Virus genome (UHGV): UHGV-1451962
From: a virus
Length of the DNA: 64,000 nucleotides
Reading direction: 5' to 3' (one strand)
In this document: positions 1 to 64,000 of the stretch, piece after piece
Position numbering within the stretch: the stretch's first letter is position 1
How the letters are laid out: each line of letters begins with the position of its first letter
The notes under the pieces: model-generated
The model's database searches: none
Told to the model about the DNA's origin: nothing
Seen by the model: the letters and a program-made list of their open reading frames with translations, nothing else
Position numbers and translations under genes: made by a program

Positions 1-65
1 CCTTAGAAGTTATTTTTTCAATGGAAATAAAGAAGATTAAGGGGAAGGAGTTTACGAATTAAAGA

Positions 66-170
66 GATGTTTTATTAAAATATATTTTAAAATAGAGAAA
101 AAAATAATCTAAAATATAGATGTTTTATTAAAATATATTTTAAAATAGAGAAGTTTTATTAAAATAGAGA
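66..170. repeat. direct repeats, 33-bp unit x2 plus truncated third copy
   Basis: 'gatgttttattaaaatatattttaaaatagaga' at 66-98 and 119-151; partial copy 'agttttattaaaatagaga' at 152-170. Confidence 0.85.
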
Positions 171-200
171 AGTGCTCTGCGCAACACTTGTCTACCCATT

Positions 201-266
201 ATCATCTTCAATTCTCATTTATCATCTTCAATTCTCATTTATCATCTTCAATTCTCATTTATCATT
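201..266. repeat. tandem 20-bp repeat, ~3.3 copies (iteron-like)
   Basis: 'atcatcttcaattctcattt' at 201-220, 221-240, 241-260, then partial 'atcatt'. Confidence 0.9.
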
Positions 267-272
267 ATTCCC

Positions 273-300
273 CTGTAAAAGGGGTTATCCCCTTTTACAG
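273..300 (-). terminator. stem-loop at 3' end of the 295..843 gene (possible terminator)
   Basis: perfect 12-bp stem ctgtaaaagggg/ccccttttacag with 4-nt loop; no clean U-tract, so function uncertain. Confidence 0.3.
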
Positions 301-843
301 TAGAGAGTTCAAAAACTTATTAATTCTTTCTGCATCATCATCAATCTTGTTACTAAAAGCCTTAGCAACAGAGAAAAGCTTATTCACCTTATCCAATTCC
401 TTAGTCATGCTTTCAGCCAAAAGATTGATACTATCATCATCAAGACTAATCTCATCAAGCATAGGACGCATAGCAGGAGCAATCTGATAAAGACCCTCAA
501 TCAAAAGAATAATAAAATCCTCAGTAGTAATCTTACCATTACTCAAATGAACAAGAGCATTATTAATTTTTACATGCAGATTACCAAAAATGAAATCTCT
601 ATCACCTTCAACAGGAGTCTTCACCAACCAAAAACTCTTCTTCTTATTCTGCTCTGCCTTAAAAGTAGACTCCGCGGCATTGGCTCGCTCAGAGATATAC
701 TTCATAATCTCATCCATAGACTTGCCCTTGCGCAGCTCATCCATAATATAATCCTCAAACTTCATAGTAGTCTTGCAGTTACAAGAGGAGTTAAGCTCGG
801 CAGTAGAGGCGTTACAGCAATCATTAACCTTATAAGTAGACAT
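295..843 (-). CDS. hypothetical protein
   Basis: 182-aa ORF; promoter/RBS cassette immediately upstream (881-909, RBS complement of 'ttcctttcc' at ~853-861). Confidence 0.5.
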   Translation of the reverse strand: MSTYKVNDCCNASTAELNSSCNCKTTMKFEDYIMDELRKGKSMDEIMKYISERANAAESTFKAEQNKKKSFWLVKTPVEGDRDFIFGNLHVKINNALVHLSNGKITTEDFIILLIEGLYQIAPAMRPMLDEISLDDDSINLLAESMTKELDKVNKLFSVAKAFSNKIDDDAERINKFLNSLL

Positions 844-880
844 AAATTTTTAATTCCTTTCCTTTTGTTTTTCTATATAT

Positions 881-909
881 ATTATATAATAATTTTTTAA
901 TATTTTCAA
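881..909 (-). promoter_or_regulatory. sigma-A-type promoter (TTGAAA-N17-TATAAT) for the 295..843 gene
   Basis: minus-strand -35 is complement of 'tttcaa' 904-909; -10 is complement of 'attata' 881-886; 17-nt spacer. Confidence 0.5.
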
Positions 910-1016
910 TTGCGGATATAGGGGAGTAGTTATTTTGAATTTTCATTTGGAAAAAATTGGGGAATGGAACTCACAATTTCTGAAGGGAAAATTGAAAGTG
1001 AGAGAGAAAAGTTAAT

Positions 1017-1089
1017 GGAATAATAAATCGACCGAAGGTCGATTTATTATTCCTTAGTAAATAAGTCATCCGAAGGATGACTTATTTAC
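1017..1089. other. two adjacent perfect stem-loops with GAA loops
   Basis: 1017-1053: 17-bp stem ggaataataaatcgacc/ggtcgatttattattcc, loop gaa; 1057-1089: 15-bp stem gtaaataagtcatcc/ggatgacttatttac, loop gaa. Confidence 0.85.
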
Positions 1090-1124
1090 GTTATGTAAGT
1101 AGAGTGGTGAAGTAAAATAATACT

Positions 1125-1403
1125 TAAAAAATTAACCTATTTTTTCTGTATGTGGTTATATATATTGGTATACATTTTTTTGAGGTTAATTTTAAATCCA
1201 GATTTTAACGTATTATTATCAATGAGTATGAGATCTTTGCTTCTTTTTTGTACCTATGGTTGAATATAACCATATACAATTTTTTGACGCAAAAATTTTA
1301 TGTTCATTGGTAAACAGTATATTAAAGCTGATTTAAAATTAACCTCAAAAAAATGTATACCAATATATATAACCACATACAGAAAAAATAGGTTAATTTT
1401 TTA
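1125..1403. repeat. 74-bp perfect inverted repeat (arms 1125-1198 and 1330-1403) flanking a 131-bp spacer
   Basis: reverse complement of 1330-1403 equals 1125-1198 base for base (checked manually); spacer 1199-1329 is AT-rich and non-coding. Confidence 0.9.
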
Positions 1404-1495
1404 GGTTATTTTTGTTAAATCTTCCTTATCCAGAATTTATATTTTAATAGTAGAATAAAAATTCTACAAATTTTATTTTAAGGAGATTTAACAAA

Positions 1496-2128
1496 ATGAT
1501 AATTACAAGAAGAAAACTTAGTGAAAAATATTCTATATCGCATAATGTTTGGGATAGAAAACATGATGAATTAATGCTTCATCTTCAAGAATATATGGAT
1601 ATAACTGAATTCAAATCCAATAAAGGCAGATATACCTATGAAATCAAAGGCGAAATGCCTGATGTAATCCCTTCATTAAGAACTGCTCAAACTAAACAAA
1701 AGAAAAAAGATTATGAGAAGTTCACTATTACCGCTTTAGGTACTGAATTCAAACCCAATAGTAAGAGCAAAATCGCCAGAGATGCTATTGCGGATTTTGG
1801 ATATGAAAAATATAAGCATAAATCTCAACGCTTTGTGGCCGAACAATACATCAAAGAGCCATTTAATAAATATGGCATTAGCGATGGAAACCAGTATTGG
1901 TGTTTTTATTCAACCTATGAGGTTATGGATGAAACCATCGTTACTGAGTGGCGCAAAATCCTCTCTGAAGAGAAGATTGGTGAAGAAGAAGCAGCCAATG
2001 CTTTTTACCGCCAAGCGCAAGGAGAAGATATCTCTACCGAACTGCAGTTCTACAAGAACGCCATGAATAGATTTAAAGAAAAGTATAATGATATACCGGT
2101 TCTAGTTAAAAAGTGGAAGTGTAAATAA
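1496..2128 (+). CDS. hypothetical protein
   Basis: 210-aa ORF preceded by 'aaggagatttaacaaaATG'; terminator hairpin downstream at 2228-2286. Confidence 0.55.
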   Translation: MIITRRKLSEKYSISHNVWDRKHDELMLHLQEYMDITEFKSNKGRYTYEIKGEMPDVIPSLRTAQTKQKKKDYEKFTITALGTEFKPNSKSKIARDAIADFGYEKYKHKSQRFVAEQYIKEPFNKYGISDGNQYWCFYSTYEVMDETIVTEWRKILSEEKIGEEEAANAFYRQAQGEDISTELQFYKNAMNRFKEKYNDIPVLVKKWKCK

Positions 2129-2227
2129 CACTTCCACTTTCAACAAACCGAGCGGGCATATGTGTTTCTCTTTCTTTTTCCTTTTCCTTTTGTTTATATA
2201 AATATTATATAATAATTTTAATTATTA

Positions 2228-2286
2228 ATCAACTTGACTTTTATTTTTTCTTTTGTTTTTTGAAAAGTCAAGTTGATTTTTTTTTA
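2228..2286 (+). terminator. rho-independent terminator-like hairpin
   Basis: 15-bp stem atcaacttgactttt/aaaagtcaagttgat with 20-nt loop, followed by a T-run. Confidence 0.5.
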
Positions 2287-2511
2287 TACCTTAAATTTTT
2301 AAAAAGTCAAATGCGGACTTTGACTTGACAAATTAAAAAAAATTTTTTTCCGAGCGGGTGAGCCACTTTCGGGAAAAACCCCGGCCATATGAAGGGTCGC
2401 TAGAAGTCTAGAAAAATCGCCATATGCTAGTGGAAAGGGGATTTCGGGCTGTGACCACTGTCCACAGCCCGCCACTCCTTATATATAGTATACCATAAAA
2501 CCAGCCTTATG

Positions 2512-2712
2512 TCAATCGGCATTTTCACCAAAAGTAAATTTTATTTTATTACTAGGACACTTCACGCACAAATACACATCTCCATTTTCTTCTTTTTGAA
2601 TATAAAAAGTAAATAACTGGCCGGTTTCCATTCCTAGATAATCTCTTAACTTAGAAGGGATAACTAATCGACCAGTCGAGTCCAGCTTTCTGGCAAATTC
2701 AGTTTTCAACAT
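2512..2712 (-). CDS. small AbrB/SpoVT-like DNA-binding protein
   Basis: 'GRLVIPSKLRDYLGMETGQ' resembles the AbrB swapped-hairpin N-domain motif (GRVVIP..LR..LGI). Confidence 0.45.
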   Translation of the reverse strand: MLKTEFARKLDSTGRLVIPSKLRDYLGMETGQLFTFYIQKEENGDVYLCVKCPSNKIKFTFGENAD

Positions 2713-2995
2713 ATCCAGATATTTTTTTCTGATGACCTAGACGTGCGAAATTTCAACCCTAAAACGGGCCTTTCTATCTCTAAAATCTTTAAAGTAATTT
2801 ACCACTCACAAGGCATCTTAGAACAGAAATCACGCATAACACAAACTTCGCAATTATCCTACTTTAGGCAGTATTCAATAATCACCGCAAGTACCTTTAA
2901 TAATTCACAGGTCATTAGAAAAGCTCCTTTCCTTAATTTCTATATATATTATAACATAATTTTTTAGAAAAAACAAAAAAGAACTCTGAGTATTC

Positions 2996-3463
2996 TCAGA
3001 GTTCTTTAGTTTCTGTCACAAAGTATTTGGCATTGTAATCCACCAGAATTTTCTTAACTTGGCTACTCTCCATTTGTGTGGCACAATAAACATTAAAAAT
3101 TGAATATTTACCTACATTTTCAATATAATTATGCGGAATTGAGTTTAGTCTTTCGTGAAGTTGTTTTGTAAATTCACCGGGGACAGTCACCTCAATTCGC
3201 CACAATTTTTCTTTTCTTCCTTTTGCTTCCGCCCACTTAACCGCATACACGCCAACCAGATTACAGCCAAAGGTAACTAATACCTTCTGCCACAGAGGGA
3301 AATCCGCGACTGTGTAAATAAGAACTATATTATAATAACCATAGTACAGAGCAGAAATCATGCTTGCGGAAAATGGTGTACCATTAATAGTTACAATGCT
3401 TTTGATTGTCGAAAAAACCACATTGGCAATGGAGAGACCAATAAATAACAAGAGTAAAGACAA
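2996..3463 (-). CDS. hypothetical membrane protein
   Basis: 155 aa with several hydrophobic segments (LLLLFIGLSIANVVF..., ALYYGYYNIVLIYTV...). Confidence 0.45.
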   Translation of the reverse strand: MSLLLLFIGLSIANVVFSTIKSIVTINGTPFSASMISALYYGYYNIVLIYTVADFPLWQKVLVTFGCNLVGVYAVKWAEAKGRKEKLWRIEVTVPGEFTKQLHERLNSIPHNYIENVGKYSIFNVYCATQMESSQVKKILVDYNAKYFVTETKEL

Positions 3464-3652
3464 TTAAATACCCGCCTTTCTGCACATCACAAAGAACTCT
3501 TCCAGAGGAACCCAAGCCCCATCAATAGTAATCAATGGCCACCAATCTCCTTCACATTCTTTGTCATAGTCCATGAAGTAGTCATAGGCTTTCTGCAAAG
3601 AATCAAACTTCGCAAAATCGCCGTTGTAGCGGTCAGTAATTTTGATAATCAT
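3464..3652 (-). CDS. hypothetical protein
   Basis: 62-aa ORF abutting the neighbouring ORFs in the same orientation. Confidence 0.35.
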   Translation of the reverse strand: MIIKITDRYNGDFAKFDSLQKAYDYFMDYDKECEGDWWPLITIDGAWVPLEEFFVMCRKAGI

Positions 3653-4242
3653 TATTCTTCATCCTCCTTTTCCCAGCAAACAATATATTGTGAGTATTCA
3701 CCATTTGGTTTAAGAAATTGAACCTTATAGCCTGCTTCCTCAAGTATTTGAGTAATAATTTTTGTATCTTCTAGAAGATTAATAGTAGCAGCAAATTTTC
3801 CATCTTCTGCGGCACTTAGAAGATTAAACATAATTTGCCCAAGGGCTTCAGTGATTACTGTAGATCTTGCTTGTAGTGTTTTATCAAGCATCCCTTTAGC
3901 ATCCAACCAGTTCGTAGGTTTTCTAATTTCTATTTCTACCTTCCTTTCTCTATGGAAGAGGGCTTTTCGGCCCTCTTCTTCTTCCATAACTACACCAGCA
4001 AGAATTAAAGTGTTGCAGATGCACTGCCAAGCATAAAGACCCATATTTTGGGGAATGGCTTCCCAAATCTCAGGCCGCAACTTCTTCAGGCCAGTTAGAA
4101 GCATACCGCCCCAGTCGCCACCGCAAGCAACGCACTTGTCCAAAAACTGGCCAAAGGTAATGTTTAACGGCTCACAGCTATCAATAGCTTCAAGAACATC
4201 CTCACCCCAGTTCTTTGCGATGAAGTCTCTGCGTTCATTCAT
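3652..4242 (-). CDS. hypothetical protein
   Basis: 196-aa ORF; promoter/RBS cassette upstream at ~4250-4300. Confidence 0.5.
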   Translation of the reverse strand: MNERRDFIAKNWGEDVLEAIDSCEPLNITFGQFLDKCVACGGDWGGMLLTGLKKLRPEIWEAIPQNMGLYAWQCICNTLILAGVVMEEEEGRKALFHRERKVEIEIRKPTNWLDAKGMLDKTLQARSTVITEALGQIMFNLLSAAEDGKFAATINLLEDTKIITQILEEAGYKVQFLKPNGEYSQYIVCWEKEDEE

Positions 4243-4560
4243 ACTATCAACCTCTTTCCTTAATTTCTGTATTCATTATAGCATCTTTGCCCTGGTTTGT
4301 CAAGACCTTTTTTATTTTTTTTGAAATTTTTAAATCCCCTTTCCTTTTGTGATTATATAATAACATAATTTTGGGAAAATGTCAATAAGTAAAATTGTAC
4401 AAATCAAAAGCAGAAAAATTGTGGAAAATGTATATTGACACGAATTCGGGCCACATCCACCAAGCGCGGCCCGTCGAGTTTTGTTATTGCTTTACTTTTG
4501 CTTATAACAAGTATAGGGATAAAAAAAGGATAGTGGCTATTAACCACTATCCTTTAATAA

Positions 4561-4812
4561 TCAAACATCTTCAATTACGATATTTTCGCCGATCTCTGCT
4601 AAGTTTTGCAAAATATCTGACGCTTCTCCCACTTTTGCGGCATCAATGGTTTCGTATTTGCCAATATAACTATTAGCAGACATCACCTCCCAAATTTGAT
4701 TAAGAATGTCAGAGGCTTGCTCAAGACGATCAATTTCTTCTTGGGATAAGCGAACCTCGCATTGCTTTTCAATAACAATCATGTTCTCTTCCTCCTTATA
4801 GTTCGATCTCAT
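4561..4812 (-). CDS. hypothetical protein
   Basis: 83-aa acidic ORF. Confidence 0.4.
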   Translation of the reverse strand: MRSNYKEEENMIVIEKQCEVRLSQEEIDRLEQASDILNQIWEVMSANSYIGKYETIDAAKVGEASDILQNLAEIGENIVIEDV

Positions 4813-5140
4813 AGGTTTTGCGGATAGTAACCTTTACTTTCTTGGGTTTTTGTTTACAGCAAAATCTGTCATTGCGGACAAATTCGCCGATAGAAGATTC
4901 CTGCCATGCTGCACGATTCTTATCCTCATATCGCAAAGTCGAATACTTAGACAAAGGCAGATGCCAATCATAGACAAACTTAGCGGATTTCGGCATAGTA
5001 AACTTAGGTGAACGCTTATAATTTCTGGTATGCTCTTGCTGTCTCCGGGCTAAATCATTAGTAGTGCCTATTTTGAGAATGTAGTTGCCTTCTACATCAA
5101 AATAGTGACCTACATACAAATACTCTTTCTTTTGTTGCAT
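4796..5140 (-). CDS. hypothetical protein
   Basis: 114-aa ORF. Confidence 0.45.
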   Translation of the reverse strand: MQQKKEYLYVGHYFDVEGNYILKIGTTNDLARRQQEHTRNYKRSPKFTMPKSAKFVYDWHLPLSKYSTLRYEDKNRAAWQESSIGEFVRNDRFCCKQKPKKVKVTIRKTYEIEL

Positions 5141-5197
5141 TTACATCACCTTTTTCGTCAAAATTAGCTCTTTTTTAAGTGAAAAGGGCCAAAAACT

Positions 5198-5587
5198 TTA
5201 CTTTTTGGCCCTTTTCTGAACTAAAGTCAACTCAAAGGCGTTATTATCAACAGAAAAAGCAATCTGTCGCTCAGGATTTGCAATTTTTACATCACAAATC
5301 CCCAAAGATTCAAGAAAACCTGCAAGTTCCGCAATCAAATTTGCTTTAGTGGGGTTCTCTTTTCTTTCTCTTTTAATAGGGGTCTTGCGGTCATGCTTCT
5401 TAGTATGTTGCCCGGTAATAGTATACTTCTTTGCTACCTTTTGTTGTTCCTCGGTCAAATCCCATTCATGCGGGATGCCTTTATCAACCTCGCAGTCTGC
5501 CTTATAGATTTCTACTGCTTTTTCATAACTGCACTTGATGCCAGCTTGGATTCTTGCGATTGCTTCTTTTGCTTTGTCCAAAAACAT
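5198..5587 (-). CDS. hypothetical basic protein, paralog of 9346..9708
   Basis: shares spaced motifs with the 9346..9708 product (D.G...L.EEQ.KV.KK ... NPER.I ... F..TL). Confidence 0.5.
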   Translation of the reverse strand: MFLDKAKEAIARIQAGIKCSYEKAVEIYKADCEVDKGIPHEWDLTEEQQKVAKKYTITGQHTKKHDRKTPIKRERKENPTKANLIAELAGFLESLGICDVKIANPERQIAFSVDNNAFELTLVQKRAKK

Positions 5588-5611
5588 ACCTCCCCTCTAG
5601 GGAAGAGGGCC

Positions 5612-6034
5612 TTAGCCCTCTTCCTCTTCTACCACGGCCTGCGCCTTGTAGAAATGGGCAATACCCTTGTGGGTATCCTTGTAAGCAATACCCTCAGAGA
5701 CAAGAGCCTTGCACATAGGGGCGATACGCTGGGGAGTCAAATCTTCCAGTTCAGGAATGGCCTTGCGGAGCATTGCAATGGTCATACCATCTTCGGTCAA
5801 CTGCTCGGCAATCAGAGCCTTAAAATGCTCATTCTCAGTCTGGCGGGCAGTCTGCTTGCGGGAATTAGAACCCTTCTTAGCATCCAGCAGGCGAATTTCA
5901 TTGGAGAGGAAATCGGTCAGACCCTCAAAGTCAAAACCTTCGTCCTCACGGCCTTCGCACAGTTCCACCAGCTCAATCAGAGACTGGAAACGCTCACGCT
6001 TAGTAATTCTCTTGTTAGTATTTTCCATAAACAC
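5612..6034 (-). CDS. hypothetical protein, paralog of 9768..10124
   Basis: C-terminal region 'TARQTENEHFKALIAEQL...IPELEDLTPQRIAPMCKALVSEGIAYKDTHKGIAHFY' parallels 'TATQTENARLIEVIADTL...IPELNGFTPQKVGPMLKKLVETGRATRDTNKGKAYY'. Confidence 0.5.
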   Translation of the reverse strand: MFMENTNKRITKRERFQSLIELVELCEGREDEGFDFEGLTDFLSNEIRLLDAKKGSNSRKQTARQTENEHFKALIAEQLTEDGMTIAMLRKAIPELEDLTPQRIAPMCKALVSEGIAYKDTHKGIAHFYKAQAVVEEEEG

Positions 6035-6369
6035 CTATCTCGCTTTTGGTTTTTAAGAGTTTGTCCTTCTCTTGATTACATGCTTATTATAGCATGTTTC
6101 TTGGGGTTTGTCAAGAGGTTTCGCAAACTTTTCACAAGATTTACGGCTTCCAGAGCATGTTGGGCAATAACAATTACCACATGATATAAGACTTACCACT
6201 TGATGTATTTCGTTTACTTCCTATACTTTCTCACAGGTCGGCCGCCCTAGGATTTCTTGGGCTACTTCCTCCTGACATTATTTATTATATCAGATTTCAC
6301 CCAAATTGCAATAGGCAAATTGTACAAAAAGCGGGATTTTCCTCAAATAAATTTTGTGCAGTTTAACTC

Positions 6370-6398
6370 TTGACAAATTTTGTGCCGCGTGGTATAAT
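6370..6398 (+). promoter_or_regulatory. near-consensus promoter on the plus strand, opposite to the surrounding genes
   Basis: TTGACA 6370-6375, 17-nt spacer, TGgTATAAT with TATAAT at 6393-6398. Confidence 0.5.
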
Positions 6399-6404
6399 TG
6401 AAAT

Positions 6405-6513
6405 TTCGGCGCTCCACAGTCGTGGGCGCCGCGCCATTGTATCATAAAGCTGCGGTTTTGTCAATAGGCAAAATGTACAAAAAAATGAGGGAAAAATCCC
6501 TCATTTCCTTTTC
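6405..6513 (+). ncRNA. candidate small RNA / antisense transcript
   Basis: downstream of promoter 6370-6398: GC-rich hairpin 'cggcgctccacagtcgtgggcgccg', no credible ORF, then hairpin 'atgagggaaaaatccctcat' (6486-6505) followed by a T-rich stretch. Confidence 0.25.
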
Positions 6514-6777
6514 CACTTTGTCAAGATCAGCTTTCAGACTGTCAAGTTCCTGCTCTTTGTCCATAGTTTTTAATTCAAGCGCAGTCTCTAAATAACGTAA
6601 GTAATTCTGATAGTCATCGGTGCTATACTCAGAAAAAGTGAACCCTTTTCCTCTGAACTTATCTCTTACACGAGTGACACTTTTATGACATTGAACACGT
6701 TCTTCATACACAGCATAACTATCAGTTCCTTTCTTAATTTCTGTATTTATTATAGCGTCTTTGCTTTGAATCGTCAA
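6442..6777 (-). CDS. doubtful ORF (true product probably shorter)
   Basis: ORF runs through its own promoter/RBS cassette (6725-6795) and uses a TTG start; first in-frame ATG is far downstream. Confidence 0.2.
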   Translation of the reverse strand: MTIQSKDAIINTEIKKGTDSYAVYEERVQCHKSVTRVRDKFRGKGFTFSEYSTDDYQNYLRYLETALELKTMDKEQELDSLKADLDKVEKEMRDFSLIFLYILPIDKTAAL

Positions 6778-6805
6778 TAGACAAATTGCACAAAGTGGAA
6801 GATTT

Positions 6806-7339
6806 TTATAACTTCATTCCATTTGTTTGAAATGCTTTAGCTACTTTATCAAAGCAATCTTCCATTTTAAGAATTTCCTGCTTCTTACTTTCTATCTGAA
6901 AAAGAAGATTTACATAAACTTCCTGAAGGTATTCCCGATACCCACTAGCATTGAAGGCGAAAGTATCTCGATAACAAATAGTAATATCACTTCTATTATA
7001 GTGGATGCCTAATTCTTCCCCACCATTAGCCGCGATCAGAGCTTCCTTTGCCGCCACCAGCAGCTCTCTGTATTCCTTATACTTCATAAGAAGCTCGCCG
7101 GCACGGTTTGTTACATAAGGAGCAGTTTCTCTGCATCTAGGCCCATTTGTATCATAGACCGGTGCTTTACCAACCACTTTGATGATATTGTGGTTGAAGA
7201 GAGTTTCCGCCTTAGAGCGTCCCTTACCACGAGCCGCATCATATTTATCAGAGGTGAAGGGTTTATCCCCGAACAGTTTAACAACCTGAGCAGCACCTTC
7301 CAGAACGCTATTGCAATTTTTGATAGAGAACATAATCAT
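6806..7339 (-). CDS. hypothetical protein
   Basis: ORF track start at 7342 is TTG; ATG at 7339 sits 5 nt after the RBS (complement of 'cctttcct'); promoter at 7366-7394. Confidence 0.55.
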   Translation of the reverse strand: MIMFSIKNCNSVLEGAAQVVKLFGDKPFTSDKYDAARGKGRSKAETLFNHNIIKVVGKAPVYDTNGPRCRETAPYVTNRAGELLMKYKEYRELLVAAKEALIAANGGEELGIHYNRSDITICYRDTFAFNASGYREYLQEVYVNLLFQIESKKQEILKMEDCFDKVAKAFQTNGMKL

Positions 7340-7365
7340 CAATTCCTTTCCTGTTTTCTGTTGTT

Positions 7366-7394
7366 ATTATATCATGCTTTTGCTTACTTGTCAA
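7366..7394 (-). promoter_or_regulatory. sigma-A-type promoter with extended -10 (TTGACA-N17-TGaTATAAT)
   Basis: -35 is complement of 'tgtcaa' 7389-7394; -10 is complement of 'attata' 7366-7371; TG at 7373-7374. Confidence 0.6.
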
Positions 7395-7611
7395 GAGATT
7401 TTATCAAATTGCTTGTATCTGTTTCAGTAAGAATTTTTTCCATCTCTTTGACAGATAAGCTGTCTACTTTTCTCTGGAAATCTTTGAGGAGTAAATCATC
7501 CCCACAGATTTCTTCCTCAATATCTACCCACTCTTTGTAAACATGGAGTAGTAAATATTCATCAGGTTCCATCAAAGAACCGCAGACAATGTAGCCATCA
7601 TCCAAAAGCAA
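7384..7611 (-). CDS. hypothetical protein
   Basis: 75-aa ORF. Confidence 0.35.
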   Translation of the reverse strand: MLLDDGYIVCGSLMEPDEYLLLHVYKEWVDIEEEICGDDLLLKDFQRKVDSLSVKEMEKILTETDTSNLIKSLDK

Positions 7612-7986
7612 ACCAGCGTGGACAACCCCTTCAAGGTCGAGAAATAATACCTACTTTGTCATTTGCAAAACTCCCTTTTGTTTTATTTTATCAGAGCGGC
7701 GCCTACTCTGACAGCTTTCTTGTTGTTTATTACTTTGGAGCAATAGAAAAAGCTAAGAAAATCTCCGCATCACTATATGGTTTTTATTTCGTTCATGTAA
7801 AACAACAGTGCAAACAAAATTCTGTAATAATTGGGTTAGCATGGCGGCGGGTGCCTGGTAATATCTATCATTCGCTTTACTCCTTTTTATTTATTTATTT
7901 GCCACTAAAACACTTTATCACCTCCCTTGACTGTACCTGTATTATATCACAGAAGAAAAGCTTTGTCAAGCCTTTTTTGCAATTTT

Positions 7987-8385
7987 TTAATCCTTAATAA
8001 GTTCTTTGGGAATAGTCCAACCAACGGCTCGGCAATAAGCAATAACCATACCAACCGCGGGAATGAAAGTGTCATTTGTTGTGGCTGTTGCTTTTCCAGT
8101 CAGGCGATGATTATTGCTGATAACTTCGCAAACAGTAGTTCTGCCCTCAATACTGAACTTTGCAGAAGTGCCATATAACATATGAGCATTGTCCTCTAAC
8201 CACTTCTGAGCAATAGAAGCCTTGCTTTCTGCGGATTGAACATACTTACGGAGAATAATTCCATCCGAACTGGTGCAAATTTCCAGTGGGTCTCCCTCCT
8301 GAATGTGCATGTTGCGGCGGATCTCCTTGGGGATGACCACCCGGCCCAGGTCGTCGATGCGGCGCACGATACCAGTAGTTTTCAT
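7987..8385 (-). CDS. AbrB-family transition-state-regulator-like DNA-binding protein
   Basis: N-terminus 'MKTTGIVRRIDDLGRVVIPKEIRRNMHIQEGDPLEI...GIILRKY' closely matches the AbrB N-domain (MKSTGIVRKVDELGRVVIPIELRRTLGI...IILKKY). Confidence 0.75.
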   Translation of the reverse strand: MKTTGIVRRIDDLGRVVIPKEIRRNMHIQEGDPLEICTSSDGIILRKYVQSAESKASIAQKWLEDNAHMLYGTSAKFSIEGRTTVCEVISNNHRLTGKATATTNDTFIPAVGMVIAYCRAVGWTIPKELIKD

Positions 8386-8452
8386 ATTTTTTTACTTCCT
8401 TTCTTTTACTGTATTTGTATTATACCATACAGTCCGGTCTTTGTCAAGCCTT

Positions 8453-9097
8453 TTATCTATCAAAACCGCTAAAATCCAAGATGATTGGGCGGTCATTTTT
8501 GTAACCAATGTTGGATTCGTGCAGGTCATTGATTCTGTTCTCAATGACAAACTCGCAAAGAGTTTTGCAAAGTCTTTTGCCATAGATAACAAGAGCCATC
8601 TTAGCCCAAAGAGGGTCTAAGTTTCTTGCATAGCGCCCATTAGGTGCCGCTTTCTTGAAACACTTGCCCATAAGCTGCGCTTTCTGGTCACTTGCGGTTT
8701 TGACCTTAGCCTTGTACTTCTTAAAGGTTTGATAGGAACAGCCACAAACCGCAAAGTCAATTTTCTCTTGCTTGATGAAGTTAATCCCATCTATCGTGCA
8801 GAAAAGCTCGGTCTTGGGGAAGAACATGCCCAAACCTGCTTTAACAGCTTTATTGTACATGTCAACCTCTTTAAGAGCTTCGTCATCAGTAAACTCATCA
8901 GGGTCAGAGTATGTCCACTTGATAACAAAGTCGGCTTTGTGAGGGATGAGACAAATTTTGCTGGAACCATAATCTATAGCGGCTTCACTTCCAAGCTTGA
9001 TTTCTCTCATTCTGCTCTGAATTTCCCAATCGGTCATGGAAGGGTCAATCCTTAACTCTTCAAGCCAATGAAGAACAGTCTGTTCCATCTTTGTCAT
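8453..9097 (-). CDS. hypothetical protein
   Basis: strong RBS (complement of 'ctcctccc' 9103-9110) precedes ATG at 9097 (MTKMEQ...); ORF track start 9166 is probably too far upstream. Confidence 0.5.
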   Translation of the reverse strand: MTKMEQTVLHWLEELRIDPSMTDWEIQSRMREIKLGSEAAIDYGSSKICLIPHKADFVIKWTYSDPDEFTDDEALKEVDMYNKAVKAGLGMFFPKTELFCTIDGINFIKQEKIDFAVCGCSYQTFKKYKAKVKTASDQKAQLMGKCFKKAAPNGRYARNLDPLWAKMALVIYGKRLCKTLCEFVIENRINDLHESNIGYKNDRPIILDFSGFDR

Positions 9098-9123
9098 GTT
9101 ATCTCCTCCCTTACTGTGATTAT

Positions 9124-9152
9124 AGTATAACACGGCAGGTCTTATTTGTCTA
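9124..9152 (-). promoter_or_regulatory. promoter (TAGACA-N17-TGtTATACT)
   Basis: read on the minus strand from 9152 down to 9124. Confidence 0.4.
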
Positions 9153-9211
9153 TTGGCGAAATGCACAAATTCGGAATTTTTGTCTGCCTAGTTTTTATGC
9201 ACTTTTGCCCA

Positions 9212-9240
9212 TTGACAAAAGTCGGATTACCTGGTATAAT
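9212..9240 (+). promoter_or_regulatory. near-consensus promoter on the plus strand, opposite to the surrounding genes
   Basis: TTGACA 9212-9217, 17-nt spacer, TGgTATAAT with TATAAT at 9235-9240. Confidence 0.5.
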
Positions 9241-9246
9241 TGAAAT

Positions 9247-9351
9247 GCGGCAGCGCTTGACCATGCGCGGGCCGCCAAACATTTACCATTGAGAAGTATT
9301 GGGCAAAAAAGAAAACCGGCCTATAAAAATAAGCCGGTTTTGTTATTATTT
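9247..9351 (+). ncRNA. candidate small RNA
   Basis: GC-rich hairpin 'gcggcagcgcttgaccatgcgcgggccgcc', no ORF, ends at bidirectional terminator hairpin 9312-9341 (aaaaccggc/gccggtttt) plus T-run. Confidence 0.25.
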
Positions 9352-9708
9352 TCTAGGAGCGCTTAATGTAATTTTGAAACGTCTTTCATTAAAAACTATC
9401 TCAATTTCTCGCTCTGGGTTATTGATGGTAGTTTCAATTTCAAGTTGTTCAAGAGATTCCGCAATAATCTCAATCAAGCGATGTTTGTCATTGTCAACCT
9501 TGCGCTGTCGGGGAGCATTCATAGTATATTTGCCTTTCTCTTTGCCGGATAACCGCATTTTCTTTTCTACTTTCTTTTGTTCATCAGTAAGTGGGAAAAG
9601 GTCTGCACCTTTATCTATTGCTTCATCATCAGCAATAACTGCCAAAGCTTGTTTTCTATCAAGGTCTAACACCTTCTGAAGATGTTTAACCCTAGCTTCA
9701 TCTATCAT
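9346..9708 (-). CDS. hypothetical basic protein, paralog of 5198..5587
   Basis: 120-aa ORF; see paralog motifs. Confidence 0.5.
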   Translation of the reverse strand: MIDEARVKHLQKVLDLDRKQALAVIADDEAIDKGADLFPLTDEQKKVEKKMRLSGKEKGKYTMNAPRQRKVDNDKHRLIEIIAESLEQLEIETTINNPEREIEIVFNERRFKITLSAPRK

Positions 9709-9732
9709 TAAACACCATCCTTTTTGAGAAAA

Positions 9733-9757
9733 TAAAGAGGGGCATTAAGCCCCTCTT
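9733..9757 (-). terminator. intergenic hairpin between 9768..10124 and 9346..9708
   Basis: stem aaagaggggc/gcccctcttt with 5-nt loop. Confidence 0.4.
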
Positions 9758-9767
9758 TATTTAATTA

Positions 9768-10124
9768 TTACACCATAGTGTAGTATGCCTTGCCCTTGTT
9801 GGTGTCACGAGTGGCTCGGCCAGTTTCAACCAGCTTCTTGAGCATGGGGCCAACCTTCTGAGGGGTAAAACCGTTCAGCTCAGGAATGGTCTTGGTAATG
9901 TCGGAAATGGTGAAAGCTTCGCCCTTGGGCAGAGTGTCAGCAATCACTTCAATCAGACGTGCGTTCTCAGTCTGAGTTGCAGTAGGCTTACCGCTACCAC
10001 GGCTCTTATTCTCCTGCTGATGAAGCAGAATCTCAATCTTGGCACGAACATCGGCAGGAATCTCGCAGTTGTCCAGAACATACTGAAGAGCGCCCTTGTT
10101 AGTAATCTTCTTCTCGTTAGTCAT
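9768..10124 (-). CDS. hypothetical protein, paralog of 5612..6034
   Basis: 118-aa ORF; see paralog motifs. Confidence 0.5.
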   Translation of the reverse strand: MTNEKKITNKGALQYVLDNCEIPADVRAKIEILLHQQENKSRGSGKPTATQTENARLIEVIADTLPKGEAFTISDITKTIPELNGFTPQKVGPMLKKLVETGRATRDTNKGKAYYTMV

Positions 10125-10233
10125 AATATCAATTCCTTTCTGTGCGGTAGGTCGCTACCCTAATTGTTAAGGAAGTGGGGAGGGTTTTCTCTCCCTCACT
10201 TCTCTTATATTATATCATTTTCCTTTTGTTTTG

Positions 10234-10941
10234 TCAAGCGGTTTTTTGATTTTCAAAAAGTTTTTTCCGCATTTTCTTCTTTTGCCGATAGCAGTAAATC
10301 ATAATCTCCCGCTCAATCCGCACATCGTCAAGACCTTTATGTTCTTCCTGAAAAGTGGGGTCTTTGATGATGAATCTATACAGATTTTCTGCTGTTGCTG
10401 AGAGTTTACCAGTTTTGGTTAAGAAACCGTGTTGTTCACAGAACCTTTTATAGGTAGGCATCTTTAGAATAACATCTCTTGCCATTTTGAGAGTATCCCA
10501 AATATCGGTACCATAGGGGAACCAATACCGATATTTACTCTTAGTAGTCCAGCGTTGAAGTAAATTCAATGCGTTCAGGTCGAATCTTGCATTGTGGGCG
10601 ACTACCTCTGTAATACCATATTCTGCCATGTCTGCAAGCATAGCTTGTCGAATCTGGTAAGTGTTAGCTATTTGTCGGATGCCCTGTCGAATATCTTCCA
10701 GATACTGGGGAATCTTTTCCGCATAATAGGCGGATTTCATAAGCTCACTTTCATCAAAGAAAATATCTCGATTAACAAAGGATTGTTCCTTGTAGATATT
10801 CCCTCTTGTATCCATAACACACCACCCGCAATCATAGACAAGAACTGAGGTCATGTCTAATCGGCCTTTTTGGTCAGTGATGGTGTTCGCTGTCTCAGTG
10901 TCCAGAAGCAGAACGTAATGTCTGCGCTTGTCAATGCTCAT
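10234..10941 (-). CDS. DnaQ-like (DEDDh) 3'-5' exonuclease
   Basis: Exo I motif 'LLLDTETAN' and Exo III motif 'VVAHNARFDLNAL'. Confidence 0.65.
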   Translation of the reverse strand: MSIDKRRHYVLLLDTETANTITDQKGRLDMTSVLVYDCGWCVMDTRGNIYKEQSFVNRDIFFDESELMKSAYYAEKIPQYLEDIRQGIRQIANTYQIRQAMLADMAEYGITEVVAHNARFDLNALNLLQRWTTKSKYRYWFPYGTDIWDTLKMARDVILKMPTYKRFCEQHGFLTKTGKLSATAENLYRFIIKDPTFQEEHKGLDDVRIEREIMIYCYRQKKKMRKKLFENQKTA

Positions 10942-10974
10942 GTTGCATCTACCTCTTCCTTAATTTCTGTACTT

Positions 10975-11003
10975 ATTATATCAGATTTTTTCTCATTTGT
11001 CAA
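10975..11003 (-). promoter_or_regulatory. sigma-A-type promoter with extended -10 (TTGACA-N17-TGaTATAAT)
   Basis: -35 is complement of 'tgtcaa' 10998-11003; -10 is complement of 'attata' 10975-10980; RBS complement of 'cctcttcc' 10953-10960. Confidence 0.6.
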
Positions 11004-11022
11004 GAACTTTTTGGCTCCCTGC

Positions 11023-11478
11023 TTAAAGCAGGGAAGCCAAGAAATCAATGATGTCACAAGTTTCAGGATTGACAGTTTCTCCCAAATGCCAACTGTCACG
11101 AACTTTCTTATTATCATCAATAAGAATTGCCTTAGATGCTTTTCTACGAACAGCATCCGCTTTAGTGGCTCCATACTTTAGACCATGAAAGTGGTCATAG
11201 GGGAAACCCCATTTCAAGAGCCAAGCCTTTTTAGCTTCTCGCACAGCCTTTGCATACTCAGGGCTGCTTTCTTTAGAAAGCCAAGTGATGATTGCAATCT
11301 CCCAACCAGCCTGTTTTAACTTGTTAATAAGCTCGTTAAGCTTATCCACGTCCCACATGGGTTTAGCTTCCAGGTAAGGGCTTGTATCTTCCTTCCGCAG
11401 CTTAGACAGCCAACCATTAACCCCATACAGGTCAGCAATAGTGCCGTCCATATCAAAAGCCAACATTTTGTCAGTCAT
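11023..11478 (-). CDS. HAD-superfamily phosphatase / nucleotidase-like protein
   Basis: HAD motif I 'FDMDGTIAD' near the N-terminus; start taken at the MTDK ATG (an in-frame TTG at ~11487 is also possible); ORF track start 11586 runs through the promoter. Confidence 0.55.
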   Translation of the reverse strand: MTDKMLAFDMDGTIADLYGVNGWLSKLRKEDTSPYLEAKPMWDVDKLNELINKLKQAGWEIAIITWLSKESSPEYAKAVREAKKAWLLKWGFPYDHFHGLKYGATKADAVRRKASKAILIDDNKKVRDSWHLGETVNPETCDIIDFLASLL

Positions 11479-11536
11479 AAGTGTCAACTTCTTTCCTTTA
11501 TTTCTATGGTAATTATACCACGGTAAGGCCCAAATG

Positions 11537-11722
11537 TCAAGCCTTAATTTCTTCAATGTCAAGAAGAATTTCACCAGTAGAATCATCTACCAAGTAATAC
11601 ATTGTAGTAGCATACTGAGCTAACCTATGAAAGAAATCCTCTGCCAATGAAAAGGAATCAAAAGGCCCGATAATTTCTTCATCGCCAACATGATAGATAG
11701 AATAAGTCTGCTTCATATGCAA
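11537..11722 (-). CDS. hypothetical protein
   Basis: 61-aa ORF. Confidence 0.3.
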   Translation of the reverse strand: MHMKQTYSIYHVGDEEIIGPFDSFSLAEDFFHRLAQYATTMYYLVDDSTGEILLDIEEIKA

Positions 11723-11731
11723 TACCTCCTA

Positions 11732-11889
11732 TCAAAAGATATGAATGAGAGTTTCATTCCCATTCTCTTCCAGATGACACTCATAGACAGAGCCTTTCTT
11801 GCGGGTTGCGTTCCGCATTGCGATACCCTTGTTATCAAAGTGTATCTGCCAACCATTGGGGAAAACTACCAGCCAGTCACGGTATTCGG
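11732..11889 (-). CDS. hypothetical small protein
   Basis: RBS (complement of 'ggcctccttttg') precedes 'MTEYRDW...'; the longer ORF-track version (to 12124) crosses promoter sequence. Confidence 0.35.
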
Positions 11890-12049
11890 TCATACTTTTG
11901 GCCTCCTTTTGTTTTCTGTAATTATTATAACAAAAATTTTTAAGAAATTCAATAATCAATTTTGATGATGTTTTGTCGCTATACTTTTTATAAACAAATG
12001 CCATTTCGGGATGAATACTTCCGGGTAAAATCACCAAACTTTCCTCTAA

Positions 12050-12115
12050 ATTTTTGTGCAATTTGCGCATTGACAGAATTTCGGCGCACACTGGGAGGTC
12101 ATGGTCGTGTGCGCG
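12050..12115 (+). other. third copy of the GC-rich hairpin element (cf. 6405-6440, 9247-9280)
   Basis: 'gaatttcggcgcacac...gtgtgcgcgccgccgc' shares the 'aatttcggcgc...gcgcc' core with the 6400 element. Confidence 0.3.
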
Positions 12116-12185
12116 CCGCCGCAATTATTATACCATACTTTTGCTTTGTTGTCAATAGATAAATTGAACAAAAAATTTTTATTTA

Positions 12186-12203
12186 TTTTTTTTTTTTTTT
12201 TTT
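12186..12203. repeat. 18-nt homopolymer T tract
   Basis: uninterrupted run of 18 T on the plus strand. Confidence 0.9.
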
Positions 12204-12250
12204 ACTGCTAGAAGCCTAGAAGTTTCATCATATAAGCATATAGCAAAAAT

Positions 12251-12273
12251 AAAAAGGGCCGCAAGGCCCTTTT
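12251..12273. terminator. bidirectional rho-independent terminator
   Basis: 'aaaaagggccgcaaggcccttttt': GC stem gggcc/ggccc, loop gcaa, flanked by A-run and T-run. Confidence 0.6.
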
Positions 12274-12570
12274 CACTTCCAAGTTTTTTCAAGTGGATTT
12301 TTGTTTATTTTACCGGAACCTTAATGGCCCACAAGCTTTCTAAACAGTCAAGCCCTATGTAAGACTCGCTCGCTTTTTCAAAAAGCTTTTTCTCCACTTC
12401 CTCCAAAGTCATGCAGAGATATTCTTCAAAGAAGTCAGGAGAAGCGTCTTTCTGTATCCTCGCAATCATCTCTTTTATTGTTGTTGCTTTGTCATAGGCT
12501 CATTACCATACTGGTCAGAAACTATAATGACGTAAGCATCTTTCTTTATAATAATCAACTCCTTTTCTTT

Positions 12571-12903
12571 TTACCACATGTCAACGTAGTGCTGTTTGTC
12601 ATTGGGATACTTGTGCTTAACAAGCGTGGCACATTCCTCATCATCGGTCGCAAGTCTGAGTTTGCTATCCACCAGAGCCACCAGCTCAGGAGCAGCTTCC
12701 TTGTAAAGAACTTCCAGCAGTTCTTTCAGAGCGCCTTTACCATAATAGCGGTAGTCCTCAGCAGTAATCTTCCAGACCATGATTTTCTCAGGGTCATAAC
12801 CGCAGTTGGGATAGTAGAGAGTCAAGTCTCCATCGTGAAGCACATAAGCGCTTTCATAGTAGGTTGCGGTGTACTGACTGTCGAATAGTTCCTTGTTAGT
12901 CAT
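12571..12903 (-). CDS. hypothetical protein
   Basis: 110-aa ORF with promoter/RBS cassette upstream. Confidence 0.55.
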   Translation of the reverse strand: MTNKELFDSQYTATYYESAYVLHDGDLTLYYPNCGYDPEKIMVWKITAEDYRYYGKGALKELLEVLYKEAAPELVALVDSKLRLATDDEECATLVKHKYPNDKQHYVDMW

Positions 12904-12934
12904 CTTTTGTTTCCCCTTTTTTTATCTTGATTAT

Positions 12935-12963
12935 ATAATACCATAATTTTGAGAAAACGTCAA
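12935..12963 (-). promoter_or_regulatory. promoter (TTGACG-N17-TATTAT)
   Basis: almost identical to the promoter upstream of 3652..4242 ('ttttcYcaaaattatgKtattatataatca'). Confidence 0.5.
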
Positions 12964-13054
12964 TAAGTAAAAATGCACAAATTAAGAATAAAAATTTGTA
13001 CAATACAAACAAAAGAAAAAGGAAGGCCGCAAAACCTTCCTTTTTCACTGCTGT

Positions 13055-13420
13055 TTAGAACAAATCTTGAAGCTGTTGAATAGCTTCATCAATATTGCAC
13101 CAGTTACCAGTGTGTTCATTGAGCACCAAGAGGGCTTCTTCTCCCGGAGTAAGAGAAGGAATTTTACAGTTGAAGCTAATGAAATAGCGCTTGAGCAATT
13201 CAACGGCTTCTTTATTACCATCGCACAAGATAGCAATAATAGGTGCAGGATTAGCTTTAAGGTTGAGCTTGACTTCGCCGAGCTTATCATACAGCTTGAA
13301 GCTATCCTCGCAACGCTTCGCCATTTCTTCCATCTCATGCAAGTTGCAGCTGTCATAGTCCTCAAAAACCTCACCGCAATACTCACAGAAGTAGACTGTC
13401 TTTTTCAACATAAAAATCAT
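13055..13420 (-). CDS. hypothetical Cys-containing (zinc-binding-like) protein
   Basis: 'CEYCGEVFEDYDSCNLHE' near the N-terminus. Confidence 0.45.
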   Translation of the reverse strand: MIFMLKKTVYFCEYCGEVFEDYDSCNLHEMEEMAKRCEDSFKLYDKLGEVKLNLKANPAPIIAILCDGNKEAVELLKRYFISFNCKIPSLTPGEEALLVLNEHTGNWCNIDEAIQQLQDLF

Positions 13421-13477
13421 CCTTTCTTTTATTATGGTCTTATTATACCACAGACTAAGCTTCTTGTCAAGACTTTT

Positions 13478-13650
13478 TTACAAACATTCAACCACTTCCC
13501 AAATCTGCTGATACTCTTCATAAGAGTTGGCGAAATCATTCTTACTGGCTTCATCGCGGCCCTCTTCTTTAATCCATTCCTTCCACTTGTCAAGGATCGC
13601 CTTGTTAGCTTTGTCCATCTTAACACCAATGATCTTCTTGATGTTCTTCA
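13478..13650 (-). CDS. hypothetical small protein
   Basis: RBS (complement of 'cccctttcctttt') precedes ATG of 'MKNIKKIIG...'; ORF track start 13726 overlaps the promoter. Confidence 0.4.
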
Positions 13651-13893
13651 TTTGTTTTATCCCCTTTCCTTTTGTAATTATATAATAACACACTTGCCGC
13701 AATAGGTCAATAGGCATACTGCACAATTCGGGATCCCAATTCTCTCTCTAAATTTAGCTATTTTGACTATTGATTTTGAGCAGACTTTGTGGTATACTGA
13801 TTCGGAAAGTTGCCTTGTAAAACGAAGACATTCGTTTATAACAAGTATGTTAAACAAAAGGAAAGAGATAAGCTAAGCTTACCTCTTCTCCTA

Positions 13894-14109
13894 TCATACT
13901 ACTTCATACTCATCATACTTCTTAGCCAAGACTAATACTTCCTGATATATCTTCTTTGGTATAATGTAAGCCCTCCAACGCAGGTCGCCATTAGGTTTGA
14001 AAGAAGTCTTTCTCCAACCAAAGAAGCATCTCCATAGAAAGCTTTTGCCCTCACAATACATTTCAATAAAATCTATCATACATTCATTGTCTATCCAGTA
14101 TTTTTTCAT
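13894..14109 (-). CDS. hypothetical protein
   Basis: 71-aa ORF. Confidence 0.35.
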   Translation of the reverse strand: MKKYWIDNECMIDFIEMYCEGKSFLWRCFFGWRKTSFKPNGDLRWRAYIIPKKIYQEVLVLAKKYDEYEVV

Positions 14110-14309
14110 ACTTCTCCAACCTCTCTTTTATTTTTAACCTTACAAAGTTCAATCTTGATTGCCTGACCATCAGGAAAGACTAAGCACTTGCGCAAACCAG
14201 AAGGAAAGCGAAACCATTGAACTTTAGCCCACTGCCAACTTTCTCCCTGGTAGTTGTTTCGCCATGTCTTAACAGGTGAGCAAGCATAGAACTCAAAAGT
14301 CTTTTTCAT
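14106..14309 (-). CDS. hypothetical protein
   Basis: 67-aa ORF overlapping the next gene start by 4 nt (coupled arrangement). Confidence 0.35.
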   Translation of the reverse strand: MKKTFEFYACSPVKTWRNNYQGESWQWAKVQWFRFPSGLRKCLVFPDGQAIKIELCKVKNKREVGEV

Positions 14310-14415
14310 TTGATCTTTCCTCCTTTTACTATCTATAGTATACCATACCTTAACCAGAATGTCAATACCTTTTTCATTTATTTATTTATAAAATAAAAAA
14401 GAAAAATGGTTCTGC

Positions 14416-14763
14416 TCATTTAAGAGCAGAACCATTCCAGAAGCCAAGAATCATGTCATCATAGACAAAACCTGGTGTAGCATTGTCATCAATAGCAATG
14501 AGAACGTCCTCACCTTTCACAAGGCCATCATCATCAATGGCGTACAGGTTGCCATCACGCATGTCTTTCAATGTCACACATCCATCATCATGAGTTGCAG
14601 TAACAGTAGCGCGAACCAGACGAACAGTATTCATACCATAGTGGATGCTGTTTGTTGCACAGTATCTGGCATTTTCAGCAGGAGTGCTAAGAGCGCAAGC
14701 AGAAGTAGTGAGAGCAGAGATAACGATTGCCAGAACAGCGATGATAGAGAAGAACTTTTTCAT
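14416..14763 (-). CDS. secreted protein / possible lipoprotein
   Basis: N-terminal signal peptide 'MKKFFSIIAVLAIVISALTTSACA' with a lipobox-like L-T-T-S-A-C. Confidence 0.5.
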   Translation of the reverse strand: MKKFFSIIAVLAIVISALTTSACALSTPAENARYCATNSIHYGMNTVRLVRATVTATHDDGCVTLKDMRDGNLYAIDDDGLVKGEDVLIAIDDNATPGFVYDDMILGFWNGSALK

Positions 14764-15104
14764 AGGTCATTGACCCCTTTCCTTAATTTCTGTATTTATT
14801 ATACCATCAAGACAGCCTTTTGTCTATTGACACATTGAACAAAAGAAAAAGAAATTAAAAGTTCTTCTTTGTGCATTTTGCTGAAGAATAATTTTGTTTA
14901 ATTCGCCTATTGACAAGACCATTTTTCTTTTGATTAATGAATAGTTGTTTACAGAAGATACTGTTTGATGGGGCCTTTGTGGGGTTAATGGATATTTACC
15001 AATGAAAGATAGTTTAATGGTTTGGCGTACTCCGGGGTAGTTTTCGGGAAAAAAATTATATTTGTTATTAAAAACCATTTGGCCTGGACACTTCTCTCTC
15101 TAAG

Positions 15105-15240
15105 TCAATTTTAAATTTAAAAAACGAATTTTTCTAAATCAATTTCAAATTTAAAAAACGACTTTCCATAAACTATTTTCAAATTTAAAAAACGAATTTT
15201 TCTAAATCAATTTTAAATTTAAAAAACGAATTTTTTAAAA
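15105..15240. repeat. 4 tandem copies of a ~34-bp repeat
   Basis: 'tcaattttaaatttaaaaaacgaatttttctaaa' at 15105-15138, 15139-15172 (variant), 15173-15206, 15207-15240. Confidence 0.85.
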
Positions 15241-15533
15241 TATATTTTTTTAGAATCAATATAATTATGAAATTTTTTATATTCTTCATAATTTTGAAAA
15301 ATATATATAGTTTTTGTTTTATAATTATAAATAAAATATTCTTTAAAAATAATATTTTTTAATGCTTTCGCCTCAATTTTATAATTACATTTGAATTCTT
15401 TTACTAATTTATTATATTTATATTTAGTAAATAATCCATTTACTAAATATTTATCTGTTTCAATTACTAAATAACTAAGTATAAGAGTTATCACAGAAAT
15501 AAATAATATTAGTACCACAAACTCCAAATACAT
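15219..15533 (-). CDS. hypothetical membrane protein
   Basis: N-terminal hydrophobic helix 'LEFVVLILFISVITLILSYLVI'. Confidence 0.4.
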   Translation of the reverse strand: MYLEFVVLILFISVITLILSYLVIETDKYLVNGLFTKYKYNKLVKEFKCNYKIEAKALKNIIFKEYFIYNYKTKTIYIFQNYEEYKKFHNYIDSKKIYFKKFVF

Positions 15534-15868
15534 TCCTTCAAAACATCAAATAAATCATTTTTTGCCGCATCTCTTTTAGCAAAATTTTCATATTCCCAAG
15601 TGTCAAGAATAATTTTACAATCTTCAATCATTCTAAAAATACACTCTTTTTCATTCAGCTTTTCGCCATTAATATTATATTTATGCTCTGTTAAATCAAT
15701 ATTAACATTAGCCTCATCATAATAGGCTTGTAAATGTTCATAAAGCCAAGCAATTAAAGAAGTATCCAAATTAAAACAATCTCTTTGGTCTAATCCCGCA
15801 TAAGTTTTTTCCGCATAAGGAAAAGGAATTTCTTTAAGATTTTTAAAATATTTATTATCCCTCATCAA
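15509..15868 (-). CDS. hypothetical protein
   Basis: 119-aa ORF. Confidence 0.4.
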   Translation of the reverse strand: MMRDNKYFKNLKEIPFPYAEKTYAGLDQRDCFNLDTSLIAWLYEHLQAYYDEANVNIDLTEHKYNINGEKLNEKECIFRMIEDCKIILDTWEYENFAKRDAAKNDLFDVLKECIWSLWY

Positions 15869-16535
15869 AACTCCCCTTTTCTATCCAAATTACATTATCT
15901 CTTTTACAAAAACAATCATTTACTTTAAAACGAATGTCTCCAGGATAAATATGACAATATCCATTGGGCCTTTTTTCTATTGCAATCGTATAATTTTTTC
16001 CTAAAAATTTTTCTATTTCTGAAATATTATTACCATCATATAAAATAGTTTCAACTACAAAAATATCTTTTCCTTCCTGAATAATATTTAAAATAACTTC
16101 TTCTAATTTTACATTTTTATTAATAGCAATAATATTTTCTTTATTTGTTGTTTCTTCAATATCTCTAATCCAATTTTCCGCAATCAAAGAAACAAAAGAA
16201 TCAGAATTAACGCCGTTTTCCCTTCTGCGGATTCTATCTAAATAAAAATCTTTGCCAAAACTTTCCAAATTGGGGTACACAACATAGTAGTTAATTCCTG
16301 CGGCTTTAAGGGCATCCCGCGCTTCTTTATGCGAACTTGTTAAAACAACACTATTTTCATTGTCTATTGATTTAATATAGTTTGCGGGAAAATCTGGGTT
16401 GCGACCTTTGGAGTGGTCATTTTTATCAATCCATGAAAAATTTGAACTATCTGAATCATAAATTTTTATATTTGAATAAATCCAATTTTGAACTGTAAAA
16501 GTTTTTCCTATTCCTGGAAAACCACATATTACCAT
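15855..16535 (-). CDS. P-loop NTPase / kinase-like protein
   Basis: Walker A 'GFPGIGKTF' at the N-terminus. Confidence 0.55.
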   Translation of the reverse strand: MVICGFPGIGKTFTVQNWIYSNIKIYDSDSSNFSWIDKNDHSKGRNPDFPANYIKSIDNENSVVLTSSHKEARDALKAAGINYYVVYPNLESFGKDFYLDRIRRRENGVNSDSFVSLIAENWIRDIEETTNKENIIAINKNVKLEEVILNIIQEGKDIFVVETILYDGNNISEIEKFLGKNYTIAIEKRPNGYCHIYPGDIRFKVNDCFCKRDNVIWIEKGSFDEG

Positions 16536-16537
16536 TT

Positions 16538-16924
16538 TTAATCCCTCAATATAACAGGTGTTAATCCTGTTTTACTTTTTGTTTTATTACTATAATAACC
16601 TTTTCTCATTAAATCAATTTTTTCATCAATAATATTTCTATCCTTCAAACAAAGAATTCCAGCTAATCTATCATTATTACTATATTCATGTGAAGATACT
16701 ACAACCTTTTTAGGTGCAGAAGATACTTTTCCTTGCGATGATAAAATTAAACTTTCTTGCAGAATACTATCACTTGACCCTAATTTAGGATTATAAGGGG
16801 TAGTATTAAATTTAATTTTATTATTGTTAGTCTGATTTAATACAATCATTTTAATCAATTCATCTCTAGCTTCATCAGATAAATTATATTTATTTGCAAA
16901 GTTTAATATATCAGTAATTGTCAT
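16538..16924 (-). CDS. hypothetical protein
   Basis: 128-aa ORF. Confidence 0.4.
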   Translation of the reverse strand: MTITDILNFANKYNLSDEARDELIKMIVLNQTNNNKIKFNTTPYNPKLGSSDSILQESLILSSQGKVSSAPKKVVVSSHEYSNNDRLAGILCLKDRNIIDEKIDLMRKGYYSNKTKSKTGLTPVILRD

Positions 16925-17141
16925 ATCAATAATCTTCCTTTAGAATCATAAATAAATTTATTATGCTTCTCAATTCTTTCATTAATTAATCTTAATTTTT
17001 CTTGCTGAATATTTTTATTGGTTTGTTCATTTATTTTTCTACTATTTCTCCCCACTCTTTAATATTATTAATTTTTCCACTACAATATAAATTCATAGTA
17101 TTAAAACACATTTTTCTAAATAAACACCAATTTTTTCTACT

Positions 17142-17714
17142 TCAGCCATAACAAAAGTACGTGGTAGACTTCCACCAACCTGTGTCAACTTTACTCACCT
17201 CATAAGTTCCTTTTCCTTGGCGAAATTGCGCTTGATAAATTACATTTTTGGGGCAATTAACTCTACCTTCAAGCGCCAATCTAGCATTATCATAACATCT
17301 TTGTGAAATTTGCGGTCTTGCAGTTACGTACCATGCGGCATACTGCCGAGGCTGCATAACAACAGCCTTAACAGTACTGGGGAATCTGGAATCTGCAACT
17401 CTATTCAAAACTACTTGCGCCACTAATTGCTGATGGCGATCCGGGCAATTACCAGCTTCATAATGAATAACAGTAGCAAGAATCCGCAAATCTTCATCGG
17501 AATAAGTTTTAGTGTTATATACTTCCCACCAAACTTCTTTAGCTCTTGTTATAATAGGGTCGCTTTCCGGCAAACCCATAGAACGTGCAGTTTCTGCGAT
17601 ATTATGCGCCTTATCTAATTGCGCTGCTTTTTCAGCAGTAGTGAAACTGCACATAGTTAAAATACAAAAAATACTTGCGGCGATGAGGCCGCATTGTCGA
17701 AACTTTCTTTTCAT
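17142..17714 (-). CDS. SleB/CwlJ-like cell-wall hydrolase (candidate endolysin)
   Basis: signal-peptide-like N-terminus plus 'VIHYEAGNCPDRHQQLVAQVVLNRVADSRFPSTVKAVVMQPRQYAAW', typical of Hydrolase_2 / SleB. Confidence 0.6.
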   Translation of the reverse strand: MKRKFRQCGLIAASIFCILTMCSFTTAEKAAQLDKAHNIAETARSMGLPESDPIITRAKEVWWEVYNTKTYSDEDLRILATVIHYEAGNCPDRHQQLVAQVVLNRVADSRFPSTVKAVVMQPRQYAAWYVTARPQISQRCYDNARLALEGRVNCPKNVIYQAQFRQGKGTYEVSKVDTGWWKSTTYFCYG

Positions 17715-17727
17715 TTATTTCTCTCCT

Positions 17728-18327
17728 TTAATTTTTGTAATAGCCGTTAGCTAAACCTAACTCAATGGCTTTATCCGCAGGAATATACCATTCAGCTTTT
17801 CTGTTAATATAATCATCTAATGTCTCTTGCTCAATAGCAGAAGTAGAAGTAATTTCTTTACAAATAATTTTTTGTAATCTTAGTGTTTCATCTAATTCCT
17901 GTTTAATGCCCGCAGTTTTATCCCAAATCCACGAAGCAATATCATGGAACATTAAAGTTGAATGTTCACCTACATATCTCTTATGACCTGCAAGATAAAT
18001 CCAAAAACCCATACTCATACTAGAACCAATAGAAATAGTATACACCGGGGTTTTACTCTGTTTAATGACATCTACTAAACTAAGTCCATCATAAACACTA
18101 CCACCAAAACAGTTAATAAAGAGTTTAATAGGTTCTCTTTTCCAATCTTTATAATCTTCTTCTTTGCAATCGTCATCATAATTAATTTTCATAATTGTCT
18201 CAATAATATTTTTAACTGATTCTGCTTTAATATCTTCGCTTAGAAAAATATTGCGGTAGGTTGGAATAGGTTTACTCATAATCTTCAAAATCCTCCTCAT
18301 TCTCTTCTTCAAAAGAAGAACTTTCAA
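17728..18327 (-). CDS. ClpP-family serine protease (possible prohead protease)
   Basis: 'FINCFGGSVYDGLSLVDVIK...PVYTISIGSSMSMGFWIYLAG...LMFHD' resembles ClpP/S14 motifs. Confidence 0.5.
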   Translation of the reverse strand: MKVLLLKKRMRRILKIMSKPIPTYRNIFLSEDIKAESVKNIIETIMKINYDDDCKEEDYKDWKREPIKLFINCFGGSVYDGLSLVDVIKQSKTPVYTISIGSSMSMGFWIYLAGHKRYVGEHSTLMFHDIASWIWDKTAGIKQELDETLRLQKIICKEITSTSAIEQETLDDYINRKAEWYIPADKAIELGLANGYYKN

Positions 18328-18697
18328 TTTCTTCTGGATAAAAATAATTTATAGAATTATCTGGATAAATAACTAAAACCATTAAAGGTTTTCCTATTAC
18401 ATTAATTAATTGATTAGGTTTGTGGAATTCTACGTCATTCGCTTGCCGCATATGAACAGCAAAAGGCTCGAATGAAGTAATTTTAGATAAATCCCAATAG
18501 TCAATTACTTTATTTCTTTGATCTTTTGTTTTTCTATAAATAATTTCTACTATATCAATTCCATAATAAAATTGCGTTCCTTGCGGAAAATCTTCTCTGA
18601 CAAAACCCTGATAAGTCATTGTTAATTCTCCTTTTGTTAAAAAGTTATTTTCTTTAATCTTTAAAATTATTATAACATTATTTTTCTGTTTTGTCAA
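18272..18697 (-). CDS. hypothetical acidic protein
   Basis: 141-aa ORF with acidic C-terminus. Confidence 0.4.
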   Translation of the reverse strand: MTKQKNNVIIILKIKENNFLTKGELTMTYQGFVREDFPQGTQFYYGIDIVEIIYRKTKDQRNKVIDYWDLSKITSFEPFAVHMRQANDVEFHKPNQLINVIGKPLMVLVIYPDNSINYFYPEEIESSSFEEENEEDFEDYE

Positions 18698-18782
18698 AAA
18701 TAATTACTTTTAATAAAACTCGCCAAAGGCGAGTTTTATTAAAAATTTTTTTTCATTTTTAATTAATATATCTAAAAATTTT

Positions 18783-18812
18783 TTGACTTTTGTAGTTGCG
18801 ATGTAGTATAAT
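18783..18812 (+). promoter_or_regulatory. promoter for the plus-strand module (TTGACT-N18-TATAAT)
   Basis: TTGACT 18783-18788, TATAAT 18807-18812, RBS 'aaaggagatg' before ATG 18847. Confidence 0.5.
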
Positions 18813-18846
18813 AATAGTATAAGATAAAGGAGATGATTATTGTAAT

Positions 18847-19893
18847 ATGATTAAATTAGATTATACATTAGAATCTCCTGAAGAGCGTAAAGAATTAGTT
18901 GAAAAAATAATCGCAGAAAACCCTGATCTAAATTCTTCTTATTTAGAAGTGCTTGCGGATTATCTAATTCTTTGTATGGAAAAACAAGAGAAAAAAGAAA
19001 AGAAAATTTTAACAGAAAATCGTTTAACTACAGTTAATAAACGTGAAACTTCTTTTGAGGGTCTTGTCAGCCAGTTAGAAAATGGCGAAGACGGCATTTA
19101 TAATTTAATTTCTGAAAATAAAAATACAATTTTTCAACCTAAAATTTCAATTACTAAAAAAGATTTAGAAAATATACCTTATTTGCAGCAATTAAGAAAT
19201 ACAATTAATGATTGGGATGCCGTCCTTAAACGCACTTCAGGTAGAGATGCGTATATTATGAAAAAGGCTTTAATAGATATGCGGAAAGATCAATATATAA
19301 TAAAGCAAGCATATCAACGTCCAATTATTTTTAATAAATTAACTCGTTCATTGAGTGGTTTTATTAAACTAGAGGATAATTCTACTATTGATGAAGATGG
19401 AGAAGTACATATTAGTGGAGTTTCATTAATGAACCCTGAAATATGTTCTGCAATTTTATGTAACTATTCACGATTAAAGCAAGATAGTTATGATAATTTT
19501 GAAGGAGATACTTGGTATTTAATTCAATCTTTTGATGAAATTAGTGAGTTAGCTTTAGCTAATTTTCCCCTATATGAAAGATTAGTTGAATATAAAATTG
19601 ATGGAAAGCAGAATATTGAAATTCAACAATTATTACAAACAGAATTTGGTATTAAACATAGTTTAGAATATATTTCTAGTTTATGGCGGAATAAAATTCC
19701 TAAGCTAATAGCGCAAGCCGCCAAAGAAGATTTTATTTTTTGGCAATATAAACTTTTAAATAAACCTTTGAAAAAATGTTCAAAGTGTGGTCAACTTAAA
19801 CCAGCTCATAATGATTTCTTTTCAAAAAATAAAACAAGTAAAGATGGTTGGTACAGTATATGTAAATGTTGTAGAAACAAGAAAAGAGGTTAA
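18847..19893 (+). CDS. hypothetical protein with C-terminal Cys cluster
   Basis: 348 aa; 'CSKCGQLKP...CKCCRNK' at the C-terminus; first gene of the plus-strand block. Confidence 0.5.
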   Translation: MIKLDYTLESPEERKELVEKIIAENPDLNSSYLEVLADYLILCMEKQEKKEKKILTENRLTTVNKRETSFEGLVSQLENGEDGIYNLISENKNTIFQPKISITKKDLENIPYLQQLRNTINDWDAVLKRTSGRDAYIMKKALIDMRKDQYIIKQAYQRPIIFNKLTRSLSGFIKLEDNSTIDEDGEVHISGVSLMNPEICSAILCNYSRLKQDSYDNFEGDTWYLIQSFDEISELALANFPLYERLVEYKIDGKQNIEIQQLLQTEFGIKHSLEYISSLWRNKIPKLIAQAAKEDFIFWQYKLLNKPLKKCSKCGQLKPAHNDFFSKNKTSKDGWYSICKCCRNKKRG

Positions 19894-19897
19894 AATT

Positions 19898-21091
19898 ATG
19901 GCAGGAGAAACAGCTTATTGTGAAAAATGTGGTCGCACTATGTCAGTTAATCAATTTTATTTGTCTAAAAATCTTGAAAAATATCCTAATGGTGGTGTGA
20001 TGAGACAGTGCAAAAAATGTCTCACCATGCACGTAGATAACTGGGATCCAGAAACTTTCAAGTGGATTTTACAAGAAATTGATGTACCATACATTGAAGA
20101 TGAGTGGAATAAAGTATTAGAAAAATATAGTGCAGACCCCAAAAAACTTACAGGTACTACTATTCTTGGGCGCTATCTTTCTAAAATGAAGTTAAAGCAA
20201 TGGAAAAATTATCATTGGAAAGATACAGAAAAACTCCAAGAAGAAAATCGGCAAGAAAAAATTAAAATAATGCAAGCTGCGGGTTTATCAGGAGAAGAGA
20301 TTGAAAAAGAACTTAAAGTAGATCATCGACCAGATAAACCGGATCTTACACGAATTTTAGATTCTAAAGGTACTGACGTTTCTTCTTCTGATTTTCCTGA
20401 AGAAGAAGATGACTTTTCTGATAAACTTACTGAGGAAGATAAAACTTATTTGCGATTAAAATGGGGTAGAGGTTATCAACCAGAAGAATGGATTAAAATG
20501 GAACAGTTGTATGAAGATATGATGGCTTCTTATGATATTCAAAGTGCTGGTCATAAAGATACTCTTATTATGATTTGCAAAGCATCTTTGAAAGCTAATC
20601 AACTTATTGATGTTAATGATGTTGAAGGATTTCAAAAAATATCTAAAGTATATGATTCACTTATGAAGAGTGGTCGTTTTACTGCTGCTCAGAATAAAGA
20701 AGCAGATGGAGAATTTATTGATTCAATCGGTGAGTTAGTTAGTATTTGTGAAAAAGATGGTTTTATTCCTAAGTATTATGTAGATCAGCCAAAAGATAAA
20801 GTTGATAGAACATTAGAAGATATTCAAAATTATACAAGACGTTTAGTTTTGGAAGAAACTAATTTGGGTAATATGATTGAAGCTTCTATGAAAGAAATTC
20901 AAAGAGATAAAGAAAGAGAAGCATTAGCAAATACAGATGAAGTAGATTCAGAAGAAACTTTTGAAAAACAATTATTCAAAGATGAAGCTGAACCTATTAA
21001 AGATGAAGATTATTTAGAATTTAAGAAAATGGAACAAAAACAGCAAGAAGAGGATGATGCTTTCTATGCTTCTCTTGAGAGAGGAGAATGA
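19898..21091 (+). CDS. hypothetical zinc-ribbon protein (terminase small subunit not excluded)
   Basis: RBS 'aagaaaagaggt' then ATG 19898 (MAGETAYCEKCG...); CxxC...CxxC; acidic C-terminal half; lies just upstream of the terminase gene. Confidence 0.45.
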   Translation: MAGETAYCEKCGRTMSVNQFYLSKNLEKYPNGGVMRQCKKCLTMHVDNWDPETFKWILQEIDVPYIEDEWNKVLEKYSADPKKLTGTTILGRYLSKMKLKQWKNYHWKDTEKLQEENRQEKIKIMQAAGLSGEEIEKELKVDHRPDKPDLTRILDSKGTDVSSSDFPEEEDDFSDKLTEEDKTYLRLKWGRGYQPEEWIKMEQLYEDMMASYDIQSAGHKDTLIMICKASLKANQLIDVNDVEGFQKISKVYDSLMKSGRFTAAQNKEADGEFIDSIGELVSICEKDGFIPKYYVDQPKDKVDRTLEDIQNYTRRLVLEETNLGNMIEASMKEIQRDKEREALANTDEVDSEETFEKQLFKDEAEPIKDEDYLEFKKMEQKQQEEDDAFYASLERGE

Positions 21092-21720
21092 TAATGGCAT
21101 TACAACAATTATTAGAATTATCTAATAATAGAAAGAAAATAGGTATTTCAGAAGAGAGAATAAGAGCTATCTTGCCTGTTGCTCGTCAATATGTTTCTTT
21201 TTGGCGAGAATATCCAGATTTATTTGTGGATTTTTTACAGGATGGAGGAGATAGTTCTCGTAAAAAACAGCTAGAATTTTACTACTATCAGCGTGTCTTC
21301 CTTAGGGCTGCGATGCGCTACAAATATGTATACATGACCTTTCCTCGAGCGTACAGTAAATCTTTCCTTTCAATTTTGGTTTTGATGTGTCGTTGTGTAC
21401 TTTATCCTGGTGCAAAATTGTTTGTTACTTCTGGCGGTAAAGAGCAGGCAGCTACAATTGTGAAAGAAAAGGTAGAAGAAATATGTAAACTTGTACCAGC
21501 CTTTAAAAAAGAAATTGATTGGGGAAGAGGACAAACTCAAATTAGTAAAGATTATTGTATATATAAATTTAAAAGTGGTAGTTATTTTGATATTGTAGCA
21601 GCTAAAGAAAGTTCACGTGGTAAACGTAGACATGGTGGACTAGTTGAGGAATGCGTTGGTGTAGATGGAACTATATTAAATGAAGTGATAATCCCTAGTT
21701 CGTGGGGCCTTATAGCGTGA
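21088..21720 (+). CDS. terL: terminase large subunit, N-terminal (ATPase) portion; 3' end is an exon/intron junction, not a true stop
   Basis: 210-aa ORF with deviant Walker-A-like 'PRAYSKS'; partner ORF 23961..24971 carries the nuclease-domain motifs; RBS 'gagaggagaa' precedes ATG 21088 and 21094. Confidence 0.5.
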   Translation: MIMALQQLLELSNNRKKIGISEERIRAILPVARQYVSFWREYPDLFVDFLQDGGDSSRKKQLEFYYYQRVFLRAAMRYKYVYMTFPRAYSKSFLSILVLMCRCVLYPGAKLFVTSGGKEQAATIVKEKVEEICKLVPAFKKEIDWGRGQTQISKDYCIYKFKSGSYFDIVAAKESSRGKRRHGGLVEECVGVDGTILNEVIIPSSWGLIA

Positions 21721-21997
21721 GCTATAAGTGAAAATGACGTGAACCTAAGAAAAAAGGGTGTGAGATTTTTATCTTGCTAACGGTAAAGAGTCAAGAATAC
21801 CGTGCTAAGCCTAGAAATAGGAAAGTGTAGAGACTAGAACTGATGAGTGTAAGTTCGTAGAATGGAGTTTATCACCATTCGAAGCGCGTCACAACTAATT
21901 TTTTTGGACAAAAGTATATATATAGCATTTTATTTAAAAATAAATTATACATAGAAGGAATTATTCCTAAAATGAATATAAAAGGAGTTTAGATAAA

Positions 21998-22717
21998 ATG
22001 TGGAAAAAAATCATTTTAAATAATACAATTACTGATTATAGCGTATCAACAGAAGGAGAAGTAAAAAAAGATACTACAAATTACTTTTTATCTCAAAGTA
22101 TACAACAAGATTATAAATTTGTTTCTTTATTAATAAATGGACAAGTGAAAAGAATGCGAGTACATAGATTAGTAGCTATGACTTTTATTCCAAATCCAGA
22201 AAATAAACCTTATGTAAATCATATTAATGGAGATAAAGGAGATAATAATGTTGAAAATCTTGAATGGGTGACGCCTTCTGAAAATACTATTCATGCAGTA
22301 AAAACTGGTTTAATGTCAAATGGAAGAAAAAGACCTGTTATTCAATATAATTTAAATGGAGAAAAAATGGCTACTTTTGAAAGTGCTTCTGAAGCTGCTA
22401 GGCAAACAGGTGGTTCTCAAAGTAAAATTACTATGTGTTGTAGAAGGCAAAGAGAAAGTGCTAATGATTATCAATGGAGATATTATGATGATTTACAAGA
22501 CGTCCAAAAAATTGAAAAAAAATTTATAACTGGAAAAAAAGTTGCACAGTGTGATGAAGAAGGAAATATATTAAATATATATCCTAGTTATAAAAAAGCT
22601 GCTGAAGCAGTTAATGGAACTTCATCTGCAATTAGTCGTGTGTGTAGTGGAACGAATGTTAGACATAAAGGTTATAAATGGAAATTAGTTGAAGAGATAG
22701 TCCAAGAAAATATATAA
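21998..22717 (+). CDS. HNH homing endonuclease
   Basis: '[24 protein letters not shown]' HNH motif; 239 aa; embedded between the terL pieces. Confidence 0.75.
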
Positions 22718-22886
22718 ATATTTTTTGACAATGAACGTTTCACGTAGATGCATGGATGGTTCTGTCCACCCTGAAGAGTCCTTAAACAAGTCACAAATAT
22801 ACGTTAATTTTTTGGTCAAAAAAGTTACAAGAGTATAAGCTAATTTTCATTATAAATAGATGATATTAATGAAAAGAGGTTTAATT

Positions 22887-23669
22887 ATGTATTTTATTTA
22901 TAAAATTGAAAATTTAAAAAATCATAAAAAGTATATAGGTTTAACAAATAATATTGCTAGATGCAGAGCGAGACATTTTACTGATTTAAAAGGTGGATAT
23001 CACGATAATAAATTTTTACAAAAAGAATTTATTAGAGATGGAATTGAGAATTTTTCATTTGAGATTGTTTATTCTGGAGATATTTCTTATGAAGAGATAA
23101 GTGAAAAAGAAAGATATTATATAAAGGAATATGATTCATATTTTAATGGATATAATCAAAATGAAGGTGGTAATTTTGGCCCTTCAAATGGTGGAAGTCA
23201 TTTAACTAAATCTGATATTTTTAATATATTAGCGGCTTTAGAGTTTATGTCTAGGCCAGGACAAATTTTAGCTAATATGTATGATATTTCTAGAACTACT
23301 GTTAGTAGAATTAAACAAGGCGTTAATCATATTGAATTTAAAAATGAATATGATAATTTACCTTTAAATCAGCGCAAAGAAATTTATAGAATTTTTTGTG
23401 AAAGTTCTAATTTTTATGAAAATAAAGTAAATTCTACAATTATAAAGAGTAAACGTAAATTGAATGAAAAACAAGTTCATTTAATTCTTTTAAATGAAGA
23501 ATTAGGAAGAATTAGACCTATTACTGATTTAACTTATAAATTTAAACTTAATAGTGATAATACTATTTATACTATTTTAAGAAAAAAAAGTTATAAAGAT
23601 TATATATATAGTTACTCTAAATTAACTCAAGAACAAAAAAATGAATTAGCGTCGGCATTAAGAAATTAA
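22887..23669 (+). CDS. GIY-YIG homing endonuclease
   Basis: N-terminal 'MYFIYKIENLKNHKKYIGLTNNIARCRARH' GIY-YIG motif; RBS 'aaaagaggt' precedes ATG 22887 (ORF track start 22860). Confidence 0.75.
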   Translation: MYFIYKIENLKNHKKYIGLTNNIARCRARHFTDLKGGYHDNKFLQKEFIRDGIENFSFEIVYSGDISYEEISEKERYYIKEYDSYFNGYNQNEGGNFGPSNGGSHLTKSDIFNILAALEFMSRPGQILANMYDISRTTVSRIKQGVNHIEFKNEYDNLPLNQRKEIYRIFCESSNFYENKVNSTIIKSKRKLNEKQVHLILLNEELGRIRPITDLTYKFKLNSDNTIYTILRKKSYKDYIYSYSKLTQEQKNELASALRN

Positions 23670-23960
23670 TGTTTGTAATCTTTTGAATTGCGGGGAAGCC
23701 TGAGATGGTAATCCGCAGCTAAGCCTTTTAAAAAAGGAAAGTTCAACGACTAGTTCTTAGGAACGTAGAGAATAAGCGTTTGATTCTCGAAGCGGAAGAC
23801 CCCTAACGTAAAGCCGAGGGTGAAGAGATAGTCTATTCTGCATAGAATATGAATATGTAGCAGTTCATTAAAGAACGTATATAATGTAGCGAATTATATA
23901 GAATAAATAAGAACAACAGCCGGTTGGAAGAATACATTTCCATACGAAAAACTTATTACT

Positions 23961-24971
23961 TTGTTAGTACGTATGGTAGTTGATCCAGGGCAAAGTATTG
24001 TTATGGGTGGTTCTTGGCGTATACCTGTGTTAGTCGGATTATTAGATTCTGATTTCTTAATTAATTTAAAGCGTGACCCCACTTTTAATGAAGCTTCTTT
24101 TGGCCGAGAGTACGAGTCGATCTGGAGTGGAACTGTCGAAGATGCTTTCTTTAATAGTGAAGTTTTTGATAGAAATAGAAAAATTCAAAAGCCAGAATAT
24201 GAATATTCTGGAAGATCGTCTGCTTCTTCTTATTATGTAGTTTCTGTGGACGTTGGACGTAAAGGTTGCGATACAGTTGCCAGCATTTTAAAGGTTATCC
24301 CGCAACCACAAGGCCCATCTATTAAATCATTAGTTAATATAGTAACTATGGAAGATGAACATTTTGAAAATCAAGCTATTATGTTGAAAAAATTATATTA
24401 TAAATATAAAGCAAAACGCTTGGTGATAGATGCGAATGGCTTAGGCATTGGACTTATTGATTATATGATAAAAGTTCAAGAAGATGATAAAACAGGTGAA
24501 TATTATCCACCTTTTGGTGTTTATAATGATGAAGAAAATTATTATAAAAAATTTAGAACTGATGATACAGAAGATGAAGCAATGTATTTGATTAAAGCAA
24601 ATGCTACAATTAACACTGAAGCTCATGCTAATCTGCAAACACAATTAAATGCTGGTAAAGTAAAATTTTTACTTGATGAACGTGAAGCAATGATGAAATT
24701 AATGGAAACTAAATTGGGCCAAGGTATGACTCCACAAGAAAGGTCAAAATATGTTATTCCATTTAGTCTAACTTCTATACTTAAAGAAGAGTTAACTAAC
24801 CTTCGAGAAGAAAACGAAGGTGTTAATATTATTCTCAAACAAGTAAATAGAAAAATTAAAAAAGATAAAGTATCTTCTTTAGAATATGGTTTATACTACA
24901 TTAAACAAGAGGAAGATAATAGACGTAAACGCAAACATTTTAAGGTAGCAGATTTGATGTTTATGAACTAA
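23961..24971 (+). CDS. terL: terminase large subunit, C-terminal (nuclease) portion; 5' boundary approximate
   Basis: RNaseH-like nuclease motifs 'YVVSVDVGRKGCDT' and 'LVIDANGLGIGLIDYM'; no ATG start or RBS. Confidence 0.55.
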   Translation: MLVRMVVDPGQSIVMGGSWRIPVLVGLLDSDFLINLKRDPTFNEASFGREYESIWSGTVEDAFFNSEVFDRNRKIQKPEYEYSGRSSASSYYVVSVDVGRKGCDTVASILKVIPQPQGPSIKSLVNIVTMEDEHFENQAIMLKKLYYKYKAKRLVIDANGLGIGLIDYMIKVQEDDKTGEYYPPFGVYNDEENYYKKFRTDDTEDEAMYLIKANATINTEAHANLQTQLNAGKVKFLLDEREAMMKLMETKLGQGMTPQERSKYVIPFSLTSILKEELTNLREENEGVNIILKQVNRKIKKDKVSSLEYGLYYIKQEEDNRRKRKHFKVADLMFMN

Positions 24972-25014
24972 GAGTAAAAACTCTTAGTTCATAAATTTAA
25001 AAGGTGGTGAAATA

Positions 25015-25371
25015 ATGAGGGCTTCAAGAGCAGAAATTAAAATTGAAGAAATTTTAAGAAATAATAATCTTAATTTTAAAGAAGAATACGAGTTTCCTGG
25101 TTTAGCAAGTTCAAATGGAAGACCTCTTAGATTTGATTTTGCTGTTTTTGATGATGATGATAATTTAGATTTTTTAATTGAATATCAAGGAAAACAGCAT
25201 TACATGCCAGTTAGTAAATTTGGTGGTAGTAGAGGATTACATCAACAGAATTATAATGATAAGCAAAAGCGTAGATTTTGTGCATTAAAAAATATAAATT
25301 TGATAGAAATTCCCTATACCGAAGAAAATTTAATCAGTTATGATTATATTATGAAAAAAGCTGGATATTAA
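25015..25371 (+). CDS. small putative endonuclease (PD-(D/E)xK-like) or free-standing homing-endonuclease-like protein
   Basis: 118 aa, 'RFDFAVFDDDDNLDFLIEYQGKQHY'; sits between terL and portal, a common homing-endonuclease site; weak call. Confidence 0.3.
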   Translation: MRASRAEIKIEEILRNNNLNFKEEYEFPGLASSNGRPLRFDFAVFDDDDNLDFLIEYQGKQHYMPVSKFGGSRGLHQQNYNDKQKRRFCALKNINLIEIPYTEENLISYDYIMKKAGY

Positions 25372-25390
25372 TAGGAGGTGAATTATTTAA

Positions 25391-27013
25391 ATGCGAGATA
25401 GACAAGTAGAAATTAAAAATAAAGGTTTTAATATGCTACACGGAAATCCTATTACTAAATCAGAATATGAAGCTCAATTTGGAAAAGATAGCGTACCAGA
25501 AGATTTTTCAAAAATTCGAGTAGGCTTAAAAACTTTAGATGATGCGGTAATGAATTTAGGTATTTATAGAAAAGTAAACCGCAATTATGGCGATAAGGCT
25601 TTTATTCTTAATGCTATTGATAAACATGATTACGAAACTTTAAGAGAAGTTTCTAAATACTTTTATGAGGCTAGTGGTATTTATCAAAGAATGTGTAAAT
25701 ATTTAGCTCTATTGTATAAATATGATTGGTTTGTTACTACTTCTTTTGTTAATAATAATCGGGCTAAAGAATCAAAAAAAGTATTAAATGATTTTATGAA
25801 AGCTTTGGATTATTTAGATAATTCTGATATTAAACGTCTTTTTGGAAATATTGCATTAGAAGTAATTAAATGTGGTTCTTACTATGGTTATATTTTAGAA
25901 TTTAGTGATAAATTTAGTATACAACAGTTACCCGCAAAGTATTGCCGCAGTAGATTTAATAGAGGTATTGATCCTGTTGTTGAATTGCATATGAGTTTTT
26001 TTAATGTTTATTTTACTGATCCGCAATATAGAATAAAAGTTTTAAAAATGTTTCCTAAAGAAATTCAAAAAGCTTATGTAGATTATGAAGAAAATAGACT
26101 TAAAGGTGACTATCCTGGAGATTCAATGGGTTGGGCAATGTTAGACCCAGATTGTACTGTAAAATTTAATTTAGGCGATAATGATTTTCCTATGTTGGTA
26201 GGAGCAATTCCTTCAATTATAGATTTAGATCAGGCGCAAGAATTAGATAGAAAAAAAACTATGCAGCAATTATTAAAAATTGTTATTCAAAAATTACCAT
26301 TAGATAAAAATGGTGATTTAATTTTTGACGTTGATGAAGCAAAAGATATACATAATAATGCGGTTGCGATGCTTCGTCGGGCAGTGGGAGTGGATGTTCT
26401 TACTACTTTTGCTGATATTGATGTTGCAGATATGCAAGATTCTAATAGTACAACTAAAACTGATGATTTAGAAAAAGTTGAACGTACTGTTTATAATAAT
26501 TTGGGTGTTTCTCAAAATCTATTTAATACAGATGGTAATTTATCTTTGGAAAAATCAATAGCCAATGATGAAGCAGTAATGAGAGATTTGATTTATCAAT
26601 ATCAAAATCTTTTAAATAGAATTGTTAAAAAGTTTAATAAAAATTCTTATAATTTTAAAGTTTGCATTTTAGAGACAACTATTTATAATTATAAAGATTT
26701 ATCCAAAATGTATAAAGAACAAACTCAAATTGGTTATTCAAAAATGTTACCGCAAATTGCTTTGGGACATTCTCAATCAAGTATTTTAGCTTCTATTCAG
26801 TTTGAGAATGATATATTGAAACTTTCTGATATTATGATTCCTCCTATGATGAGTTCTACTATGAGTAGTAAAAACCTTAATAATAATAAAGATAATAATA
26901 ATAATGCTCAGGCTAAAATACAACAACAGCAAGAAACTGGAGCTGGCAGACCTGAAAAAGCAGATGAACAGAAAAGTGATAAAACAATAGCTAATAGAGC
27001 AGCTATGAATTAA
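25391..27013 (+). CDS. portal protein (by position and size)
   Basis: 540 aa, immediately downstream of terminase, strong RBS 'aggaggtg'. Confidence 0.5.
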   Translation: MRDRQVEIKNKGFNMLHGNPITKSEYEAQFGKDSVPEDFSKIRVGLKTLDDAVMNLGIYRKVNRNYGDKAFILNAIDKHDYETLREVSKYFYEASGIYQRMCKYLALLYKYDWFVTTSFVNNNRAKESKKVLNDFMKALDYLDNSDIKRLFGNIALEVIKCGSYYGYILEFSDKFSIQQLPAKYCRSRFNRGIDPVVELHMSFFNVYFTDPQYRIKVLKMFPKEIQKAYVDYEENRLKGDYPGDSMGWAMLDPDCTVKFNLGDNDFPMLVGAIPSIIDLDQAQELDRKKTMQQLLKIVIQKLPLDKNGDLIFDVDEAKDIHNNAVAMLRRAVGVDVLTTFADIDVADMQDSNSTTKTDDLEKVERTVYNNLGVSQNLFNTDGNLSLEKSIANDEAVMRDLIYQYQNLLNRIVKKFNKNSYNFKVCILETTIYNYKDLSKMYKEQTQIGYSKMLPQIALGHSQSSILASIQFENDILKLSDIMIPPMMSSTMSSKNLNNNKDNNNNAQAKIQQQQETGAGRPEKADEQKSDKTIANRAAMN

Positions 27014-27027
27014 GGAGGAAAAATAAT

Positions 27028-28326
27028 ATGTATACAAGTATACCAATAGAAAATTCAGTCGAACTTATTAATATTCGAGAAGATAATCCTAATGTTTCTT
27101 ATTGTCAAATAAAAGTGTTATATGTGGGCGATAACCGCAATCATACTAGCATATCTAAAGAAGTAGCTTGGAAAATGGGTAGTAAATTACCTGGTTCGCC
27201 CATTGTTGGATATTATAATTTTGATTCTCAGGATTTTGAAGAGCATAATCGAGATATTCAAATTAATGATAATGGTACTTTTGCTTTAATTGATATGACT
27301 AAGCCTTATGGTTATATTGACTCACAAGCTAAGGTTTGGTTTCAAAAATTTCAAGATGCTGATGGAGTAATTAGAGAATATTTAATGACTGAAGGACAAA
27401 TTTGGACAGGTATTTATCCAGAAAGTCAAAGAATTATAGAGAAAGGTAATAATCAATCTATGGAATTAGGAAAAGTTCAAGGTTCTTGGACAGGAAGTAA
27501 CAATTCTAATGAGAGATTCTTTATTATCAATGAAGCGGTAATTGATAAACTCTGTATTTTAGGCGAAAATTTTGAACCTTGTTTTGAAGGTGCTCAAATA
27601 ATGTCAGAGTTTGCTTTAGGTCAAATTACGCAATTACGACAAAATATATATACATTACTTGATAATATAAAAGGAGGTCTGGCAAATCAAATGGCTGAGA
27701 ACAAGAATTTAAATAATGAGCCTGAGAATCAGATTGTTGAACCTGATAACTCTTATGCTAAAAATAAAGAGAACGAAGAGCCTGAGAAGAACCAGGATCA
27801 GAATAAAACTACTAATGAACCTGATGATTCTAAGAAAAATCAAAAGTCTGAGGACAATTCTGAGCAAGAAAATAAGGATGAAAATGAGGATAAGAAGAAG
27901 AAGGAATATAACTTATCTGAAATTACAGAATATGTTGAGCTAAAAGCTAAATATGATAATCTTGCTACAGATTTTGCAGTTTTAAAGAAAACAAATGAAG
28001 ATTTAACTGCTGAAATTGAGCCTTTAAGAGATTTTAAGCTTAAAGCTGACAGAAAGAGTAAGGAAGATATTATTAGTAAATTCTTTATGCTTTCTGACGA
28101 AGATAAGAAGGATGTTTCTGAAAATATTGATAAATATAGTTTAGAAGATATTGAATCTAAGTTATCTGTTATTGCTTTCCGCAAGAAAGTTAATTTTGAT
28201 TTAGATCCTGACAATGCTTCTAAAAAAGATGATTCTGCTCCTACTAGCTTTAATTTAAATAATATTGCTAAGCAGGAAGATACTAATGCTTTACCTGATT
28301 GGGTGAAAGCTGTAAAAGGAATGTAA
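27028..28326 (+). CDS. scaffold-like / prohead assembly protein
   Basis: 432 aa; globular N-terminal ~200 aa followed by a highly charged low-complexity region (EPENQ..., KKKKEY...). Confidence 0.4.
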   Translation: MYTSIPIENSVELINIREDNPNVSYCQIKVLYVGDNRNHTSISKEVAWKMGSKLPGSPIVGYYNFDSQDFEEHNRDIQINDNGTFALIDMTKPYGYIDSQAKVWFQKFQDADGVIREYLMTEGQIWTGIYPESQRIIEKGNNQSMELGKVQGSWTGSNNSNERFFIINEAVIDKLCILGENFEPCFEGAQIMSEFALGQITQLRQNIYTLLDNIKGGLANQMAENKNLNNEPENQIVEPDNSYAKNKENEEPEKNQDQNKTTNEPDDSKKNQKSEDNSEQENKDENEDKKKKEYNLSEITEYVELKAKYDNLATDFAVLKKTNEDLTAEIEPLRDFKLKADRKSKEDIISKFFMLSDEDKKDVSENIDKYSLEDIESKLSVIAFRKKVNFDLDPDNASKKDDSAPTSFNLNNIAKQEDTNALPDWVKAVKGM

Positions 28327-28343
28327 TAAGGAGGATATAACAA

Positions 28344-29006
28344 ATGGCAATTAAAAGATTAAGCGGTGCTCAGTTTGTTAAGCGTGGTTATAGCCAGGTT
28401 GAGCCTAACCATTTATCTGCTCAGCGCACTGGTCAGATTTACGCGCAGCTTCCCGCTAAGAGAGATATTGAAGTTTTGGAAAATGGCCAGTTTGTGAAGT
28501 ATGACTATGTGAATAAAGAAGTTAATTTCACTGGTAAGGGCGAATGGATGATGGTCTTTAATGAAGTTAAGACTTACAGAGACCGTGAGACTTATGAAGA
28601 TTTTGCTATGATTAAGCAGAATTATAATGCTCGTGTTTATAGTCCTGTTGGTCAGAGTAATTCTGATTTAAAACATGTGATGGATTATAGTAAGGCTGCT
28701 TTCCGTGAGGGTTCCAGCGAGGGCTTTACTTGGGATATTCCTAAGTTAAGTTATCCTCAGAATATGGCTGATGGCACTACTATGGTTCCTCGTGTTATCA
28801 AGACTAATATCGGCGATATTTATACTACCAATGGTGTTGATGAAACTAGCCTACAAGAGGGCGATGAATTAGCTCCTAACGAGAAGGGCTTTTTGGATAA
28901 GGCTTCTGCTGCTTCTGCCGGTGCTGGCGATATGAAGTGGATTGTTGTTAAGGTTTATACTTTAGCCGATAATCAGCCCGCAGTTAAATTACAGCGTATT
29001 GCTTGA
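28344..29006 (+). CDS. head protein (decoration or minor capsid candidate)
   Basis: 220 aa, strong RBS, between scaffold-like and capsid-like genes. Confidence 0.35.
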   Translation: MAIKRLSGAQFVKRGYSQVEPNHLSAQRTGQIYAQLPAKRDIEVLENGQFVKYDYVNKEVNFTGKGEWMMVFNEVKTYRDRETYEDFAMIKQNYNARVYSPVGQSNSDLKHVMDYSKAAFREGSSEGFTWDIPKLSYPQNMADGTTMVPRVIKTNIGDIYTTNGVDETSLQEGDELAPNEKGFLDKASAASAGAGDMKWIVVKVYTLADNQPAVKLQRIA

Positions 29007-29024
29007 TGAAAGGAGAAAGTGTAA

Positions 29025-30062
29025 ATGTTACAGAAGAATGATCTTTTAGCTTTAATGAAGGCTGTTGCTAAGAGTGAGCCTTCAAAGACTTATAGTTTTC
29101 AAAAAGTTTCTATGACTTATGAAGAAATGAATAATACTTTGCGTGATGAGCTAAATGCTCTTGCTGGTACTTATTCTTTATATCGTGAAAATAAGAATTT
29201 AATTTTCTCTTTATTAGAAGAGACTATGAATGAAGTTCTTCCTGTTCGTGTTTTAGAGCGCTATGGTCAATTTGCTGAGTCTAAGACTTTTAAACAGGGT
29301 GATCGTCCTGTCTTTACTCGTAAGATGGGTACCATGAGAGCTAAGCAGTTTGTTACTCGTGTTGGTCTGGCTGCCGTGTATGAAGTCTTTAAGCTTGGCC
29401 AAGAGAGCTTTGAAGTTCAGACAAGTGCTATCGGCGGAGCTGCTCAGATCGGTTTTGAGGAATTTTTGGATGGTCGTGCTGATTTTGCAGAGCTAACTAA
29501 TATTATTATGGAAGGCATGGATGAGCTGATTTATCGTGAGATTGCCGCGGCTTTAATGGCTTCTATTTCTCAGCTGCCTCAAGCCAATACCGTTCAGACT
29601 AATGGTTTTAATGAGGTTGGTATGGATCATTTGATTCAGACTGCTTCTGCTTATGGTAAGCCTACTATTTATTGCACTTATGAGTTCGCTGTTAAAATGA
29701 TTCCTGCTACTGGTTGGGTTTCTGATAATATGCGTGATGAAATGTGGAGCCAGGGTTATCTTGGTAATTACAAGGGTTGCCAGGTTATTGTTCTTCCTCA
29801 GTCTTTTGAGGATGAAACCAATAGCCGTAAGGTCATTGATCCTGGTTATGCTTGGGTGATTCCCGCAGGTGCAGATAGTCGTCCTGTCAAGATTGCTTTT
29901 GAGGGTGCTACTCATGTTCGTGAGCGCGAGAATGAAGATTGGTCTCGTGATATCCAGGTTTATCGTAAGGTTGGCGTGGGTGTTATGTTGACTAATAATA
30001 TTTGCTCTTATGTTGATACTACTCTTGCTGGTAAACTTGATAATAAGGTTGATCTATCTTGA
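29025..30062 (+). CDS. major capsid protein candidate
   Basis: 345 aa (typical HK97-fold size), strong RBS, followed by terminator hairpin at ~30095-30133. Confidence 0.45.
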   Translation: MLQKNDLLALMKAVAKSEPSKTYSFQKVSMTYEEMNNTLRDELNALAGTYSLYRENKNLIFSLLEETMNEVLPVRVLERYGQFAESKTFKQGDRPVFTRKMGTMRAKQFVTRVGLAAVYEVFKLGQESFEVQTSAIGGAAQIGFEEFLDGRADFAELTNIIMEGMDELIYREIAAALMASISQLPQANTVQTNGFNEVGMDHLIQTASAYGKPTIYCTYEFAVKMIPATGWVSDNMRDEMWSQGYLGNYKGCQVIVLPQSFEDETNSRKVIDPGYAWVIPAGADSRPVKIAFEGATHVRERENEDWSRDIQVYRKVGVGVMLTNNICSYVDTTLAGKLDNKVDLS

Positions 30063-30094
30063 TTATTTCTGAAAAATAAGATATAATAATAATA

Positions 30095-30133
30095 GGGGGG
30101 AAGGGGATTTTCCCTTCTTCCCTTTATTTTTTT
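30095..30133 (+). terminator. rho-independent terminator after the capsid gene
   Basis: 'ggggaaggggattttcccttcttccc' hairpin followed by 'tttatttttttg'. Confidence 0.5.
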
Positions 30134-30153
30134 GAGAAAAAGGAGAATTTATA

Positions 30154-30711
30154 ATGGAAAATTTTAATAAAGATACTATTTTACAGGTGACTAATCGTAG
30201 TAATGGTATTGTGATTTATTCTGTTCCAGATATGCATGTAAGCAGAGAGTTTAACCGCAAAGAAACTAAAAAAATTCCCTATGGTGAGCTTCTTGCTTTA
30301 GCACAGCAACCTGGAGGTAGAGAATTAATTTATAATTATTTATTTGTTCAAAATGCAGAAGCTTTAGAAAGTGCTTTAAATATTAAAGAACAACCTGAAT
30401 ATTGGTTAAAGGAAAGCGATATTCCTAAGTGGATTAACTCTTGCTCTCTTAATGAGTTCAAGGATGCTCTTGATTTTGCTCCTGAAGGAATCCTTAGTTT
30501 AATCAAGAAGTACGCAGTTGAGGTTCCTCTTAATGCCGCGGATAAAAGAGAAGCTTTAAAAGAACAGTTAAAATTTGATGTTGACAAAGCGATTATTAAT
30601 GCTTCTGTTGAAACAGAAGATGGAAAAACTGTCGCTCCTGGTCAGCAGATAGAGACAACTAAGCGTCGCTCTAATCCTACTTATAAAAAGATTGTAAAGA
30701 AAGACGAGTAA
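30154..30711 (+). CDS. hypothetical head/connector protein
   Basis: 185 aa, strong RBS. Confidence 0.4.
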   Translation: MENFNKDTILQVTNRSNGIVIYSVPDMHVSREFNRKETKKIPYGELLALAQQPGGRELIYNYLFVQNAEALESALNIKEQPEYWLKESDIPKWINSCSLNEFKDALDFAPEGILSLIKKYAVEVPLNAADKREALKEQLKFDVDKAIINASVETEDGKTVAPGQQIETTKRRSNPTYKKIVKKDE

Positions 30712-30731
30712 ATATAAAGGAGGACATTATT

Positions 30732-31226
30732 ATGTCAGATTATCCTATCATTGGGCCAAATACTACTTTTAAAGAAATTTATGATAGATTTTTTGGCAAA
30801 ATTACTGATGATATGTATGTGGAATGGACGAAAGAGGATACTGAAAAAGATGTAAAAAATATTTTAATTGACGCTATTCCTGGTTTTGAATTTCCACGTT
30901 TTCCTTTATATGATTACAATGAAGATTCTTATAATTGTCATTTAACTAGCGAGGAAATAAATATCCTTGCTATTTTAATGTATAATACTTGGCTTCAAAG
31001 ACAAGTAGCTTCTATTGAAAATACTAGGCAAAAATTTTCAGGTTCTGATTTTAAAATGACCAGTCAAGCTAATCATTTAGATAAACTTATCAAACTTAAA
31101 CAAGAAGGCGAAAGACAAGATCGCCACATGCAACGTTTATATAAACGTAGAAAAATTATTGATTCTAAGGGGTCAATTAAATCTAATTGGTCTACTCTTG
31201 CGGAGATAAGTACCTTTAATGATTAA
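30732..31226 (+). CDS. hypothetical head-tail connector protein
   Basis: 164 aa, strong RBS 'aaaggagga'. Confidence 0.4.
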   Translation: MSDYPIIGPNTTFKEIYDRFFGKITDDMYVEWTKEDTEKDVKNILIDAIPGFEFPRFPLYDYNEDSYNCHLTSEEINILAILMYNTWLQRQVASIENTRQKFSGSDFKMTSQANHLDKLIKLKQEGERQDRHMQRLYKRRKIIDSKGSIKSNWSTLAEISTFND

Positions 31227-31524
31227 TAAATATAATTTTGAGTTTGATAAAAAAGTGATTAAAGCAGACACTCACAGATTGGTTAATCAATTATGGAAAT
31301 TAATTCCAATGAGAGAAAATAATGAACCTTGGGATACACATTTATCAGTAATGATAGAAGAAATTAGTGGATTAAATGAAATATATCAAAATCAAATTGA
31401 TTTTTTAGTTTTATTATCTAAACTTGAAGGATTAAAATCTGAAGTTTGTGATGATTTTATGATATATAGAAAAACAGTTTTTCGTTGTATAGATTTATTA
31501 GTGAGGTTAATGCCTTATGAATAA
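31219..31524 (+). CDS. hypothetical protein
   Basis: 101 aa, overlapping coupled start. Confidence 0.35.
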   Translation: MINKYNFEFDKKVIKADTHRLVNQLWKLIPMRENNEPWDTHLSVMIEEISGLNEIYQNQIDFLVLLSKLEGLKSEVCDDFMIYRKTVFRCIDLLVRLMPYE

Positions 31525-32482
31525 TTTAAAATTAATGCACAAACGTCTTGAGTATTTTGGTGGGTTAAAACAAGAAGATAGAATGATAAATGATAAGTAT
31601 AGAGCTTTCTTAAAAAGTTTATTATATTCTTATCAAGGTTGTAATGTAGAATTAGTTCAAAGATATACAGATTGCTTTGAACTAGAAGAGATTCAACCGC
31701 AATATAGAGCTTTGATTAATCCTGATAAATTAAAACAAGACTATGATGATAAAGTTCTTTCTATTGATTATAAATATAATTATGATTTAGGAGATATTTT
31801 TAAGTGGGTTGGCACTGATACTAATTGGATTATTTATTTAAGAGCCTTAACAGAGGATGCTTATTTTAGAGGTGAAATTAGGCTTTGTCGCCATAAAATA
31901 AAATTTAAGGATGAAAAAGGAAATATTTGTTCTACTTGGGCGGCGATCAGAGGCCCTGTAGAAACACAAATTGAGTCTATCCAAAAAGGACAAGTTCGAA
32001 TTGATAAACCAAATTTAAGTTTAAATATTTTATTACCTAAAAATGAACAAACTTTATTTGCTTTTGATAGATATTCAGAATTTTTATTTGCTGGAAAATG
32101 CTGGCAAGTACAAGCCCCAGATTCGATTTCAATGAAGAATATTATTGAAGTTAATGCCGAAGAATATTATATTAATAAGGAAACAGATGATAAAATAGAA
32201 GAAATTAAAAATGGTTTAGTTATAGAGCCTGTTGATCCTTCTCCTGATACAACTATAAAGGGAGAAACTTTTATTAAGCCTAATATTGCTGAAATATATG
32301 AAGCCCCAGATGTGGGAGGAAAATGGAAAGTTGTTGAAAATTATCCAGTTTGTTTAATTCCTATTGATGATTTGCGGGTTAAAGTGATTTGGCAAAAATC
32401 GGTTAGTGGACAATTTACTTTAGAATGGTATAAAGACCATATTGTAGAAACAAAAACAATAGTGGTAGAATCATTATTCTAA
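31517..32482 (+). CDS. hypothetical structural protein
   Basis: 321 aa, coupled start. Confidence 0.4.
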   Translation: MNNLKLMHKRLEYFGGLKQEDRMINDKYRAFLKSLLYSYQGCNVELVQRYTDCFELEEIQPQYRALINPDKLKQDYDDKVLSIDYKYNYDLGDIFKWVGTDTNWIIYLRALTEDAYFRGEIRLCRHKIKFKDEKGNICSTWAAIRGPVETQIESIQKGQVRIDKPNLSLNILLPKNEQTLFAFDRYSEFLFAGKCWQVQAPDSISMKNIIEVNAEEYYINKETDDKIEEIKNGLVIEPVDPSPDTTIKGETFIKPNIAEIYEAPDVGGKWKVVENYPVCLIPIDDLRVKVIWQKSVSGQFTLEWYKDHIVETKTIVVESLF

Positions 32483-32501
32483 AGTTAAAGGAGAAAAAGG
32501 A

Positions 32502-33038
32502 ATGAAAAAAAATTTATATGAATTTCCAAAGTCTAGTTTTTTGGGTATGGCCAAAGATACAGCTTTGATTATAAATAAAATTTTAACCAATAAAAATATT
32601 TTAAAATTAATTTATTATACTTCTAAAGATTGGAAAGATAAACCTGATTTAAATAGTCAACAAATAAAAGAATTATTTGAAAATAAACAAATATCTAATA
32701 TACCTAAGATTACTGTTTTTCCAGATAAAGCTACTTATCTGAGAATTAGTTATGATGATTTTGTTCCGAATGATACTAATCCTTATTATAGAAATCATAT
32801 GATAGATATTAAAATTATTTGCCATTATGATTCATGGGATTTAGGAGATTTTGAGTTAAGACCTTATCGCATAGCTGGGGAGTTAGATTCTATTTTAGAT
32901 GGACAACATTTAACTGGAATTGGAGAATTACAGTTTCTTAGTGCAGAACAAATTCTCATAGATAATGAATTTGCAGGAATTAATTTAAGATATTGGGCCG
33001 TTAGAGGTAATGAAGATAAGGTTAATCCTTTGAATTAA
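32502..33038 (+). CDS. hypothetical structural protein
   Basis: 178 aa, RBS 'aaaggagaaaaagg'. Confidence 0.4.
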   Translation: MKKNLYEFPKSSFLGMAKDTALIINKILTNKNILKLIYYTSKDWKDKPDLNSQQIKELFENKQISNIPKITVFPDKATYLRISYDDFVPNDTNPYYRNHMIDIKIICHYDSWDLGDFELRPYRIAGELDSILDGQHLTGIGELQFLSAEQILIDNEFAGINLRYWAVRGNEDKVNPLN

Positions 33039-33039
33039 T

Positions 33040-33774
33040 ATGGATATTAAATTAGCATTAATGGCAGGTGTAGATATTCCTATACCTGAGTTACAAGCAA
33101 TTATTCATCAACCGCAATTAAAAGAAATTGCGAGGATGGGTGAACAAAATTTTTTTATGGCAATTCATTATTTATGTTTAAATAAAGAAGCTTTGTTAGA
33201 GGACGAAAGTCTTTTACAGAGTTTAACAAATTTTCAAGTATTGATGAAAGTTATTGAACAATCAGAAGATGCTGAGAAGAAAATAGCTTTAATAACTTTA
33301 CTTTCTCTTTTGTTTCCAGGATTTAAACCAATAATTACTCCAAAGAGCATTATTCTTAATAATTTGCAAACAAAACAAAGCATTTTGATAGATGATAATA
33401 ATTATGTTTTTTTACAAGAAATATTAAAACAAATGTTTTGTATAAGTAGTATTTTTCAGGGAGATAATGTTGTTTATAATCCTGCGAATGAAGCTGCAAA
33501 AAAAATTGCCGATAAATTAATGAAAGGCAGAAAAAGAGTTGCAGAATTAAAGGGAAAAAATCAAGAAAGCGTGTTAAGCAGATATGTTTCTATTTTAACG
33601 ATAGGGATTTCCTCTATGTCTTTAGAAAATTGTCTGGCTTTAACAATATATCAACTATTTGATTTAGTTGAAAGATATAATCTGTTTATTGAATGGGATT
33701 TAAATTTGCGGGTTAAACTTGCAGGTGGAGACCCCAAGCAAGATGCGGAAAATTGGATGAAAAACATTCATTAA
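33040..33774 (+). CDS. hypothetical structural protein
   Basis: 244 aa. Confidence 0.4.
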   Translation: MDIKLALMAGVDIPIPELQAIIHQPQLKEIARMGEQNFFMAIHYLCLNKEALLEDESLLQSLTNFQVLMKVIEQSEDAEKKIALITLLSLLFPGFKPIITPKSIILNNLQTKQSILIDDNNYVFLQEILKQMFCISSIFQGDNVVYNPANEAAKKIADKLMKGRKRVAELKGKNQESVLSRYVSILTIGISSMSLENCLALTIYQLFDLVERYNLFIEWDLNLRVKLAGGDPKQDAENWMKNIH

Positions 33775-33795
33775 TTTATAAGGAGGAAATTAAAC

Positions 33796-34737
33796 ATGAG
33801 ATTTGGTGTACGCGAAATCTGTGATGTTGTGTTGCGTGCTAAAGCAAGACAAACTCTAGGTACTCGTACTTTTTATAAGAATGAGCCTGTTCTTTATTTT
33901 GATACTTTAAAGACTTCTAGCCTAGAAGGTCAAGCTACCACAGTTTATGCTCAAGGCGGACGTGGTAACTCTAGATTAATTGCCTGGGAAGGCGAGAAGA
34001 CTCTTACATTTACAATGGAAGATGCACTGCTTTCTCCTGAAAGTTTTGCAATTCTTTCCGGTGCTGGTTTGATGGATGCTTCTGCGGAAGCCCCTATTTA
34101 TGTTCATACTACTTCTCAAGTGCAGGTTGATGCTCAAGGCAAGTTTACTGTGGATGGTAAAATTTGTTGGAATGGCGGTCGTGCACAAGAAGGAAATAAA
34201 GAAGGAACAAATTATGACTACCATAAAGAAGCAGATGTTTTCTGCATGGCTCTTGATGATGCTGGAGAGGTTAAAGTCGAGCCTTGTGTTCCTGCTTCCA
34301 TGACTTATGATGATACTAAGAAGAAAACTACTATTGTTTGTTATGCTGATGCTGAAGGTGTTGAGAAATTAGCTGAAGGTTCTGTTGTTCTTGTTGATTA
34401 TTATGTTAAGAAGATCGGCAATGCTAAGATGATTGAGATTACTCCTGATGAATTTGCTGGTAGTTATTACCTAGAAGGTTCTACTTTATTCCGTAGAGAG
34501 TCCGATGGTGTTGACATGCCTGCTGAGTTCATCATTCCTAATGGTAAGATTCAGTCTAACTTTACTTTCTCTATGGCAAGTTCTGGCGATCCTTCTACCT
34601 TTACCTTTACTATGGATGCTTTCCCTGGATATACTAAGTTTGATCCTACTAAAAAGGTTCTTGCTGCTATTCAGGTAATTGAAGATAGCACTGGTGAAGA
34701 TACCGCTTACCGCGAGAATTGTAAGGCGACTTTTTAA
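33796..34737 (+). CDS. major tail protein candidate (possibly C-terminally extended by frameshift)
   Basis: 313 aa, strong RBS 'aaggagga'; stop codon lies in a 'tttttaa' context followed by a start-less in-frame(-1) ORF. Confidence 0.4.
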   Translation: MRFGVREICDVVLRAKARQTLGTRTFYKNEPVLYFDTLKTSSLEGQATTVYAQGGRGNSRLIAWEGEKTLTFTMEDALLSPESFAILSGAGLMDASAEAPIYVHTTSQVQVDAQGKFTVDGKICWNGGRAQEGNKEGTNYDYHKEADVFCMALDDAGEVKVEPCVPASMTYDDTKKKTTIVCYADAEGVEKLAEGSVVLVDYYVKKIGNAKMIEITPDEFAGSYYLEGSTLFRRESDGVDMPAEFIIPNGKIQSNFTFSMASSGDPSTFTFTMDAFPGYTKFDPTKKVLAAIQVIEDSTGEDTAYRENCKATF

Positions 34738-35126
34738 TTACCCCAAATAGTAACGTTAAAATTAGTCAGCTAGGGAATACCTATTCTTTAGTTGGCACTG
34801 TAGATAAAACTGATATTCCCGTAGAATATCAAGGGCTATTTGGGGATATAGCAACAGAAGATACTTTAAATAAGTATGTGCTTGTTAGATTAAATAATAT
34901 TATTCCTAAAAATGGTGCTACTATTATTCAAAAGAATGAAGCTTTAAAATATTATTATAATAAAGGTGATGTTAATATCACTGAAGTTGGTGGCATTTAT
35001 ACCAAGACTAAGGAATATGATGGAACTGATTCTGATTATGCTTTGTTAATTAAGATTGGTTCTACTGCGGAAGTTACTATTAATGATACTAAATATATTA
35101 TTGATGGTTCTAAATTAACTAATTAA
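34725..35126 (+). CDS. start-less ORF in the -1 frame: candidate frameshift extension of 33796..34737
   Basis: -1 frame is open from 34725 to 35126 with no ATG or RBS; the ORF-track version (34878) needs a GTG start without RBS. Confidence 0.35.
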   Translation, partial: GDFLITPNSNVKISQLGNTYSLVGTVDKTDIPVEYQGLFGDIATEDTLNKYVLVRLNNIIPKNGATIIQKNEALKYYYNKGDVNITEVGGIYTKTKEYDGTDSDYALLIKIGSTAEVTINDTKYIIDGSKLTN

Positions 35127-35131
35127 TAAAA

Positions 35132-35169
35132 ATAGGGAAGAGTTTTACTCTTCCCTATTTTTTGTTTTA
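35132..35169 (+). terminator. rho-independent terminator
   Basis: stem atagggaagag/ctcttccctat, loop tttt, then 'ttttttgtttt'. Confidence 0.55.
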
Positions 35170-35179
35170 AGGAGAAAAT

Positions 35180-36586
35180 ATGAGTAGTGATTTTGTTTTT
35201 GAATATGATGGAACTAGTTATCCTAATATTCATAGTAAACCTGAACATTATATAGGAGGAACTTTAATTCCTTATGCTCAAACAACAAATAAAATGGCAG
35301 CTATCAAAACAAGATACTTAAATATGATGAAAGCGCAACTCGCCAGCCAACAAACAGATGCTAAAAAGAAAGCTTTTATAGAAGGTATGGAATTAGCAAA
35401 ATTTGAAAAAATGGAAAAACAAATAGAAAATAAAATTGTTGAAGAATATAATAAAGCTGCGAGCAAATTAGGAGGAAATATTGGTGGATATAATATGGGA
35501 GTTGATGGATATGTTGCAGCTTTAAAATCAGGAGATAAAGATGGAGCAATAAAATCATTAGCTCAAATAATAGCTGTTTTTCACCAAAATAAAGATGCTG
35601 TTGCTTTATATGAAATGTTAAAAGATAATCCTCAACAAATTTATTCTGATATTTCTATAAACGAATTAATTAATGTTCAAGCTTTTATGAAAGTTATTGA
35701 AGCTGCTATGAATGGAGAAAATTATCGGAATACTCTAAATTCAATTTTAACTAAACCTTCAGAAGCTTTAGCAGCTTTAATAGGAACATATGCTGAAGCA
35801 AAAAGTGATACAGAAGTAAAAGATTTATTACTTGGTACTCAATCACAAAATATTAGAGTAAGTTTTAGTGGAGAATTTAAAGAAATTCAATCTAAATCCG
35901 CGGATATTAGTTTAGGAAATTCATATTTTTCTTATAATATGGGTGGTTCACAAGGCAGTCAAGGTATTGAGCTTTATGACACTTTTGATGTAGAAACTTT
36001 TGCTACTGTAAAGACTTATAGAACCGCGGGAGGTTTGTCTTTAACAAGTTATTCTGGAAAAAATTCTTTCTTAATTCCAGCTTTACATCAATTGTATGGT
36101 GGTGGAAACTCAATTGATTATCAAATATATAATACTTTAGCTTTTAGTGCAGGGCAAGAATCAGGAGCATTGGATACTAACTTTAGAATTATTCGGCAGG
36201 ATTTAATTGCTAAATTTGCGGAAAACTTTTTAATTGGTTTTAATACGGCTGAAGCACAAAGAGTATTAGTATATAATTTTAGAGCATATCCAGTATTAAC
36301 TATATTAGCTGATATAGTTAATGATGCTAAAAATGCGGTTAGAGAAGGAAATTTATATGGTTCTTTAAGTAGTGGTGATTTATTTAGTATTTCTTTGACT
36401 AAAAGTGCTGTTGATAATAGTTGGGTTGGTCAAAAAGATATAACAAATAAAGCAAATAAAGCTGTTCGTGTAAAAAGAGCTTATAATCAAATTAATAGTA
36501 TTGCAATGCAAGGTCATATTAGTGGTAGATATGTTAGTTCTAATTTAAGAAAATATTTAACAGCGGCGAATGGAATACCTATTTAA
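35180..36586 (+). CDS. hypothetical tail protein
   Basis: 468 aa, RBS 'aaggagaaaat'. Confidence 0.4.
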   Translation: MSSDFVFEYDGTSYPNIHSKPEHYIGGTLIPYAQTTNKMAAIKTRYLNMMKAQLASQQTDAKKKAFIEGMELAKFEKMEKQIENKIVEEYNKAASKLGGNIGGYNMGVDGYVAALKSGDKDGAIKSLAQIIAVFHQNKDAVALYEMLKDNPQQIYSDISINELINVQAFMKVIEAAMNGENYRNTLNSILTKPSEALAALIGTYAEAKSDTEVKDLLLGTQSQNIRVSFSGEFKEIQSKSADISLGNSYFSYNMGGSQGSQGIELYDTFDVETFATVKTYRTAGGLSLTSYSGKNSFLIPALHQLYGGGNSIDYQIYNTLAFSAGQESGALDTNFRIIRQDLIAKFAENFLIGFNTAEAQRVLVYNFRAYPVLTILADIVNDAKNAVREGNLYGSLSSGDLFSISLTKSAVDNSWVGQKDITNKANKAVRVKRAYNQINSIAMQGHISGRYVSSNLRKYLTAANGIPI

Positions 36587-36650
36587 AATTTGCTTTTTTG
36601 TTAAATAAGTAGTATAATAAAAATAGAAATGATAAAAAGGAGATTTAAAA

Positions 36651-37199
36651 ATGTCTAAAGTTACTTTTAGTAAAATAAATATGAAAATGAAGATGAAAGA
36701 TGAATATGCGACTATTTATCTTAATCCAGAACTTGATGAGGAATTTAAAGTAGAAGTGCGTCAATATTTACCAATTGAGCAAAAGGCAGCTTTAATTACT
36801 TTTATTGCAGAAAACGCGATTGATGAAAAGACTGGTTGCTTTAGTGAAATTAGAATTGAGACTTATTTTGCTCTTGCTATTGCTAAGTATTATGCAGGAA
36901 TTGCTTTTACTGACAAGCAAATTGAAAATGCTGCTAAAATTTATGATGTATTAGAGAGTAATGGAGTTTTTACTAGAATTATGAGTGCTATTCCTGAATC
37001 TGAGTTTAACTTTTTAACTAATGCCGTTAGTAAAACTATTGCCGATATTGCAAGATTTAATAATTCTTTTGCCGGAATGTTGAATATGATCTCTGATAAT
37101 GCGGGCGGCATGGATGAACAGTTTACTGAAATTTTAGAGAAGATTAAGAATGGTGAAGGTTTAGAGACTCTTTCTGAAATTAAGAATATTGTTGGCTAA
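36651..37199 (+). CDS. tail assembly chaperone candidate
   Basis: 182-aa acidic protein directly upstream of the tape-measure gene. Confidence 0.35.
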   Translation: MSKVTFSKINMKMKMKDEYATIYLNPELDEEFKVEVRQYLPIEQKAALITFIAENAIDEKTGCFSEIRIETYFALAIAKYYAGIAFTDKQIENAAKIYDVLESNGVFTRIMSAIPESEFNFLTNAVSKTIADIARFNNSFAGMLNMISDNAGGMDEQFTEILEKIKNGEGLETLSEIKNIVG

Positions 37200-37250
37200 A
37201 TTAAGATAATATATTTCTAATAAATATTAAAATTTTATAGAGAATTTTTT

Positions 37251-37286
37251 AAAGCTCTGAGAAATTTCTCAGAGCTTTAATTTTTT
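37251..37286 (+). terminator. perfect 28-nt palindrome plus T-run
   Basis: 'aaagctctgagaaatttctcagagcttt' followed by 'aatttttt'. Confidence 0.5.
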
Positions 37287-37316
37287 ATATGCACAAAGAG
37301 TGAAAGGAGATTAATT

Positions 37317-40300
37317 ATGGCTAAAAGACTTAATTATGAAGTAGGCTTTACTGGCGATACTTCACAATTAAAAGCGTCTTTAAATGATGCTGTAAAAGCT
37401 TTACAAAAATTAGGTACTTCTTCAACTACTCAAATGACTCAGGGTATGCGGGAAGCATCTAAATCTGCATTAGAATTAGCTAATAATTTAAAAACTGCTA
37501 CTAATCAAGAAACAGGAAAATTAGATTTAGTAACTTTTAATAGAAATTTAGCTAATAGTAAGATGACCATTAGTGATTATGCTAAGCAATTATCTCAATT
37601 AGGCCCTACTGGTCAGCAAGCTTTTATGAAAGTTGCGCAAGCAGTTACTTCTGCGGAATTACCAATGAGACGTACTAATAAAGTATTGGATGAATTGTGG
37701 ACAACAATGAAAAATACTGCTCGTTGGCAATTAACCTCAAGTGCGTTGCATGGATTTATGGGAGCTTTAAATACTTGTGTTGGATATTCTAAAGCTTTAG
37801 ATAAATCTTTAAATTCTATCAGAATTGTTACTGAACAATCAGCTGAACAAATGGCTGATTTTGCAGTTCAAGCTAATAGTGCTGCAAAAAATTTAAGTAC
37901 AACAACAACAGATTATACGGATGCAGCATTGATATATTATCAACAAGGTTTAAATGACAAAGAAGTTCTTGATAGAACTGATATTACTATTAAAATGGCC
38001 AATGCCGCAAATGAAAGTGCTCAAGTAGTTTCTGACCAATTAACTGCGGTTTGGAATAACTTTTATGATGGTTCACAATCATTAGAGCATTATGCTGATG
38101 CGATGGTGGCGTTAGGTGCTGCTACTGCTTCTAGTTCAGATGAAATTGCTGGCGGCTTAGAGAAGTTTGCATCAATCGCAGACATGATTGGGTTAAGCTT
38201 TGATTATGCTGCTTCTGCTTTAGCAACAATTACTGCTACAACTCGTCAAAGCGAAGATGTTGTTGGTACTGCTTTGAAAACTATTTTTGCTCGTATTCAA
38301 GGTTTGAATTTAGGAGAGACCCTTGAAGATGGCACTGATTTAAATAAATATTCAGAAGCTTTGAGCAAAGTTGGTGTTTCAATTAAAGATTCTAATGGCG
38401 ATTTGCGTAATATGGATGCTATCTTAGATGATATAGGCGCAAAATGGGGTACTTTAACAAAAGACCAACAAGTAGCATTAGCGCAAACAGTAGCCGGCGT
38501 TCGTCAATACAACCAGTTAGTTTCTTTAATGGATAATTGGGATTTCTTTGAAGATAATTTAAAGATTGCCCAAAATTCTGAAGGTGAATTAAATAAGCAG
38601 GCTGATATTTATGCAGAATCTTGGGAGGCCGCGAGAAAAAGAGTTAAAGCTGCGGCAGAAGATATTTATGATAGCATTTTGAATCCTGAGAGCATTGTTG
38701 CTATTGATGATGTTTTAACTCCATTTTTAAGTGGAATAGCGCAAGTTGTTAATGCTTTAGGTGGATTAAAAGGTATTGCTTTAGTTGTTGGTTCTGTCCT
38801 TACTTCTGTTTATAGTGGTAAATTGGTAAATGGTTTACAAAATTTTGCTACTAATATTCAGATTATGACTGGACTTCAAGGAAAATTAACAAGAAGCTTA
38901 CAAGAACAAACCGTAACTGAAGCAGAAAATCTTGATATTATAATTGGTGGTAATCGTGCTTTAGAAACTGAAATTTCTTTGATGCGAGAAAAAGTTCAGT
39001 TACAAGGTATGATTAATAAATATACCAAGAATTATGACCAAAGTCAAATGTTACAAGTCAATCAGCGAGTAGGCGTTATTGATGCTTTGCGTCAACAAAT
39101 TATGGCTTCTGCTCAAAAACAAACTGCTTTGTTGGGTGAAGCTGAAGAATTTAAAACAACTATATTGTTAGATATAGAGCCAAAACCTGGTTGGGAAGAA
39201 AGATTTAGACAGAAAATTTTACAATTTAATACTAATATGGTTAATGGGCCATTAAAAAATCTTAATTCTGTCTTTTTATTTGATGAAAAAGATGATATAA
39301 CAAGAACTACTGAAAAAGTTACAGCAAGTATGCAAAAGTTAGCTTCTCAAGCTAGTTCTATAGAAGCAGTAAGACGAGCTTATAGCAATTTAAATATAGA
39401 TCAAAAAGAAAGTGCCGTTGTTTTACAAGAATTAATTCAAAAGACTGGTTTATGGAAAGCAGAAATGCAAAATTGGTCTACTCCTAAATTACAAGAATTT
39501 TTGAATAACTTAGGTACTCAATCAATAGAAGCTTCTAAAGGGATGCAACTTTTAAAACAAGCTTTAATGGAATTAAGTTATTCTCCTGAAGCTATTGATC
39601 AATTTATTAATTCGATAAGAAGATTAGCCGCTGAAGAACATAGTGCCGCAGAATATACAAGATTAATTAATGAAGAAATAAAAAAATTTACGAACAGTTT
39701 GCAAACTGGTAGTATTCAAAGTGAATCGGGTTGGGCAAAAACTGTTGTAAGCATGTCTAATCATCTTATGAATTTCGGAATGACTCTTTCCGCAGTTAGT
39801 AATATGGGTAAAGTTTTCAAAGAATCTATGGAAGGAAATATTACTGCGGGAGAAGCTTTCATTCAAATTATGACTAATTTGGGTATGATTTTGATGAGTG
39901 GCAGTAGCCTTTTCATGGCTTTGTCAAAATCAATGGGTGCTCTTGTTTCAGTTTATACTGGTGTAAATACTTCAGTAGCAGCTCTTACTTTTGTTACAAA
40001 ATTAAATACTGCGGCTGAAGAAGGAAATATAGCTGCAAAAATAGCTAATGTTGCAATTACAAAATTGCTTACTGTTTCAGAAGGTAGTTTAGCTGCTGCT
40101 ATGGGTATAACTATTGGCGTTTTAGCTCTTTTTGCGGCTGGAATTGTGTTTGCTGTAAAAATAATTGATGGTTTAATTGTAACTCAAAAAGAAGCCAGTC
40201 AAGCTATTGCGGATGCTACTCAAAATTATACTGATCAAAAGAGCAAATTAGATGAGTTAAATAGTTCTTTAGAGCAAACTAGACAAAAGATAGAAGAATT

Positions 40301-43300
40301 AGAATCTAAAGATTCTTTATCTCTTGTTGAACAAGATGAGCTAGCTAATTTAAAACAGCAAGAAGCTTCTTTAGAGAGACAAGCTGATCTAAGAGAGCGT
40401 ATAGTTAAAGCTAAACAAGCAGAAATGGCTTATGCTATTGCAGATAATTTTGACAAAAAATATGACAAGACTTATAAGGTAGAGCCAAAAGGTAGAACTG
40501 GTGCTGACACTTCTAATTTTAAAACACAAGAAGATTTAGATAAATGGTATAATAGTTTAAATTCTGACCAACAGGCAAAAGCATTAGACCAATATCAGAA
40601 TTGGACGCAACAGATAGCAGAAGCTACTGCTCAAATGACTTCTGAAGTAGGAGAAGATTTAGCTGAATTAGAACAAGACTATGCTAATTATTTAGGTGCT
40701 GTTGATTCTGGAGCAATTGTGGCCGATCCGTCTAAGATTGCAGATATGCAGGATAAATTAGCAGAATTAAGAAAATTAATATATCCTACTGATAATCAGT
40801 ATTATGAAATGGTTATCCGTCCGGTATTAGATGATGAATCTTTTGATGAAGTAAGAGATAAGATTTTTAGAGCTTTATCTTCTGGAGATATTAAAGGTGC
40901 TGGATTAGCCTTAACAGATGAAATGCGTTCTGCCATTGAAGCTGCTGGAATTTCTGTTGATGATTTATTTAATCAAATTGCAGAAAGAATGTCTCAGGCC
41001 AGAGAGACCATTAAATCTGAAATGGGCGGTACCGAAGAGCAATTAAATAAATTAACTGCCGAAGATTGGGATATTATTCTTACCTTGGATTTAGAAAACA
41101 TTGGTTCTTTTAGAGAATTAATGAAAGCTATTGAAAATGCTAAAAATACAGACCTTAAAGTTAAAGTAGATACTTCTGAGTTAGATGCAGCAAAAGATAA
41201 AATAGAAAGTTTAAATACTAATGAAGAGCCATTGGAAAAAGCCTTGATGTCTTATAAAGAACAAGGTTATCTTACTATGGATCAGACTTATGAATTAATT
41301 AAAGCTAACGAAGAATATGCTCAATATATTAAAAAAGTTGGAGATGAGTATGTTTTAACTACTCAATCTTTAACTGACTTTACTGAAATGGAAAAAGCTG
41401 AGAAATTGGCTTTAGACCAAGCTATTGAAGCTATGCAAAACAAAGGTAAAGTTGATAGAGATTATGCTCAGCAGTATGTTGATCTTTATAGTAGTTTAAT
41501 TGAAAGTAGTAAAAATTGGTCTGACCAAGAACGTGCAGATAGCGGAGAAAATTTTGATAAAAATACTGAAGCACTTAGAAGACAAGCTCAAGCGTTCCAA
41601 GAAGGAAAGATTAGCGCAAGTGAATATTTTGATGCAATAAATCAAAGAGTTAGTGAAACTGGGGATAATTTTGCAAAATTAAGTGATGGTATAGATGGTC
41701 TTAAAGAATCTGATTATGCAAAAACTATGATTTCCTCTACTACTGCTTTGGCTGATGGTTTTAAAGATTTAATCAGTGAAGTTGAAGCTGGCGGTACTAA
41801 TATGCAAGAGTATTATGCTGGTGCAGTTAAAGGTACTAAAGCTTTAATGAATATCACTGCTAAATCTAATAAATATATCACCAAAACAGCAGATGGTTAT
41901 AAAGTTGTTACTGATAATATTGATGATGCAACTAAAGCTACACAAGACTACAAAGATGCTCAGAAAAAAGTTCAAAATTTAAATACTTGGGAAAAACAAG
42001 TTGATCAAGCTGAAGGATTTAAAAAAGCAATAGATGATATTACTTCTTATTATGATTATTTAAAAAATTATTTAAATGATAATAATTGGCTTGAGTTACC
42101 TGATAATTTTGATACAACAACAACCAAATTTAAAAATATGTGCGATACTATGGCTGCTGATATTTGGTCTTTAAAAGATACAAATGCTGAAGCTTTTAGT
42201 GCGATTATGGCTCACATGGAAACTGAAAATGCTGGTTTTGATTCTAGTTTAATTACTTCTCAAAGTCAATTAGCTAGTGCTATGCAAGGAAATGCAACAA
42301 TAGCTTCTTCTGCTATTAATGGTCTAGCTGCTCAAAGTCAGATTAGTATTGGTACTTTATGTCAAATTGGTGGACAGTTATTACAATCTTTGGCAAGTGC
42401 TATTAGCAGTTTTAGTTATACTATTCAGGCGACTGGTGTTGTTGATAATCCTGGTGGTATTGGTTTAGGCGGAGGATTAGTCGATAAAATTGGTGCTTTA
42501 CTTACAACAGGAGGGAAAATTCCTTTTGAATGGGATATGCCTTCTGCCCATATTGATTTAACAGGTTCTGGTTCTGGTGGTTCACCTATGTTTAGCACTA
42601 CTGGTTCTGCAAGAGCGCAAAAAGTTAATGGCTCTGGTAAATCAAATTATATTCGTTCAAAAGACACTGGTGCTGCTAGCAAAGGTGAGTCATCAGGACT
42701 TTTAGAAAATATTTCTAAATTTGGTACTGCATTAGAAGAATATGGTAAACAATCTGTATTGTCTCAAGGTTTAAAAGCATTTGCCCCTTCAGGAGGAGGA
42801 ACTGGTGGTAGAACTCTTAACCCTAGTGGTATTTCTACTGATAACAATCGTCCTTCTGGTGGAGGAGGAGGAAAAGGCAAAGGTGGTAAAGGAAAAGGCG
42901 GAGGTGGTAAAGGAAAGGGAGGAAAAGGAAAAGGCGGAGGTGGTGGCTCCGGCTCAGATGATTCTCCTGAAATCGAAGATGAAGAAATTTTTGATGATAG
43001 ATACCACGATATTAATAATAGACTAGAAGAACAAAGTCAGCTACTAGATAAGATTGATACTGCTAAAGATAGAGCTTTTGGTGTTAAGAAATTAGAAAAA
43101 TATAAAGAAAAAATTGAAGCAATTAATAAAGAACAAGAATTATATAAAGAAAAATTAAAAAAGACTGAGGAATATTTAAAAGAAGATTTAACTGATTTAC
43201 AAAAGAACTTTTCTGGTGTTAAATTAAATATAGACTCTGATAGTAAAGCTTTATTAAATTATGAAGATTTAGAAAAATGGGCAATAGAAGAATATAATAA

Positions 43301-45932
43301 AGTAGTAAGAAAATATAATGCTTTAGGTTCTAAGACCGCGCAGGAATCTTTTAAAGATACTCTTGATGCTGCAAAGAAAACACTTGATTTAAGAAAAGAA
43401 ATTCTAGAGCAGTATGAAAATGATCAAAAGCAAAGAGTTGAACTTTTAGAAAATATTGCTGAAGAGGCTAGAAAGAAATTTAATGAAAAATTAAGTAGTA
43501 TTAATGCTGTTATAGAAGTTAAATTAAAGATTAAAGATTTTAAAGATACTAATAGAGAAATAGGTAAAAATGTTGTTGAAGCTTTTGGCGATGCTGTTAA
43601 TTGGGGCAAAAAACCTGGACAAATTGATTTCTTTGGTATGCAAGATAACTTAGCTAAAGCTAAAGACTTAGAAGAACATATGAATCAAATATTTAATCTT
43701 ATGTCTGAGTCTGAAGATAGTGCTGATTTTGAAAGTGTTATAGATTCTTTAGAAGATTTACATGGTAATATTGCTGATACTGTTTCTGATTTAAAAGATT
43801 GGTTAGAAAATCTTAGAGAGTATTTAACTGATGTTATTGATGCAGCAGCTGACAGATTTGCACAATTTACTGATCAATTAGACCATAATGGTACTGTATT
43901 AGATTCAGTAAAAGAATTATTAGATTTACAAGGAATAACTTATAAAACTGGTAAGAATTTTGAACTTTTACAGAAAACTATTCAAGGAAGATTGGAAACA
44001 GCTACTTCTACTGCCAAATTACAAAAGCAATGGATGGAAAAAGCTGCGGAACAATTAGCGGAAGCAGAAAAAGCTTTGGCAGGAGTTACTGAAGAAGATG
44101 CAGCTTATGATACTCTTAAAAATAATCGTGATGCTTTATTAAAACAATTTAATGAATCTCAAGAAGCTATGTTAGATGCAGCTAAAGAAGCTATGGAAAC
44201 GGCAAGAGAGTATTATACTAATGCTATTGAGAAAGCTGCTTATGATTTTGAGCAAGCTATTAGTGGCGGAATGGGTTTAGAATTATTGCAGCAAAAATAT
44301 GATAATTTAATTAGTAAAGAAGAAAGATATTTAGATAAAGTTAATGAAACATATGAAGTAAGTAAATGGAATAGACAACTTCAAAAAGCAATAGATGAAG
44401 AAACTAATGAAGCTTCTAAGAATAGATTAAAAACATTACAAAAAGAAATTGAAGTAAGACGTGAAGGTAATAAATTATCTAAATATGATTTGGATATTTT
44501 AGAAGCAAAATATCAAATGACTCTTGCTCAAAATGCTTTGGATGAAGCTCAAAATGCTAAAAATTCAGTGCGGTTAGTCCGCAATGAATCCGGCAACTGG
44601 GATTATCAATTTACAGCTGATCAGTCTAAAATTGATGAAGCTACACAAAAGTATGAAGATGCGGCAAATAACTATTACAATATAGCAAAAGACCAAGTTA
44701 AAAATATGATGGATGAAATTCTGCGATTAAAACAAGATACTTTAGACCAAATTAAAGATGTTTATGAAGATGAAAGTTTAACTGAGGAAGAACGTGGAGA
44801 AAAGATTGCAGAAATTCGTAGAAATGCAAATGATAAAATCCTTTATATTCAGCAAGAATATCAAGTATCTTTAGAAGATATGACAGATGCAGGTGGAGAG
44901 ATAATTACAGAATATGGAAATACTTATAATGATGTAATGAAAATTATGGAAATGGGTACTTCTGACTTTACTGCATATTTTGAAACTGCTCTTGATGAAA
45001 TGGAAAATGCTGCTGATAATTACAATAGCACTATGGAAGAAGTCACTGGGACTACTGGTTCAAATGTAGATGCTTTAAAACAAATTATTGATGATACTAC
45101 CAAATCTACTCAAGATTTAACTACTGCGGGTACTCAAGCCGCAGATGCTGTTTGGAAGAAAATTGAAGAAGTTCGCCAAGCTTCAGAGCAATGGTCTAAT
45201 TATGCAGCGTGTGTACGTCAAGCATTAGATACTTTGTATGAAATGTCTAACTTTGTAACTACTAGAACAGTTGCCGCTTCTGTTGGTGATATGAAAGGGT
45301 ATAATTCTAATATTGACTATTCTTCTGTTATGAATGATTATTTAAGCCAAGGTGGACAAGTTGGAGATGAAATATTTAAGAGTTTAGAATATCAAAGATA
45401 TTTGAAAATTCTTGGAGAAAATTTTGAACAAGGTAAACAGTATATTTATTCTAATGAAGATTATTATAATAAGCAAAATGATCCAGAGTTTCAGAAATGG
45501 CTAAAAGATAATGGCGGAACTGGCAAATATGAGGATTTTGTTAAGAGTCATACAATAGGTTACGCAACAGGAGGCTATACTGGTTCTTTTGATAATGAAG
45601 ATGGTAAATTAGCATTTTTACATGAGAAAGAATTAGTTTTAAATCAAGAGGATACTGAAAATATTCTTTCTGCGGTTTCCGCGGTTAGAACATTAGGGCC
45701 TAATTTGTTTAAACAAATAGAAAGAATTTTGGATAATAATATAATGGCAGGGCAAAATTTATTAAATGCTCGTATGGCTAGTTCTACTACTGTTTCTAGT
45801 GATGGGCAAATAGTTGAACAGATAGTGCATATTCAAGCTGATTTCCCTGGTGTATCCAGTGCAGCAGAAATCGAAGCAGCTCTTAATAATATTGTTAATG
45901 ATGCGGCTCAATATGCTAGTATTAGAAAATAA
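37317..45932 (+). CDS. tail tape-measure protein candidate (2871 aa)
   Basis: very long, largely alpha-helical/coiled-coil-looking sequence with hydrophobic segments and a Gly/Lys-rich repeat; positioned after chaperone-like gene and before large tail proteins. Confidence 0.55.
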   Translation: MAKRLNYEVGFTGDTSQLKASLNDAVKALQKLGTSSTTQMTQGMREASKSALELANNLKTATNQETGKLDLVTFNRNLANSKMTISDYAKQLSQLGPTGQQAFMKVAQAVTSAELPMRRTNKVLDELWTTMKNTARWQLTSSALHGFMGALNTCVGYSKALDKSLNSIRIVTEQSAEQMADFAVQANSAAKNLSTTTTDYTDAALIYYQQGLNDKEVLDRTDITIKMANAANESAQVVSDQLTAVWNNFYDGSQSLEHYADAMVALGAATASSSDEIAGGLEKFASIADMIGLSFDYAASALATITATTRQSEDVVGTALKTIFARIQGLNLGETLEDGTDLNKYSEALSKVGVSIKDSNGDLRNMDAILDDIGAKWGTLTKDQQVALAQTVAGVRQYNQLVSLMDNWDFFEDNLKIAQNSEGELNKQADIYAESWEAARKRVKAAAEDIYDSILNPESIVAIDDVLTPFLSGIAQVVNALGGLKGIALVVGSVLTSVYSGKLVNGLQNFATNIQIMTGLQGKLTRSLQEQTVTEAENLDIIIGGNRALETEISLMREKVQLQGMINKYTKNYDQSQMLQVNQRVGVIDALRQQIMASAQKQTALLGEAEEFKTTILLDIEPKPGWEERFRQKILQFNTNMVNGPLKNLNSVFLFDEKDDITRTTEKVTASMQKLASQASSIEAVRRAYSNLNIDQKESAVVLQELIQKTGLWKAEMQNWSTPKLQEFLNNLGTQSIEASKGMQLLKQALMELSYSPEAIDQFINSIRRLAAEEHSAAEYTRLINEEIKKFTNSLQTGSIQSESGWAKTVVSMSNHLMNFGMTLSAVSNMGKVFKESMEGNITAGEAFIQIMTNLGMILMSGSSLFMALSKSMGALVSVYTGVNTSVAALTFVTKLNTAAEEGNIAAKIANVAITKLLTVSEGSLAAAMGITIGVLALFAAGIVFAVKIIDGLIVTQKEASQAIADATQNYTDQKSKLDELNSSLEQTRQKIEELESKDSLSLVEQDELANLKQQEASLERQADLRERIVKAKQAEMAYAIADNFDKKYDKTYKVEPKGRTGADTSNFKTQEDLDKWYNSLNSDQQAKALDQYQNWTQQIAEATAQMTSEVGEDLAELEQDYANYLGAVDSGAIVADPSKIADMQDKLAELRKLIYPTDNQYYEMVIRPVLDDESFDEVRDKIFRALSSGDIKGAGLALTDEMRSAIEAAGISVDDLFNQIAERMSQARETIKSEMGGTEEQLNKLTAEDWDIILTLDLENIGSFRELMKAIENAKNTDLKVKVDTSELDAAKDKIESLNTNEEPLEKALMSYKEQGYLTMDQTYELIKANEEYAQYIKKVGDEYVLTTQSLTDFTEMEKAEKLALDQAIEAMQNKGKVDRDYAQQYVDLYSSLIESSKNWSDQERADSGENFDKNTEALRRQAQAFQEGKISASEYFDAINQRVSETGDNFAKLSDGIDGLKESDYAKTMISSTTALADGFKDLISEVEAGGTNMQEYYAGAVKGTKALMNITAKSNKYITKTADGYKVVTDNIDDATKATQDYKDAQKKVQNLNTWEKQVDQAEGFKKAIDDITSYYDYLKNYLNDNNWLELPDNFDTTTTKFKNMCDTMAADIWSLKDTNAEAFSAIMAHMETENAGFDSSLITSQSQLASAMQGNATIASSAINGLAAQSQISIGTLCQIGGQLLQSLASAISSFSYTIQATGVVDNPGGIGLGGGLVDKIGALLTTGGKIPFEWDMPSAHIDLTGSGSGGSPMFSTTGSARAQKVNGSGKSNYIRSKDTGAASKGESSGLLENISKFGTALEEYGKQSVLSQGLKAFAPSGGGTGGRTLNPSGISTDNNRPSGGGGGKGKGGKGKGGGGKGKGGKGKGGGGGSGSDDSPEIEDEEIFDDRYHDINNRLEEQSQLLDKIDTAKDRAFGVKKLEKYKEKIEAINKEQELYKEKLKKTEEYLKEDLTDLQKNFSGVKLNIDSDSKALLNYEDLEKWAIEEYNKVVRKYNALGSKTAQESFKDTLDAAKKTLDLRKEILEQYENDQKQRVELLENIAEEARKKFNEKLSSINAVIEVKLKIKDFKDTNREIGKNVVEAFGDAVNWGKKPGQIDFFGMQDNLAKAKDLEEHMNQIFNLMSESEDSADFESVIDSLEDLHGNIADTVSDLKDWLENLREYLTDVIDAAADRFAQFTDQLDHNGTVLDSVKELLDLQGITYKTGKNFELLQKTIQGRLETATSTAKLQKQWMEKAAEQLAEAEKALAGVTEEDAAYDTLKNNRDALLKQFNESQEAMLDAAKEAMETAREYYTNAIEKAAYDFEQAISGGMGLELLQQKYDNLISKEERYLDKVNETYEVSKWNRQLQKAIDEETNEASKNRLKTLQKEIEVRREGNKLSKYDLDILEAKYQMTLAQNALDEAQNAKNSVRLVRNESGNWDYQFTADQSKIDEATQKYEDAANNYYNIAKDQVKNMMDEILRLKQDTLDQIKDVYEDESLTEEERGEKIAEIRRNANDKILYIQQEYQVSLEDMTDAGGEIITEYGNTYNDVMKIMEMGTSDFTAYFETALDEMENAADNYNSTMEEVTGTTGSNVDALKQIIDDTTKSTQDLTTAGTQAADAVWKKIEEVRQASEQWSNYAACVRQALDTLYEMSNFVTTRTVAASVGDMKGYNSNIDYSSVMNDYLSQGGQVGDEIFKSLEYQRYLKILGENFEQGKQYIYSNEDYYNKQNDPEFQKWLKDNGGTGKYEDFVKSHTIGYATGGYTGSFDNEDGKLAFLHEKELVLNQEDTENILSAVSAVRTLGPNLFKQIERILDNNIMAGQNLLNARMASSTTVSSDGQIVEQIVHIQADFPGVSSAAEIEAALNNIVNDAAQYASIRK

Positions 45933-45936
45933 TTTA

Positions 45937-45968
45937 AAGGGGAGAATTTTTCTCCCCTTTATTTTTTT
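45937..45968 (+). terminator. rho-independent terminator
   Basis: stem aaggggaga/tctcccctt, loop atttt, then 'tatttttttg'. Confidence 0.55.
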
Positions 45969-45986
45969 GAGAGAAAGGAGTTTATA

Positions 45987-48900
45987 ATGAATAATATATC
46001 AGAGCAAATTCTTCAAGCAGCTGATATTTTAGCGCAAAAAAGATTATCCGAATTAAAATATGATATAACAGTTCAAGGCACTGTTGAGTCTTTAGTTAAT
46101 TTAAATACTGGTGAATATAAAGTTAAATATAATGGTAATATATTTTCTGCTTTTAGTAATGATTTAAAAACTACTTATAGAATTGGAGATAATATTTATA
46201 TAAAAATTCCAGAAGGAGATTTTTCTAATAAAAAATTAATTGAAAATAAAGTTACTGATAAGTCTTTAACTGAAAATAATTTAAATGAGCTAGAAAATTC
46301 TGTTTCTCCTGTTGGGCCTACTTTTGATGTTTTTTATAATTATGACAAAATAAAAGAATATGGGGTAGTTGCAGGAGCACCCAAAGATGATAAATTGTCT
46401 ATTACAGAGATTTTCAACAGAGAAACTGTAAGTAATTTTTCCGATATTCCTTTTTTACAATATGCTAATAAATATGAATATATTAAAATTCAGGCCGATT
46501 TTTTAACACTCTTTAGTGATATTCATTCTGAGGGAAATTATGGCTTAGAATTGGCATTTTCATCTAATGGAGAAGATGTTTTTTATAGACTTGATGTTTC
46601 AAATTTTAATGGTAGTCCTTATTCTTTTAATACTTATAGCACGCAATCAGTTACTGTAAAAATACAAACAAAATTTTTAACTGGTTTAAAAAGTATTAAG
46701 TTATTTGAAGAAGGATTTCAATACGATAAATATTTATCTAATGGTGAATATATTTATTTAGATAAAGCAACAGGCAAAGAATTAATACATGATAATGAAA
46801 CCAATGAATATTATTATTTAAATGATAATAATGAAAAAATAATTGTAAATCAAGAGAATAGAATAGAAAAAATAAATGATAAATCACCGAATATTTTTGT
46901 TAAAAATATTCAAGTACAGTATGTAGAAGTAAAAAATTTAATAGACAATCTATATTATTTAAGAATTAAAACACCTAATGGTCAAATGTTTACAGACCAA
47001 ATAGATGAAATTACTTTACAAGGACAATTAATTTACAATGGCAATTCAGTTTTAACAGAAAAGAATAGTACCTGTTATTGGTATGAAAGAGATTATTCTG
47101 TGATGATAGGTGATGAGGCCTATGATAAAAATGTTGGTTTTGGATGGCGACCAATTTCCGCAAATTTTGATACTCTTGTTTTAAAAGATGAAGATGTGGT
47201 ATATAAAAAAGTATTAAAATTAATGGTAGTTTATTCTGATAATGTTGTAATGTCTGAAGAGATAGTTATTAGTAATTATAATACTGATTATAATTGTTGG
47301 CTAGAGCAATTAACTGTTGGAGATACTATTGATTTACATATTAAAAATAATAGAGATGAAGATGAATTAGTCGGTGATTGGTATTTATCTTTACCTGATG
47401 GAAGTTATCAAGAGGTACCTAATGGTAAACAAAAATCTGAAATAGAAGTTAAGCAATATCTTTTATATTCTGCTGTAACTTTTTATTGTAGTATTTATGA
47501 TAAAGATAGAAAAAATATTATTGCCACTGAAGAATATACAATCACTAATACTGAATCACAAGAAGATTTAAGTATAAAGTATATTGGAGAAGATTCTTTT
47601 AGATATGATTCTAATGGTGATATTACTATTGAGGATTCTGAAAAAGAACGTACTATTGAATGTCAATTTGCCTGGAAAGATGGAGTCGGCACTTCTTATG
47701 ATATGACATGGTATAGTCCAGATGGGAGTTTATTAACAACAGGTGAAAGAGTTAATCCTGTTGATTCAATGATAGAAAATCTCTGGGTTGACAAATATAA
47801 TATTTTGCATTATACTATTAAACAGAAGTATAAAATAAATTTTAACAATAATACTATTCAAATTAAAGTTACTACTTTAGACCAAAAGGAATATATTTTT
47901 AATAAAGAAATTCTTTTTGTTAAAGATGGTGATCAAGGTACTAATGGTACTACTTATATCGCAGCTATTCGTCCTTGTGATGATAATGGTATTAAATTAA
48001 GTGGTTTACAGCCTTTGGTTTTTAATCCTTTAACCAAAGAGCTTTTAGATGAACAAGAAAGGATTAGAAATGATAATACTCTTTCTAATGAAGAAAAAAT
48101 AAAACAAATTTTAGAAGTTAGAAAAAGAGGATGGAATACTTTAAAGTTAAGAGTGTATGTTTATAAAGATGGAGAATTAATCAATAATTTAAATGGTAAT
48201 AAATATACTATTAAATATGAATGGTCTGGGACAAATATAAAATTACCTGAAGCAGAAACTGATGATGAATATATTAGCATTTCCGGCAATAGTGATCCAG
48301 TTATAAACTTTTATTCTACTTCTGATAAATATGAATTTTATATAAAAATTAAAATAACTGTTAGAGAAAAAGCAGGAGATTCTACTGTTTATCTTTATTC
48401 TATTTATCCTATTGATGTTGCAGTTAATGGTTTTGAATATAATAGAGTTGACATAAATGAAATTCCTTCTTATATTAAATATAATTCTTCTGGTTTAAAT
48501 CCTTCTTTTTATAGTAATGCTTTAAAATATACTTTTGATGAAATAGATCAAACTAAATTAGTAGAATCATTAAATAAAGATATTTTAGTAATTGAAGATA
48601 AACAACAAAAGGAATCTGAAATTATAGATAGATATTTAGTACCTTCTTCTAATTTTATTTTTGAAAGAGATTCAGATAAAAATAATAGTAGTATTGGTAT
48701 TTTAAAATGCCCCGACCCGCAATATAATACTAGATATTTATTACACTCTATTGTTATGTATCTTGATACATATGGCAATGAAGCTATTAATGGCTGGGAT
48801 GGAACACAGTTAGATATAGATAACAAAGGCCAATATGTTTTTGCCCCGCAGGTTGGTGCAGGTACTAAAAATGAACAAAATCAATTTACCGGCGTTGTTA

Positions 48901-50306
48901 TGGGTAAAGATAGCGGGCAGAAAAAAATTGGTTTATATGGTTATCAAAATGGTATTACTACTTTTGGTTTAATGCAAGATGGTTCTGCATTTTTTGGTGC
49001 TTCTACTAGCGGAAGAATTAATATTGATGGAACAAAAGCAAATATTTATGGCGGTTTAACAGAAAATGGCGCAAATAGTATGAAATTAACTTTATCTGAT
49101 ATGCGGATGACTGGTAGTACAAAAGCTATTAATATTAATGATTCAAAAGGTGAATCTGCTTTTTATGTAACTTATAATGGTTATATGTATGCTAATAATG
49201 TTAAAATAAAAGGTAATGTTGAAGCAACCACTTTAACAGCAACTAAAAGCGGCAAGATAGCTGATTTTACTATTGATTCAACTGGATTAAGAGGAGGTTC
49301 AATTACTTGTAGAAATTTAGTTGCTAACACTGATGGAGAAATTGCTGGTTGGAAAATTACTGGGCAAAGTTTAAAAAGTCCTAACGCTTCAGTAAATCAG
49401 CCTTCTGAGGCGGGAGGAGTGCCAACTTGGACAGGCACTACTTTAAATAGTAGTGGACAAATTTATACTCAGAAATTATATGCAAGTGGTGGAGATATTG
49501 GTGGCTGGCAGATTAATTCTACTAATTTATACGGAAGTGCTGAAGGAAAATTTCAAAGTATTACTTATGATGATGAAGGTAATATGAGTGTATCTGAAAT
49601 AACAGGTATTAAATTTACTGAATTACAAAAAGGCGGCCAGATTAAAACCAATACAGTACAAATTTTTAGTGATCCACAAGCTGAAGGACAAATAGGGAAT
49701 TATATTGGATATATGGGTCTTGTCTACGGAAGCACTACCAGTAAAGATACTACATATAACATAGGTATATATAGTCTTACTGGTGCTCGTCTTGAAGCTA
49801 AAGGAGATATAGCAATAGCCGCAGGAAAAGGTAGTATTTGGATGCATGGTAATATAATGGCGAGAAAAGGTTTTTATTGTGGAAATAGTTCTAATATTGA
49901 TAATTTAGATAAAAAATTTCTTGTTGAAAATAGAATTATTAGACTGGGTGCAGAGACAGATGCTGACCAATTGTATATTAGAAGTTCTTGGTTAGTTTTA
50001 AAAGATGATGGAATGTCTATTAAAAAGCCTACAACAATTACAAAAGATGTAACAATTTCTGCTAATCAAAAATTAAGTTTGTCTGGAAATGGTTATATTT
50101 CAACTCCAACTATACAGACTGATAAAATTCAACCAGTGGGTAAAGAGACTGGTACAATAACAGTGAGTGGAACTATGAGCGGTAGTTTTAAGGGTAGTCT
50201 TTCTACATCAAGTGGTTATTATTATAATAGTAGTGGAGCTTACACAAAACTTTTAGCAGGTAGTATAATAGATGATAGTATTAAAGTTTTTGCTAAATTT
50301 TCGTGA
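45987..50306 (+). CDS. large tail/baseplate protein (1439 aa)
   Basis: follows the tape-measure gene; beta-rich repeats such as 'GWKITGQSLKSP' and 'GWQINSTNLYGS'. Confidence 0.45.
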   Translation: MNNISEQILQAADILAQKRLSELKYDITVQGTVESLVNLNTGEYKVKYNGNIFSAFSNDLKTTYRIGDNIYIKIPEGDFSNKKLIENKVTDKSLTENNLNELENSVSPVGPTFDVFYNYDKIKEYGVVAGAPKDDKLSITEIFNRETVSNFSDIPFLQYANKYEYIKIQADFLTLFSDIHSEGNYGLELAFSSNGEDVFYRLDVSNFNGSPYSFNTYSTQSVTVKIQTKFLTGLKSIKLFEEGFQYDKYLSNGEYIYLDKATGKELIHDNETNEYYYLNDNNEKIIVNQENRIEKINDKSPNIFVKNIQVQYVEVKNLIDNLYYLRIKTPNGQMFTDQIDEITLQGQLIYNGNSVLTEKNSTCYWYERDYSVMIGDEAYDKNVGFGWRPISANFDTLVLKDEDVVYKKVLKLMVVYSDNVVMSEEIVISNYNTDYNCWLEQLTVGDTIDLHIKNNRDEDELVGDWYLSLPDGSYQEVPNGKQKSEIEVKQYLLYSAVTFYCSIYDKDRKNIIATEEYTITNTESQEDLSIKYIGEDSFRYDSNGDITIEDSEKERTIECQFAWKDGVGTSYDMTWYSPDGSLLTTGERVNPVDSMIENLWVDKYNILHYTIKQKYKINFNNNTIQIKVTTLDQKEYIFNKEILFVKDGDQGTNGTTYIAAIRPCDDNGIKLSGLQPLVFNPLTKELLDEQERIRNDNTLSNEEKIKQILEVRKRGWNTLKLRVYVYKDGELINNLNGNKYTIKYEWSGTNIKLPEAETDDEYISISGNSDPVINFYSTSDKYEFYIKIKITVREKAGDSTVYLYSIYPIDVAVNGFEYNRVDINEIPSYIKYNSSGLNPSFYSNALKYTFDEIDQTKLVESLNKDILVIEDKQQKESEIIDRYLVPSSNFIFERDSDKNNSSIGILKCPDPQYNTRYLLHSIVMYLDTYGNEAINGWDGTQLDIDNKGQYVFAPQVGAGTKNEQNQFTGVVMGKDSGQKKIGLYGYQNGITTFGLMQDGSAFFGASTSGRINIDGTKANIYGGLTENGANSMKLTLSDMRMTGSTKAININDSKGESAFYVTYNGYMYANNVKIKGNVEATTLTATKSGKIADFTIDSTGLRGGSITCRNLVANTDGEIAGWKITGQSLKSPNASVNQPSEAGGVPTWTGTTLNSSGQIYTQKLYASGGDIGGWQINSTNLYGSAEGKFQSITYDDEGNMSVSEITGIKFTELQKGGQIKTNTVQIFSDPQAEGQIGNYIGYMGLVYGSTTSKDTTYNIGIYSLTGARLEAKGDIAIAAGKGSIWMHGNIMARKGFYCGNSSNIDNLDKKFLVENRIIRLGAETDADQLYIRSSWLVLKDDGMSIKKPTTITKDVTISANQKLSLSGNGYISTPTIQTDKIQPVGKETGTITVSGTMSGSFKGSLSTSSGYYYNSSGAYTKLLAGSIIDDSIKVFAKFS

Positions 50307-50324
50307 GAAAAAGGAGATAATAAA

Positions 50325-50684
50325 ATGACATTATTAAATGATGAAATTTATGGTTTATATGAAGCATTATATGAATTAAAAGAAAAAAATGAAATTTCTT
50401 TACCAGTTACTTTAGCTTATCAATTAGTTAGAAATATGCAAAAGTTAGAACCTTTGTATATGGCTATTGAAGAAGCTAGAAGAAATTTATTTAAAGTTTA
50501 TGTAGATGAAAATGATATTATACCAACTAATAAAATGAATGAAGTAAATCAAAAGCTTAGAGAATTAGGAATGATAAAAGAAGAGCTTGATTTATATATG
50601 GTTAGATTAAAGGATATATCATATATTAATTTACCTATTGATATTGTAAGAAAATTAATGCCAATTATTAAAGAGGACGATTAA
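50325..50684 (+). CDS. hypothetical protein
   Basis: 119 aa, RBS 'aaaaggagataat'; palindromic terminator 50671-50703 overlaps the stop. Confidence 0.4.
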   Translation: MTLLNDEIYGLYEALYELKEKNEISLPVTLAYQLVRNMQKLEPLYMAIEEARRNLFKVYVDENDIIPTNKMNEVNQKLRELGMIKEELDLYMVRLKDISYINLPIDIVRKLMPIIKEDD

Positions 50685-50779
50685 TCGTCCTCTTTTTCTT
50701 TTTATTGGACAAGGATAGTTCATATTTTAAATTAAAAAATTAAAATAAATAGATAAATGAGATAAAGGAGTGTGATTTT

Positions 50780-53506
50780 TTGGCAACTGGTATTTTTCCT
50801 CCATTGATAAATAGTTCGCAGCCTGCTTTTACTTATGATGTTTCTGACTATATTATTTATTTTACATTACCTGATTTGATGTCTTTAAGTAGTATAAAAC
50901 ATATTCAAATTAGATTAGTAAAACAAACTAATAACAGAACAATAGTAAATACTTCTATTTATCCAGATGGAATTATTTATAAATCGAAAGATGAAATTGG
51001 TCAAAAAGGCTCACAATATACTATTTCTATAAATTTACAAGATTTAGAATCTGGGTGGAGTGCTGGAGAATTATATAAGGTACAATTACGTTTTGGAATA
51101 AATACACTTTATAATTCAATATCAGATTTTGCTAATTGGAAAAAACAGCAAATAGAAAAAAGTGCATTTTCTGAATGGTCAACAGTTATGGCAATAAAGG
51201 CTATTAATGAACCAGTAATTGAAATAAAAAATGCTACTTCTGTGAAAGAAAGCGTTCAATCAGCAAAAAATCTTGAAACTTCTTTAACGCCACTGATTAT
51301 AGGAGCTTGCAATTTTGTTACAAGTAATAGAGAATCAGTAGATAAATATAAATTTATTTTATATAATTCACATGGTAATAAAATTGAAGATAGTGGTTGG
51401 TTACAACATAATGCTTCCGCAGATAATACAGATTCACATCGTTTTTCTACTGTTTTAGAAAATGGACAAGATTATAGTGTTATTTATCAAATTGTTTCAA
51501 TAAATGGCTATGAAATTAGTTCTGCACGATATAATTTTCAGGTAAGAGAGACATATTTAAGTCAATTAGTTGGAGTAACCCTTAATGTTGATGATTCAGA
51601 TATTTCATGTATAGAAAATGCTTGTTTAAAGATATATATAAATTCTGATTCTCCTTTAAGTGGTAACTATGTATTAATTAGAACTTCTGAAAAAAGTAAT
51701 TATACAATATGGGAAGATTTAAGTTATTTCTTATATTCTAACCATACTTTTGTTAATGAATTAATTTATACTGATTATACTATTGAAAATGGCATTAAAT
51801 ATAAATATGCTTTTCAACAAGAAAATAGTGCAAGATTGCGGACTTCTCCTTTATTTGAAATTGATAAGCCTGCCAGAGGAATTAATTTTGAACATAGTTA
51901 TTTATATAAAGATGGAGTTCAATTAAAATTAGAATATAACTTTGAGTTATCTAGTTTTAAACATAGTGTCTTAGAGTCAAAGAGTGATACATTGGGTTCT
52001 AAATATCCTACTATTTTCCGCAATGGTCATGCTTATTATGCAGAATTTCCTGTTTCAGGATTAATTTCTTTTCACATGGATGATGATAATACTTTTTTTG
52101 AACTTAAAAGAGATGGGTATTATTATAAAAATAAGTTGATTATTCCTTTTGATAATATTGAAGATACAAAAATAGATACTAATCTAACACATAGTAATAT
52201 TTTTATTGAAAAAATTTTTAGAGATAAAGTAGAAGAATTTTTAAATGATGGAAGTAGTAAATTATATAAATCTGCGACAGAAGGAAATATTATTATAAAT
52301 TTAATGAATATTTCTTTAAGTCCTGAAAAAACATTAAGTAGAATGATTTACAAATTTTCTGCTACTGCTTATGAAGTTGCGGATTTTAATTTAAGTAATT
52401 TAAATAATTTAAATATTATTGATATAGGTAATTTTGAAGAATTTTCTGCTGAAGAAACTGTAGATTTATTTGGTCAATTAAGTGGAATGTATATTGGCAC
52501 TTTAAGTTTAAATAATAACTTAAATACTGATAGACCCACAAGTATTATAAATAACAATACTAAAGAAAATCTTTTAGAAAAAATAAAAGAACAAGTTGAA
52601 TATAATGTTGGCGGTGGTTATAGATATAAATTTAATAATTTAACTTCAATTTGGGTAGAACAATATCCTGTATTAACTTTTGAAGCTGAATTAAGAGAAT
52701 TAAATGCGGAACGCGCAGATTTGGCGCATCAAGGATTATCAACAAAAGAAGTTGATGAAAAAATCGCTGAATATAATAAGTTAATTAATTTTATAACTAC
52801 TGAACAAACTTATCCTTTAATTACATTAGTTATTAATGGTAAAGATTTTTCTTTAGGCAAGAATAAAGTTTTTGTTTTACAAGATGTTTTTGATAATTTA
52901 TCTAATATCTATTTAAAATACAGTGGCCCTATTATTATAAATTATACTTGTAAAGTTACACAAGTGGAAGATATTTCTAAAACAGTTCAAGCTATTGAAA
53001 CTTCTTTAGTATGGGGTCAATTAGCTGGAATTTTTACTTCTACTGATAAAACTTTATTGAGTTATAACTTTAGATATAATGATATAAAGCAATATCAAAT
53101 TCCTGATATAAATGGGGATTATGATAATATTAATTTTGATTTATTTAAATCTGAGAATATTTTTGATATTGTTAAAGAAAAAAGTAGATTCCAAATAGAA
53201 GAAATTTATGATATAGAAAATGGTTTTTCTAATTATGATAAAGATACTGATACTTGGGATAATGGAACTATTTTTTATAATTTTACTGATATATTATCTA
53301 TGGAAATTGAAGCAGACCAAGGTAGTGTATTATTACTTGATAATAATGATGGTTCAACTACTCAAATTACGATTGGTACAACTGAAAAATATGTTTTGAA
53401 CCCTTCTGATACTTTAATAAAAGGTATTCGCTTTGAAAAACCTACTTATGCAATTATAAATTATAAATGTGCTACAATGCAAACTACTAAAAATGTTGGT
53501 GGATAA
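50780..53506 (+). CDS. large tail protein (908 aa)
   Basis: TTG start 9 nt after RBS 'aaaggag'. Confidence 0.4.
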   Translation: MATGIFPPLINSSQPAFTYDVSDYIIYFTLPDLMSLSSIKHIQIRLVKQTNNRTIVNTSIYPDGIIYKSKDEIGQKGSQYTISINLQDLESGWSAGELYKVQLRFGINTLYNSISDFANWKKQQIEKSAFSEWSTVMAIKAINEPVIEIKNATSVKESVQSAKNLETSLTPLIIGACNFVTSNRESVDKYKFILYNSHGNKIEDSGWLQHNASADNTDSHRFSTVLENGQDYSVIYQIVSINGYEISSARYNFQVRETYLSQLVGVTLNVDDSDISCIENACLKIYINSDSPLSGNYVLIRTSEKSNYTIWEDLSYFLYSNHTFVNELIYTDYTIENGIKYKYAFQQENSARLRTSPLFEIDKPARGINFEHSYLYKDGVQLKLEYNFELSSFKHSVLESKSDTLGSKYPTIFRNGHAYYAEFPVSGLISFHMDDDNTFFELKRDGYYYKNKLIIPFDNIEDTKIDTNLTHSNIFIEKIFRDKVEEFLNDGSSKLYKSATEGNIIINLMNISLSPEKTLSRMIYKFSATAYEVADFNLSNLNNLNIIDIGNFEEFSAEETVDLFGQLSGMYIGTLSLNNNLNTDRPTSIINNNTKENLLEKIKEQVEYNVGGGYRYKFNNLTSIWVEQYPVLTFEAELRELNAERADLAHQGLSTKEVDEKIAEYNKLINFITTEQTYPLITLVINGKDFSLGKNKVFVLQDVFDNLSNIYLKYSGPIIINYTCKVTQVEDISKTVQAIETSLVWGQLAGIFTSTDKTLLSYNFRYNDIKQYQIPDINGDYDNINFDLFKSENIFDIVKEKSRFQIEEIYDIENGFSNYDKDTDTWDNGTIFYNFTDILSMEIEADQGSVLLLDNNDGSTTQITIGTTEKYVLNPSDTLIKGIRFEKPTYAIINYKCATMQTTKNVGG

Positions 53507-53520
53507 AGAGGAGGAAGAAT

Positions 53521-55416
53521 ATGTTTGAATATCTTAAAGACTATGATTTTTTAAACAAGTTAGATAAATTGCGAGTTCGCGTTCAATATGCGAAACTTAT
53601 TCTTCTTTCTTTTGATGAAAAACCTATTAAAGAAATTCAAGGTAATATTACTGCCGGTTCATTGTCAATTAATGGTTCTTCCGCAATTAGAAGAACTATT
53701 AGCTTAACTATGTTAGCTAATTTAAATAATAATGATTTAACAAATTTAGATAATGATATTTCTTTAAATAAAAAAATTAAAATTTTAATTGGATATAATA
53801 ATCCTTTAAGAGAATATCAAAAATATGGAGAAATTATTTGGTTTCCTTGCGGGGTTTTTTTGGTTTCTACTGCTAGTATTACTAGAGCAACTGGTGGTTG
53901 GACTATCAGTATTTCTGGTAAAGATAAAATGGTAATGTTAGATGGCAGTGTAGGTGGAATGCTACCTGCTTCTGTTACTTTCCATGAATCATATGTGTAT
54001 AATAAGGATAAAACAGAAGCAGTAGTTAATTATCCTACTATTTACCAAATTATTCAAGAAACAGTTAATCATTGGGGAGAAGAGCCAATAAATAATATTT
54101 TTATTACAGATTTAGAGGAAACCGCAAAACTTTTAGTAAAATATATTGGAGAGCAACCTATATATCTAAGTAATAATTATTCTAGTTTAAGTTATACTCC
54201 TGGAGATACTTATCCTTATATGTTTATAAATGGGCAAGATATTGGATATAAAGAAACAGATTTTACTTATCCTGGAGAATTGATTTTAAAAGCTGGCGAT
54301 AGTGTAGTTACTTTATTAAATAAGATTTGCGATACTTTAGGTAATTTTGAATTTTTTTATGATATAGATGGACGTTTTATTTTTCAAGAAAAGAAAAATT
54401 ATTTAAATACTGGAAGTCCGCTATTAGATTTAAATATTGAAGATTATGTACAGAATTATTCAAATACAAAATATGCTTATAGTTTAACTGATTTAGATAA
54501 TATTACTTCTCTTGCTATTGCTCCAAAATATGATGAAATTAAAAATGATTTTATTGTATGGGGAAAAAGAAAAACAACAGATGGTGCAGAAATAGATATT
54601 CGTTATCATTTAGCTATTGATGCTAAACCAATTCTTAATTATTGTTTACAATATATGTGGGCTATTTATGAAAATGAAGTTTTATTAAGATACGAATTTA
54701 CTTATATAAATAATCCTCCTGTTAATGGTAAATTAATAGCTAGTCCTTGTAAAGAATGGCGAGAAGAATTATATAGACAAGCTTTAATTGCTTCCTTAAA
54801 TAATTTAACAAATAGTAATTATGATATGGAACTATTAGCTGAATGGCGTAATTTATATGACCCTGAAAATGCAGATTGGAAAGTAACAGATAATTGGAAT
54901 CCAAAAGTTTATTCTGACCCTAGAAATTTAAATTATTGGCTAGATTTTATAGATACTGGTACAGCAATTGGTAAATACTCAGTCAATATGATTGGACGTC
55001 GCACAAAAGTTATTAATAGTTCTGAAGTAACTTGTATATATAATACAGAAGTTCCTGATGTTATTTTTATGACCCAAGAACAATGGGAAAATGTAGAAAA
55101 AAGAAAATATTATGATTCTATTGGTCAAAAATATTTTAGAATTACTGATAATTATAAATCTATTTTTGCTAGTAGTTCTACTGGTTCTAGTGCTTTTGAT
55201 CAAATTCGAGAATTATTATATCAAAATTTAAGTTATAATACTCAAGTCACTATACAAGGAGTACCCAAGTATTATTTAGAACCAAATAATATTATTTATA
55301 TAGAAGATATGGAAAGTAATATTATAGGAAATTATGCGATTTCTCAAATTACTTTACCTTTAACTTATTCAGGCACAATGTCAATTACAGCTACAGAAGT
55401 GCTAACTAGAGTATAA
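53521..55416 (+). CDS. tail/baseplate protein (631 aa)
   Basis: strong RBS 'agaggaggaag'. Confidence 0.4.
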   Translation: MFEYLKDYDFLNKLDKLRVRVQYAKLILLSFDEKPIKEIQGNITAGSLSINGSSAIRRTISLTMLANLNNNDLTNLDNDISLNKKIKILIGYNNPLREYQKYGEIIWFPCGVFLVSTASITRATGGWTISISGKDKMVMLDGSVGGMLPASVTFHESYVYNKDKTEAVVNYPTIYQIIQETVNHWGEEPINNIFITDLEETAKLLVKYIGEQPIYLSNNYSSLSYTPGDTYPYMFINGQDIGYKETDFTYPGELILKAGDSVVTLLNKICDTLGNFEFFYDIDGRFIFQEKKNYLNTGSPLLDLNIEDYVQNYSNTKYAYSLTDLDNITSLAIAPKYDEIKNDFIVWGKRKTTDGAEIDIRYHLAIDAKPILNYCLQYMWAIYENEVLLRYEFTYINNPPVNGKLIASPCKEWREELYRQALIASLNNLTNSNYDMELLAEWRNLYDPENADWKVTDNWNPKVYSDPRNLNYWLDFIDTGTAIGKYSVNMIGRRTKVINSSEVTCIYNTEVPDVIFMTQEQWENVEKRKYYDSIGQKYFRITDNYKSIFASSSTGSSAFDQIRELLYQNLSYNTQVTIQGVPKYYLEPNNIIYIEDMESNIIGNYAISQITLPLTYSGTMSITATEVLTRV

Positions 55417-55431
55417 GGAGGAATAAATTAA

Positions 55432-56040
55432 ATGGCGAATGTTGGTCAGATAATTTATAATTTAGAAGATTATAATTCTAGTGGCGGATATATTTCTACA
55501 GCTAATGGCAATACTACTCAAACTATTACTTCTGCTACTGATCCAGATTATGAAACTAATAAAATAGATATTTTTACTCGTAATCTAGTAGAAATTTATG
55601 CAAGTAAACAATTTTCTAAAGTAGGAATACAGGCTCCTCCTGGTACTAAATTAGTAATGAATACTAATAAAAATATTATGATAGGCCGCACAGGAGTTTA
55701 TGAGTTGGATGAAGATATTGCTATTACTGGATTATATTTTCTTCGCCCTAAAAATTACATATTAGATACTGAAACAACAGAAAAAAATCTTTCAGATGGT
55801 AAGAAAAAATTAGAAGCTGCGGAAACAGCTCGAAAAGTTTCTATGGCAGAGCTTGAAAAAAAATATCCTGAACATAATAATGCTTATTGGGCTGAATATA
55901 ATCAGATTCAGGCTGTGTATGATGAAGCTTACCGAGTGGCATTAGCGCAATATAATACTGGTATTAATGGTGTGTATAAACTTGACGCAGAAAATCCATA
56001 TAAAGATTTATATAATGTAATTATAGATTTTATTTATTAA
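55432..56040 (+). CDS. hypothetical tail protein
   Basis: 202 aa, RBS 'aaggaggaat'. Confidence 0.4.
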   Translation: MANVGQIIYNLEDYNSSGGYISTANGNTTQTITSATDPDYETNKIDIFTRNLVEIYASKQFSKVGIQAPPGTKLVMNTNKNIMIGRTGVYELDEDIAITGLYFLRPKNYILDTETTEKNLSDGKKKLEAAETARKVSMAELEKKYPEHNNAYWAEYNQIQAVYDEAYRVALAQYNTGINGVYKLDAENPYKDLYNVIIDFIY

Positions 56041-56053
56041 GGAGGTGCTATAA

Positions 56054-58243
56054 TTGTTTAGTTTTTATGGTGGACAGCAAGGAAAAAACTTTGAGATAAA
56101 ACAAATATTTAAAAATAAAGTTGCTATGGTAGCCGATTTAGACAAAAGATGGCAATCTCCTATTGGAGTTGGAGAAATTGTAATGATTTCTTATGGCCTA
56201 CCTGGTGGAACTCCTGAACAACGAGCAATTTATGATGCTAATAAAAATGTAGATACCGCAAAATATAAAAGAGCTTATAACTCTACTCTTTGGCAAAAAA
56301 TTTTTACTGAAGAAGAACATGCGGGAGAAGAACCAATTAGAGGGATAGAAATTTTATATTTGTCAGACAAAAATTATGGTCTTGGTTATAAATTAATTAC
56401 TTCTTTAACTGGTGAAACTCCTAGAATTAAAATTATTTTGCCATCTACTGTTCTTAATGCAGACCAAGAACCAACAGTAGATGTAGATAATAACGATACA
56501 GATTTCCCTTCGGTTTTATTCAGTTTGCCACAAAGTCAAGTAATGGTTATGGCAGATTTAATTACCAAAAAACCTGGCGAAACTGTTATTCCTACATTAA
56601 ATTATAATGAAGATGATATTAATCATCCTATTATTACTTTTACTTTACCAGAGATGTGGGAATTTGAAATTGGAAATATTGAATATATTTCTGCGGATTC
56701 TGAGCCAAGGGCAACGATTACTTTGGACGAAGATAAACAAACAAAAAAATTGAATATGTGGTTGCCTAAAGGTTATGATTTTGCTCCTATTGATTTTAGC
56801 ACTTTAGAACCAGGTCAAACACCTGAATGTTCTTTGACCTATGATAATGACCACATAGTAACAATTCATTTAAAGATTCCACGCTCACAAAAATTCCGCA
56901 CTGATGTTATTACTAATCATTTAGCTCCTGCGGAATTACCAACAGTTGAAATCTCTGCTGATCCCGATAATCCGCAGTTTACTTTTAATTTGCCAGAATC
57001 AGCAGAATTTTTTTATGGAGATTTATTAGGACAATCAAAAGATATAACTTATTCTTTAGGTACTATTGTTCCTAACGCGAAGGTAGGAGATTATTATATA
57101 AATAAAGATACTGGTTTTATTTATTATATTAGTCAGATTACTGAAACTTCTACTACTTTTGTTTATTGTGCTTGTTTGGCTGGTAAAACTCCTGAAGTAC
57201 AAACTGATATAAAAGATCCGTTTACTGAATCAGGAGAAAGAGTAGACGTTAGTGTTGAGTCTAGTTATAAAGACCCTATTGAAAAAACTGGCCCTATTCA
57301 TAAATTTATTTTTCCAACAATTCCAAATATTACTTCTACTTATGAAGATGTTGGTTCCGCGGATCAAGGAACAGTAGAAAAAAGTATTGTTGGTACTGAT
57401 ACTATTAATTTTAAATTTATACTACCTAGCGGCGCACGTTGGTTTGTCGGCGATGAAGTGAATGATAATAAATTAAATACTGTTATTGAAGGCGCTCAAA
57501 ATGGAGACTATTACCTTTATTCTGTTGATGATATGACAGATGATTTTAGAGGTAATATATATTTATTTAATGGTACAGCTTGGACTAAAACCGATAAAAA
57601 CATAGAAGGCCCAGTTGGTAAAGCTCTTAATATTAAAAATTCATATACTTTCACTGAAGCAGATGGTGTTGATACACTTGAAAATATTGGAAATAAATTA
57701 AAAGCTTATTATCCTAATGGTATAAGTTCAGATGAAATTTTACAAGTGACTTATTCTTCTGTTGAAAATGGTGATACTGCATATTGGTATTATTATACAA
57801 ATAATACTTGGGGAAGAGCGCAATTAACTGGTGGTGTAGCCAGCTTATTACAAGATAAGTATGATATAGATAATAGCACTAATAAAACATATACAGCTAA
57901 TTATATTAATAATTTAATTGTTAATGAAATTTTAGCCGCGGATTTAGAGCGAAAAACCTATACCGCAAAAGCTATTAATGAGAAAAATGAAGCATTACAA
58001 ACAAAAATAAATGAAGTTGCAGCTTTAATCAGTGATGAACCTGCTGATAAAACAAAAGGTACTTACACTGCTAAAGTAATAGATAATTTAATTACTACTG
58101 TCGGCAATAGAATTAATTCCAATCCAGTAGATAAAGATAAAGAAACATATAATGCTAAAACTTTGGATACAAAAATAGAAGAAATTATTACCCAAATTAA
58201 TAGTATTAATACATGGGGTAGAATTTCAGATTTATTAAACTAA
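56054..58243 (+). CDS. tail fibre-like protein (729 aa)
   Basis: C-terminal repeats 'TYTANYINNL / TYTAKAINEK / TYTAKVIDNL / TYNAKTLDTK'; TTG start after RBS 'aaggaggtg'. Confidence 0.45.
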   Translation: MFSFYGGQQGKNFEIKQIFKNKVAMVADLDKRWQSPIGVGEIVMISYGLPGGTPEQRAIYDANKNVDTAKYKRAYNSTLWQKIFTEEEHAGEEPIRGIEILYLSDKNYGLGYKLITSLTGETPRIKIILPSTVLNADQEPTVDVDNNDTDFPSVLFSLPQSQVMVMADLITKKPGETVIPTLNYNEDDINHPIITFTLPEMWEFEIGNIEYISADSEPRATITLDEDKQTKKLNMWLPKGYDFAPIDFSTLEPGQTPECSLTYDNDHIVTIHLKIPRSQKFRTDVITNHLAPAELPTVEISADPDNPQFTFNLPESAEFFYGDLLGQSKDITYSLGTIVPNAKVGDYYINKDTGFIYYISQITETSTTFVYCACLAGKTPEVQTDIKDPFTESGERVDVSVESSYKDPIEKTGPIHKFIFPTIPNITSTYEDVGSADQGTVEKSIVGTDTINFKFILPSGARWFVGDEVNDNKLNTVIEGAQNGDYYLYSVDDMTDDFRGNIYLFNGTAWTKTDKNIEGPVGKALNIKNSYTFTEADGVDTLENIGNKLKAYYPNGISSDEILQVTYSSVENGDTAYWYYYTNNTWGRAQLTGGVASLLQDKYDIDNSTNKTYTANYINNLIVNEILAADLERKTYTAKAINEKNEALQTKINEVAALISDEPADKTKGTYTAKVIDNLITTVGNRINSNPVDKDKETYNAKTLDTKIEEIITQINSINTWGRISDLLN

Positions 58244-58262
58244 AGAATAAGATATTCTTTTC

Positions 58263-58297
58263 TAAGGGGAAGATTTTATTCTTCCCCTTATGTTTTA
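58263..58297 (+). terminator. rho-independent terminator
   Basis: stem taaggggaaga/tcttcccctta, then 'tgttttat'. Confidence 0.5.
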
Positions 58298-58313
58298 TAT
58301 AAGGAGGAAAATT

Positions 58314-58916
58314 ATGGCTTTATTTAAAGTTTTTTATGGAACAGAAGCTGAGATGAATCAAGTCGCAGTAAAAGAGTCTTATGCTTATATCCTAGAAGAG
58401 AATGATTGTATGTATGTCGATTTTAATAATGCTAGACATAAATTAAATGCGGGATATGCAGAAAAACTTCGGAAATTTAATGCGGCTGGAGCAGTTGAAA
58501 TAGAAATTGATCCAGAAGAATTGGTTTTAAATTCTGATATTATTGATATAGAACATGGTGGCACTGGTGGCAAAACTGCGGCTGAAGCAAGAACTAATTT
58601 AGATGTTTATAGTAAAACAGAAGTAAGCGATAATATTAAAACTGCTACTGATAAGGTCACTTCTAAGGCTTATCCTGCTACATTGTCCGTAGGAGCTTGG
58701 ACATTAGATGGAGAAGTTTATAAAATGTCTTATTTAATTGAAACTTTGAAGTGTGGTGCTGATGGTACGGTTCCGCCAATTATTACTTACACCAACAATT
58801 TAGAAGAATATTCTAAAATTGAAAAGGCTACTGCTACTCCTGGTTTTGGAGTTACTTTCGAGATAAAAGAAAAACCTACTGATAGTATAGGTATTATTAT
58901 TGTAGATAATTGTTAA
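58314..58916 (+). CDS. hypothetical protein (last plus-strand gene)
   Basis: RBS 'aaggaggaaaatt' precedes ATG 58314 (MALFKVF...); ORF track start 58290 is upstream of the RBS. Confidence 0.45.
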   Translation: MALFKVFYGTEAEMNQVAVKESYAYILEENDCMYVDFNNARHKLNAGYAEKLRKFNAAGAVEIEIDPEELVLNSDIIDIEHGGTGGKTAAEARTNLDVYSKTEVSDNIKTATDKVTSKAYPATLSVGAWTLDGEVYKMSYLIETLKCGADGTVPPIITYTNNLEEYSKIEKATATPGFGVTFEIKEKPTDSIGIIIVDNC

Positions 58917-58927
58917 TAAAAATAAAA

Positions 58928-58965
58928 TGGGTAAGAGCTAAATGCTCTTACCCATTTTTTTGTTT
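58928..58965. terminator. bidirectional terminator between convergent genes
   Basis: stem tgggtaagagc/gctcttaccca, loop taaat, T-run on plus strand and A/T-run on minus. Confidence 0.55.
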
Positions 58966-59402
58966 TATATAATATGATAATAAGGTTTTTCTTCATCAAA
59001 GATTTTCCATCTAAGAAAATCATCTAAAATAATTCCTATTAGACCTAGAATAAACCAAAGACAACTAAAAGATAAACATATTTGTCCTTTATAATTAAAA
59101 GGTAAATGTGAATAATCCCAAATATTAAGTTGTAATTGAATGTTTAAAATATATCCAAATAAAAATTCTAAACTTGTTATAATTGCGGTTCCAATTAATC
59201 CTTGAGCCAATAAAGACCAATTCCAAGGAATATTTTCATTTAAGCTACCTAAAATTAAAAAAGATAAACCGCCTAAGATAAACATTGACCAATGAGTATT
59301 TCCTGAATGTATATATGTTTTGTAAACAAATTCAATTAACCAGTAAATACTTCCGCCAATCAAAAATAATATAGAATTTCTAAAAAAAGAATTAATTTTC
59401 AT
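58965..59402 (-). CDS. multi-pass membrane protein (holin-like or other)
   Basis: 145 aa with about 4 hydrophobic helices. Confidence 0.4.
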   Translation of the reverse strand: MKINSFFRNSILFLIGGSIYWLIEFVYKTYIHSGNTHWSMFILGGLSFLILGSLNENIPWNWSLLAQGLIGTAIITSLEFLFGYILNIQLQLNIWDYSHLPFNYKGQICLSFSCLWFILGLIGIILDDFLRWKIFDEEKPYYHII

Positions 59403-60051
59403 ATTTTAATTCTATGGCTTTAATTTCCTTATAATTTTTAGCAGTATAAATTTGTGTTTTATATTGTTGCATTTTTTTATAATAAGGATAAACAAAATCA
59501 GAAATAGCTAAAGCTAAAGCAGTCAAATTTTCAACTGTCCAAGATGTACATTCTTCTTGGCGAGCATGCCATTCTAATCTAGGATTCTCTGCTCCAGCCT
59601 GAACTGCCATAGAATATTGATTCATATTTAGGCTAATTTCTGATTGATCTTCTTCTGTAACTCCATATTGCTTTCCATCAATCCAAGTCAAAGGATTATT
59701 AATGAGGAAATTAGCGAAAGCTTTTTTATTTTCTTCTTGTTTCATTTTTTGATATTCTTCTAAAGAATAGTAATATGTTAATTCATTTTTTTCATTATCA
59801 TATTTATAAAAATTAGGTTCATAATCTTCTGGAATATTACCATCAAAAGATAAGATTCTTACTGCATCAATAGAACCTGTCATATCTGAATTAGCCAAAA
59901 TGAAATGGCTATTGCAATCTGAGCCTATTACTCCTGTAGCTTCACCTTCCGAGCAAGCAATGACAATACTTGGGTTGGATTGTAATTTGATGTAGCGGAT
60001 TTCCGCAAGGATATCGACTACTATATTTTCTCTATTGATTAATAAATACAT
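59392..60051 (-). CDS. hypothetical protein downstream of the DGR reverse transcriptase
   Basis: 219-aa ORF whose start overlaps the RT stop. Confidence 0.4.
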   Translation of the reverse strand: MYLLINRENIVVDILAEIRYIKLQSNPSIVIACSEGEATGVIGSDCNSHFILANSDMTGSIDAVRILSFDGNIPEDYEPNFYKYDNEKNELTYYYSLEEYQKMKQEENKKAFANFLINNPLTWIDGKQYGVTEEDQSEISLNMNQYSMAVQAGAENPRLEWHARQEECTSWTVENLTALALAISDFVYPYYKKMQQYKTQIYTAKNYKEIKAIELKYEN

Positions 60052-61307
60052 TATAATATTTCAACTCCTTTAAATAATGAATGGAAATAATTATCAAGAT
60101 TTTGTATAATATAAAAAGTAGTACCTTTATTTATATGTTCTCTAAAACCTCGATATGATTCTTGAATTTCTATATCAGTTATTTTACCTTGTAGCCAAAG
60201 TTGGTGCATTTTTCTCATTTTTCTATATTGTCGCTTTATTTTCTTTTTAAATGGAGTTTGAATAATTTTATTCGTATTAGTTAAATAAAAATCCCATTTT
60301 AAATATTTAAATGGATTATGTTTATCCGAACGTCTTTTATGAGGATAATTATTTTTATCTAGTTTTATTGGACTAATTTTAATTATTTTAGTTTTTCTTT
60401 TGTTACATTTTAAATGTATTTTATTTAATTCATTTTCAATTTTATTAAGACATTCTTTTAAATAATCTTTGTCATTATGCAAAATATAAATATCGTCCAT
60501 ATAACGTCCATAATATTTTAAATGCAAATGCTCTTTTGCATAATGGTCAATTCCATTTAATGCCAATAAAGCTAATAATTGAGATGCTTGACTACCTAAA
60601 CCTAAACTTTTATGATTAAATTCATAATAAGTACAATTTTTATAAAATTGTTTAGGATAAATTATCTTATATTTTTGTTTTTTGATGATATAGTATTGTT
60701 TATTAGGAATAGGAACTGTATCTTTTGTGACTGAAAAACAAAAGGTATCAATAATATAATCAATTAATTTAAATACTCGTTTTTCTTTAATATAATGTTT
60801 TGCCATTTGCTTTAAAGAATTATGGTCTATTGAATCAAAAAATTTTTGAATATCAATTCTTAAACCATAAAAAGATTTTCCTAAACCATATGTTCTGTGC
60901 GCTGCTTGTAAATGTTTACGCACTTCTAGCAAAGCAAAATCAATTCCTTTTCCTTTTAATGTAGCACAATTATCATAAATAAATTTTGGAGTTAGTTCTG
61001 GAATAAGAACTTGCGAACATAATGTATTTTGTGCCAATCTGTCATAAATATGGCACGCTCTTATATCTCTGGGTTTGCCCCGCTCAATTATACTAAAACT
61101 GTTAAAAACTAATTGTTCATAACTGTCATTTTCTAATTGTTCTTTAAGCGTTAAGATGTTATTTAATCTATTTTCTTCAAAATTAACTGTACTATCTTTC
61201 CATCTTACGTTTCGGCAAATAGAATAAGAAGAATCATAAAAAGCGTCAAAATTACAAAAACGCTGGAAAAGATTTTCTTCTATAAAAAATTCTCCTTTTT
61301 TTATCAT
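60051..61307 (-). CDS. DGR reverse transcriptase
   Basis: RT motif 5 'YGRYMDD' and 'LGLGSQ' (SQ motif typical of DGR RTs); sits next to TR/VR repeats showing adenine-specific mismatches. Confidence 0.85.
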   Translation of the reverse strand: MIKKGEFFIEENLFQRFCNFDAFYDSSYSICRNVRWKDSTVNFEENRLNNILTLKEQLENDSYEQLVFNSFSIIERGKPRDIRACHIYDRLAQNTLCSQVLIPELTPKFIYDNCATLKGKGIDFALLEVRKHLQAAHRTYGLGKSFYGLRIDIQKFFDSIDHNSLKQMAKHYIKEKRVFKLIDYIIDTFCFSVTKDTVPIPNKQYYIIKKQKYKIIYPKQFYKNCTYYEFNHKSLGLGSQASQLLALLALNGIDHYAKEHLHLKYYGRYMDDIYILHNDKDYLKECLNKIENELNKIHLKCNKRKTKIIKISPIKLDKNNYPHKRRSDKHNPFKYLKWDFYLTNTNKIIQTPFKKKIKRQYRKMRKMHQLWLQGKITDIEIQESYRGFREHINKGTTFYIIQNLDNYFHSLFKGVEIL

Positions 61308-61584
61308 GCGGTGCTAGATTGTGTGCTCTGACACGCACATCCGCAATCTTAATTAATTATCTGTATAGATAAAAGGTTAAATTCTCCTTAAATGAAAGCT
61401 ATCTATTATAATCTAAGTCTTTTATTTAATATTTCCTCTCCTTCTTGGTTTTAAAACCAATGCGTCCAGAAAATACCAAAATAGATGAGTTATAACATAG
61501 GTTATAATTTTCTGGGGTAACACTTAGTCGTCTCAGTCGATGTCGCCTGCGGCTCCATCACCAGAGACAGTTAGAGTTCTCATC

Positions 61585-61693
61585 TAATCGGGCGCGAGGT
61601 AATTGTTGTTGTTGTAGTTGGTATTGTTCGCATTACCATCAGAGTTGACATTGCACACATTGTTCGTGTTGTTCGAGTTGTAGTAGCGAGACC
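61585..61693 (-). repeat. DGR template repeat (TR)
   Basis: aligns to 62383-62491 at constant offset 798; in coding (minus) sense it reads GSRYYNSNNTNNVCNVNSDGNANNTNYNNNNYLAP, with 17 AAC/AAT codons. Confidence 0.85.
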
Positions 61694-61726
61694 CGCGATA
61701 TTTTAGAATTTAACCAAATAAAAAAA

Positions 61727-62191
61727 TTATTTGTATCGCTGAGAATAAATTAGATTATCTCTATTTATTCTATCAAGAAGATTTTGTTTTAATTTGTAAG
61801 TAAGTTTAGCAACATATTTGAAAGATTTATTTTTCTTTTTATTATTTAACCCATATTCATAAATACATAAATCTAATTGCCTTAAAATTGAATCACAATA
61901 TCTTATTGATTTATTAAAGTAATCTGCTCTTTCAACTAAAGTTTTTTTATTTTTTAGATTGATTAAACTAGCAGAGAAAGCATATCCATGTGCGTTTTTG
62001 GCACATTTTAAAATATCTGCACCAAAAGCTGAATAATAGTATGGATTACCAAGAATACCTGGTTTAATATGAGAACCATCATCTAATTCTTGATATGGAC
62101 GAACTAAAATTAATACTTGATGGACTAACTTTCTTGCATCATTTAAATAATCATTTTTAGATTGATGCCTATCTTTTTTTCTTACTGACAA
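61727..62191 (-). CDS. avd: DGR accessory protein (Avd-like) candidate
   Basis: 154-aa basic protein between target gene and TR (canonical avd position); TTG start preceded by strong RBS 'aaaggagg'; assignment by position, not motif. Confidence 0.45.
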   Translation of the reverse strand: MSVRKKDRHQSKNDYLNDARKLVHQVLILVRPYQELDDGSHIKPGILGNPYYYSAFGADILKCAKNAHGYAFSASLINLKNKKTLVERADYFNKSIRYCDSILRQLDLCIYEYGLNNKKKNKSFKYVAKLTYKLKQNLLDRINRDNLIYSQRYK

Positions 62192-62315
62192 ATTAAAAAC
62201 CTCCTTTAAATAACGTACAAGAAATATTATACCAGAAAATTTTTAAAAAGTCAAAGAAAAAAAATTTTTAGAAAAAATTTTTTTCCCAGAAAAGGTGAAA
62301 GCATTTTTATACTAT

Positions 62316-62341
62316 GGCATTGGCCCTTTTGGGCCAATGCC
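62316..62341 (-). other. perfect hairpin 41 bp downstream of VR
   Basis: 11-bp stem ggcattggccc/gggccaatgcc, 4-nt loop. Confidence 0.7.
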
Positions 62342-62369
62342 AATATAACCTTACTGTATAACTTTACAG

Positions 62370-63998
62370 TTATCCAATAACGAAAGCGGGCGCGAGGTAA
62401 CGGTAGTTGGCGTAGTAGGTAAAGTCCGCACCACCATCAGAGTCGACACGGCACACATAGCCCGTGTAGTCCGAGTAGTAGTTGCGAGACCGCTCCCAAT
62501 ACCATTTGGAATCTCCTGAACTGTTACCATTAGCATCTTGAATGTTTTTTATACGGGAGCTGTCACTTGTGTAATAATCATAAGCAGCATTATATCCTTT
62601 AGTACATTCTGCATTGGAAACAGTAGAATTAGCAGTGCTGATTGGAGAATAACTATCTAATCCCATTTCTCTCTCAGAAGGAATCCAAACAGTTTCGTTA
62701 TTATAACTAACATTAGCACTTCTATTATCATCCCAATTATCGCAAGTACCTTTAGATACTGTTTTTATAGATGCTTTAGCAGCACAAGCATTATAAAAAT
62801 TTTGACAATAACTTCTAGCATTAGAACCAATCCATTGTGCGCTATTATCACCAAAAGTAGTCATATTCGGCAAGAGATAAACACTATGAAAAGCTAAAGT
62901 TTTATCTCCATCTTTGTCATAGCCAATACAACGCATTGTAACAGCATTTGCTCCTAAAACATTAGTAGATAAATTCATCTTTTTAGTTTTACCAACTAAA
63001 GCTTGACGTTCTGAAGCAGAAGAATTGTTAAGCCAAGACTTTAAGCCAGCCCACCAAGAAGCATCTCCCGCAGCACTCTCATTTCCCCAAGTCCAATATG
63101 TAGCAGTAGCAGTAATTTTTTTATTCGCGGGAGTTGTATAATTGGTACTGGCTGCTATTGATACAGTAATAGTAGCAGTTCCCGCGGTTGTACCATTGCC
63201 TTTAATGGTAATTGTTTTACCGCTTACTGTTGCTGAAGCCACATTAGAATTAGTAGAAGTTACAGAAATTGTACCAGTAGAATTAGTGGTCACAGTAACT
63301 TTTACACCAGTAGAATAATTAGATGCGTCAATAGAAACAGTAGAAGTGCTTAGACTTAATGTTCCTGTTGCTTTTTGAATAGACCAATCAACATTTTTCG
63401 CGGTTGTTGTCTTATCAGGCCATCTGTAATTATTTTTAGGAGTAAAAGTAGCTGTATATTTTCCTGCATTAATTCCCGATGTAGTTCCTCCAATAGTCAT
63501 GTAACTTGTATTATAATTTGACCAATTTGGACTTTGCGAATTGGCGTTATAAGTTAAAGTTCCAGTTTGAGAAGGAATAGGAACTGTTTTTCTTTCTACT
63601 GTTACAGAAAAAGTAGTAGTTTTAGTAATACTATTTTCTGTATAAGAAACAGTAATTGTTTGAGTACCAACTGTATTTAAAACAGAAGGTGAAGTTGTCC
63701 AACCAGAAACAGTAGCGGTTTTACCATCAGAATAAGTGGCAGTAACAGACATTCCGGCAGATTCAAATGTCTCGCCATATTCATAAATTGTCTTAGTTGG
63801 TTTTGTGCTTGTGATGCTGGTTAGTGCATGGATAACAGTAACTGCTTGCTCGGCGGTACAAGTAACTCCTCCTTCAGAGTAAGTAATAGTAACTTTAGTT
63901 ACTCCATCAGTTAAAGGAGAAGGTGTTACAGTATATCCAGTTACCGCAGTAGAAGAAACAACAATATTATCAATGGCATAATTGGCAGTTATAACCAT
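62370..63998 (-). CDS. DGR target (variable) protein with Ig-like repeats; N-terminus probably beyond the window
   Basis: Big_2-like segments (e.g. 'GTISVTSTNSNVASATVSGKTITIKGNGTTAGTATITVSIAAS'); C-terminal 40 residues encoded by VR; stop TAA is complement of 62370-62372. Confidence 0.8.
   Translation of the reverse strand: MVITANYAIDNIVVSSTAVTGYTVTPSPLTDGVTKVTITYSEGGVTCTAEQAVTVIHALTSITSTKPTKTIYEYGETFESAGMSVTATYSDGKTATVSGWTTSPSVLNTVGTQTITVSYTENSITKTTTFSVTVERKTVPIPSQTGTLTYNANSQSPNWSNYNTSYMTIGGTTSGINAGKYTATFTPKNNYRWPDKTTTAKNVDWSIQKATGTLSLSTSTVSIDASNYSTGVKVTVTTNSTGTISVTSTNSNVASATVSGKTITIKGNGTTAGTATITVSIAASTNYTTPANKKITATATYWTWGNESAAGDASWWAGLKSWLNNSSASERQALVGKTKKMNLSTNVLGANAVTMRCIGYDKDGDKTLAFHSVYLLPNMTTFGDNSAQWIGSNARSYCQNFYNACAAKASIKTVSKGTCDNWDDNRSANVSYNNETVWIPSEREMGLDSYSPISTANSTVSNAECTKGYNAAYDYYTSDSSRIKNIQDANGNSSGDSKWYWERSRNYYSDYTGYVCRVDSDGGADFTYYANYRYLAPAFVIG
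62383..62491 (-). repeat. DGR variable repeat (VR) at the 3' end of the target gene
   Basis: 109-bp match to TR with 23 mismatches, 22 at TR adenines (coding sense); encodes '...SRNYYSDYTGYVCRVDSDGGADFTYYANYRYLAP' followed by 'AFVIG' and the stop. Confidence 0.85.
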
Positions 63999-64000
63999 TC

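Follow-up and report, generated by a model that had tools for sequence, protein, structure and literature searches.

Conserved terminator-like hairpins at module borders in the virion-gene block of a gut siphovirus

The virion-gene block and its hairpins

The window, a stretch of 64,000 nucleotides from the virus genome UHGV-1451962, belongs to a large siphovirus from the clade of phAss-1 and Enterococcus phage EF1. Relatives of phAss-1 and EF1 are widespread, uncultured gut siphoviruses of about 100–200 kb, many of which read TAG as sense. We analysed the plus strand of a head-and-tail gene block of ~30 kb (29025–58964), of which 712 nt (2.4%) are intergenic. A sigma-like gene (18847–19893; phrog_5767) stands at the head of the block; a Pfam search of its product gave no support for this assignment. 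The major capsid protein gene (29025–30062, plus strand; phrog_4088, 2e-63) matches the ‘major capsid protein’ of the Bacillus phages Kirov and Thrax in tblastn and shows 50% identity to that of phAss-1. Further along the same strand lie the tail-tube (major tail) gene (33796–34737; phrog_2729 ‘virion structural protein’, 3e-56) and the gene of the tape-measure protein (37317–45932, 2871 aa; PF10145, 1.5e-27, and PHROG tape-measure families). The tail-tube gene has a possible −1 frameshift extension from 34734 to 35126, where the −1 frame, read by eye, is open from the ACTTTTTAA stop context through 35126; a Pfam search of this putative extension returned no match. The early region of the same phage carries consensus sigma-A promoters and many hairpin-plus-T terminators, so host polymerase and intrinsic termination appear to be its normal mode of transcription.

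We scanned the block for hairpins with 7 or more perfect base pairs in the stem, a ΔG of −12 or lower and a T-run. The plus strand of 29025–58964 holds exactly seven such sites (H1–H7), against 0.05 ± 0.22 in 40 dinucleotide shuffles, whereas on the minus strand only H4 and H7 score. Two further counts of hairpin sites gave 22 against 7.9 and 15 against 5.7. All seven lie in or touch the intergenic 2.4% of the block, and in a 40-nt sliding fold of 18800–59000 they account for seven of the ten most stable windows. A sequence-only reading had placed six hairpins along the block and proposed a calculation of their free energies. All six (H1–H6) were found where it had put them, H7 was added at the block end, and RNAfold on 56-nt windows gave ΔG values of −22.5 (H1), −20.9 (H2), −20.3 (H3), −18.4 (H4), −19.0 (H5), −18.8 (H6) and −25.7 (H7). 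Overall, the hairpins have stems of 11–16 bp, loops of 3–6 nt and a ΔG of about −17 to −26 kcal/mol. A T-rich tail with at least five T within 8–10 nt follows every stem (7/7), the poorest being that of H6 (TGTTTTATAT). A d'Aubenton-Carafa-type score is positive at six of the seven sites and borderline at H6 (about −1.3).

The first junction, J1, follows the capsid gene. H1 lies 31 nt 3' of the capsid stop and has a G-rich stem of 13 bp (30094–30123) followed by TTATTTTTTT (site 30094–30133, plus strand); the ribosome-binding site (RBS) GAGAAAAAGGAG occupies 30134–30145 and the next ATG is at 30154, with head-completion, tail-tube and tape-measure genes downstream on the plus strand. At J2, after the tail-tube gene, the 16-bp stem of H2 (35128–35162) is followed by TGTTTT (site 35128–35168, plus strand), the RBS AAGGAG (35169–35174) and an ATG at 35180. 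The tape-measure gene is flanked by J3 and J4. H3 (stem 37249–37280, 14 bp, then TTTTTTATAT; site 37249–37290, plus strand) precedes the RBS AAAGGAG (37303–37309) and the tape-measure ATG at 37317, and H4 (stem 45935–45961, 12 bp, then TTTTTTT; site 45935–45968), a plus-strand site that scores on both strands, precedes the RBS GAGAGAAAGGAG (45969–45980) and an ATG at 45987. H5 at J5 (stem 50670–50695, 11 bp, then TTCTTTTTAT; site 50670–50705, plus strand) holds in its loop the stop codon of gene 50325–50684; an AT-rich spacer of 84 nt follows, with the RBS at 50764–50770, ~69 nt past the stem, and a TTG start at 50780. H6 at J6 is terminator-like, with an 11-bp stem (58263–58290) and a weak tail (site 58263–58300, plus strand), and is followed by the RBS AAGGAGG (58301–58307) and an ATG at 58314. 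H7 (58924–58958; z −8.2) is a bidirectional terminator at the block end, between the convergent genes 58314–58916 (plus) and 58965–59402 (minus). As H7 has the same build as the others and sits where a terminator is expected, it counts in favour of reading all of them as terminators. The gap from stem to start codon at J1–J4 and J6 is 17–36 nt and is filled by T-run and RBS, and the single long intergenic gap that lacks a hairpin is 36587–36650.

The earlier proposal of one shared hairpin type holds in part. A purine-rich 5' arm, GGG(G)A(A/G)G, is common to H1, H2, H4 and H6 and, loosely, to H7, but H3 (AAAGCTCTGAGA) and H5 (AAAGAGGACGAT) are unlike the other stems in sequence. Similarly, an RBS within ~20 nt, which it had given for every junction, was found after H1, H2, H4 and H6 (about 8–16 nt); H3 and H5 have theirs at a distance of about 23 and about 69 nt, respectively. 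Its observation that two junctions are nearly identical was borne out: J1 and J4 share CTTTATTTTTTTGAGARAAAGGAG, at 30122 and 45957 and nowhere else (0 expected). Their identical stretch of 24 nt covers the T-run and RBS part only, the stems being unrelated in sequence.

We conclude that H1–H7 have the canonical structure of intrinsic terminators and lie on the coding strand, with a GC-containing stem-loop, a 3' U-tract, placement between genes or over a stop codon above chance and, at J1–J4, a structure kept among relatives despite sequence change. In structure they are the same as the L-shaped terminators of Firmicutes (Bacillus type), with a stem of 11–16 bp, a loop of 3–6 nt, a U-tract and often an A-tract, the upstream A-tract making some sites bidirectional (H4 and H7). 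What is unusual is their placement within an operon, just ahead of the next RBS.

Conservation of the junctions among relatives

Megablast of 29000–37400 against INPHARED gave no match, and relatives were therefore sought by protein search. A contig, ERZ1023658 NODE-134, is 99% identical to this one, and Enterococcus phage EF1 and Enterocloster phage PMBT10 are relatives that can be cultured. A hairpin follows the capsid gene (J1) in all 31 distinct IMG/VR relatives, as well as in lineages L009–L014 and in EF1; phAss-1 has no hairpin 3' of its capsid gene. In 17 lineages the distance from the J1 hairpin to the RBS is 8–15 nt, which again leaves no space for a promoter. The J2 terminator after the tail-tube gene was present in 45/45 viral contigs and at 48/48 loci with enough flank. 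At J3, a hairpin with T-run lies 35–60 nt 5' of the tape-measure start in each of 66 distinct relatives, with widely different stems. The T-runs of J2 and J3 are present in essentially every relative, and the 4.2 kb around these two junctions contain almost no further terminator-like sites in the relatives. All 28 distinct relatives examined at J4 have a hairpin after the tape-measure gene, about half of them with a clear T-run; L185 has one too. Enterococcus phage EF1, whose capsid protein is 38% identical, has a hairpin with T-run after its capsid, tail-tube and tape-measure genes. We conclude that the positions of J1–J4 are kept across the clade while the stem sequences turn over.

The two distal junctions differ in this respect. 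As queries for relatives, a 1439-aa protein found none and a 631-aa tail protein returned a single locus, so that conservation of J5 and J6 is judged on one relative, L185. This lineage, the sole one covering them, showed no such hairpin at the equivalent places; it does have an equivalent of H7, a bidirectional site at 15961–15982 of its sequence.

In some relatives (L009–L011, L013/L151, L144, L150 and the L166–L172 group) the hairpin at J1 or J4 is kept while its T-run is minimal or missing. Strong hairpins that lack a coding-strand T-run are seen, for example, in L009 (CCCCTCCTAACCGCTGAG), in L151 at both J1 and J4 and in L144 at J4. At such sites the hairpin itself, not termination, may be the selected feature.

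Elements upstream of H1 and H3

A sigma-A-like promoter, TTGATT-17-TATAAT (30059–30087, plus strand; a 10/12 match), precedes H1. Its −10 element ends 6 nt before the stem, so that the predicted start is the base of the hairpin. A promoter of at least 10/12 precedes the J1 hairpin in 33% of relatives, compared with 1.6% of shuffles; L172 and L181 have a 12/12 match. This promoter lies mid-operon, 3' of the capsid gene, and not at the head of the late genes. No promoter enrichment was found at J3 or J4, the layout of a promoter leading into a terminator was not seen at J2–J4, and promoter-like matches across the block are at chance level (106 against 95.7).

At J3, a short motif that we call U (ATAGAGAAT; ATAGGAATA in most relatives) lies 3 nt 5' of the H3 stem (37237–37245, plus strand). 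It is complementary to the apex of H3 and co-varies with it across relatives. Paired cells make up 91% of the alignment for the U:apex helix, compared with 85.5% after shuffling, and 17 double changes were counted against 4.1 (0/500); the duplex energy is −4.88 for matched against −3.80 for mismatched pairs (0/5000). The helix is nevertheless far weaker than the terminator. J3 resembles the trp, T-box and BglG/LicT-RAT attenuators in lying in the leader of one particular gene and in having a conserved upstream segment that co-varies and can pair with part of the terminator. It differs from them in that the alternative helix is much the weaker one and in that U looks like the 5' arm and does not complement it, which leaves no classic 2:3 antiterminator. 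The leader contains no leader peptide and no ligand- or tRNA-binding fold, and Rfam returned nothing at its gathering threshold, either for the window or for 20 relatives, and nothing by E-value on 21000–25400.

Several other readings of U and the J3 leader were considered and rejected. U is confined to J3, unlike a generic late promoter. Were U and the apex the −35 and −10 elements of a promoter, their spacing would range from 11 to 24 nt in about 20 lineages (hand count), and pairing fits better. A classic antiterminator, with an upstream segment pairing with the terminator 5' arm, was set aside for lack of lineage-specific complementarity. Nor is the TAG inside U the stop of a frameshifted chaperone reading frame, as the −1 frame already ends at 37202.

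It is conceivable, though doubtful, that J3 is the core of a clade-wide riboregulatory leader and that, in parallel, the J1 hairpin is a 5'-terminal stabilising stem on transcripts from the abutting promoter. Such a leader would comprise an AT-rich upstream hairpin with motif U (ATAGGAATA) as its 3' arm, the GC-rich terminator, whose apex GATTATTC co-varies with U and is able to pair with it, and a third part present in many lineages, an AT palindrome (TTATTTTGCAAAATAA) ahead of the RBS. If so, a phage or host factor acting on U or on the U:apex helix would set the entry of polymerase into the 8.6-kb tape-measure gene.

Probable read-through and graded expression along the block

We consider it fairly probable, judging from sequence features, that H1–H6 act as Rho-independent terminators at module borders which, being leaky or overridden, grade expression along the block. 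Termination itself, its partial nature and the tuning of dosage are what we infer from these features. Host core RNA polymerase would terminate at hairpins within a single long run of virion genes on one strand, at borders after the capsid gene (J1), after the tail-tube gene (J2), and before (J3) and after (J4) the tape-measure gene; J5 and J6 would be borders of this lineage only, and H7 the true end of the block. Because the gap at J1–J4 and J6 holds an RBS and is too short for a promoter, the genes downstream would be reached by read-through, and since these include essential genes, internal termination must be partial or overridden. The likely products are nested transcripts with common upstream starts and 3' ends at successive terminators. 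Message abundance would drop step-wise along the block, each upstream message ending in a protective 3' hairpin, and a strong extended Shine-Dalgarno sequence (GAGAnAAAGGAG) just past the T-run would allow fresh ribosome loading on read-through RNA.

The sequence-only reading had suggested that attenuation or partial termination sets the stoichiometry of head versus tail products. Attenuation gains from the terminator structures, the conservation of J1–J4 and the obligatory read-through, and loses at J5 and J6, which are missing in L185. The ‘head versus tail’ division is only partly apt, since a high-copy tail-tube gene and low-copy head-completion genes both lie downstream of J1. The most universally conserved pair, J2 and J3, instead sets the tail-tube gene apart from the low-copy genes for the chaperone, the tape measure and the distal tail, and this would be the largest and best-conserved step in abundance. 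Several points count against leaky terminators. With six of them in series, the last genes would receive very little RNA unless every one of the six is weak or overridden, and hundreds of copies of the tail-tube protein are required although its gene lies downstream of J1, where simple serial attenuation is thus mismatched to copy number. The hairpins without a T-run in some relatives, the lack of one after the phAss-1 capsid gene, the absence of J5 and J6 from L185 and the sigma-like gene, which would allow for unseen late promoters, weigh on the same side. If the leaky-terminator reading holds, the junctions provide a putative transcription map (capsid; head completion to tail tube; a variable gene plus the chaperone; tape measure; distal tail), and the conserved borders could serve as annotation landmarks and could be used as natural insulators or attenuators when phages of this clade are engineered.

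Leaky internal terminators are already known and textbook matter; the J3 leader motif and the promoter-into-hairpin layout of J1 go beyond them. In T7, essential tail and packaging genes beyond the terminator Tphi are reached by read-through. T7 has its own single-subunit polymerase and class-specific promoters, whereas here the enzyme is presumably the multisubunit one of the host, no capsid-specific promoter was identified, and four to six sites stand in place of one. The T7-like phage LUZ100 has a strong terminator directly 3' of its capsid gene, ‘similar to T7’ (PMC10134795), and H1 shares its position with both phages: it comes straight after the major capsid gene, and essential genes follow it on that strand. 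In Pseudomonas phage LUZ7, studied by ONT-cappable-seq, substantial read-through occurs at more than 60% of phage terminators, giving step-wise termination, and inefficient terminators are described as balancing expression in T7 (PMC9163698). The present block resembles LUZ7, where several intrinsic-type terminators within same-strand cassettes yield nested transcripts through successive read-through, read as a means of balancing expression (PMC9163698). The terminators of LUZ7 were measured and ours are predicted; the phages compared have Gram-negative hosts, and clade-wide positional conservation was not reported for LUZ7.

An alternative that we judge unlikely is that the terminators are efficient and are overridden by processive antitermination of the phage, through a lambda Q-like protein or an RNA element. 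Their task would then be to hold off virion-gene expression until the late phase and to block transcription that is stray or early, and not to grade dosage. Six strong terminators in series before essential genes are indeed hard to square with unassisted read-through, and in the window as in a third of the relatives a good sigma-A-like promoter would fire into the J1 terminator. The layout resembles that of the lambda late operon, a very long run of virion genes preceded by a promoter with a terminator close behind it (pR'–tR'), which is passed by Q antitermination; the resemblance extends to late genes that would need passage through terminators. However, the terminators here are spread through the operon with a promoter at J1 only, the layout being absent at J2–J4, and neither a Q-like gene nor a Q-binding element or a pause signal was recognised. 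Pfam and PHROG matches contained no Q-, N- or LoaP-like protein in the 64 kb in view of about 135 kb, and Rfam no put/nut-like family. The time-dependent read-through of LUZ7 terminators was read as possible antitermination (PMC9163698).

It is distinctly unlikely that the main task of the hairpins is to protect 3' ends or to bar processing, which would stabilise the upstream messages (capsid, tail tube, tape measure) against 3' exonucleases and would leave termination a secondary role or none. The strong J1 and J4 hairpins that relatives keep without a coding-strand T-run would fit such a role as well as termination, and the position of the sites after the genes with the highest expression would suit it too. 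A stabiliser needs no T-run, though, and T-runs are found at all seven sites of the window and at J2 and J3 of essentially all relatives. Processing by RNase III was rejected, since a T7-type R site is an irregular double-stranded stem of about 20 bp with an internal loop, and the stems here, with 11–16 perfect bp and small loops, are too short and too perfect.

We regard as very unlikely a chain of independent units, each junction pairing a terminator with a restart promoter, in place of one attenuated operon. The sigma-A-like promoter 5' of H1, enriched in relatives, and the AT-rich spacer past H5 would suit it, and with a sigma-like gene heading the block, late promoters of other sequence could exist unseen. 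Yet there is no room between T-run and RBS at J1–J4 and J6, the J1 promoter lies 5' of its hairpin, so that its transcripts still meet the terminator, and promoter-like matches show neither enrichment at J3 and J4 nor an excess in the block.

Chance palindromes, or DNA-level features of an AT-rich genome such as repeats or scars left by recombination at module borders, without any role as RNA, could have explained the identical stretch of J1 and J4 and the lineage-specific J5 and J6, but this reading is effectively refuted by shuffling and conservation: the sites far exceed expectation, are intergenic with a strict strand bias, and keep their positions in dozens of lineages while their stems change and are not copies of one another. 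A repeat element was rejected on the same unrelatedness of the stems, only the T-run and RBS part being common to J1 and J4.

Hairpins in the virion gene block

The + strand from ~18.8 kb to 58.9 kb forms a single phage gene block. It opens with a sigma-like gene (18847-19893, +), matched only by phrog_5767 'sigma factor' (1e-40) and by no family in a Pfam search, ahead of which lie a bidirectional terminator (18708-18744) and a promoter, TTGACT-18-TATAAT (18783-18812). The portal (25391-27013), major capsid (29025-30062), six small virion genes, a tail-tube-like gene (33796-34737), two genes of unknown function, the tape-measure gene (37317-45932, 2871 aa) and large distal-tail genes follow on the same strand.

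The sequence-only reading had placed hairpins with T-runs at six junctions: after the capsid gene (J1, 30095-30133), after the frameshift extension behind the tail-tube gene (J2, 35132-35169), after the chaperone-like gene that precedes the tape-measure gene (J3, 37251-37286), after the tape-measure gene (J4, 45937-45968), after the small 50325 gene (J5, 50671-50703) and after the fibre gene (J6, 58263-58297). All six were found there, and their predicted RNA folds are stable (56-nt windows, -18 to -22.5 kcal/mol). A seventh hairpin (58924-58958), the strongest, lies between convergent genes and closes the block. Applied to 29025-58964, a strict search that demanded 7 bp or more of perfect stem, dG <= -12 and a T-run returned exactly these seven on the + strand and, on the - strand, only the two symmetric ones among them, versus 0.05 ± 0.22 sites in 40 dinucleotide-preserving shuffles; intergenic sequence, 2.4% of the region, holds all seven. 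The built-in terminator scanner was concordant (22 vs 7.9 and 15 vs 5.7, overlapping calls counted), and the seven account for seven of the ten most stable 40-nt windows across 18.8-59 kb. Three strong hairpins of the block lie outside the junction terminators; the stop codon of gene 23961-24971 falls within one of them (24958-24997, 16-bp AT-rich perfect stem, -21.2 kcal/mol), which, having only TTT after the stem, is not a canonical terminator.

Two junctions had been described as nearly identical, and the tails of J1 and J4 indeed share a 24-nt identity, unique within the window, that runs from the 3' stem end through the T-run into an extended Shine-Dalgarno, GAGAnAAAGGAG. Because this RBS form recurs at three further window sites, two of them RBSs, and throughout the relatives, we read the identity as a common functional constraint and not a mobile repeat. 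The expected RBS about 20 nt after the hairpin fails at J5 (~69 nt), and the GGGGAGA-type arm said to be shared is lacking at J3 and J5.

Conservation in related phages

By protein similarity, the phage groups with uncultured 100-200 kb gut siphoviruses including phAss-1 (OQ749652), a member of the 'code 15 clade' (PMC10607447); Enterococcus phage EF1 is more distant. TAG is read as sense in virion genes of several relatives, not in the window or its closest relative (L014/L185). Four close relatives with capsids 50-83% identical (L007, L009, L010 and L013) have intact virion genes only when TAG is taken as sense, their + strand coding fraction being 0.34-0.62 under the standard code versus 0.80-0.85 with TAG read through. 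Since the window and L014 keep to the standard code, the clade interleaves recoded phages with non-recoded ones (PMC10607447).

Loci were gathered from IMG/VR and metagenomes with two probes, the capsid protein and the tape-measure N-terminus. At J3, each of the 66 distinct sequences has a strong hairpin with T-run 35-60 nt ahead of the tape-measure start, with highly divergent stems (e.g., CTCTGAGA, GGGGATAAGAG, GCCGGTTAGA). The sole other recurrent terminator-like site in 4.2 kb around J3 is J2, found just after the tail-tube gene and 1.8-2.25 kb upstream of J3 in 48/48 and 45/45 loci. A G-rich hairpin (-18 to -28 kcal/mol) follows the capsid gene in 31/31 distinct relatives, 8-15 nt before the next gene's RBS in the 17 lineages inspected, and J4 has its hairpin in 28/28, about half with a clear T-run. 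Even EF1, with a capsid just 38% identical, carries hairpin and T-run after the capsid, tail-tube and tape-measure genes; phAss-1, whose tail module is rearranged, has no hairpin after the capsid gene. The one relative covering J5 and J6 lacks both at the equivalent places and has J4 and the terminal bidirectional site. We conclude that the observation is real, statistically clear and evolutionarily conserved.

The gene after the J2 terminator varies by lineage (L140-L184), with differing N-termini behind a conserved terminator-RBS, and homologues of the window's own gene (35180-36586) were detectable only in L009 and L010. Flanked by the two most conserved terminators, this position ahead of the chaperone-like gene has the look of a slot for variable cargo.

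Probable partial termination and its alternatives

The seven hairpins have every sequence-level hallmark of intrinsic terminators. Host polymerase with intrinsic termination is this phage's normal regime, because its early region consists of consensus sigma-A promoters and hairpin+T terminators; late promoters of unrecognised sequence may also be in use, since a sigma-like gene heads the block. At J1-J4 and J6, only 17-36 nt separate the stem end from the next start codon. As the T-run and RBS fill this gap, the essential genes downstream could be expressed only by polymerases that pass the hairpin, and termination at these junctions would be either partial or actively overridden.

We favour partial termination with nested transcripts, which we consider fairly probable. 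Such transcripts have been measured in other phages (PMC9163698), and T7 has a terminator right after its capsid gene in the same layout as J1 (PMC10134795). The arrangement is an instance of a well-known design. J2 and J3, the best conserved, would probably form the largest step, with the high-copy tail-tube gene on one side and low-copy genes on the other. The proposal that the hairpins set head versus tail stoichiometry is only partly apt: with the tail-tube gene placed after J1, that site alone cannot account for the copy numbers.

That efficient terminators are instead overridden by phage antitermination seems unlikely; it is suggested by the serial arrangement of six terminators and by a promoter that runs into the terminator at J1. 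There, a sigma-A-like promoter (TTGATT-17-TATAAT, 30059-30087) stops 6 nt short of the hairpin, and promoters like it, matching at up to 12/12 positions, stand ahead of the J1 hairpin in one third of lineages versus 1.6% of shuffles. Transcripts from the window's promoter would start at the hairpin base; the layout may reflect a Q-type arrangement, stabilisation of a 5' end or production of a short RNA. Selection of the hairpins chiefly as 3' stabilisers, suggested by the retention of a J1 or J4 hairpin without T-run in some relatives, is quite improbable. A restart promoter behind each terminator is improbable too; scant space and the lack of promoter enrichment at J3 and J4 weaken this reading.

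The tape-measure leader and other features of the window

Most lineages carry a short motif, U (ATAGGAATA; ATAGAGAAT at 37237 in the window), 2-10 nt upstream of the J3 stem and nowhere else in the loci. It complements the conserved apex sequence of the J3 hairpin (GATTATTC), and the two change together. Duplex energy with the own-locus apex is -4.88 kcal/mol versus -3.80 with those of other loci (0/5000 permutations), and the RNAalifold consensus picks this helix, with 91% of cells paired versus 85.5% in shuffles and 17 double changes versus 4.1 (0/500), figures that are inflated by related sequences and by deriving the helix from the same alignment. Motif U is also the 3' arm of an AT-rich hairpin further upstream (2/5000). 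Rfam held no family matching the leader, and classic antiterminator pairing was rejected for want of support. We conclude that J3 is more than a bare terminator; a regulated terminator is possible but rather unlikely. In many relatives (L015-L139), not in the window, the stretch from the J3 T-run to the tape-measure RBS contains TTATTTTGCAAAATAA, a perfect AT palindrome whose centre is GC, GCGC, GATC or TATA with symmetry retained.

The tail-tube gene ends in ACT TTT TAA (34729-35126 region), and the -1 frame stays open for 130 more codons to the J2 hairpin. A -1 slip on TTTTT would fit this arrangement and would yield a C-terminally extended tail-tube protein; a Pfam search of the putative extension gave no match.

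Some 13 perfect 12/12 sigma-A promoters (TTGACA-17-TATAAT, TG extended -10), mostly on the - strand, occupy 4200-14900 and 18669-18697, where GC is 0.38-0.42 versus ~0.30 in the rest of the window. Each belongs to a repeated promoter, 5'UTR and RBS module before a small gene, usually followed by a hairpin+T terminator, and the region looks like an early-gene array under host polymerase. Between early genes, at 15087-15263, an AT-rich unit of 34 nt (...TCTAAATCAATTTCAAATTTAAAAAACGA) is repeated in tandem four to five times and may be an iteron or origin-like array. On the - strand, genes for a cell-wall hydrolase (17142-17714) and a ClpP-like protease (17728-18327) adjoin the divergent promoter region at ~18.7 kb.

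Three homing-endonuclease genes, HNH/NUMOD (21998-22717), GIY-YIG (22860-23669) and HNH-like (25015-25371), interrupt the packaging-gene region (21088-25371). The non-coding stretches between them (21721-21997 and 23670-23960), GC-richer and structured-looking, look like group I intron cores on visual inspection and had no Rfam match. A diversity-generating retroelement occupies 60051-63998 on the - strand, with a reverse transcriptase gene (60051-61307, PF00078), a 108-nt template repeat (61586-61693) and a variable repeat (62384-62491) at the 3' end of a Big_3-domain gene (62370-63998); 21 of the 22 mismatches between the repeats coincide with coding-strand adenines of the template.

Follow-up and report, generated by a model that had tools for sequence, protein, structure and literature searches.

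The tail tube gene in the analysed part of the virus genome UHGV-1451962 (64,000 nt, here called the window) is very probably decoded in two ways, with a -1 ribosomal slip that is helped by a downstream RNA structure and adds a predicted domain to the tube protein. In the proposed mechanism, most ribosomes would stop at the UAA codon at 34735-34737 and yield the 313-aa tube protein, while a fraction would slip back by 1 nt on U_UUU (34731-34734), where one tRNA-Phe would re-pair from UUU to the overlapping UUU. After the slip, UUA-AUU-ACC and the following codons would be read in the -1 frame up to the stop codon at 35124-35126, and the outcome would be a 443-aa protein in which some subunits carry the tube plus a 130-residue β-rich C-terminal domain. 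The slip would be promoted by a stable three-helix RNA (34741-34845), whose closing helix lies 6 nt past the UUU codon, and the adjoining stop codon probably also aids it. The slippage event, its efficiency, the ribosomal site of the tRNA and the role of the domain are what we infer from these features. The first-pass annotation had proposed a -1 frameshift at this stop codon, and most of the computational checks it put forward support that reading. On sequence grounds, the case appears to be a well-supported further instance of a known mechanism, in a family and with an RNA element and a domain that were previously undescribed.

The tube gene, its stop codon and the -1 frame

The zero-frame gene (33796-34737, + strand, 313 aa) encodes a tail tube, or major tail, protein of the SPbeta/SPR YomU type. 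The earlier call of a tail gene was borne out by a match to PHROG 2729 (E 3e-56), by a profile from 14 tube homologs that reached the solved tail tube protein of phage SPR (8k98/9jgh, E 9e-5), and by the synteny in relatives (YomW-YomV-tube-...-YomO-tape measure), in which the gene lies ahead of YomO and the tape measure. A phmmer search of the PDB with the tube protein alone gave no match, and only the profile reached the SPR structure. Additionally, the Pfam family PF27173 (YomU_Tube) was present, as a precomputed assignment, on relatives of the tube protein, and the annotation of homologs from the Tsamsa and 949 phage groups reads tail tube or major tail protein.

As evident from the 3' end of the gene, the codons ACT (34729-34731) and TTT (34732-34734) and the stop codon TAA (34735-34737) span a run of five T residues (34731-34735), which confirmed the coordinates first given for a gene end of ACT TTT TAA within tttttaa (34731-34737). 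The putative shift site U_UUU_UAA (34731-34737, + strand) permits perfect re-pairing of tRNA-Phe, which can move from the UUU at 34732-34734 to that at 34731-34733, and the zero-frame stop adjoins it. Compared with X_XXY_YYZ, the heptamer is non-canonical, both as G_ACU_UUU with UUU in the A site and as U_UUU_UAA with UUU in the P site; only one tRNA is able to re-pair here, because re-pairing of ACU on GAC is not possible. T_TTT_TAA was retained in five of five group-1 relatives, with ACT, GCT or GTT as the codon before it, and the invariance of T 34731 could merely reflect a preference of the tube gene for T-ending codons. The sole SD-like string around the junction, AAGG at 34723-34726, was rejected as an upstream SD-like stimulator; it is AAAG in the relative L008, and its spacing suits neither a -1 nor a +1 shift. 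No tRNA genes, as possible frameshift helpers, were found within the 64,000-nt window.

In the -1 frame, a TAA codon at 34722-34724 is followed by an open stretch from 34725 to the TAA codon at 35124-35126, the translation of which starts GDFLITPNSNVKISQLGN; the overlap of this open frame with the tube stop was therefore correctly described at the outset. The same 130 codons carry 10 and 27 stops in the other two frames, and on this basis a chance open stretch of such length has a probability of about 3e-5 or less. When ORFs of at least 100 aa were tested, the window contained one other shifted-frame open stretch of more than 100 codons without a nearby start, and it follows a doubtful + strand ORF (7190-7540) amid - strand ORFs. 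No ATG was present in the -1 frame between 34725 and 35126, and its earliest ATG, GTG or TTG codon was the GTG at 34878-34880 (+ strand), 51 codons in. The frame thus has no ATG or ribosome-binding site of its own, as the first-pass annotation had stated; this first conventional start codon is not conserved and lacks an SD sequence.

The extension coding region (34731-35126, + strand) comprises 131 codons counted from the slipped Phe. The predicted product has 443 aa, with tube residues 1-313 joined to an extension of 130 residues (LITPNSN...KLTN), in agreement with the early estimates of about 440 and 130. Its predicted tryptic junction peptide is ATFLITPNSNVK, and a predicted downstream peptide is ISQLGNTYSLVGTVDK. 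An intrinsic terminator at 35128-35172 (+ strand) ends the tube-plus-extension transcription unit; it had been placed at 35132-35169 and proved to be real, with its stem at 35128-35162 followed by a T tract. Relatives keep the terminator, its loop being different in L005, and it is also found 3' of the fused gene in the locus L091.

The downstream frame, which the first-pass annotation had allowed might be a chance opening, is conserved, with a dN/dS of the extension in the -1 frame of 0.21-0.43 in two lineages and of 0.21-0.35 for the region 34731-35126. The first 48 codons of the extension, which precede GTG 34878, showed a dN/dS of 0.06-0.27 in five of six pairs, and the variable sites 5' of this GTG fell mainly on codon position 3 of the -1 frame (12 sites, with 3 at position 1 and 6 at position 2). 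The -1 frame was open in the window and in L005-L009, the L008 extension differed by an in-frame 3-nt indel, and no stops or frameshifts were found inside the extension in 14 loci. The -1 frame is therefore a selected coding sequence without a start of its own.

A structured RNA downstream of the stop codon

We found a three-helix RNA structure at 34741-34845. The element 34738-34850 folds at -39.4 kcal/mol compared with -21.3 +/- 3 kcal/mol for its shuffles (z -6.0), and it has the second lowest energy among 2674 windows over 40 kb. A stimulatory structure had been suggested at about 34745-34800; the structure that is present is larger than this, is conserved and shows compensatory changes. 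The 5' arm of its closing helix, CCCCAAAUAGU (34741-34751, + strand), starts 3 nt past the stop codon and 6 nt past the UUU codon, and the 3' arm is GCUAUUUGGGG (34835-34845, + strand). If the stop codon is in the A site during the slip, the 3-nt distance is less than the usual spacer of 5-9 nt. The two inner elements on the same strand are hairpin 1 (34765-34796), with a 14-bp stem and a 4-nt loop, and hairpin 2 (34811-34831), with an 8-bp stem and a 5-nt loop.

The structure was present in all three lineages with the -1 arrangement, starting 2-3 nt after the tube stop, and its z-score ranged from -4.7 to -7.6 in ten frameshift-type loci versus -2.8 in the in-frame fused L091, which does not need a frameshift and retains a weaker closing helix. 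In the 11-bp closing helix, 100% of cells were paired over nine sequences and compensatory double changes were observed in 3 of the 11 pairs. The observed covariation score was reached by none of 500 shuffles, the covariation being drawn from few independent lineages. Inner hairpin 1 contained two covarying pairs within group 1, one of which costs a Ser-to-Phe change in L008, and inner hairpin 2 was paired in 94% of cells over the nine sequences with no covarying pairs. In groups 2 and 3, the inner hairpins are swapped for other sequences, and a hairpin of unrelated sequence occupies the position of inner hairpin 1. Because the paired regions encode the conserved peptides TPNS and GLFGD, part of the conservation in the pairing region may be protein-driven. 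A covariance-model search of 34741-34845 against Rfam 15 gave no match, even up to E 1.

Relatives and alternative explanations

Relatives encode both parts as well, in some cases as an in-frame fusion and in others in the -1 arrangement of the window. A fused single ORF, which the first-pass annotation had proposed to look for among homologs, was found in P0010 (locus L091, 54-1307), where the tube protein and a homologous extension occupy a single frame; a single HSP (407 aa, 53% identity, E 2e-131) that crosses the junction aligned the predicted 443-aa trans-frame product of the window with P0010. Among IMG/VR sequences, the closest tube relatives (70% identity) have another, unlike extension of about 160 aa, attached in frame at the same point. 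When profiles of the window extension and of the in-frame extension of L010-type tubes were compared, hhalign gave a weak match (E 0.002, probability 13%), and homology of the two is therefore not claimed.

The -1 arrangement was found in 14 loci of three diverged lineages (groups 1, 2 and 3), with the stop codon at the same aligned position and with extensions that were 41-46% identical over their full length or partly unrelated. The shift sites at this aligned position differ (T_TTT_TAA, G_GGG_GAA_TAA and G_GGA_AAA_TAA). Re-pairing is likewise imperfect at G_GGG_GAA, the commonest site of groups 2 and 3, and the G_GGA_AAA of L097 (group 2) is a canonical X_XXY_YYZ heptamer. The extension gave no match by tblastn against 50,697 GenBank phages, in IMG/VR scans with the extension alone and as an alignment, or against GTDB genomes searched for host assignment; a metagenome scan revealed one further locus only, the near-identical L009. 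MT835936 was considered as a +1 case at CCC_TAG and rejected, as the long open frame after its tube stop is in -1 and no obvious slippery site is present.

We regard it as improbable that the extension is a separate protein, produced by re-initiation at the AUU at 34737-34739 that overlaps the UAA or by a start at GTG 34878, with the RNA coupling its translation to that of the tube. All three lineages have an ATT that overlaps the stop (TAATT), independent ORFs are annotated by gene callers in every relative, and an RNA structure that keeps a downstream start hidden until it is opened by ribosomes translating upstream is a classical coupling device. However, AUU is a very poor initiation codon, and neither it nor GTG 34878 has an SD sequence upstream. 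In L005, GTT, a synonymous Val codon, takes the place of the GTG; purifying selection acts on the 48 codons that precede the GTG, and the homology of this part extends to the corresponding region of the distant relatives P0010 and P0014. The TTG/GTG starts called for the extension ORFs of relatives come from a conserved Cys codon of the tube, and the TTG at 34720-34722 runs straight into TAA in the window, L006, L008 and L009; a conserved independent start, which the first-pass annotation had named as evidence against a frameshift, was thus not found in the homologs. Furthermore, P0010 has both parts as one polypeptide, and the closest IMG/VR relatives fuse C-terminal domains at this point.

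RNA polymerase slippage on the T5 run, with transcripts shortened by one U or lengthened by two, would suit a homopolymer exactly at the junction (T5 in the window, T6 in L006 and G5 in most group 2 and 3 loci), but productive transcriptional slippage generally requires runs of about 8-9 or more. L097 and L098 have only GGGAAAA there, and the conserved RNA structure at frameshift-stimulator distance would be left unexplained; we therefore consider transcriptional slippage (reviewed in PMC5009743) very unlikely. There is also little to be said for a decaying remnant, in which an ancestral in-frame fusion such as that of L091 suffered a 1-nt indel and its downstream part is unexpressed. In-frame fused versions among relatives make an indel origin plausible, and the accepted origin of frameshift-extended cases is an out-of-frame landing followed by selection for frameshifting (PMC5009743). 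Decay is at odds with the dN/dS of 0.2-0.4 in a frame that stays open across lineages with dS up to 0.9, with the 3-nt in-frame indel, with an arrangement kept in three lineages that have different shift sites, and with the conserved structured RNA adjoining the stop. Although homopolymer indels are a common error class, an assembly or sequencing error that masks a plain in-frame fusion is hardly credible; the same break occurs in independent assemblies from different samples (L005-L009 and the 137,671-bp contig of P0002), and in one such assembly a substitution rather than an indel accounts for the different run length.

The extension domain and known recoding systems

The part that a -1 slip would add is predicted to be a β-rich domain. 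An AF2 model of the extension with a 20-sequence alignment consisted mostly of β-strands (pLDDT 72), and the single-sequence model was uninformative (pLDDT 47). Fold searches with the alignment-based model were non-committal, and Pfam and PHROG searches with the extension and seven domain-containing proteins gave no match to an Ig-like, Big_2, FN3 or carbohydrate-binding module. The first-pass annotation had pointed to Ig-like decoration domains as frequent gains of this kind and to Ig-like/Big profiles as a check; the model gave a β-rich C-terminal domain, and the profiles gave no match. A module of about 80 residues within the extension recurs elsewhere at the C-terminal end of major head proteins, and a giant protein contains it as tandem repeats; it is attached in frame in some cases and by frameshift in others. 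Promiscuous Ig-like decoration domains of phage virions, such as the C-terminal domain of lambda gpV, were reportedly described by Fraser et al. in 2006; the window module resembles them in its size of about 80-130 aa, its predicted β-rich character and its C-terminal position on tube and head proteins. The concept of promiscuous virion decoration domains is covered in PMC5009743. The extension is expected to project outward from the tail tube, and analogy with SPP1 gp17.1* and 936 TpeX suggests that it may bind weakly to the host surface.

Documented cases of frameshift-extended major tail proteins include those of SPP1 (PMC6316719), of 936 phages (PMC4759559) and of Listeria phages and A2 (PMC5009743). 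In the tube of the Bacillus phage SPP1, gp17.1 and gp17.1* occur at about 3:1, and the surface domain that gp17.1* gains, of about 87 aa, is non-essential (PMC6316719, PMC8718954). The window case is similar in that the tube protein would be extended through a frameshift on the final sense codon, beside the stop, and each of the two phages infects Firmicutes or appears related to phages that do. In contrast, SPP1 shifts by +1 on CCC_UAA with a rare-codon/stop pause and no described stimulatory RNA, whereas the window would shift by -1 on U_UUU_UAA with a large structure; the window tube is of the YomU/SPR type, and its domain is not a recognisable FN3. The MTP-TpeX of 936 phages and the Tsh of Listeria phages are produced by 'shifty stop' recoding, and such tail decorations probably bind host carbohydrates (PMC4759559, PMC6669499, PMC5009743). 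Lactococcus 936 MTP-TpeX and the Tsh of Listeria PSA, A118 and A500 share with the window a tail-tube extension by recoding at the stop, but their shift is +1 at CCC_UAG or CCC_UGA, and their tube and extension families are unrelated to those of the window. The +1 shift on CCC beside the stop, typical of the SPP1/Listeria/936 sub-type, does not apply to the window, where the tube gene ends in UUU and the open frame lies in -1. The window would therefore work like the A2-type -1 cases and not like the CCC shifty stops. In the accounts given by PMC5009743 and, for Rodriguez et al. 2005, by PMC5221750, Lactobacillus phage A2 uses a -1 frameshift for its major tail and head proteins; as summarised there, it resembles the window in a -1 frameshift that lies close to the 3' end of the gene for a major virion protein and yields a second, longer product. 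A2 has no sequence relationship to the window.

Lambda G/GT, dnaX-type sites and IS911 are further examples of -1 slippage with a downstream RNA structure. The slippery heptamer of lambda G/GT is G_GGA_AAG, which the group-2 variant G_GGA_AAA resembles, and the frameshift stimulator of IS911 is a three-helix junction. The window differs from these systems in a site that re-pairs one tRNA and adjoins a stop codon, and in a predicted product that is a decorated structural protein rather than a chaperone, polymerase subunit or transposase. The lambda G/GT frameshift is described in PMC5009743.

We also entertain, with some doubt, the broader possibility that these loci represent a distinct, undescribed recoding cassette of SPbeta-like large siphophages. 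Such a cassette would combine a single-tRNA '-1 shifty stop' at the final sense codon with a conserved three-way-junction RNA that abuts the stop and drives the slip. Its shift site would turn over (U_UUU_UAA, G_GGG_GAA_UAA, G_GGA_AAA_UAA) while the RNA and the stop position stay fixed, and the modules it delivers would form a new promiscuous family on the virion surface, with members also on head and giant repeat proteins.

In every relative examined, gene callers reported either an ORF of 82 aa that begins at an internal GTG or one of 135-171 aa with its TTG/GTG start within the tube gene. Because the tube-extension gene is wrongly split in this way, the putative decorated tube protein is invisible in current annotations. 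The phage group concerned is widespread, about 115-135 kb in size and known from metagenomes. A corrected virion model would have a tail tube studded with extra domains, probably contributing to host adsorption, and a new surface-domain family common to head and tail proteins. The conserved RNA stimulator and the natural shift-site variants could serve mechanistic work on single-tRNA -1 slippage beside a stop codon. The SPR/SPbeta tube family, to which the window tube belongs, is the trigger of the DSR2 defence system, and we speculate that a decorated tube variant may matter for immune recognition.

Tail tube gene and the open frame beyond its stop

The upstream gene (33796-34737, + strand, 313 aa) encodes the tail tube (major tail) protein, and the tail module of this large siphophage is SPbeta-like. 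The protein matched PHROG 2729 with an E value of 3e-56. Its tblastn homologs labelled tail tube or major tail came from Enterococcus phages of ~140 kb and from the Tsamsa (Bacillus) and 949 (Lactococcus) groups. A profile built from 14 homologs matched the solved tail tube protein of phage SPR (8k98, 9jgh; E 9e-5), and the tube of relatives carried the precomputed Pfam family PF27173 YomU_Tube. The gene order in relatives, YomW, YomV, tube, (extension), a 468-536 aa protein, YomO and tape measure, was also found in the window, where the tape measure gene lies at 37317-45932 (2871 aa). The 468-536 aa protein (35180-36586 in the window, with equivalents in all relatives) is encoded between the tube and YomO-like genes, where tail assembly chaperones usually sit, and showed no Pfam or PHROG match. 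The window tube is a remote member of the SPR/SPbeta tail tube family (PDB 8k98/9jgh), which activates the DSR2 (Sir2) anti-phage defence (several structure papers from 2024-25). The tube gene is uninterrupted in the window; in several relatives it contains an insertion with a homing-endonuclease ORF, of the HNH type in L006 (1954-3860) and L101, of the LAGLIDADG type in L090 (772-3022), L092 and L099, and with an unclassified 303-aa ORF in L097. Rfam revealed a group I intron (RF00028, 103 bits) at 1957-2188 of L090, directly 5' of the 3' tube exon.

The tube ORF ends with ACT TTT TAA, in which a run of five T (34731-34735) runs into the zero-frame stop (34735-34737). The -1 frame, preceded by TAA at 34722-34724, is open up to TAA at 35124-35126, and its translation begins GDFLITPNSNVKISQLGN...; the earliest ATG, GTG or TTG is a GTG at 34878, 51 codons into the open stretch. 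A strong intrinsic terminator (stem 35128-35162, then a T tract) follows the extension, and the next gene, which has a good SD, begins at 35180. Re-reading the coordinates confirmed the first-pass annotation on the ORF, T run, stop, open frame and following terminator. Over the same 130 codons, the remaining two frames contained 10 and 27 stops, so an open -1 frame of such length is not due to chance. Among all window ORFs of at least 100 aa, one other was followed by a shifted-frame open stretch of more than 100 codons with no early start codon, a doubtful + strand ORF (7190-7540) amid - strand ORFs.

Coding evidence and fused relatives

A word-based protein search found nothing beyond near relatives, whose contigs (L005-L008), together with L009, make five independent assemblies (group 1 together with the window) with extension identities of 79-99%. 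All five retained T_TTT_TAA and a -1 frame open as far as the same end, and a 3-nt insertion in the L008 extension was in frame. The same break in independent assemblies rules out a homopolymer sequencing error. Upstream of the GTG, variable sites fell mostly on the third codon position of the -1 frame (12, against 3 and 6 at the first and second), and synonymous to non-synonymous codon differences were 35:28 in this frame versus 2:57 and 18:44 in the others. The dN/dS values (Nei-Gojobori) of the extension were 0.21-0.35 within group 1 and 0.25-0.43 within a second group, and for five of the six pairs those of the 48 codons before the GTG lay at 0.06-0.27; values for the tube were 0.05-0.14. 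The extension is thus conserved rather than a chance open frame.

No conserved independent start was found. The candidate GTG is GTT, a synonymous Val change, in L005, and the 135-aa "protein" called in that contig (P0001) starts at a TTG because the tube Cys codon there is TGC; in the window, L006, L008 and L009, TAA comes immediately after the same TTG. Judged by these substitution patterns, the -1 frame is coding sequence that lacks its own start.

The first-pass annotation had also suggested looking for homologs with a fused single ORF, and an exhaustive profile search seeded with the last 82 residues of the extension revealed one, P0010 (L091, 54-1307), in which a YomU-type tube (PHROG 2729) runs on in the same frame into a homolog of the entire extension. 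The predicted window product (313 tube residues plus LITPNSN...) aligned with P0010 at 53% identity over 407 residues (E 2e-131) in a single HSP spanning the junction without a break. The nearest IMG/VR tube relatives (L010-14, L018, L035; 70% identity, 463-464 aa) carried a different in-frame extension of ~160 aa, joined at the same point just past a conserved ...RE-x-C motif. These two in-frame arrangements indicate that the C-terminus of this tube family serves repeatedly as an attachment point for added domains.

Probable shift site and adjacent RNA element

A second protein search with alignment and contig look-ups revealed two diverged lineages, group 2 (L090, L092, L094, L097-L100), with extensions of 154-157 aa and 41-51% full-length identity to that of the window, and group 3 (L095, L096, L101), with extensions of 171 aa that have only the N-terminal ~60 residues in common with it. 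In every case the extension was in the -1 frame of the tube, with TAA at the same aligned position. The site was NNT TTT TAA in group 1, and most group-2 and group-3 loci had GTG GGG GAA TAA (CTG for GTG in L101); in L097 and L098 it was GTG GGA AAA TAA, with the canonical heptamer G_GGA_AAA inside. The N-termini set by gene callers (MCCSGG, MRSSGK, MYYSSGG, MPSTGG...) varied freely as far as the junction, and conservation began at (G/F)(I/L)I(S/T)PN, as expected if the upstream part is selected solely in the tube frame.

RNAalifold and RNAfold predicted a three-helix structure beside the stop, a candidate downstream stimulator of the kind the first-pass annotation had sought. It consists of an 11-bp closing helix (34741-34751/34835-34845, CCCCAAAUAGU/GCUAUUUGGGG) around hairpins of 14 bp (34765-34796) and 8 bp (34811-34831). 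Its energy was -39.4 kcal/mol, compared with -21.3 ± 3.0 for dinucleotide shuffles (z -6.0), and ranked second lowest among 2674 113-nt windows between 18.8 and 58.9 kb, at average G+C. The same architecture was predicted in all ten frameshift-type loci folded (z -4.7 to -7.6); for the in-frame fused L091, z was only -2.8. In nine group-1 and group-2 sequences, 100% of closing-helix cells were paired, with two-sided changes in three of 11 pairs (C-G to U-A, G-C to A-U and one four-state pair), and 0 of 500 shuffles reached the covariation score; sliding the partner arm by 1-3 columns reduced pairing to 34-47%. This covariation comes from few independent lineages, and the paired arms double as codons for conserved peptides. 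Hairpin 1 covaried within group 2 and within group 1, where one G-C to A-U change came at the price of a Ser-to-Phe substitution. In group 3, both inner hairpins were unrelated in sequence and enclosed by the same closing helix (UCUCCAAAUAAAG/CUUUAUUUGGAGA). No Rfam family matched the element.

The lowest energies of the 40-kb scan lay at 29720-29940, inside a putative major capsid gene (29025-30062, 345 aa); this region is richer in G+C than its surroundings and its z relative to shuffles was only -2.3, so its signal is probably compositional rather than that of a specific RNA element. Genes 58290-58916 (+) and 58965-59402 (-) converge on a 113-nt segment with 22% G+C (58865-58977; -34 kcal/mol), which probably terminates transcription in both directions.

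The tube gene is very likely decoded in two ways, with a -1 slip at its stop, as the first-pass annotation proposed, giving an extended tube protein with a predicted length of 443 aa. The closing helix starts 6 nt past the UUU codon and 3 nt past the stop, and two forms of the slip would fit this geometry. With tRNA-Phe in the A site, the spacer would be 6 nt, as at classical -1 sites, and P-site tRNA-Thr could not re-pair (ACU to GAC is mismatched). In the form proposed originally, the slip would follow translocation, once tRNA-Phe occupies the P site and UAA has entered the A site; the slow stop would allow time for slipping while the ribosome already pushes against the helix. Both yield the junction ...C-K-A-T-F-L-I-T-P-N.... 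The heptamers of groups 2 and 3, G_GGA_AAA and G_GGG_GAA, precede UAAUU(U) and then the helix, an order that fits the geometry of classical tandem slippage. A frame change by transcriptional slippage is unlikely, given that the site of L097 is just GGGAAAA. The extension could also be made as a separate protein, by re-initiation at a conserved AUU overlapping the stop or from the GTG at 34878; we consider these two starts together quite improbable, as the AUU, a very poor initiator codon, has no SD and its use conflicts with the fused homologs.

In a large IMG/VR group (L015-L033, L088; for example L020, 3925-4052), the tube ends with GGGGGAATAA, the motif also seen in groups 2 and 3. The open -1 frame of these loci extends over just 27-36 codons, and the acidic tail that it encodes (...LSFVEDEDEDLI) is similar to the far C-terminal end of the L010-type proteins, which are fused in frame. 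A small hairpin lies 2 nt 3' of the stop, and the same recoding may operate here with a shorter extension. The closest GenBank tube relative (L001, MT835936.1, 3059-3190; 50% identity, human faecal contig) ends with GTA CCC TAG and showed no obvious slippery site or strong structure at the junction (z -2.4); its -1 frame is open for ~38 codons to a terminator, a candidate charged, acidic tail.

Known counterparts and the added domain

Several phages are known to make frameshift-extended tail tube proteins (PMC6316719, PMC8718954, PMC4759559, PMC6669499, PMC5009743), and the window tube, as predicted from its sequence, resembles them in this respect. SPP1 gp17.1* gains an 87-aa FN3 domain by a +1 shift at CCC_UAA and is non-essential, with a short:long ratio of 3:1 (PMC6316719, PMC8718954), whereas the window tube is of the YomU/SPR type, with a predicted -1 shift and an unclassified domain. 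The shifts in lactococcal 936 MTP-TpeX (CCC.UAG; PMC4759559, PMC6669499) and Listeria PSA, A118 and A500 Tsh (CCC_UGA; PMC5009743) are also +1, unlike that predicted for the window; that of Lactobacillus phage A2 is -1 (PMC5009743). According to a review, when such domains move, the direction of the shift, and even the need for one, seems a matter of chance (PMC5009743), which the in-frame, long -1 and short -1 versions within one tube family illustrate well. The predicted window case combines a different tube family (YomU/SPR type), the -1 direction, a single-tRNA site beside the stop, an unclassified domain and a conserved, putative three-way-junction stimulator absent from Rfam. The case corrects a systematic mis-annotation and provides natural shift-site variants around one fixed RNA element; it is cleanly supported, although no surprise to recoding or phage-structure specialists.

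The ~80-residue C-terminal module of the extension was also found fused to the C-termini of major head proteins (P0006, P0007; PHROG 544), at the end of further proteins 219-320 aa long, also C-terminally, and in about 20 repeats in one 5212-aa protein. On sequence comparison, this promiscuous distribution is typical of virion decoration and adhesion modules.

Follow-up and report, generated by a model that had tools for sequence, protein, structure and literature searches.

A glycine/lysine-rich tract of recurrently changing length at a conserved junction in a giant phage tail tape measure protein

The tape measure gene and its glycine/lysine tract

The window, by which we mean the whole 64-kb stretch of DNA analyzed here, derives from an uncultured siphophage of ∼137 kb. 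Its plus strand carries a single long open reading frame (ORF) at 37317..45932 that encodes a protein of 2871 aa. Residues 188 to 394 (37878..38498, plus strand) match the PhageMin_Tail domain PF10145 (hmmscan E value of 1.5e-27; 97.2 bits versus a cutoff of 33.2), and the ORF also matches ten PHROG families whose annotation is tail length tape measure protein (best E value, 2e-64). By sequence homology, the product is a TP901/PhageMin_Tail-type tail tape measure protein, in agreement with an earlier note on this DNA that had placed a low-complexity repeat inside a tape measure-like protein. The identical protein is already present in public collections, on contigs of ∼137 kb, and carries the name “TP901 family phage tail tape measure protein” in one source. 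Hydrophobic windows lie at aa 477 to 498 and aa 920 to 957, and its C-terminal ending is common to family members.

In a 90%-identical relative, precomputed Pfam annotations upstream of the tape measure gene comprise the YonD_N, YonB, YomW, YomV_2nd, YomU_Tube, and YomO families. The gene order is the same in the window and in this relative, with the tape measure gene placed after tail-tube-type genes, and the window ORF at 33796-34737 matches phrog_2729, a virion structural protein. As these families take their names from Bacillus SPbeta proteins, the tail module is classed by homology as SPbeta type. Searches of GenBank phages returned no match, either by megablast with positions 41500-44500 or by tblastn with aa 1701 to 2200, and a scan of IMG/VR with the segment just 3′ of the tract gave 12 pattern matches, 0 of which were confirmed. 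Distant relatives were found on ∼148-kb contigs binned into Clostridia MAGs (labelled Oscillospiraceae and Eubacterium); as a clue to the host, this binning is only a weak hint. L010-L012, which are distant homologues of the junction module described below, read TAG as a sense codon. The phAss-1 group of TAG-recoding human-gut phages has tape measure proteins of 3149 to 3209 aa (PMC10607447). Going by that published description, the phage of the window resembles the phAss-1 group and the SPbeta-type tail module in genome size (∼133 to 149 kb), in its very long tape measure protein, and in its putatively Clostridia-associated hosts. Unlike that group, it has no in-frame TAG in its tape measure gene.

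The tract under study, GGGGGKGKGGKGKGGGGKGKGGKGKGGGGGSGS, is encoded at 42858-42956 on the plus strand and comprises 33 residues (aa 1848 to 1880) with a net charge of +8. The amino acid string quoted in the earlier note is an exact match to these residues of ORF 37317..45932(+), and the Gly/Lys-rich repeat that it located within 42840-42960 corresponds to the exact bounds given here. A near-tandem DNA repeat was said to encode the tract, and Tandem Repeats Finder indeed reports an imperfect repeat at 42864-42944 (period of 36, 2.2 copies, 86% matches, score of 120), with nested periods of 21 (2.3 copies), 9, and 6. The longest exact repeat within the tract is a 21-mer, AAAGGAAAAGGCGGAGGTGGT, which occurs as two direct copies on the plus strand (42888..42908 and 42924..42944). 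The tract DNA is 56% GC and 83% purine; the whole window is 32% GC.

At the protein level, the tract contains an uninterrupted run of 30 G/K residues; overall, the protein has 6.7% G and 7.8% K. Given this composition, the log10 P for a 30-residue G/K run is approximately −25 per site. Across all six frames of the 64-kb window, there is no other run of at least 10 residues drawn from G, K, and S. GGGGG is found at both ends of the tract, and these ends qualify as polyX (at least 4 identical residues in 6). The G/K tract is a genuine feature, far above chance expectation. It is contained in a poorly conserved, indel-rich region that is rich in G, S, P, N, and T (aa ∼1745 to 1890; 42549..42986, plus strand). 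These five residues make up at least 50% of each 30-aa window across aa 1690 to 1893, and a comparison of 9 close sequences placed 8 of 11 indel sites, as well as the lowest identity, in the aa ∼1745 to 1890 region.

Repeats can be misassembled, and the earlier note had raised the possibility that this one was collapsed in assembly. The gene is identical (0 mismatches over 8616 nt) in a 137-kb ENA scaffold and in a Logan contig, and JGI data include the same protein as well; the matching sequences differ as assemblies, and the biological sample behind them may be shared. A tract of 99 nt with a longest exact repeat of 21 nt is well inside short-read resolution. Because independent assemblies are identical and the longest exact repeat is this short, collapse is unsupported, and an assembly artefact was rejected. 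A signal from overlapping features was weighed along with it. An 81-aa ORF in the +1 frame (42781-43026) overlaps the tract, and 6 of the 32 plus-strand GGAGG motifs of the window fall within it, which could suggest internal translation starts. However, the +1-frame ORF is a low-complexity E/K/V reading that stays open because the T-poor tract cannot encode stops, and it was rejected as a real gene. Internal ribosome-binding sites were likewise rejected, since the GGAGG motifs are a by-product of GGA-GGN glycine codons and are followed by no in-frame start codon. There is thus hardly any chance that the tract or its length is an artefact of assembly or of overlapping reading frames and starts.

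Tract length among close relatives

An initial protein search retrieved 8 close homologues at 88 to 97% identity together with a large clade at ∼39% identity. Adding cluster members to the first 8 gave a close set of 43 relatives with at least 88% identity that cover the tract; sampling was limited to intact called proteins, which out-of-frame alleles would escape. Within this set, 12 tract alleles of 15 to 33 residues were found, each built essentially from a G/S leader, one to four copies of KGKGG, and a GGGGGSGS trailer. Alleles of 25 or 26 residues predominate (29/43), and the 33-residue allele of the window is both the longest and unique among the 43 relatives. The number of lysines in the tract ranges from 2 to 8 among these near-identical phages, and G-to-S, K-to-N, and G-to-D substitutions are also present among the alleles. 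The clade at ∼39% identity is polymorphic at the same site (e.g., KGSGGKKGKGGGGGG versus its 9-residue duplication).

Changes in tract length were found to be recurrent. Alignment of 39 full-length sequences showed 9 length states for the tract, versus 2 to 4 at each other indel site. Fitch parsimony was applied to a simple neighbor-joining tree of the same 39 sequences, built with the tract region left out. The tract required at least 15 length changes on this tree (minimum possible, 8), compared with 1 to 2 changes for the two indels outside the low-complexity region, although recombination could inflate the apparent homoplasy. The 30-residue allele is present in three separate clades, and tract lengths 5 or 15 residues apart occur in proteins that otherwise diverge by 0.7%. 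The suggestion of the earlier note that the repeat could vary in length between isolates is thus borne out among these relatives; the invariant length that, according to the same note, would make the tract just a conserved linker was not observed in the comparison of homologues.

Codon-level comparison of the alleles at nine loci revealed that they differ by whole codons or blocks, namely, one GGA, an AAA-GGN pair, the five codons of KGKGG, or a seven-codon block. Short direct repeats flank each of these blocks. The allele of the window equals the common P0006-type three-unit allele plus one additional copy of the 21-mer. The first of the two copies is the extra one that makes the window allele the longest; the second is found in the P0002-type allele, and the P0006 and P0004 types carry it with a single synonymous change. 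Every observed difference between alleles is a multiple of 3 nt, leaving the protein intact. A phase-variable (contingency) repeat switch was rejected, as all alleles in this sample of intact called proteins are in frame.

Synonymous differences among GGA, GGT, GGC, and GGG are frequent between alleles, and the encoded residues stay G and K. From this pattern, we infer that the composition of the tract is under purifying selection but that its length is not, with changes in length being nearly neutral. The coding DNA, in which GGN and AAA codons form a purine-rich array containing short direct repeats, would be a suitable substrate for slippage, and blocks may be repeatedly gained and lost in frame because of this makeup. 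Replication slippage or unequal recombination would add or remove blocks of 1, 2, 5, or 7 codons, and the sequence pattern is what either process should produce; slippage is the probable cause of the length changes in our preferred reading.

A conserved glycine-rich junction

The sequences on either side of the tract are recognizable well beyond the close relatives. Upstream, the motif TLNPSGISTDNNR (42813..42851, plus strand) is conserved between the close clade and the clade at ∼39% identity, and the family consensus for this flank is G-[VT]-L-[DN]-P...[ST]-D-N-[IN]-[RK]. Directly 3′ of the basic tract lies an acidic patch, DDSPEIEDEEIFD (42957..42995, plus strand), and the first 20 residues after the tract have a net charge of −9. 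An equivalent charged spacer occurs in distant relatives, many of which display polyG, then a K-rich stretch, and then an acidic spacer. The patch is followed by DRYHDIN (42996..43016, plus strand), the start of a long predicted helix. In a 13-sequence family alignment, the columns D235, R236, Y237, H238, I240, and N241 are invariant, and this motif served as the anchor for family-wide analysis.

When 1.84 billion representative proteins were searched with a profile, 728 relatives of the junction segment were retrieved, mostly tape measure proteins of ∼2400 to 4757 aa. Junction statistics were computed for 147 representatives (50% identity clusters) anchored on DRYH, using the 50 aa upstream. 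A 12-aa window with at least 6 Gly was present upstream of the motif in 60% of the 147 proteins, compared to 0.9% of background windows. Over the 50 upstream residues, enrichment relative to background was seen for Gly (18.6% versus 5.8%), Lys (14.2% versus 6.8%), Ser (12.2% versus 7.0%), and Pro (3.9% versus 1.0%). Lysine is not universal at the junction, the linker being acidic and poor in G in L010 and of the G/S type in L012.

The distance from the junction to the C terminus has a median of 1024 aa among 116 long family members (10 to 90% range, 949 to 1076). The C-terminal module after the junction, roughly constant in length across the family, is 978 aa in the window (42996..45929, plus strand). 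The N-terminal part ranges from ∼1650 to ∼3760 aa across the family. Shorter family members (1100 to 1850 aa), which lack the canonical N terminus, were left out as evidence; these may be fragments that arose when gene calling broke off at recoded TAG codons. As judged from these sequence comparisons, a large family of giant tape measure proteins has retained a Gly-rich tract at the junction.

AlphaFold2 was run on aa 1660 to 2060 with the 13-sequence alignment and yielded a model of low confidence throughout (mean pLDDT of 41, pTM of 0.23). In this low-confidence model, no secondary structure was predicted over segment residues 181 to 231, within which the tract occupies residues 189 to 221, and pLDDT values were ∼30 to 34 across the tract and 23 to 35 over the aa ∼1745 to 1890 region, most of which was predicted to be unstructured. 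Long helices were predicted, at the same low confidence, from segment residue 232 onward (FDDRYH), the first of them being H232-261. The predicted lack of structure is weak evidence, compatible with a helix-breaking linker. Sequence searches of solved structures found no match to the junction alignment or to the C-terminal 991 aa.

Interpretation of the tract and its junction

Our preferred reading, held with moderate confidence, is that the tract serves the conserved junction as a flexible hinge, with its composition selected and its length drifting by slippage. Its makeup and the lack of predicted secondary structure are what point to disorder and to a hinge role. Such a hinge would be intrinsically flexible and helix breaking, and it would part a variable-length N-terminal two-thirds of the protein from a ∼1000-residue C-terminal module that starts with the DRYHxIN helix. 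Selection would retain its position and its composition (rich in Gly, accompanied by Lys or Ser, and with an acidic patch after it) while leaving the exact length free. The “flexible linker” of the earlier note is therefore apt as far as probable flexibility goes, but the tract seems to be more than an incidental linker, as the junction is family conserved. That a Gly-rich tract has been strongly conserved at a set distance from the C terminus suggests a role more specific than that of a passive spacer. Because lysine is interleaved in this clade and absent from L010 and L012, it is hard to assign a role to the positive charge.

A tape measure protein accounts for ∼0.15 nm of tail per residue, and each tube ring for ∼4 nm. 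The range of 18 residues among alleles amounts to ∼0.6% of 2871 aa. With the textbook per-residue figure, this range would correspond to ∼3 to 6 nm on a predicted tail of roughly 400 nm; therefore, the functional effect of the length changes is probably negligible. This estimate bears on whether the changes could represent adaptive fine-tuning of tail length, an idea proposed for polyX tracts in tape measure proteins (PMC13585406) and one that fits the status of the tract as the most length-variable site of the protein. The 18-residue range, however, probably spans no more than about one tube ring by textbook values, a single pair of length classes dominates, and alleles switch to and fro among near-identical phages without pattern, resembling mutational noise. 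We regard such tuning as very unlikely. In TP901-1, the tape measure repeats are tens of residues long and act as a helical ruler, with measurable effects on tail length when they are changed (PMC5099701). Like these repeats, the tract gains and loses units in frame within a tape measure gene, but its units are only 1 to 7 codons, in what appears to be a nonhelical linker, and the expected effect on length is negligible. About as improbable is an electrostatic element formed by the +8 tract and the −9 patch that adjoins it. The ∼2-fold enrichment of K upstream of the motif is family wide, and the order of polyG, K-rich stretch, and acidic spacer in many relatives would also suit this idea, but some relatives have G/S or acidic linkers without lysine, and so wide a spread in lysine number among near-identical phages is hard to reconcile with a charge-dependent function. 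Possible contacts of an electrostatic element on ejection include the leading DNA end, the tail-tube lumen, anionic cell-wall polymers, and the membrane.

Somewhat less improbable, although still unlikely in our judgment, is that the junction is a site of proteolytic maturation, at which a postassembly cut would yield N- and C-terminal fragments of ∼1850 aa and ∼990 aa. Precedents exist at Gly-rich sites. Lambda gpH is cleaved in a Gly-rich region near its C terminus to give gpH*, freeing a ∼14-kDa peptide (PMC12617516), and Tal of TP901-1 and Tuc2009 has a Gly-rich autoprocessing motif, NGGGNSGGGD, the processing of which was shown experimentally (PMC11409707). As in gpH, the tract is a Gly-rich segment of a siphophage tape measure protein ahead of a C-terminal portion; unlike in gpH, it lies ∼990 residues from the C terminus. 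The likeness is one of composition and placement, and cleavage here is hypothetical. As in Tal, which comes from phages of Gram-positive bacteria, a tail protein has a Gly-rich motif where domains join, but Tal is a tail-associated lysin rather than a tape measure protein, and processing is again hypothetical in the present case. The constant position of the junction, ∼1000 aa from the C terminus in proteins of ∼2400 to 4757 aa, would fit processing, and an exposed, unstructured K-G-rich segment of the kind that the AlphaFold2 model suggests would be accessible to proteases. Against this, a Pfam scan of the tape measure protein found no protease domain, lysine is absent at the site in L010 and L012, and the tolerance of 15 to 33 residues and of G-to-S, K-to-N, and G-to-D substitutions indicates that no precise cleavage motif is conserved.

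Read as a flexible hinge, the tract belongs to an already described class, the flexible low-complexity hinges of tape measure proteins, and is in this respect ordinary. A survey found homorepeats in 95.5% of tape measure proteins, with polyG, one of the most frequent types, accounting for ∼13% of these, and proposed that such polyX tracts are flexible, slippage-prone hinges; within-species diversity in tract length was raised there as a possibility only (PMC13585406; Moreno-Rodriguez et al., J Gen Virol 2026). The tract resembles the surveyed polyX in being a Gly-rich, low-complexity stretch of a tape measure protein that qualifies as polyX. It differs in being a mixed G/K oligopeptide repeat of KGKGG units rather than a pure homorepeat and in being tied to a conserved junction instead of lying at an arbitrary site. 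It also goes beyond the survey in that length diversity is observed directly, as 12 alleles with homoplasy.

What is new here is the recurrent length change among near-identical phages, together with the observation that the junction occupies a conserved place throughout a family of giant tape measure proteins. The former provides a well-sampled case of what the survey only suggested and carries little weight by itself. Tract length may be of use as a strain-level marker for this gut-associated phage lineage. It also calls for caution, in that small differences in tape measure gene length here would reflect linker noise and not a different tail length.

A broader proposition, which we consider unlikely, is that the junction is a functional boundary (either a processing site or an obligatory hinge) in hundreds of giant tape measure proteins, which would then be two-part proteins. 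If so, an expandable N-terminal “ruler” of ∼1650 to 3760 aa would be joined to a constant C-terminal module of ∼1000 aa, with the G/K tract marking the division, and the C-terminal module would have a role of its own, such as tail-tip anchoring or channel formation on ejection. A junction held ∼1000 residues from the C terminus in proteins of ∼2400 to 4757 aa offers a modest lead on how very long tails may be built.

Sequence variation and overlapping motifs in the low-complexity region

Just upstream of the Gly/Lys repeat tract (42858-42956, + strand), the tape measure protein contains a variable segment of ∼50 residues (42600-42770; amino acids ∼1760-1815). Among relatives at least 88% identical, this segment occurs in three unrelated versions. 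Their distribution is discordant with the tree: the tape measure proteins P0133 and P0125, though they belong to the same clade as that of the window, carry the other types. Because the segment versions do not track the tree, they indicate recombination or mosaicism inside the low-complexity region.

Of the 32 Shine-Dalgarno-like GGAGG motifs that the 64-kb window has on its + strand, 6 fall within the 99-nt tract. This cluster (42861-42940) arises because glycine is coded as GGA-GGN. An 81-aa ORF (42781-43026) that lies +1 to the tape measure frame overlaps the tract. This ORF stays open solely because the tract, being rich in purines and poor in T, leaves no room for stop codons; its translation is low-complexity E/K/V sequence.

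The tape measure N-terminus and neighboring genes

The tape measure protein as called in some close relatives is ∼240 aa shorter at its N-terminus (P0008, P0160, and P0162; 2,624 to 2,630 aa). At L009, the locus encoding P0008, the shortened gene is preceded by an ORF with HNH_3/NUMOD homing-endonuclease domains (L009:1-1000). This arrangement suggests that, in the phages with the shortened call, a homing endonuclease or intron interrupts the tape measure gene.

The head and tail module (25000-37200) is of the Bacillus SPbeta type, as judged via L001, the locus of a 90%-identical relative, whose genes match the precomputed Pfam families YonD_N, YonB, YomW, YomV_2nd, YomU_Tube, and YomO; scanning with a Pfam set that does not include these models gave no hits. 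No Pfam or PHROG match was retrieved for the 1,439-aa ORF directly downstream of the tape measure gene (45987-50306) or for the 468-aa ORF (35180-36586) that precedes the chaperone-like gene, the Pfam set scanned being one without SPbeta-named models.

TAG codons in the window and in distant homologues

Within the window, TAG terminates 0 of the 55 ORFs checked (at least 100 aa), which end instead in TAA (n = 44) or TGA (n = 11). Reading TAG as a sense codon yields no ORF fusions in the window, and ARAGORN predicted no tRNA or tmRNA genes across its full length (1-64000). Distant homologues sharing the tape measure junction module (L010:1-13032, L011:1-12510, and L012:1-9482) have 48 to 84 TAG codons in frame with the tape measure gene. 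Homologues of this type lie on ∼148-kb contigs binned in Clostridia metagenome-assembled genomes. Because the in-frame TAGs align to Gln in relatives, the alignments indicate that these distant phages recode TAG to Gln. Such recoding resembles the TAG-to-Gln recoding of the phAss-1 gut phage group (PMC10607447).

Follow-up and report, generated by a model that had tools for sequence, protein, structure and literature searches.

A complete diversity-generating retroelement with target-avd-TR-RT gene order in a large uncultivated human-gut phage

The window analyzed here, a 64,000-nt stretch of the virus genome UHGV-1451962, carries on its minus strand the 3' part of a target gene (positions 62370 to 64000) that includes a variable repeat (VR; 62383 to 62491), an Avd-like accessory gene (61727 to 62191), a noncoding template repeat (TR; 61585 to 61693), a reverse transcriptase (RT) gene (60051 to 61307), and a gene encoding a DUF4376 protein (59392 to 60051). 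A sequence-only reading of this DNA had proposed a complete diversity-generating retroelement (DGR). That proposal was borne out by adenine-specific TR/VR differences, an RT of the DGR type, a target with a C-type lectin fold, an accessory protein with a predicted Avd fold, and the claimed gene order, target(VR)-avd-TR-RT, which matches the annotated cassette of Bordetella phage BPP-1 (mtd-avd-TR-brt) in both order and strand arrangement. This DGR architecture is common among gut phages, and the accessory protein found between target and TR in DGRs is of the Avd or the HRDC type. The cassette is complete and well preserved but represents a known system in its ordinary form.

The TR and VR align over 109 nt without gaps at the constant offset of 798 reported earlier. 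Differences occur at 22 of the 39 TR adenines and at 1 of the 70 other bases (Fisher p 1.6e-11), demonstrating that they are adenine specific. The 22 are T on the plus strand of the TR, i.e., A on the coding minus strand, and the remaining difference is a T-to-A change, exactly as the sequence-only reading had tallied the 23 mismatches. Most TR adenines lie within 15 AAY codons. The earlier description of an Asn-rich TR with codons replaced in the VR holds, except in its counts: there are 15 AAY codons, not 17, and 14 of them, not 13, are replaced. No further copy of the repeat was found on either strand of the 64-kb window.

A GC-rich block (CCTCGCGCCCG), a candidate IMH core, occupies the 3' end of the VR (62387 to 62397) and has an identical copy at the 3' end of the TR (61589 to 61599). 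TR-VR homology stops directly after this 11-mer, with the last A-to-C mismatch (61589) at the homology edge, just past the block, and in relatives the block is kept as CCTCGCGCCSG or a close variant. Downstream, on the same strand, lies an 11-bp perfect GC-rich stem with a 4-nt loop (62316 to 62341; fold z = -5.6 in a 106-nt stretch), a candidate target-site hairpin or cruciform. This hairpin is not a typical terminator, since it has no T-tract, and the search for terminator-like sites returned 0. Four close relatives retain the stem with a loop of AAAA, TTTT, or TTTC, and the hairpin is unrecognizable in the distant relatives examined. In BPP-1, too, a GC-rich block lies at the 3' end of each repeat, and the VR is followed by a DNA hairpin (PMC3240598); the hairpin of the window, 42 nt from the end of the VR homology, differs from it in position.

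The VR was then compared between samples, using the window phage and four near-identical phages (L084, L085, L086, and L087) from other samples. L001, L084, L085, and L087 have one and the same TR, from which that of L086 departs at 2 nt, and the TR shows perfect conservation between lineages with ~96% identity elsewhere. Each of these five lineages nevertheless has a VR of its own. TR/VR differences fall at TR adenines in 22/22 cases in L084, 23/23 in L085, 25/25 in L087, and 22/23 in L086. When the five VRs are aligned, variation is seen in 30 of 39 TR-adenine columns versus 2 of 70 others. These data establish that the VR has diversified among lineages with a common TR, and they uphold the claim that the element has been active. 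In L086, a non-adenine TR change (T9 to G) is also present in that phage's own VR, which is consistent with TR-to-VR copying but is no proof on its own. All 27 of the more distant IMG/VR relatives examined have A-specific TR/VR pairs, and among 11 loci with nearly identical TRs, 36/38 adenine columns vary versus 2/65 others. Six contigs break off within the VR or at its edge. VR differences might instead have come from recombination of target alleles and diversifying selection, without reverse transcription. Tail-fiber tips are recombination hot spots, and the 300 nt preceding the VR also differ between some relatives (80 to 98% identity). However, recombination and selection would neither restrict changes to the adenine positions of a separate noncoding repeat nor keep the TR invariant, and the probability of this explanation is negligible.

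The RT is an intact 418-aa open reading frame (ORF) that contains both motifs read from it earlier, YGRYMDD and LGLGSQ. It matches RVT_1 (E 7e-15) and phrog_1423 (E 3e-75), as well as the BPP-1 RT, Brt, by BLASTP (E 2e-17). Its best PDB match is 8ub7_A, the BPP-1 DGR RT (E 3.7e-13), compared with 1.8e-4 for a group II intron RT. DGR RTs have a [ILV]GxxxSQ motif where other RTs have QG, together with a YxDD catalytic motif. In the window RT, L237-G-S-Q-A-S-Q243 and Y269-M-D-D272 are conserved within the family, and LGSQASQ (237 to 243) aligns to IGSLTSQ of bRT. By these sequence characteristics, the RT is of the DGR type. Against this assignment, it could be argued that the RT belongs to a group II intron, a retron, or a defense system and that the 109-nt repeat is an unrelated duplication, since the best NCBIfam match of the RT is a group II intron RT/maturase model (TIGR04416; E 3e-24). 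Yet that match reaches 85.7 bits against a cutoff of 300 and covers residues 238 to 408 only. The retron model NF038233 reaches 28.7 bits against 235, the retron and DRT models are all far under their cutoffs, and no Rfam group II intron, retron, or other RNA family was matched in the window. The best solved relative is a DGR RT, and an ordinary duplication cannot yield an adenine bias that recurs in >30 loci. We therefore consider a non-DGR origin extremely improbable.

The accessory gene encodes a basic 154-aa protein (pI 9.8; 30 K+R versus 14 D+E), in agreement with the small basic ORF noted earlier in the avd position. A confident predicted model of this protein is a four-helix bundle that can be superposed on Avd and is closest to the Avd/PF05635 fold. 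The protein was negative in every sequence test for Avd and fell in no detectable sequence family: neither it nor any of 18 homologues matched PF22296 or PF05635 at E <= 5, and hhalign against bAvd gave a probability of 0.7%. Its own small sequence family has 33 representatives among 1.84 billion proteins. The predicted model indicates that the accessory protein has the Avd fold, a match that is only moderately specific because four-helix bundles are common. Upstream of the gene is a promoter-like site, TTGACT-17-TATAAT with a TG extension (62226 to 62254, minus strand), which agrees with the consensus at 11/12 positions and is the best in the region; it is a consensus match only, the total number of such sites not being above that in shuffles.

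The target ORF, which the sequence-only reading had started at 63998, runs off the end of the window. Its full length, taken from L002, a contig 99.98% identical to the window, is 587 aa. Big_3 Ig-like repeats are followed by a C-terminal DUF6273 domain with a C-type lectin fold (PF19789; 35.4 bits versus a gathering threshold of 23.5; residues 87 to 244 of a 245-aa C-terminal fragment). The VR lies at the C-terminal end of this domain, encodes the last ~35 target residues (SRNYYSDYTGYVCRVDSDGGADFTYYANYRYLAPA; residues ~507 to 541 of the 542-aa window ORF), and ends 13 nt ahead of the stop codon. DUF6273 domains with a VR at the C terminus are a published class of DGR targets (PMC11792537, PMC10743442). 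The target is a probable tail receptor-binding protein. At the other end of the cassette, the DUF4376 protein (219 aa; PF14301, 25.4 bits versus a cutoff of 25) begins at an ATG that shares 1 nt with the RT stop codon (TAATG). A homologue directly follows the RT in 30/30 relatives examined, even where other neighbors differ. DUF4376 marks tail-fiber chaperones in Alteromonas phages (PMC10579305), and this protein is most likely a tail-fiber chaperone for the target, not part of the retroelement.

Conserved RNA structures on the minus strand surround the TR. The 5' strand (GGUUAAAUUCU; 61705 to 61715) of an 11-bp long-range duplex, which was chosen by a best-complement search, lies 12 to 22 nt upstream of the TR and pairs perfectly with the 3' strand (AGAAUUUAACC; 61375 to 61385), enclosing the TR and the domain that follows it. 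In this duplex, 96.4% of cells are paired across 10 lineages, with compensatory changes in 6 of 11 pairs. Directly 3' of the TR is a structured domain analogous to the Sp of BPP-1 (61454 to 61601), composed of a long-range stem, P1 (61579 to 61589 with 61482 to 61489), an interrupted hairpin, P2 (61530 to 61568), and the conserved segments CCCCAGAA (61510 to 61517) and UUCUGGACGCA (61461 to 61471). A covariance model from which the window sequence was left out gave a single match, at this domain (36.6 bits, E 9e-8). Base pairing holds for 94.7% of cells in the family alignment, with compensatory changes in 12 pairs; the RNA alignments hold only ~7 independent lineages, and one is fitted to the model. 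Closer to the RT, a conserved hairpin (61307 to 61345) ends at the start codon, with compensatory changes in 10/12 pairs across 13 sequences, and a small covarying hairpin (61359 to 61370) lies just upstream of it. The stem-loop 3' of the TR and the bracketing duplex passed the covariation controls. The same two elements are present in the BPP-1 ribonucleoprotein, where a stem-loop lies just 3' of the TR and a duplex brackets it, and they have been predicted in 207 other DGRs (bioRxiv 10.1101/2023.10.23.563531).

BPP-1 likewise has adenine-specific TR/VR differences and a VR at the C terminus of a C-type-lectin-fold receptor-binding protein, and its RT, the closest solved relative, has the IGxxxSQ and YMDD residues in common with the window RT. 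The parts themselves have diverged. The two RTs are 23% identical (418 aa versus 328 aa), and the window RT, unlike that of BPP-1, has an insertion of ~40 residues ahead of motif 4 and a C-terminal extension. The Avd-like protein, despite its predicted common fold, has no detectable sequence similarity to the 128-aa BPP-1 Avd. The TR-RT spacer is 277 nt versus ~144 nt, the avd-TR gap is 33 nt versus 0, and the target has Ig repeats and DUF6273 in place of Mtd. The BPP-1 spacer is unmatched by the family RNA model, whose best match (12.8 bits) falls inside avd.

Gut Bacillota phage DGRs with DUF6273 targets (Faecalibacterium phages Lelie, Roos, and Pioen; the nd4/nd12 "tentaclins"; Roseburia phage Shimadzu) use the same C-type-lectin-fold target domain family, and in Lelie, Roos, and Pioen the VR is at the DUF6273 C terminus of a protein with Ig-like repeats, as in the window. 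Such phages gave the best RT matches among 50,697 GenBank phage records, at only 27 to 32% identity. The window phage (~137 kb, with a 2871-aa tape measure) is much larger than these phages, its Avd-like protein is a separate small sequence family, and the window has no nucleotide match to any deposited phage. Closer relatives were found among uncultivated 75- to 150-kb gut phages in IMG/VR, ENA, and Logan (L004-L030 and L178-L180), which have the same five-gene cassette, target-avd-TR-RT-DUF4376, the same RNA elements, A-specific TR/VR pairs, and RTs 57 to 66% identical to that of the window. These relatives read TAG as sense, whereas the lineage of the window uses the standard genetic code. 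Every in-frame stop in their homologous genes is TAG, and reading TAG as sense raises their ORF coverage from 0.3-0.85 to 0.82-0.98.

The start of the RT gene varies within the window's own clade. An A7 tract (61296 to 61302) follows the ATG in four contigs of the window's lineage, leaving this start codon in frame. Three close relatives have A8 or A5 at this site, which puts the ATG out of frame, and they lack an alternative canonical RT start before codon 91. One of them, L087, also has two internal RT stops. Therefore, the RT is not always maintained in the lineage. Together with the identity of the VR in three assemblies of the phage (L002 and L003 match the window exactly) and the single non-adenine TR/VR difference, which would fit drift after a last homing event, these variants speak for a DGR that has lost its activity in this genome, its TR/VR differences recording past activity only. 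However, the window RT ORF with all its catalytic motifs, the Avd-like gene, the TR, and every RNA helix are intact, the TR has been perfectly conserved, and the three identical VRs may come from one or few samples. We judge inactivity improbable. With high confidence, the locus is a functional or very recently functional BPP-1-type DGR of a ~137-kb siphovirus-like human-gut phage whose host probably belongs to the Clostridia.

By analogy with BPP-1, we infer how transcription, priming, cDNA synthesis, and homing would proceed and what receptor-binding role would result. A transcript from upstream of the Avd-like gene would carry avd, the TR, and the ~280-nt structured spacer, and the 11-bp duplex, formed between a strand just 5' of the TR and one ~200 nt 3' of it, would, with the stem-loops 3' of the TR, fold this RNA around an RT-Avd complex. 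The RT would copy the TR into cDNA, misincorporating at template adenines, and the cDNA would replace the VR, with guidance from the GC-rich block common to both 3' ends and perhaps from the DNA hairpin beyond the VR. Because most TR adenines are in the 15 AAY codons, the C-type-lectin-fold tip would be randomized at roughly 15 surface positions without new stop codons. Randomization of the tip of this Ig-repeat tail protein would then change receptor specificity.

The element leaves the understanding of DGRs unchanged. It contributes a clean DGR, parsed in full, from a large, uncultivated clade of gut phages with divergent parts, among them an RT ~30% identical to that of any deposited phage and an Avd that is a sequence orphan, and its natural variants show the element at work. 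In addition, the RNA scaffold of the BPP-1 cryo-electron microscopy structure gains comparative support through this covariation in Bacillota-type phages.

In a speculative and unlikely reading, translation would be the step that limits RT supply in this phage clade, so as to switch or time mutagenesis. If this were true, the poly-A tract at the RT start could serve the DGR as a slipped-strand on/off switch, and the TAG codons would tie RT synthesis to the phage's suppressor tRNA in the recoded relatives. In those phages the RT opens with a run of two or three in-frame TAG codons, up to 17 being present overall, and in both the window lineage and the TAG-recoded relatives, a covarying hairpin abuts the RT ribosome-binding site.

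The stretch from 59500 to 64000 was read, and two segments within it were compared at offset 798. The template repeat (TR; 61585-61693) and the variable repeat (VR; 62383-62491) form an ungapped repeat with 23 mismatches, reproducing the gapless alignment of the sequence-only reading. Read on the coding (minus) strand, TR adenines account for 22 mismatches (10 A to G, 8 A to T, and 4 A to C), and the remaining one is a T-to-A difference. TR adenines are changed at 22 of 39 positions versus 1 of 70 for the other bases (Fisher p = 1.6e-11), which confirms the adenine bias previously claimed. In the frame of the target open reading frame (ORF), the TR is SRYYNSNNTNNVCNVNSDGNANNTNYNNNNYLAPD, and 14 of its 15 AAY codons are changed in the VR to Y, D, G, R, F, or A codons. 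The earlier description of an asparagine-rich TR with these replacements holds, but its counts (17 asparagine codons, 13 replaced) are slightly off. A scan of the whole window on both strands, scoring non-adenine positions only, returned the TR and the known VR and no second VR.

Activity of this diversity-generating retroelement (DGR) was judged from natural relatives by comparison between samples. With the full target protein as the query, matches were 82 to 93% identical overall, with the differences concentrated in the last ~35 residues, and four contigs of close relatives (L084 to L087) were taken from these matches. The TR is identical in three of the four and two bases off in L086, and all VRs are different. 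In L084 to L087, the TR/VR differences located at TR adenines number 22 of 22, 23 of 23, 25 of 25, and 22 of 23, respectively. When the five VRs, including that of the window, were compared, 30 of 39 adenine columns varied versus 2 of 70 others. This variation at TR adenines, among lineages with the same or nearly the same TR, bears out the proposal that the element has been active. In L086, a T-to-G change in the TR is mirrored in the VR, consistent with the prediction of TR-to-VR copying, with the direction of transfer not fixed by the sequence. The single T-to-A difference is unique to the window VR. At TR position 24 (window 61670), the TR has an A, yet the VRs of all five lineages have a T, giving a Tyr codon in each, and T is also the base of the L086 TR at this position, a pattern suggestive of selection for Tyr or of an ancestral T.

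The same pattern extends to the wider family. Among IMG/VR loci with RTs 57 to 64% identical, A-specific TR/VR pairs were found in 27 of 27, and where TRs were nearly identical (11 loci), variation affected 36 of 38 adenine columns versus 2 of 65 others. Six independent contigs (L001, L008, L009, L018, L021, and L030) start, at position 1, inside the VR or within a few bases of it. Assemblers end contigs at heterogeneous sites, and these contig ends suggest that VR heterogeneity in the respective samples broke the assemblies. The phage of the window is represented by two further assemblies (L002 and L003), both with the window VR, and current activity in this genome is therefore inferred rather than observed.

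The reverse transcriptase (RT) is encoded by a 418-amino-acid ORF at 60051-61307 on the minus strand, which matches RVT_1 (E 7e-15) and phrog_1423 (E 3e-75). When the RT was compared by BLASTP with Brt, the RT of Bordetella phage BPP-1, identity was 23% over 284 residues (E 2e-17), with LGSQASQ aligned to IGSLTSQ of Brt and YMDD to YMDD. The residues of both motifs are invariant or nearly so among 22 homologues. NCBIfam models of group II, retron, and DRT RTs all scored far under their cutoffs on the window RT, and a whole-window Rfam search at gathering thresholds returned no RNA family, whether intron, retron, or other. The enzyme is thus a DGR-type RT, as first read.

The small basic ORF noted in the avd position lies at 61727-62191 (minus strand) and encodes 154 amino acids with a pI of 9.8; the best promoter-like site of the region is just upstream of it. 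Neither the protein nor its 18 homologues had a sequence match in Pfam, NCBIfam, or PDB, PHROGs likewise gave nothing useful, and hhalign of the family profile against bAvd, the BPP-1 Avd, was not significant. When 1.84 billion representatives were searched exhaustively with the profile, only 33 relatives were retrieved, and two of the weakest have sub-threshold but full-length matches to Pfam bAvd/PF05635 (E ~0.02). The AlphaFold model is a four-helix bundle (pLDDT 91.8). Because sequence searches show no family membership, the name Avd-like rests on position, charge, and predicted fold.

The target ORF, previously delimited at 62370-63998, runs past the window end, and a 99.98% identical contig gives a full-length protein of 587 amino acids. 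It consists of Big_3 Ig-like repeats and a C-terminal domain that, scanned alone, matches DUF6273 at 35.4 bits (Pfam threshold, 23.5). In Faecalibacterium phages, DUF6273 with the VR at its C terminus is a published DGR target class (PMC11792537), and DUF6273-type C-type-lectin-like domains are DGR targets in phages nd4 and nd12 (PMC10743442). A resolvase-family gene (PF00239; L002:3951-4568) is found on the opposite strand ~2.6 kb upstream of the target, just past the window end.

Downstream of the RT, a 219-amino-acid protein with a marginal pass of DUF4376 is encoded at 59392-60051 (minus strand), and its start overlaps the RT stop codon (TAATG). This gene is next after the RT in 30 of 30 relatives, also where other neighbors differ. 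DUF4376 marks tail-fiber chaperones in Alteromonas phages (PMC10579305); the protein is a likely tail-fiber chaperone, and its gene is translationally coupled to that of the RT. Most simply, the DGR would sit between a receptor-binding protein and its chaperone. After this gene is one for a 145-amino-acid membrane protein (PF06541; 58965-59402, minus strand), which is linked to the RT in most relatives, whereas the DUF4376 gene is linked to it in all.

As had been stated, target, avd, TR, and RT follow one another on a single strand in the same order as in the annotated BPP-1 cassette. The element, earlier called complete, belongs to the classical phage type of DGR, with a known target class and an accessory protein that is Avd-like by position, charge, and fold; no feature of it would surprise a DGR specialist. 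Its parts are divergent, with an RT ~30% identical to the best GenBank-phage RT match, an Avd outside any sequence family, and a TR-RT spacer twice as long as that of BPP-1. Megablast of the cassette against 50,697 GenBank phage records gave no match.

The TR-RT spacer (277 nt) is conserved block-wise across the family. A covariance model built from eight relatives, with the window sequence left out and kept as a test, gave a single match in the window, at 61454-61601 on the minus strand (36.6 bits, E 9e-8). Among 17 distinct family sequences, 94.7% of cells were paired and 12 pairs had compensatory changes, versus 28 to 44% paired in slid controls; the RNA comparisons comprise about seven independent lineages, with one alignment fitted to the model. 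This minus-strand domain 3' of the TR contains an interrupted hairpin directly after the TR, a long-range stem (UUAGAUGAG / CUCAUCUA), a conserved element (CCCCAGAA), and UUCUGGAYGCA, which in single-sequence folds can pair with the GC-rich TR 3' end. A 15-mer scan of IMG/VR for more RNA diversity yielded mostly chance matches and no clearly different lineage. A long-range 11-bp helix on the minus strand joins GGUUAAAUUCU (61715-61705, 12 to 22 nt 5' of the TR) with AGAAUUUAACC (61385-61375). The helix, found by a directed complement search in which the upstream strand was picked by complementarity, is perfect in the window and 96.4% paired in 10 lineages, with compensatory changes in 6 of 11 pairs. 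RNAduplex on the upstream and downstream sequences gave only long, uninformative duplexes. BPP-1-type RNA classes (a stem-loop 3' of the TR and a duplex bracketing the TR) have been predicted in 207 other DGRs (bioRxiv 10.1101/2023.10.23.563531). The RNA sequences of the window and BPP-1 are not homologous, and the family RNA model has no match in the BPP-1 spacer.

At the DNA level, the TR and VR share a GC-rich block, CCTCGCGCCCG, after which homology stops. A perfect 11-bp hairpin (62316-62341; z -5.6 over a 106-nt stretch) lies 42 nt downstream of the end of VR homology. The stem is preserved in L084 to L087, and the four loop nucleotides read AAAA, TTTT, or TTTC, resembling an inversion of the palindrome; the hairpin is not recognizable in distant relatives. 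BPP-1 homing needs a hairpin/cruciform (PMC3240598), and the hairpin of the window is a candidate counterpart.

A hairpin with its end at the RT start has 10 of 12 pairs covarying. Just 3' of the RT ATG (61305-61307) is a poly-A tract (61296-61302, minus strand), which is A7 in the window, L001, L002, and L085, A8 in L084 (L084:6830) and L086 (L086:6829), and A5 in L087 (L087:4682). Of seven contigs with RT genes ~97 to 99% identical, three thus have an out-of-frame RT ATG, and the next canonical in-frame start in these variants is codon 91. The length variation could be a slipped-strand switch; homopolymer error is also possible, because all three deviant contigs are Logan assemblies. Besides its A5 tract, the L087 RT (L087:4682-5938; 98% identical) is interrupted in frame by TAG at codon 15 and by TAA at codon 211, and it is probably decaying beside a VR diversified earlier.

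The surroundings are a phage structural module, including a 2,871-amino-acid tape-measure protein, and contigs with an RT identical to that of the window are ~137.5 kb. MAG-bin labels (Oscillospiraceae, Eubacterium, and Clostridia) are the sole, weak pointers to a host. A block at 2000-14000 has a G+C content of 0.36 to 0.43 versus 0.25 to 0.33 elsewhere, with dense small minus-strand ORFs lacking Pfam matches and many overlapping spurious ORFs on the opposite strand. This block probably represents an early-gene region that differs in composition. Genes for a Clp protease and a cell wall hydrolase are found at 17142-18327. A tRNA scan of the window found none. An alternative code in the window was rejected, since ORF coverage barely moves with TAG or TGA as sense. 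More distant relatives (L004 to L030 and L178 to L180; RT identity, 57 to 66%) are read as TAG-recoded and the window lineage, with no sign of recoding (0.91 versus 0.92), as using the standard code. In these relatives, the in-frame stops within homologous genes (RT, avd, target, and DUF4376; e.g., L011:4940-5003) are all TAG, often aligned to Q; they reach 17 in one RT, and runs of two or three occur at the RT N terminus. Their ORF coverage rises from 0.3-0.85 to 0.82-0.98 with TAG as sense, and database proteins P0018 and P0063 have Q at TAG sites in translation.
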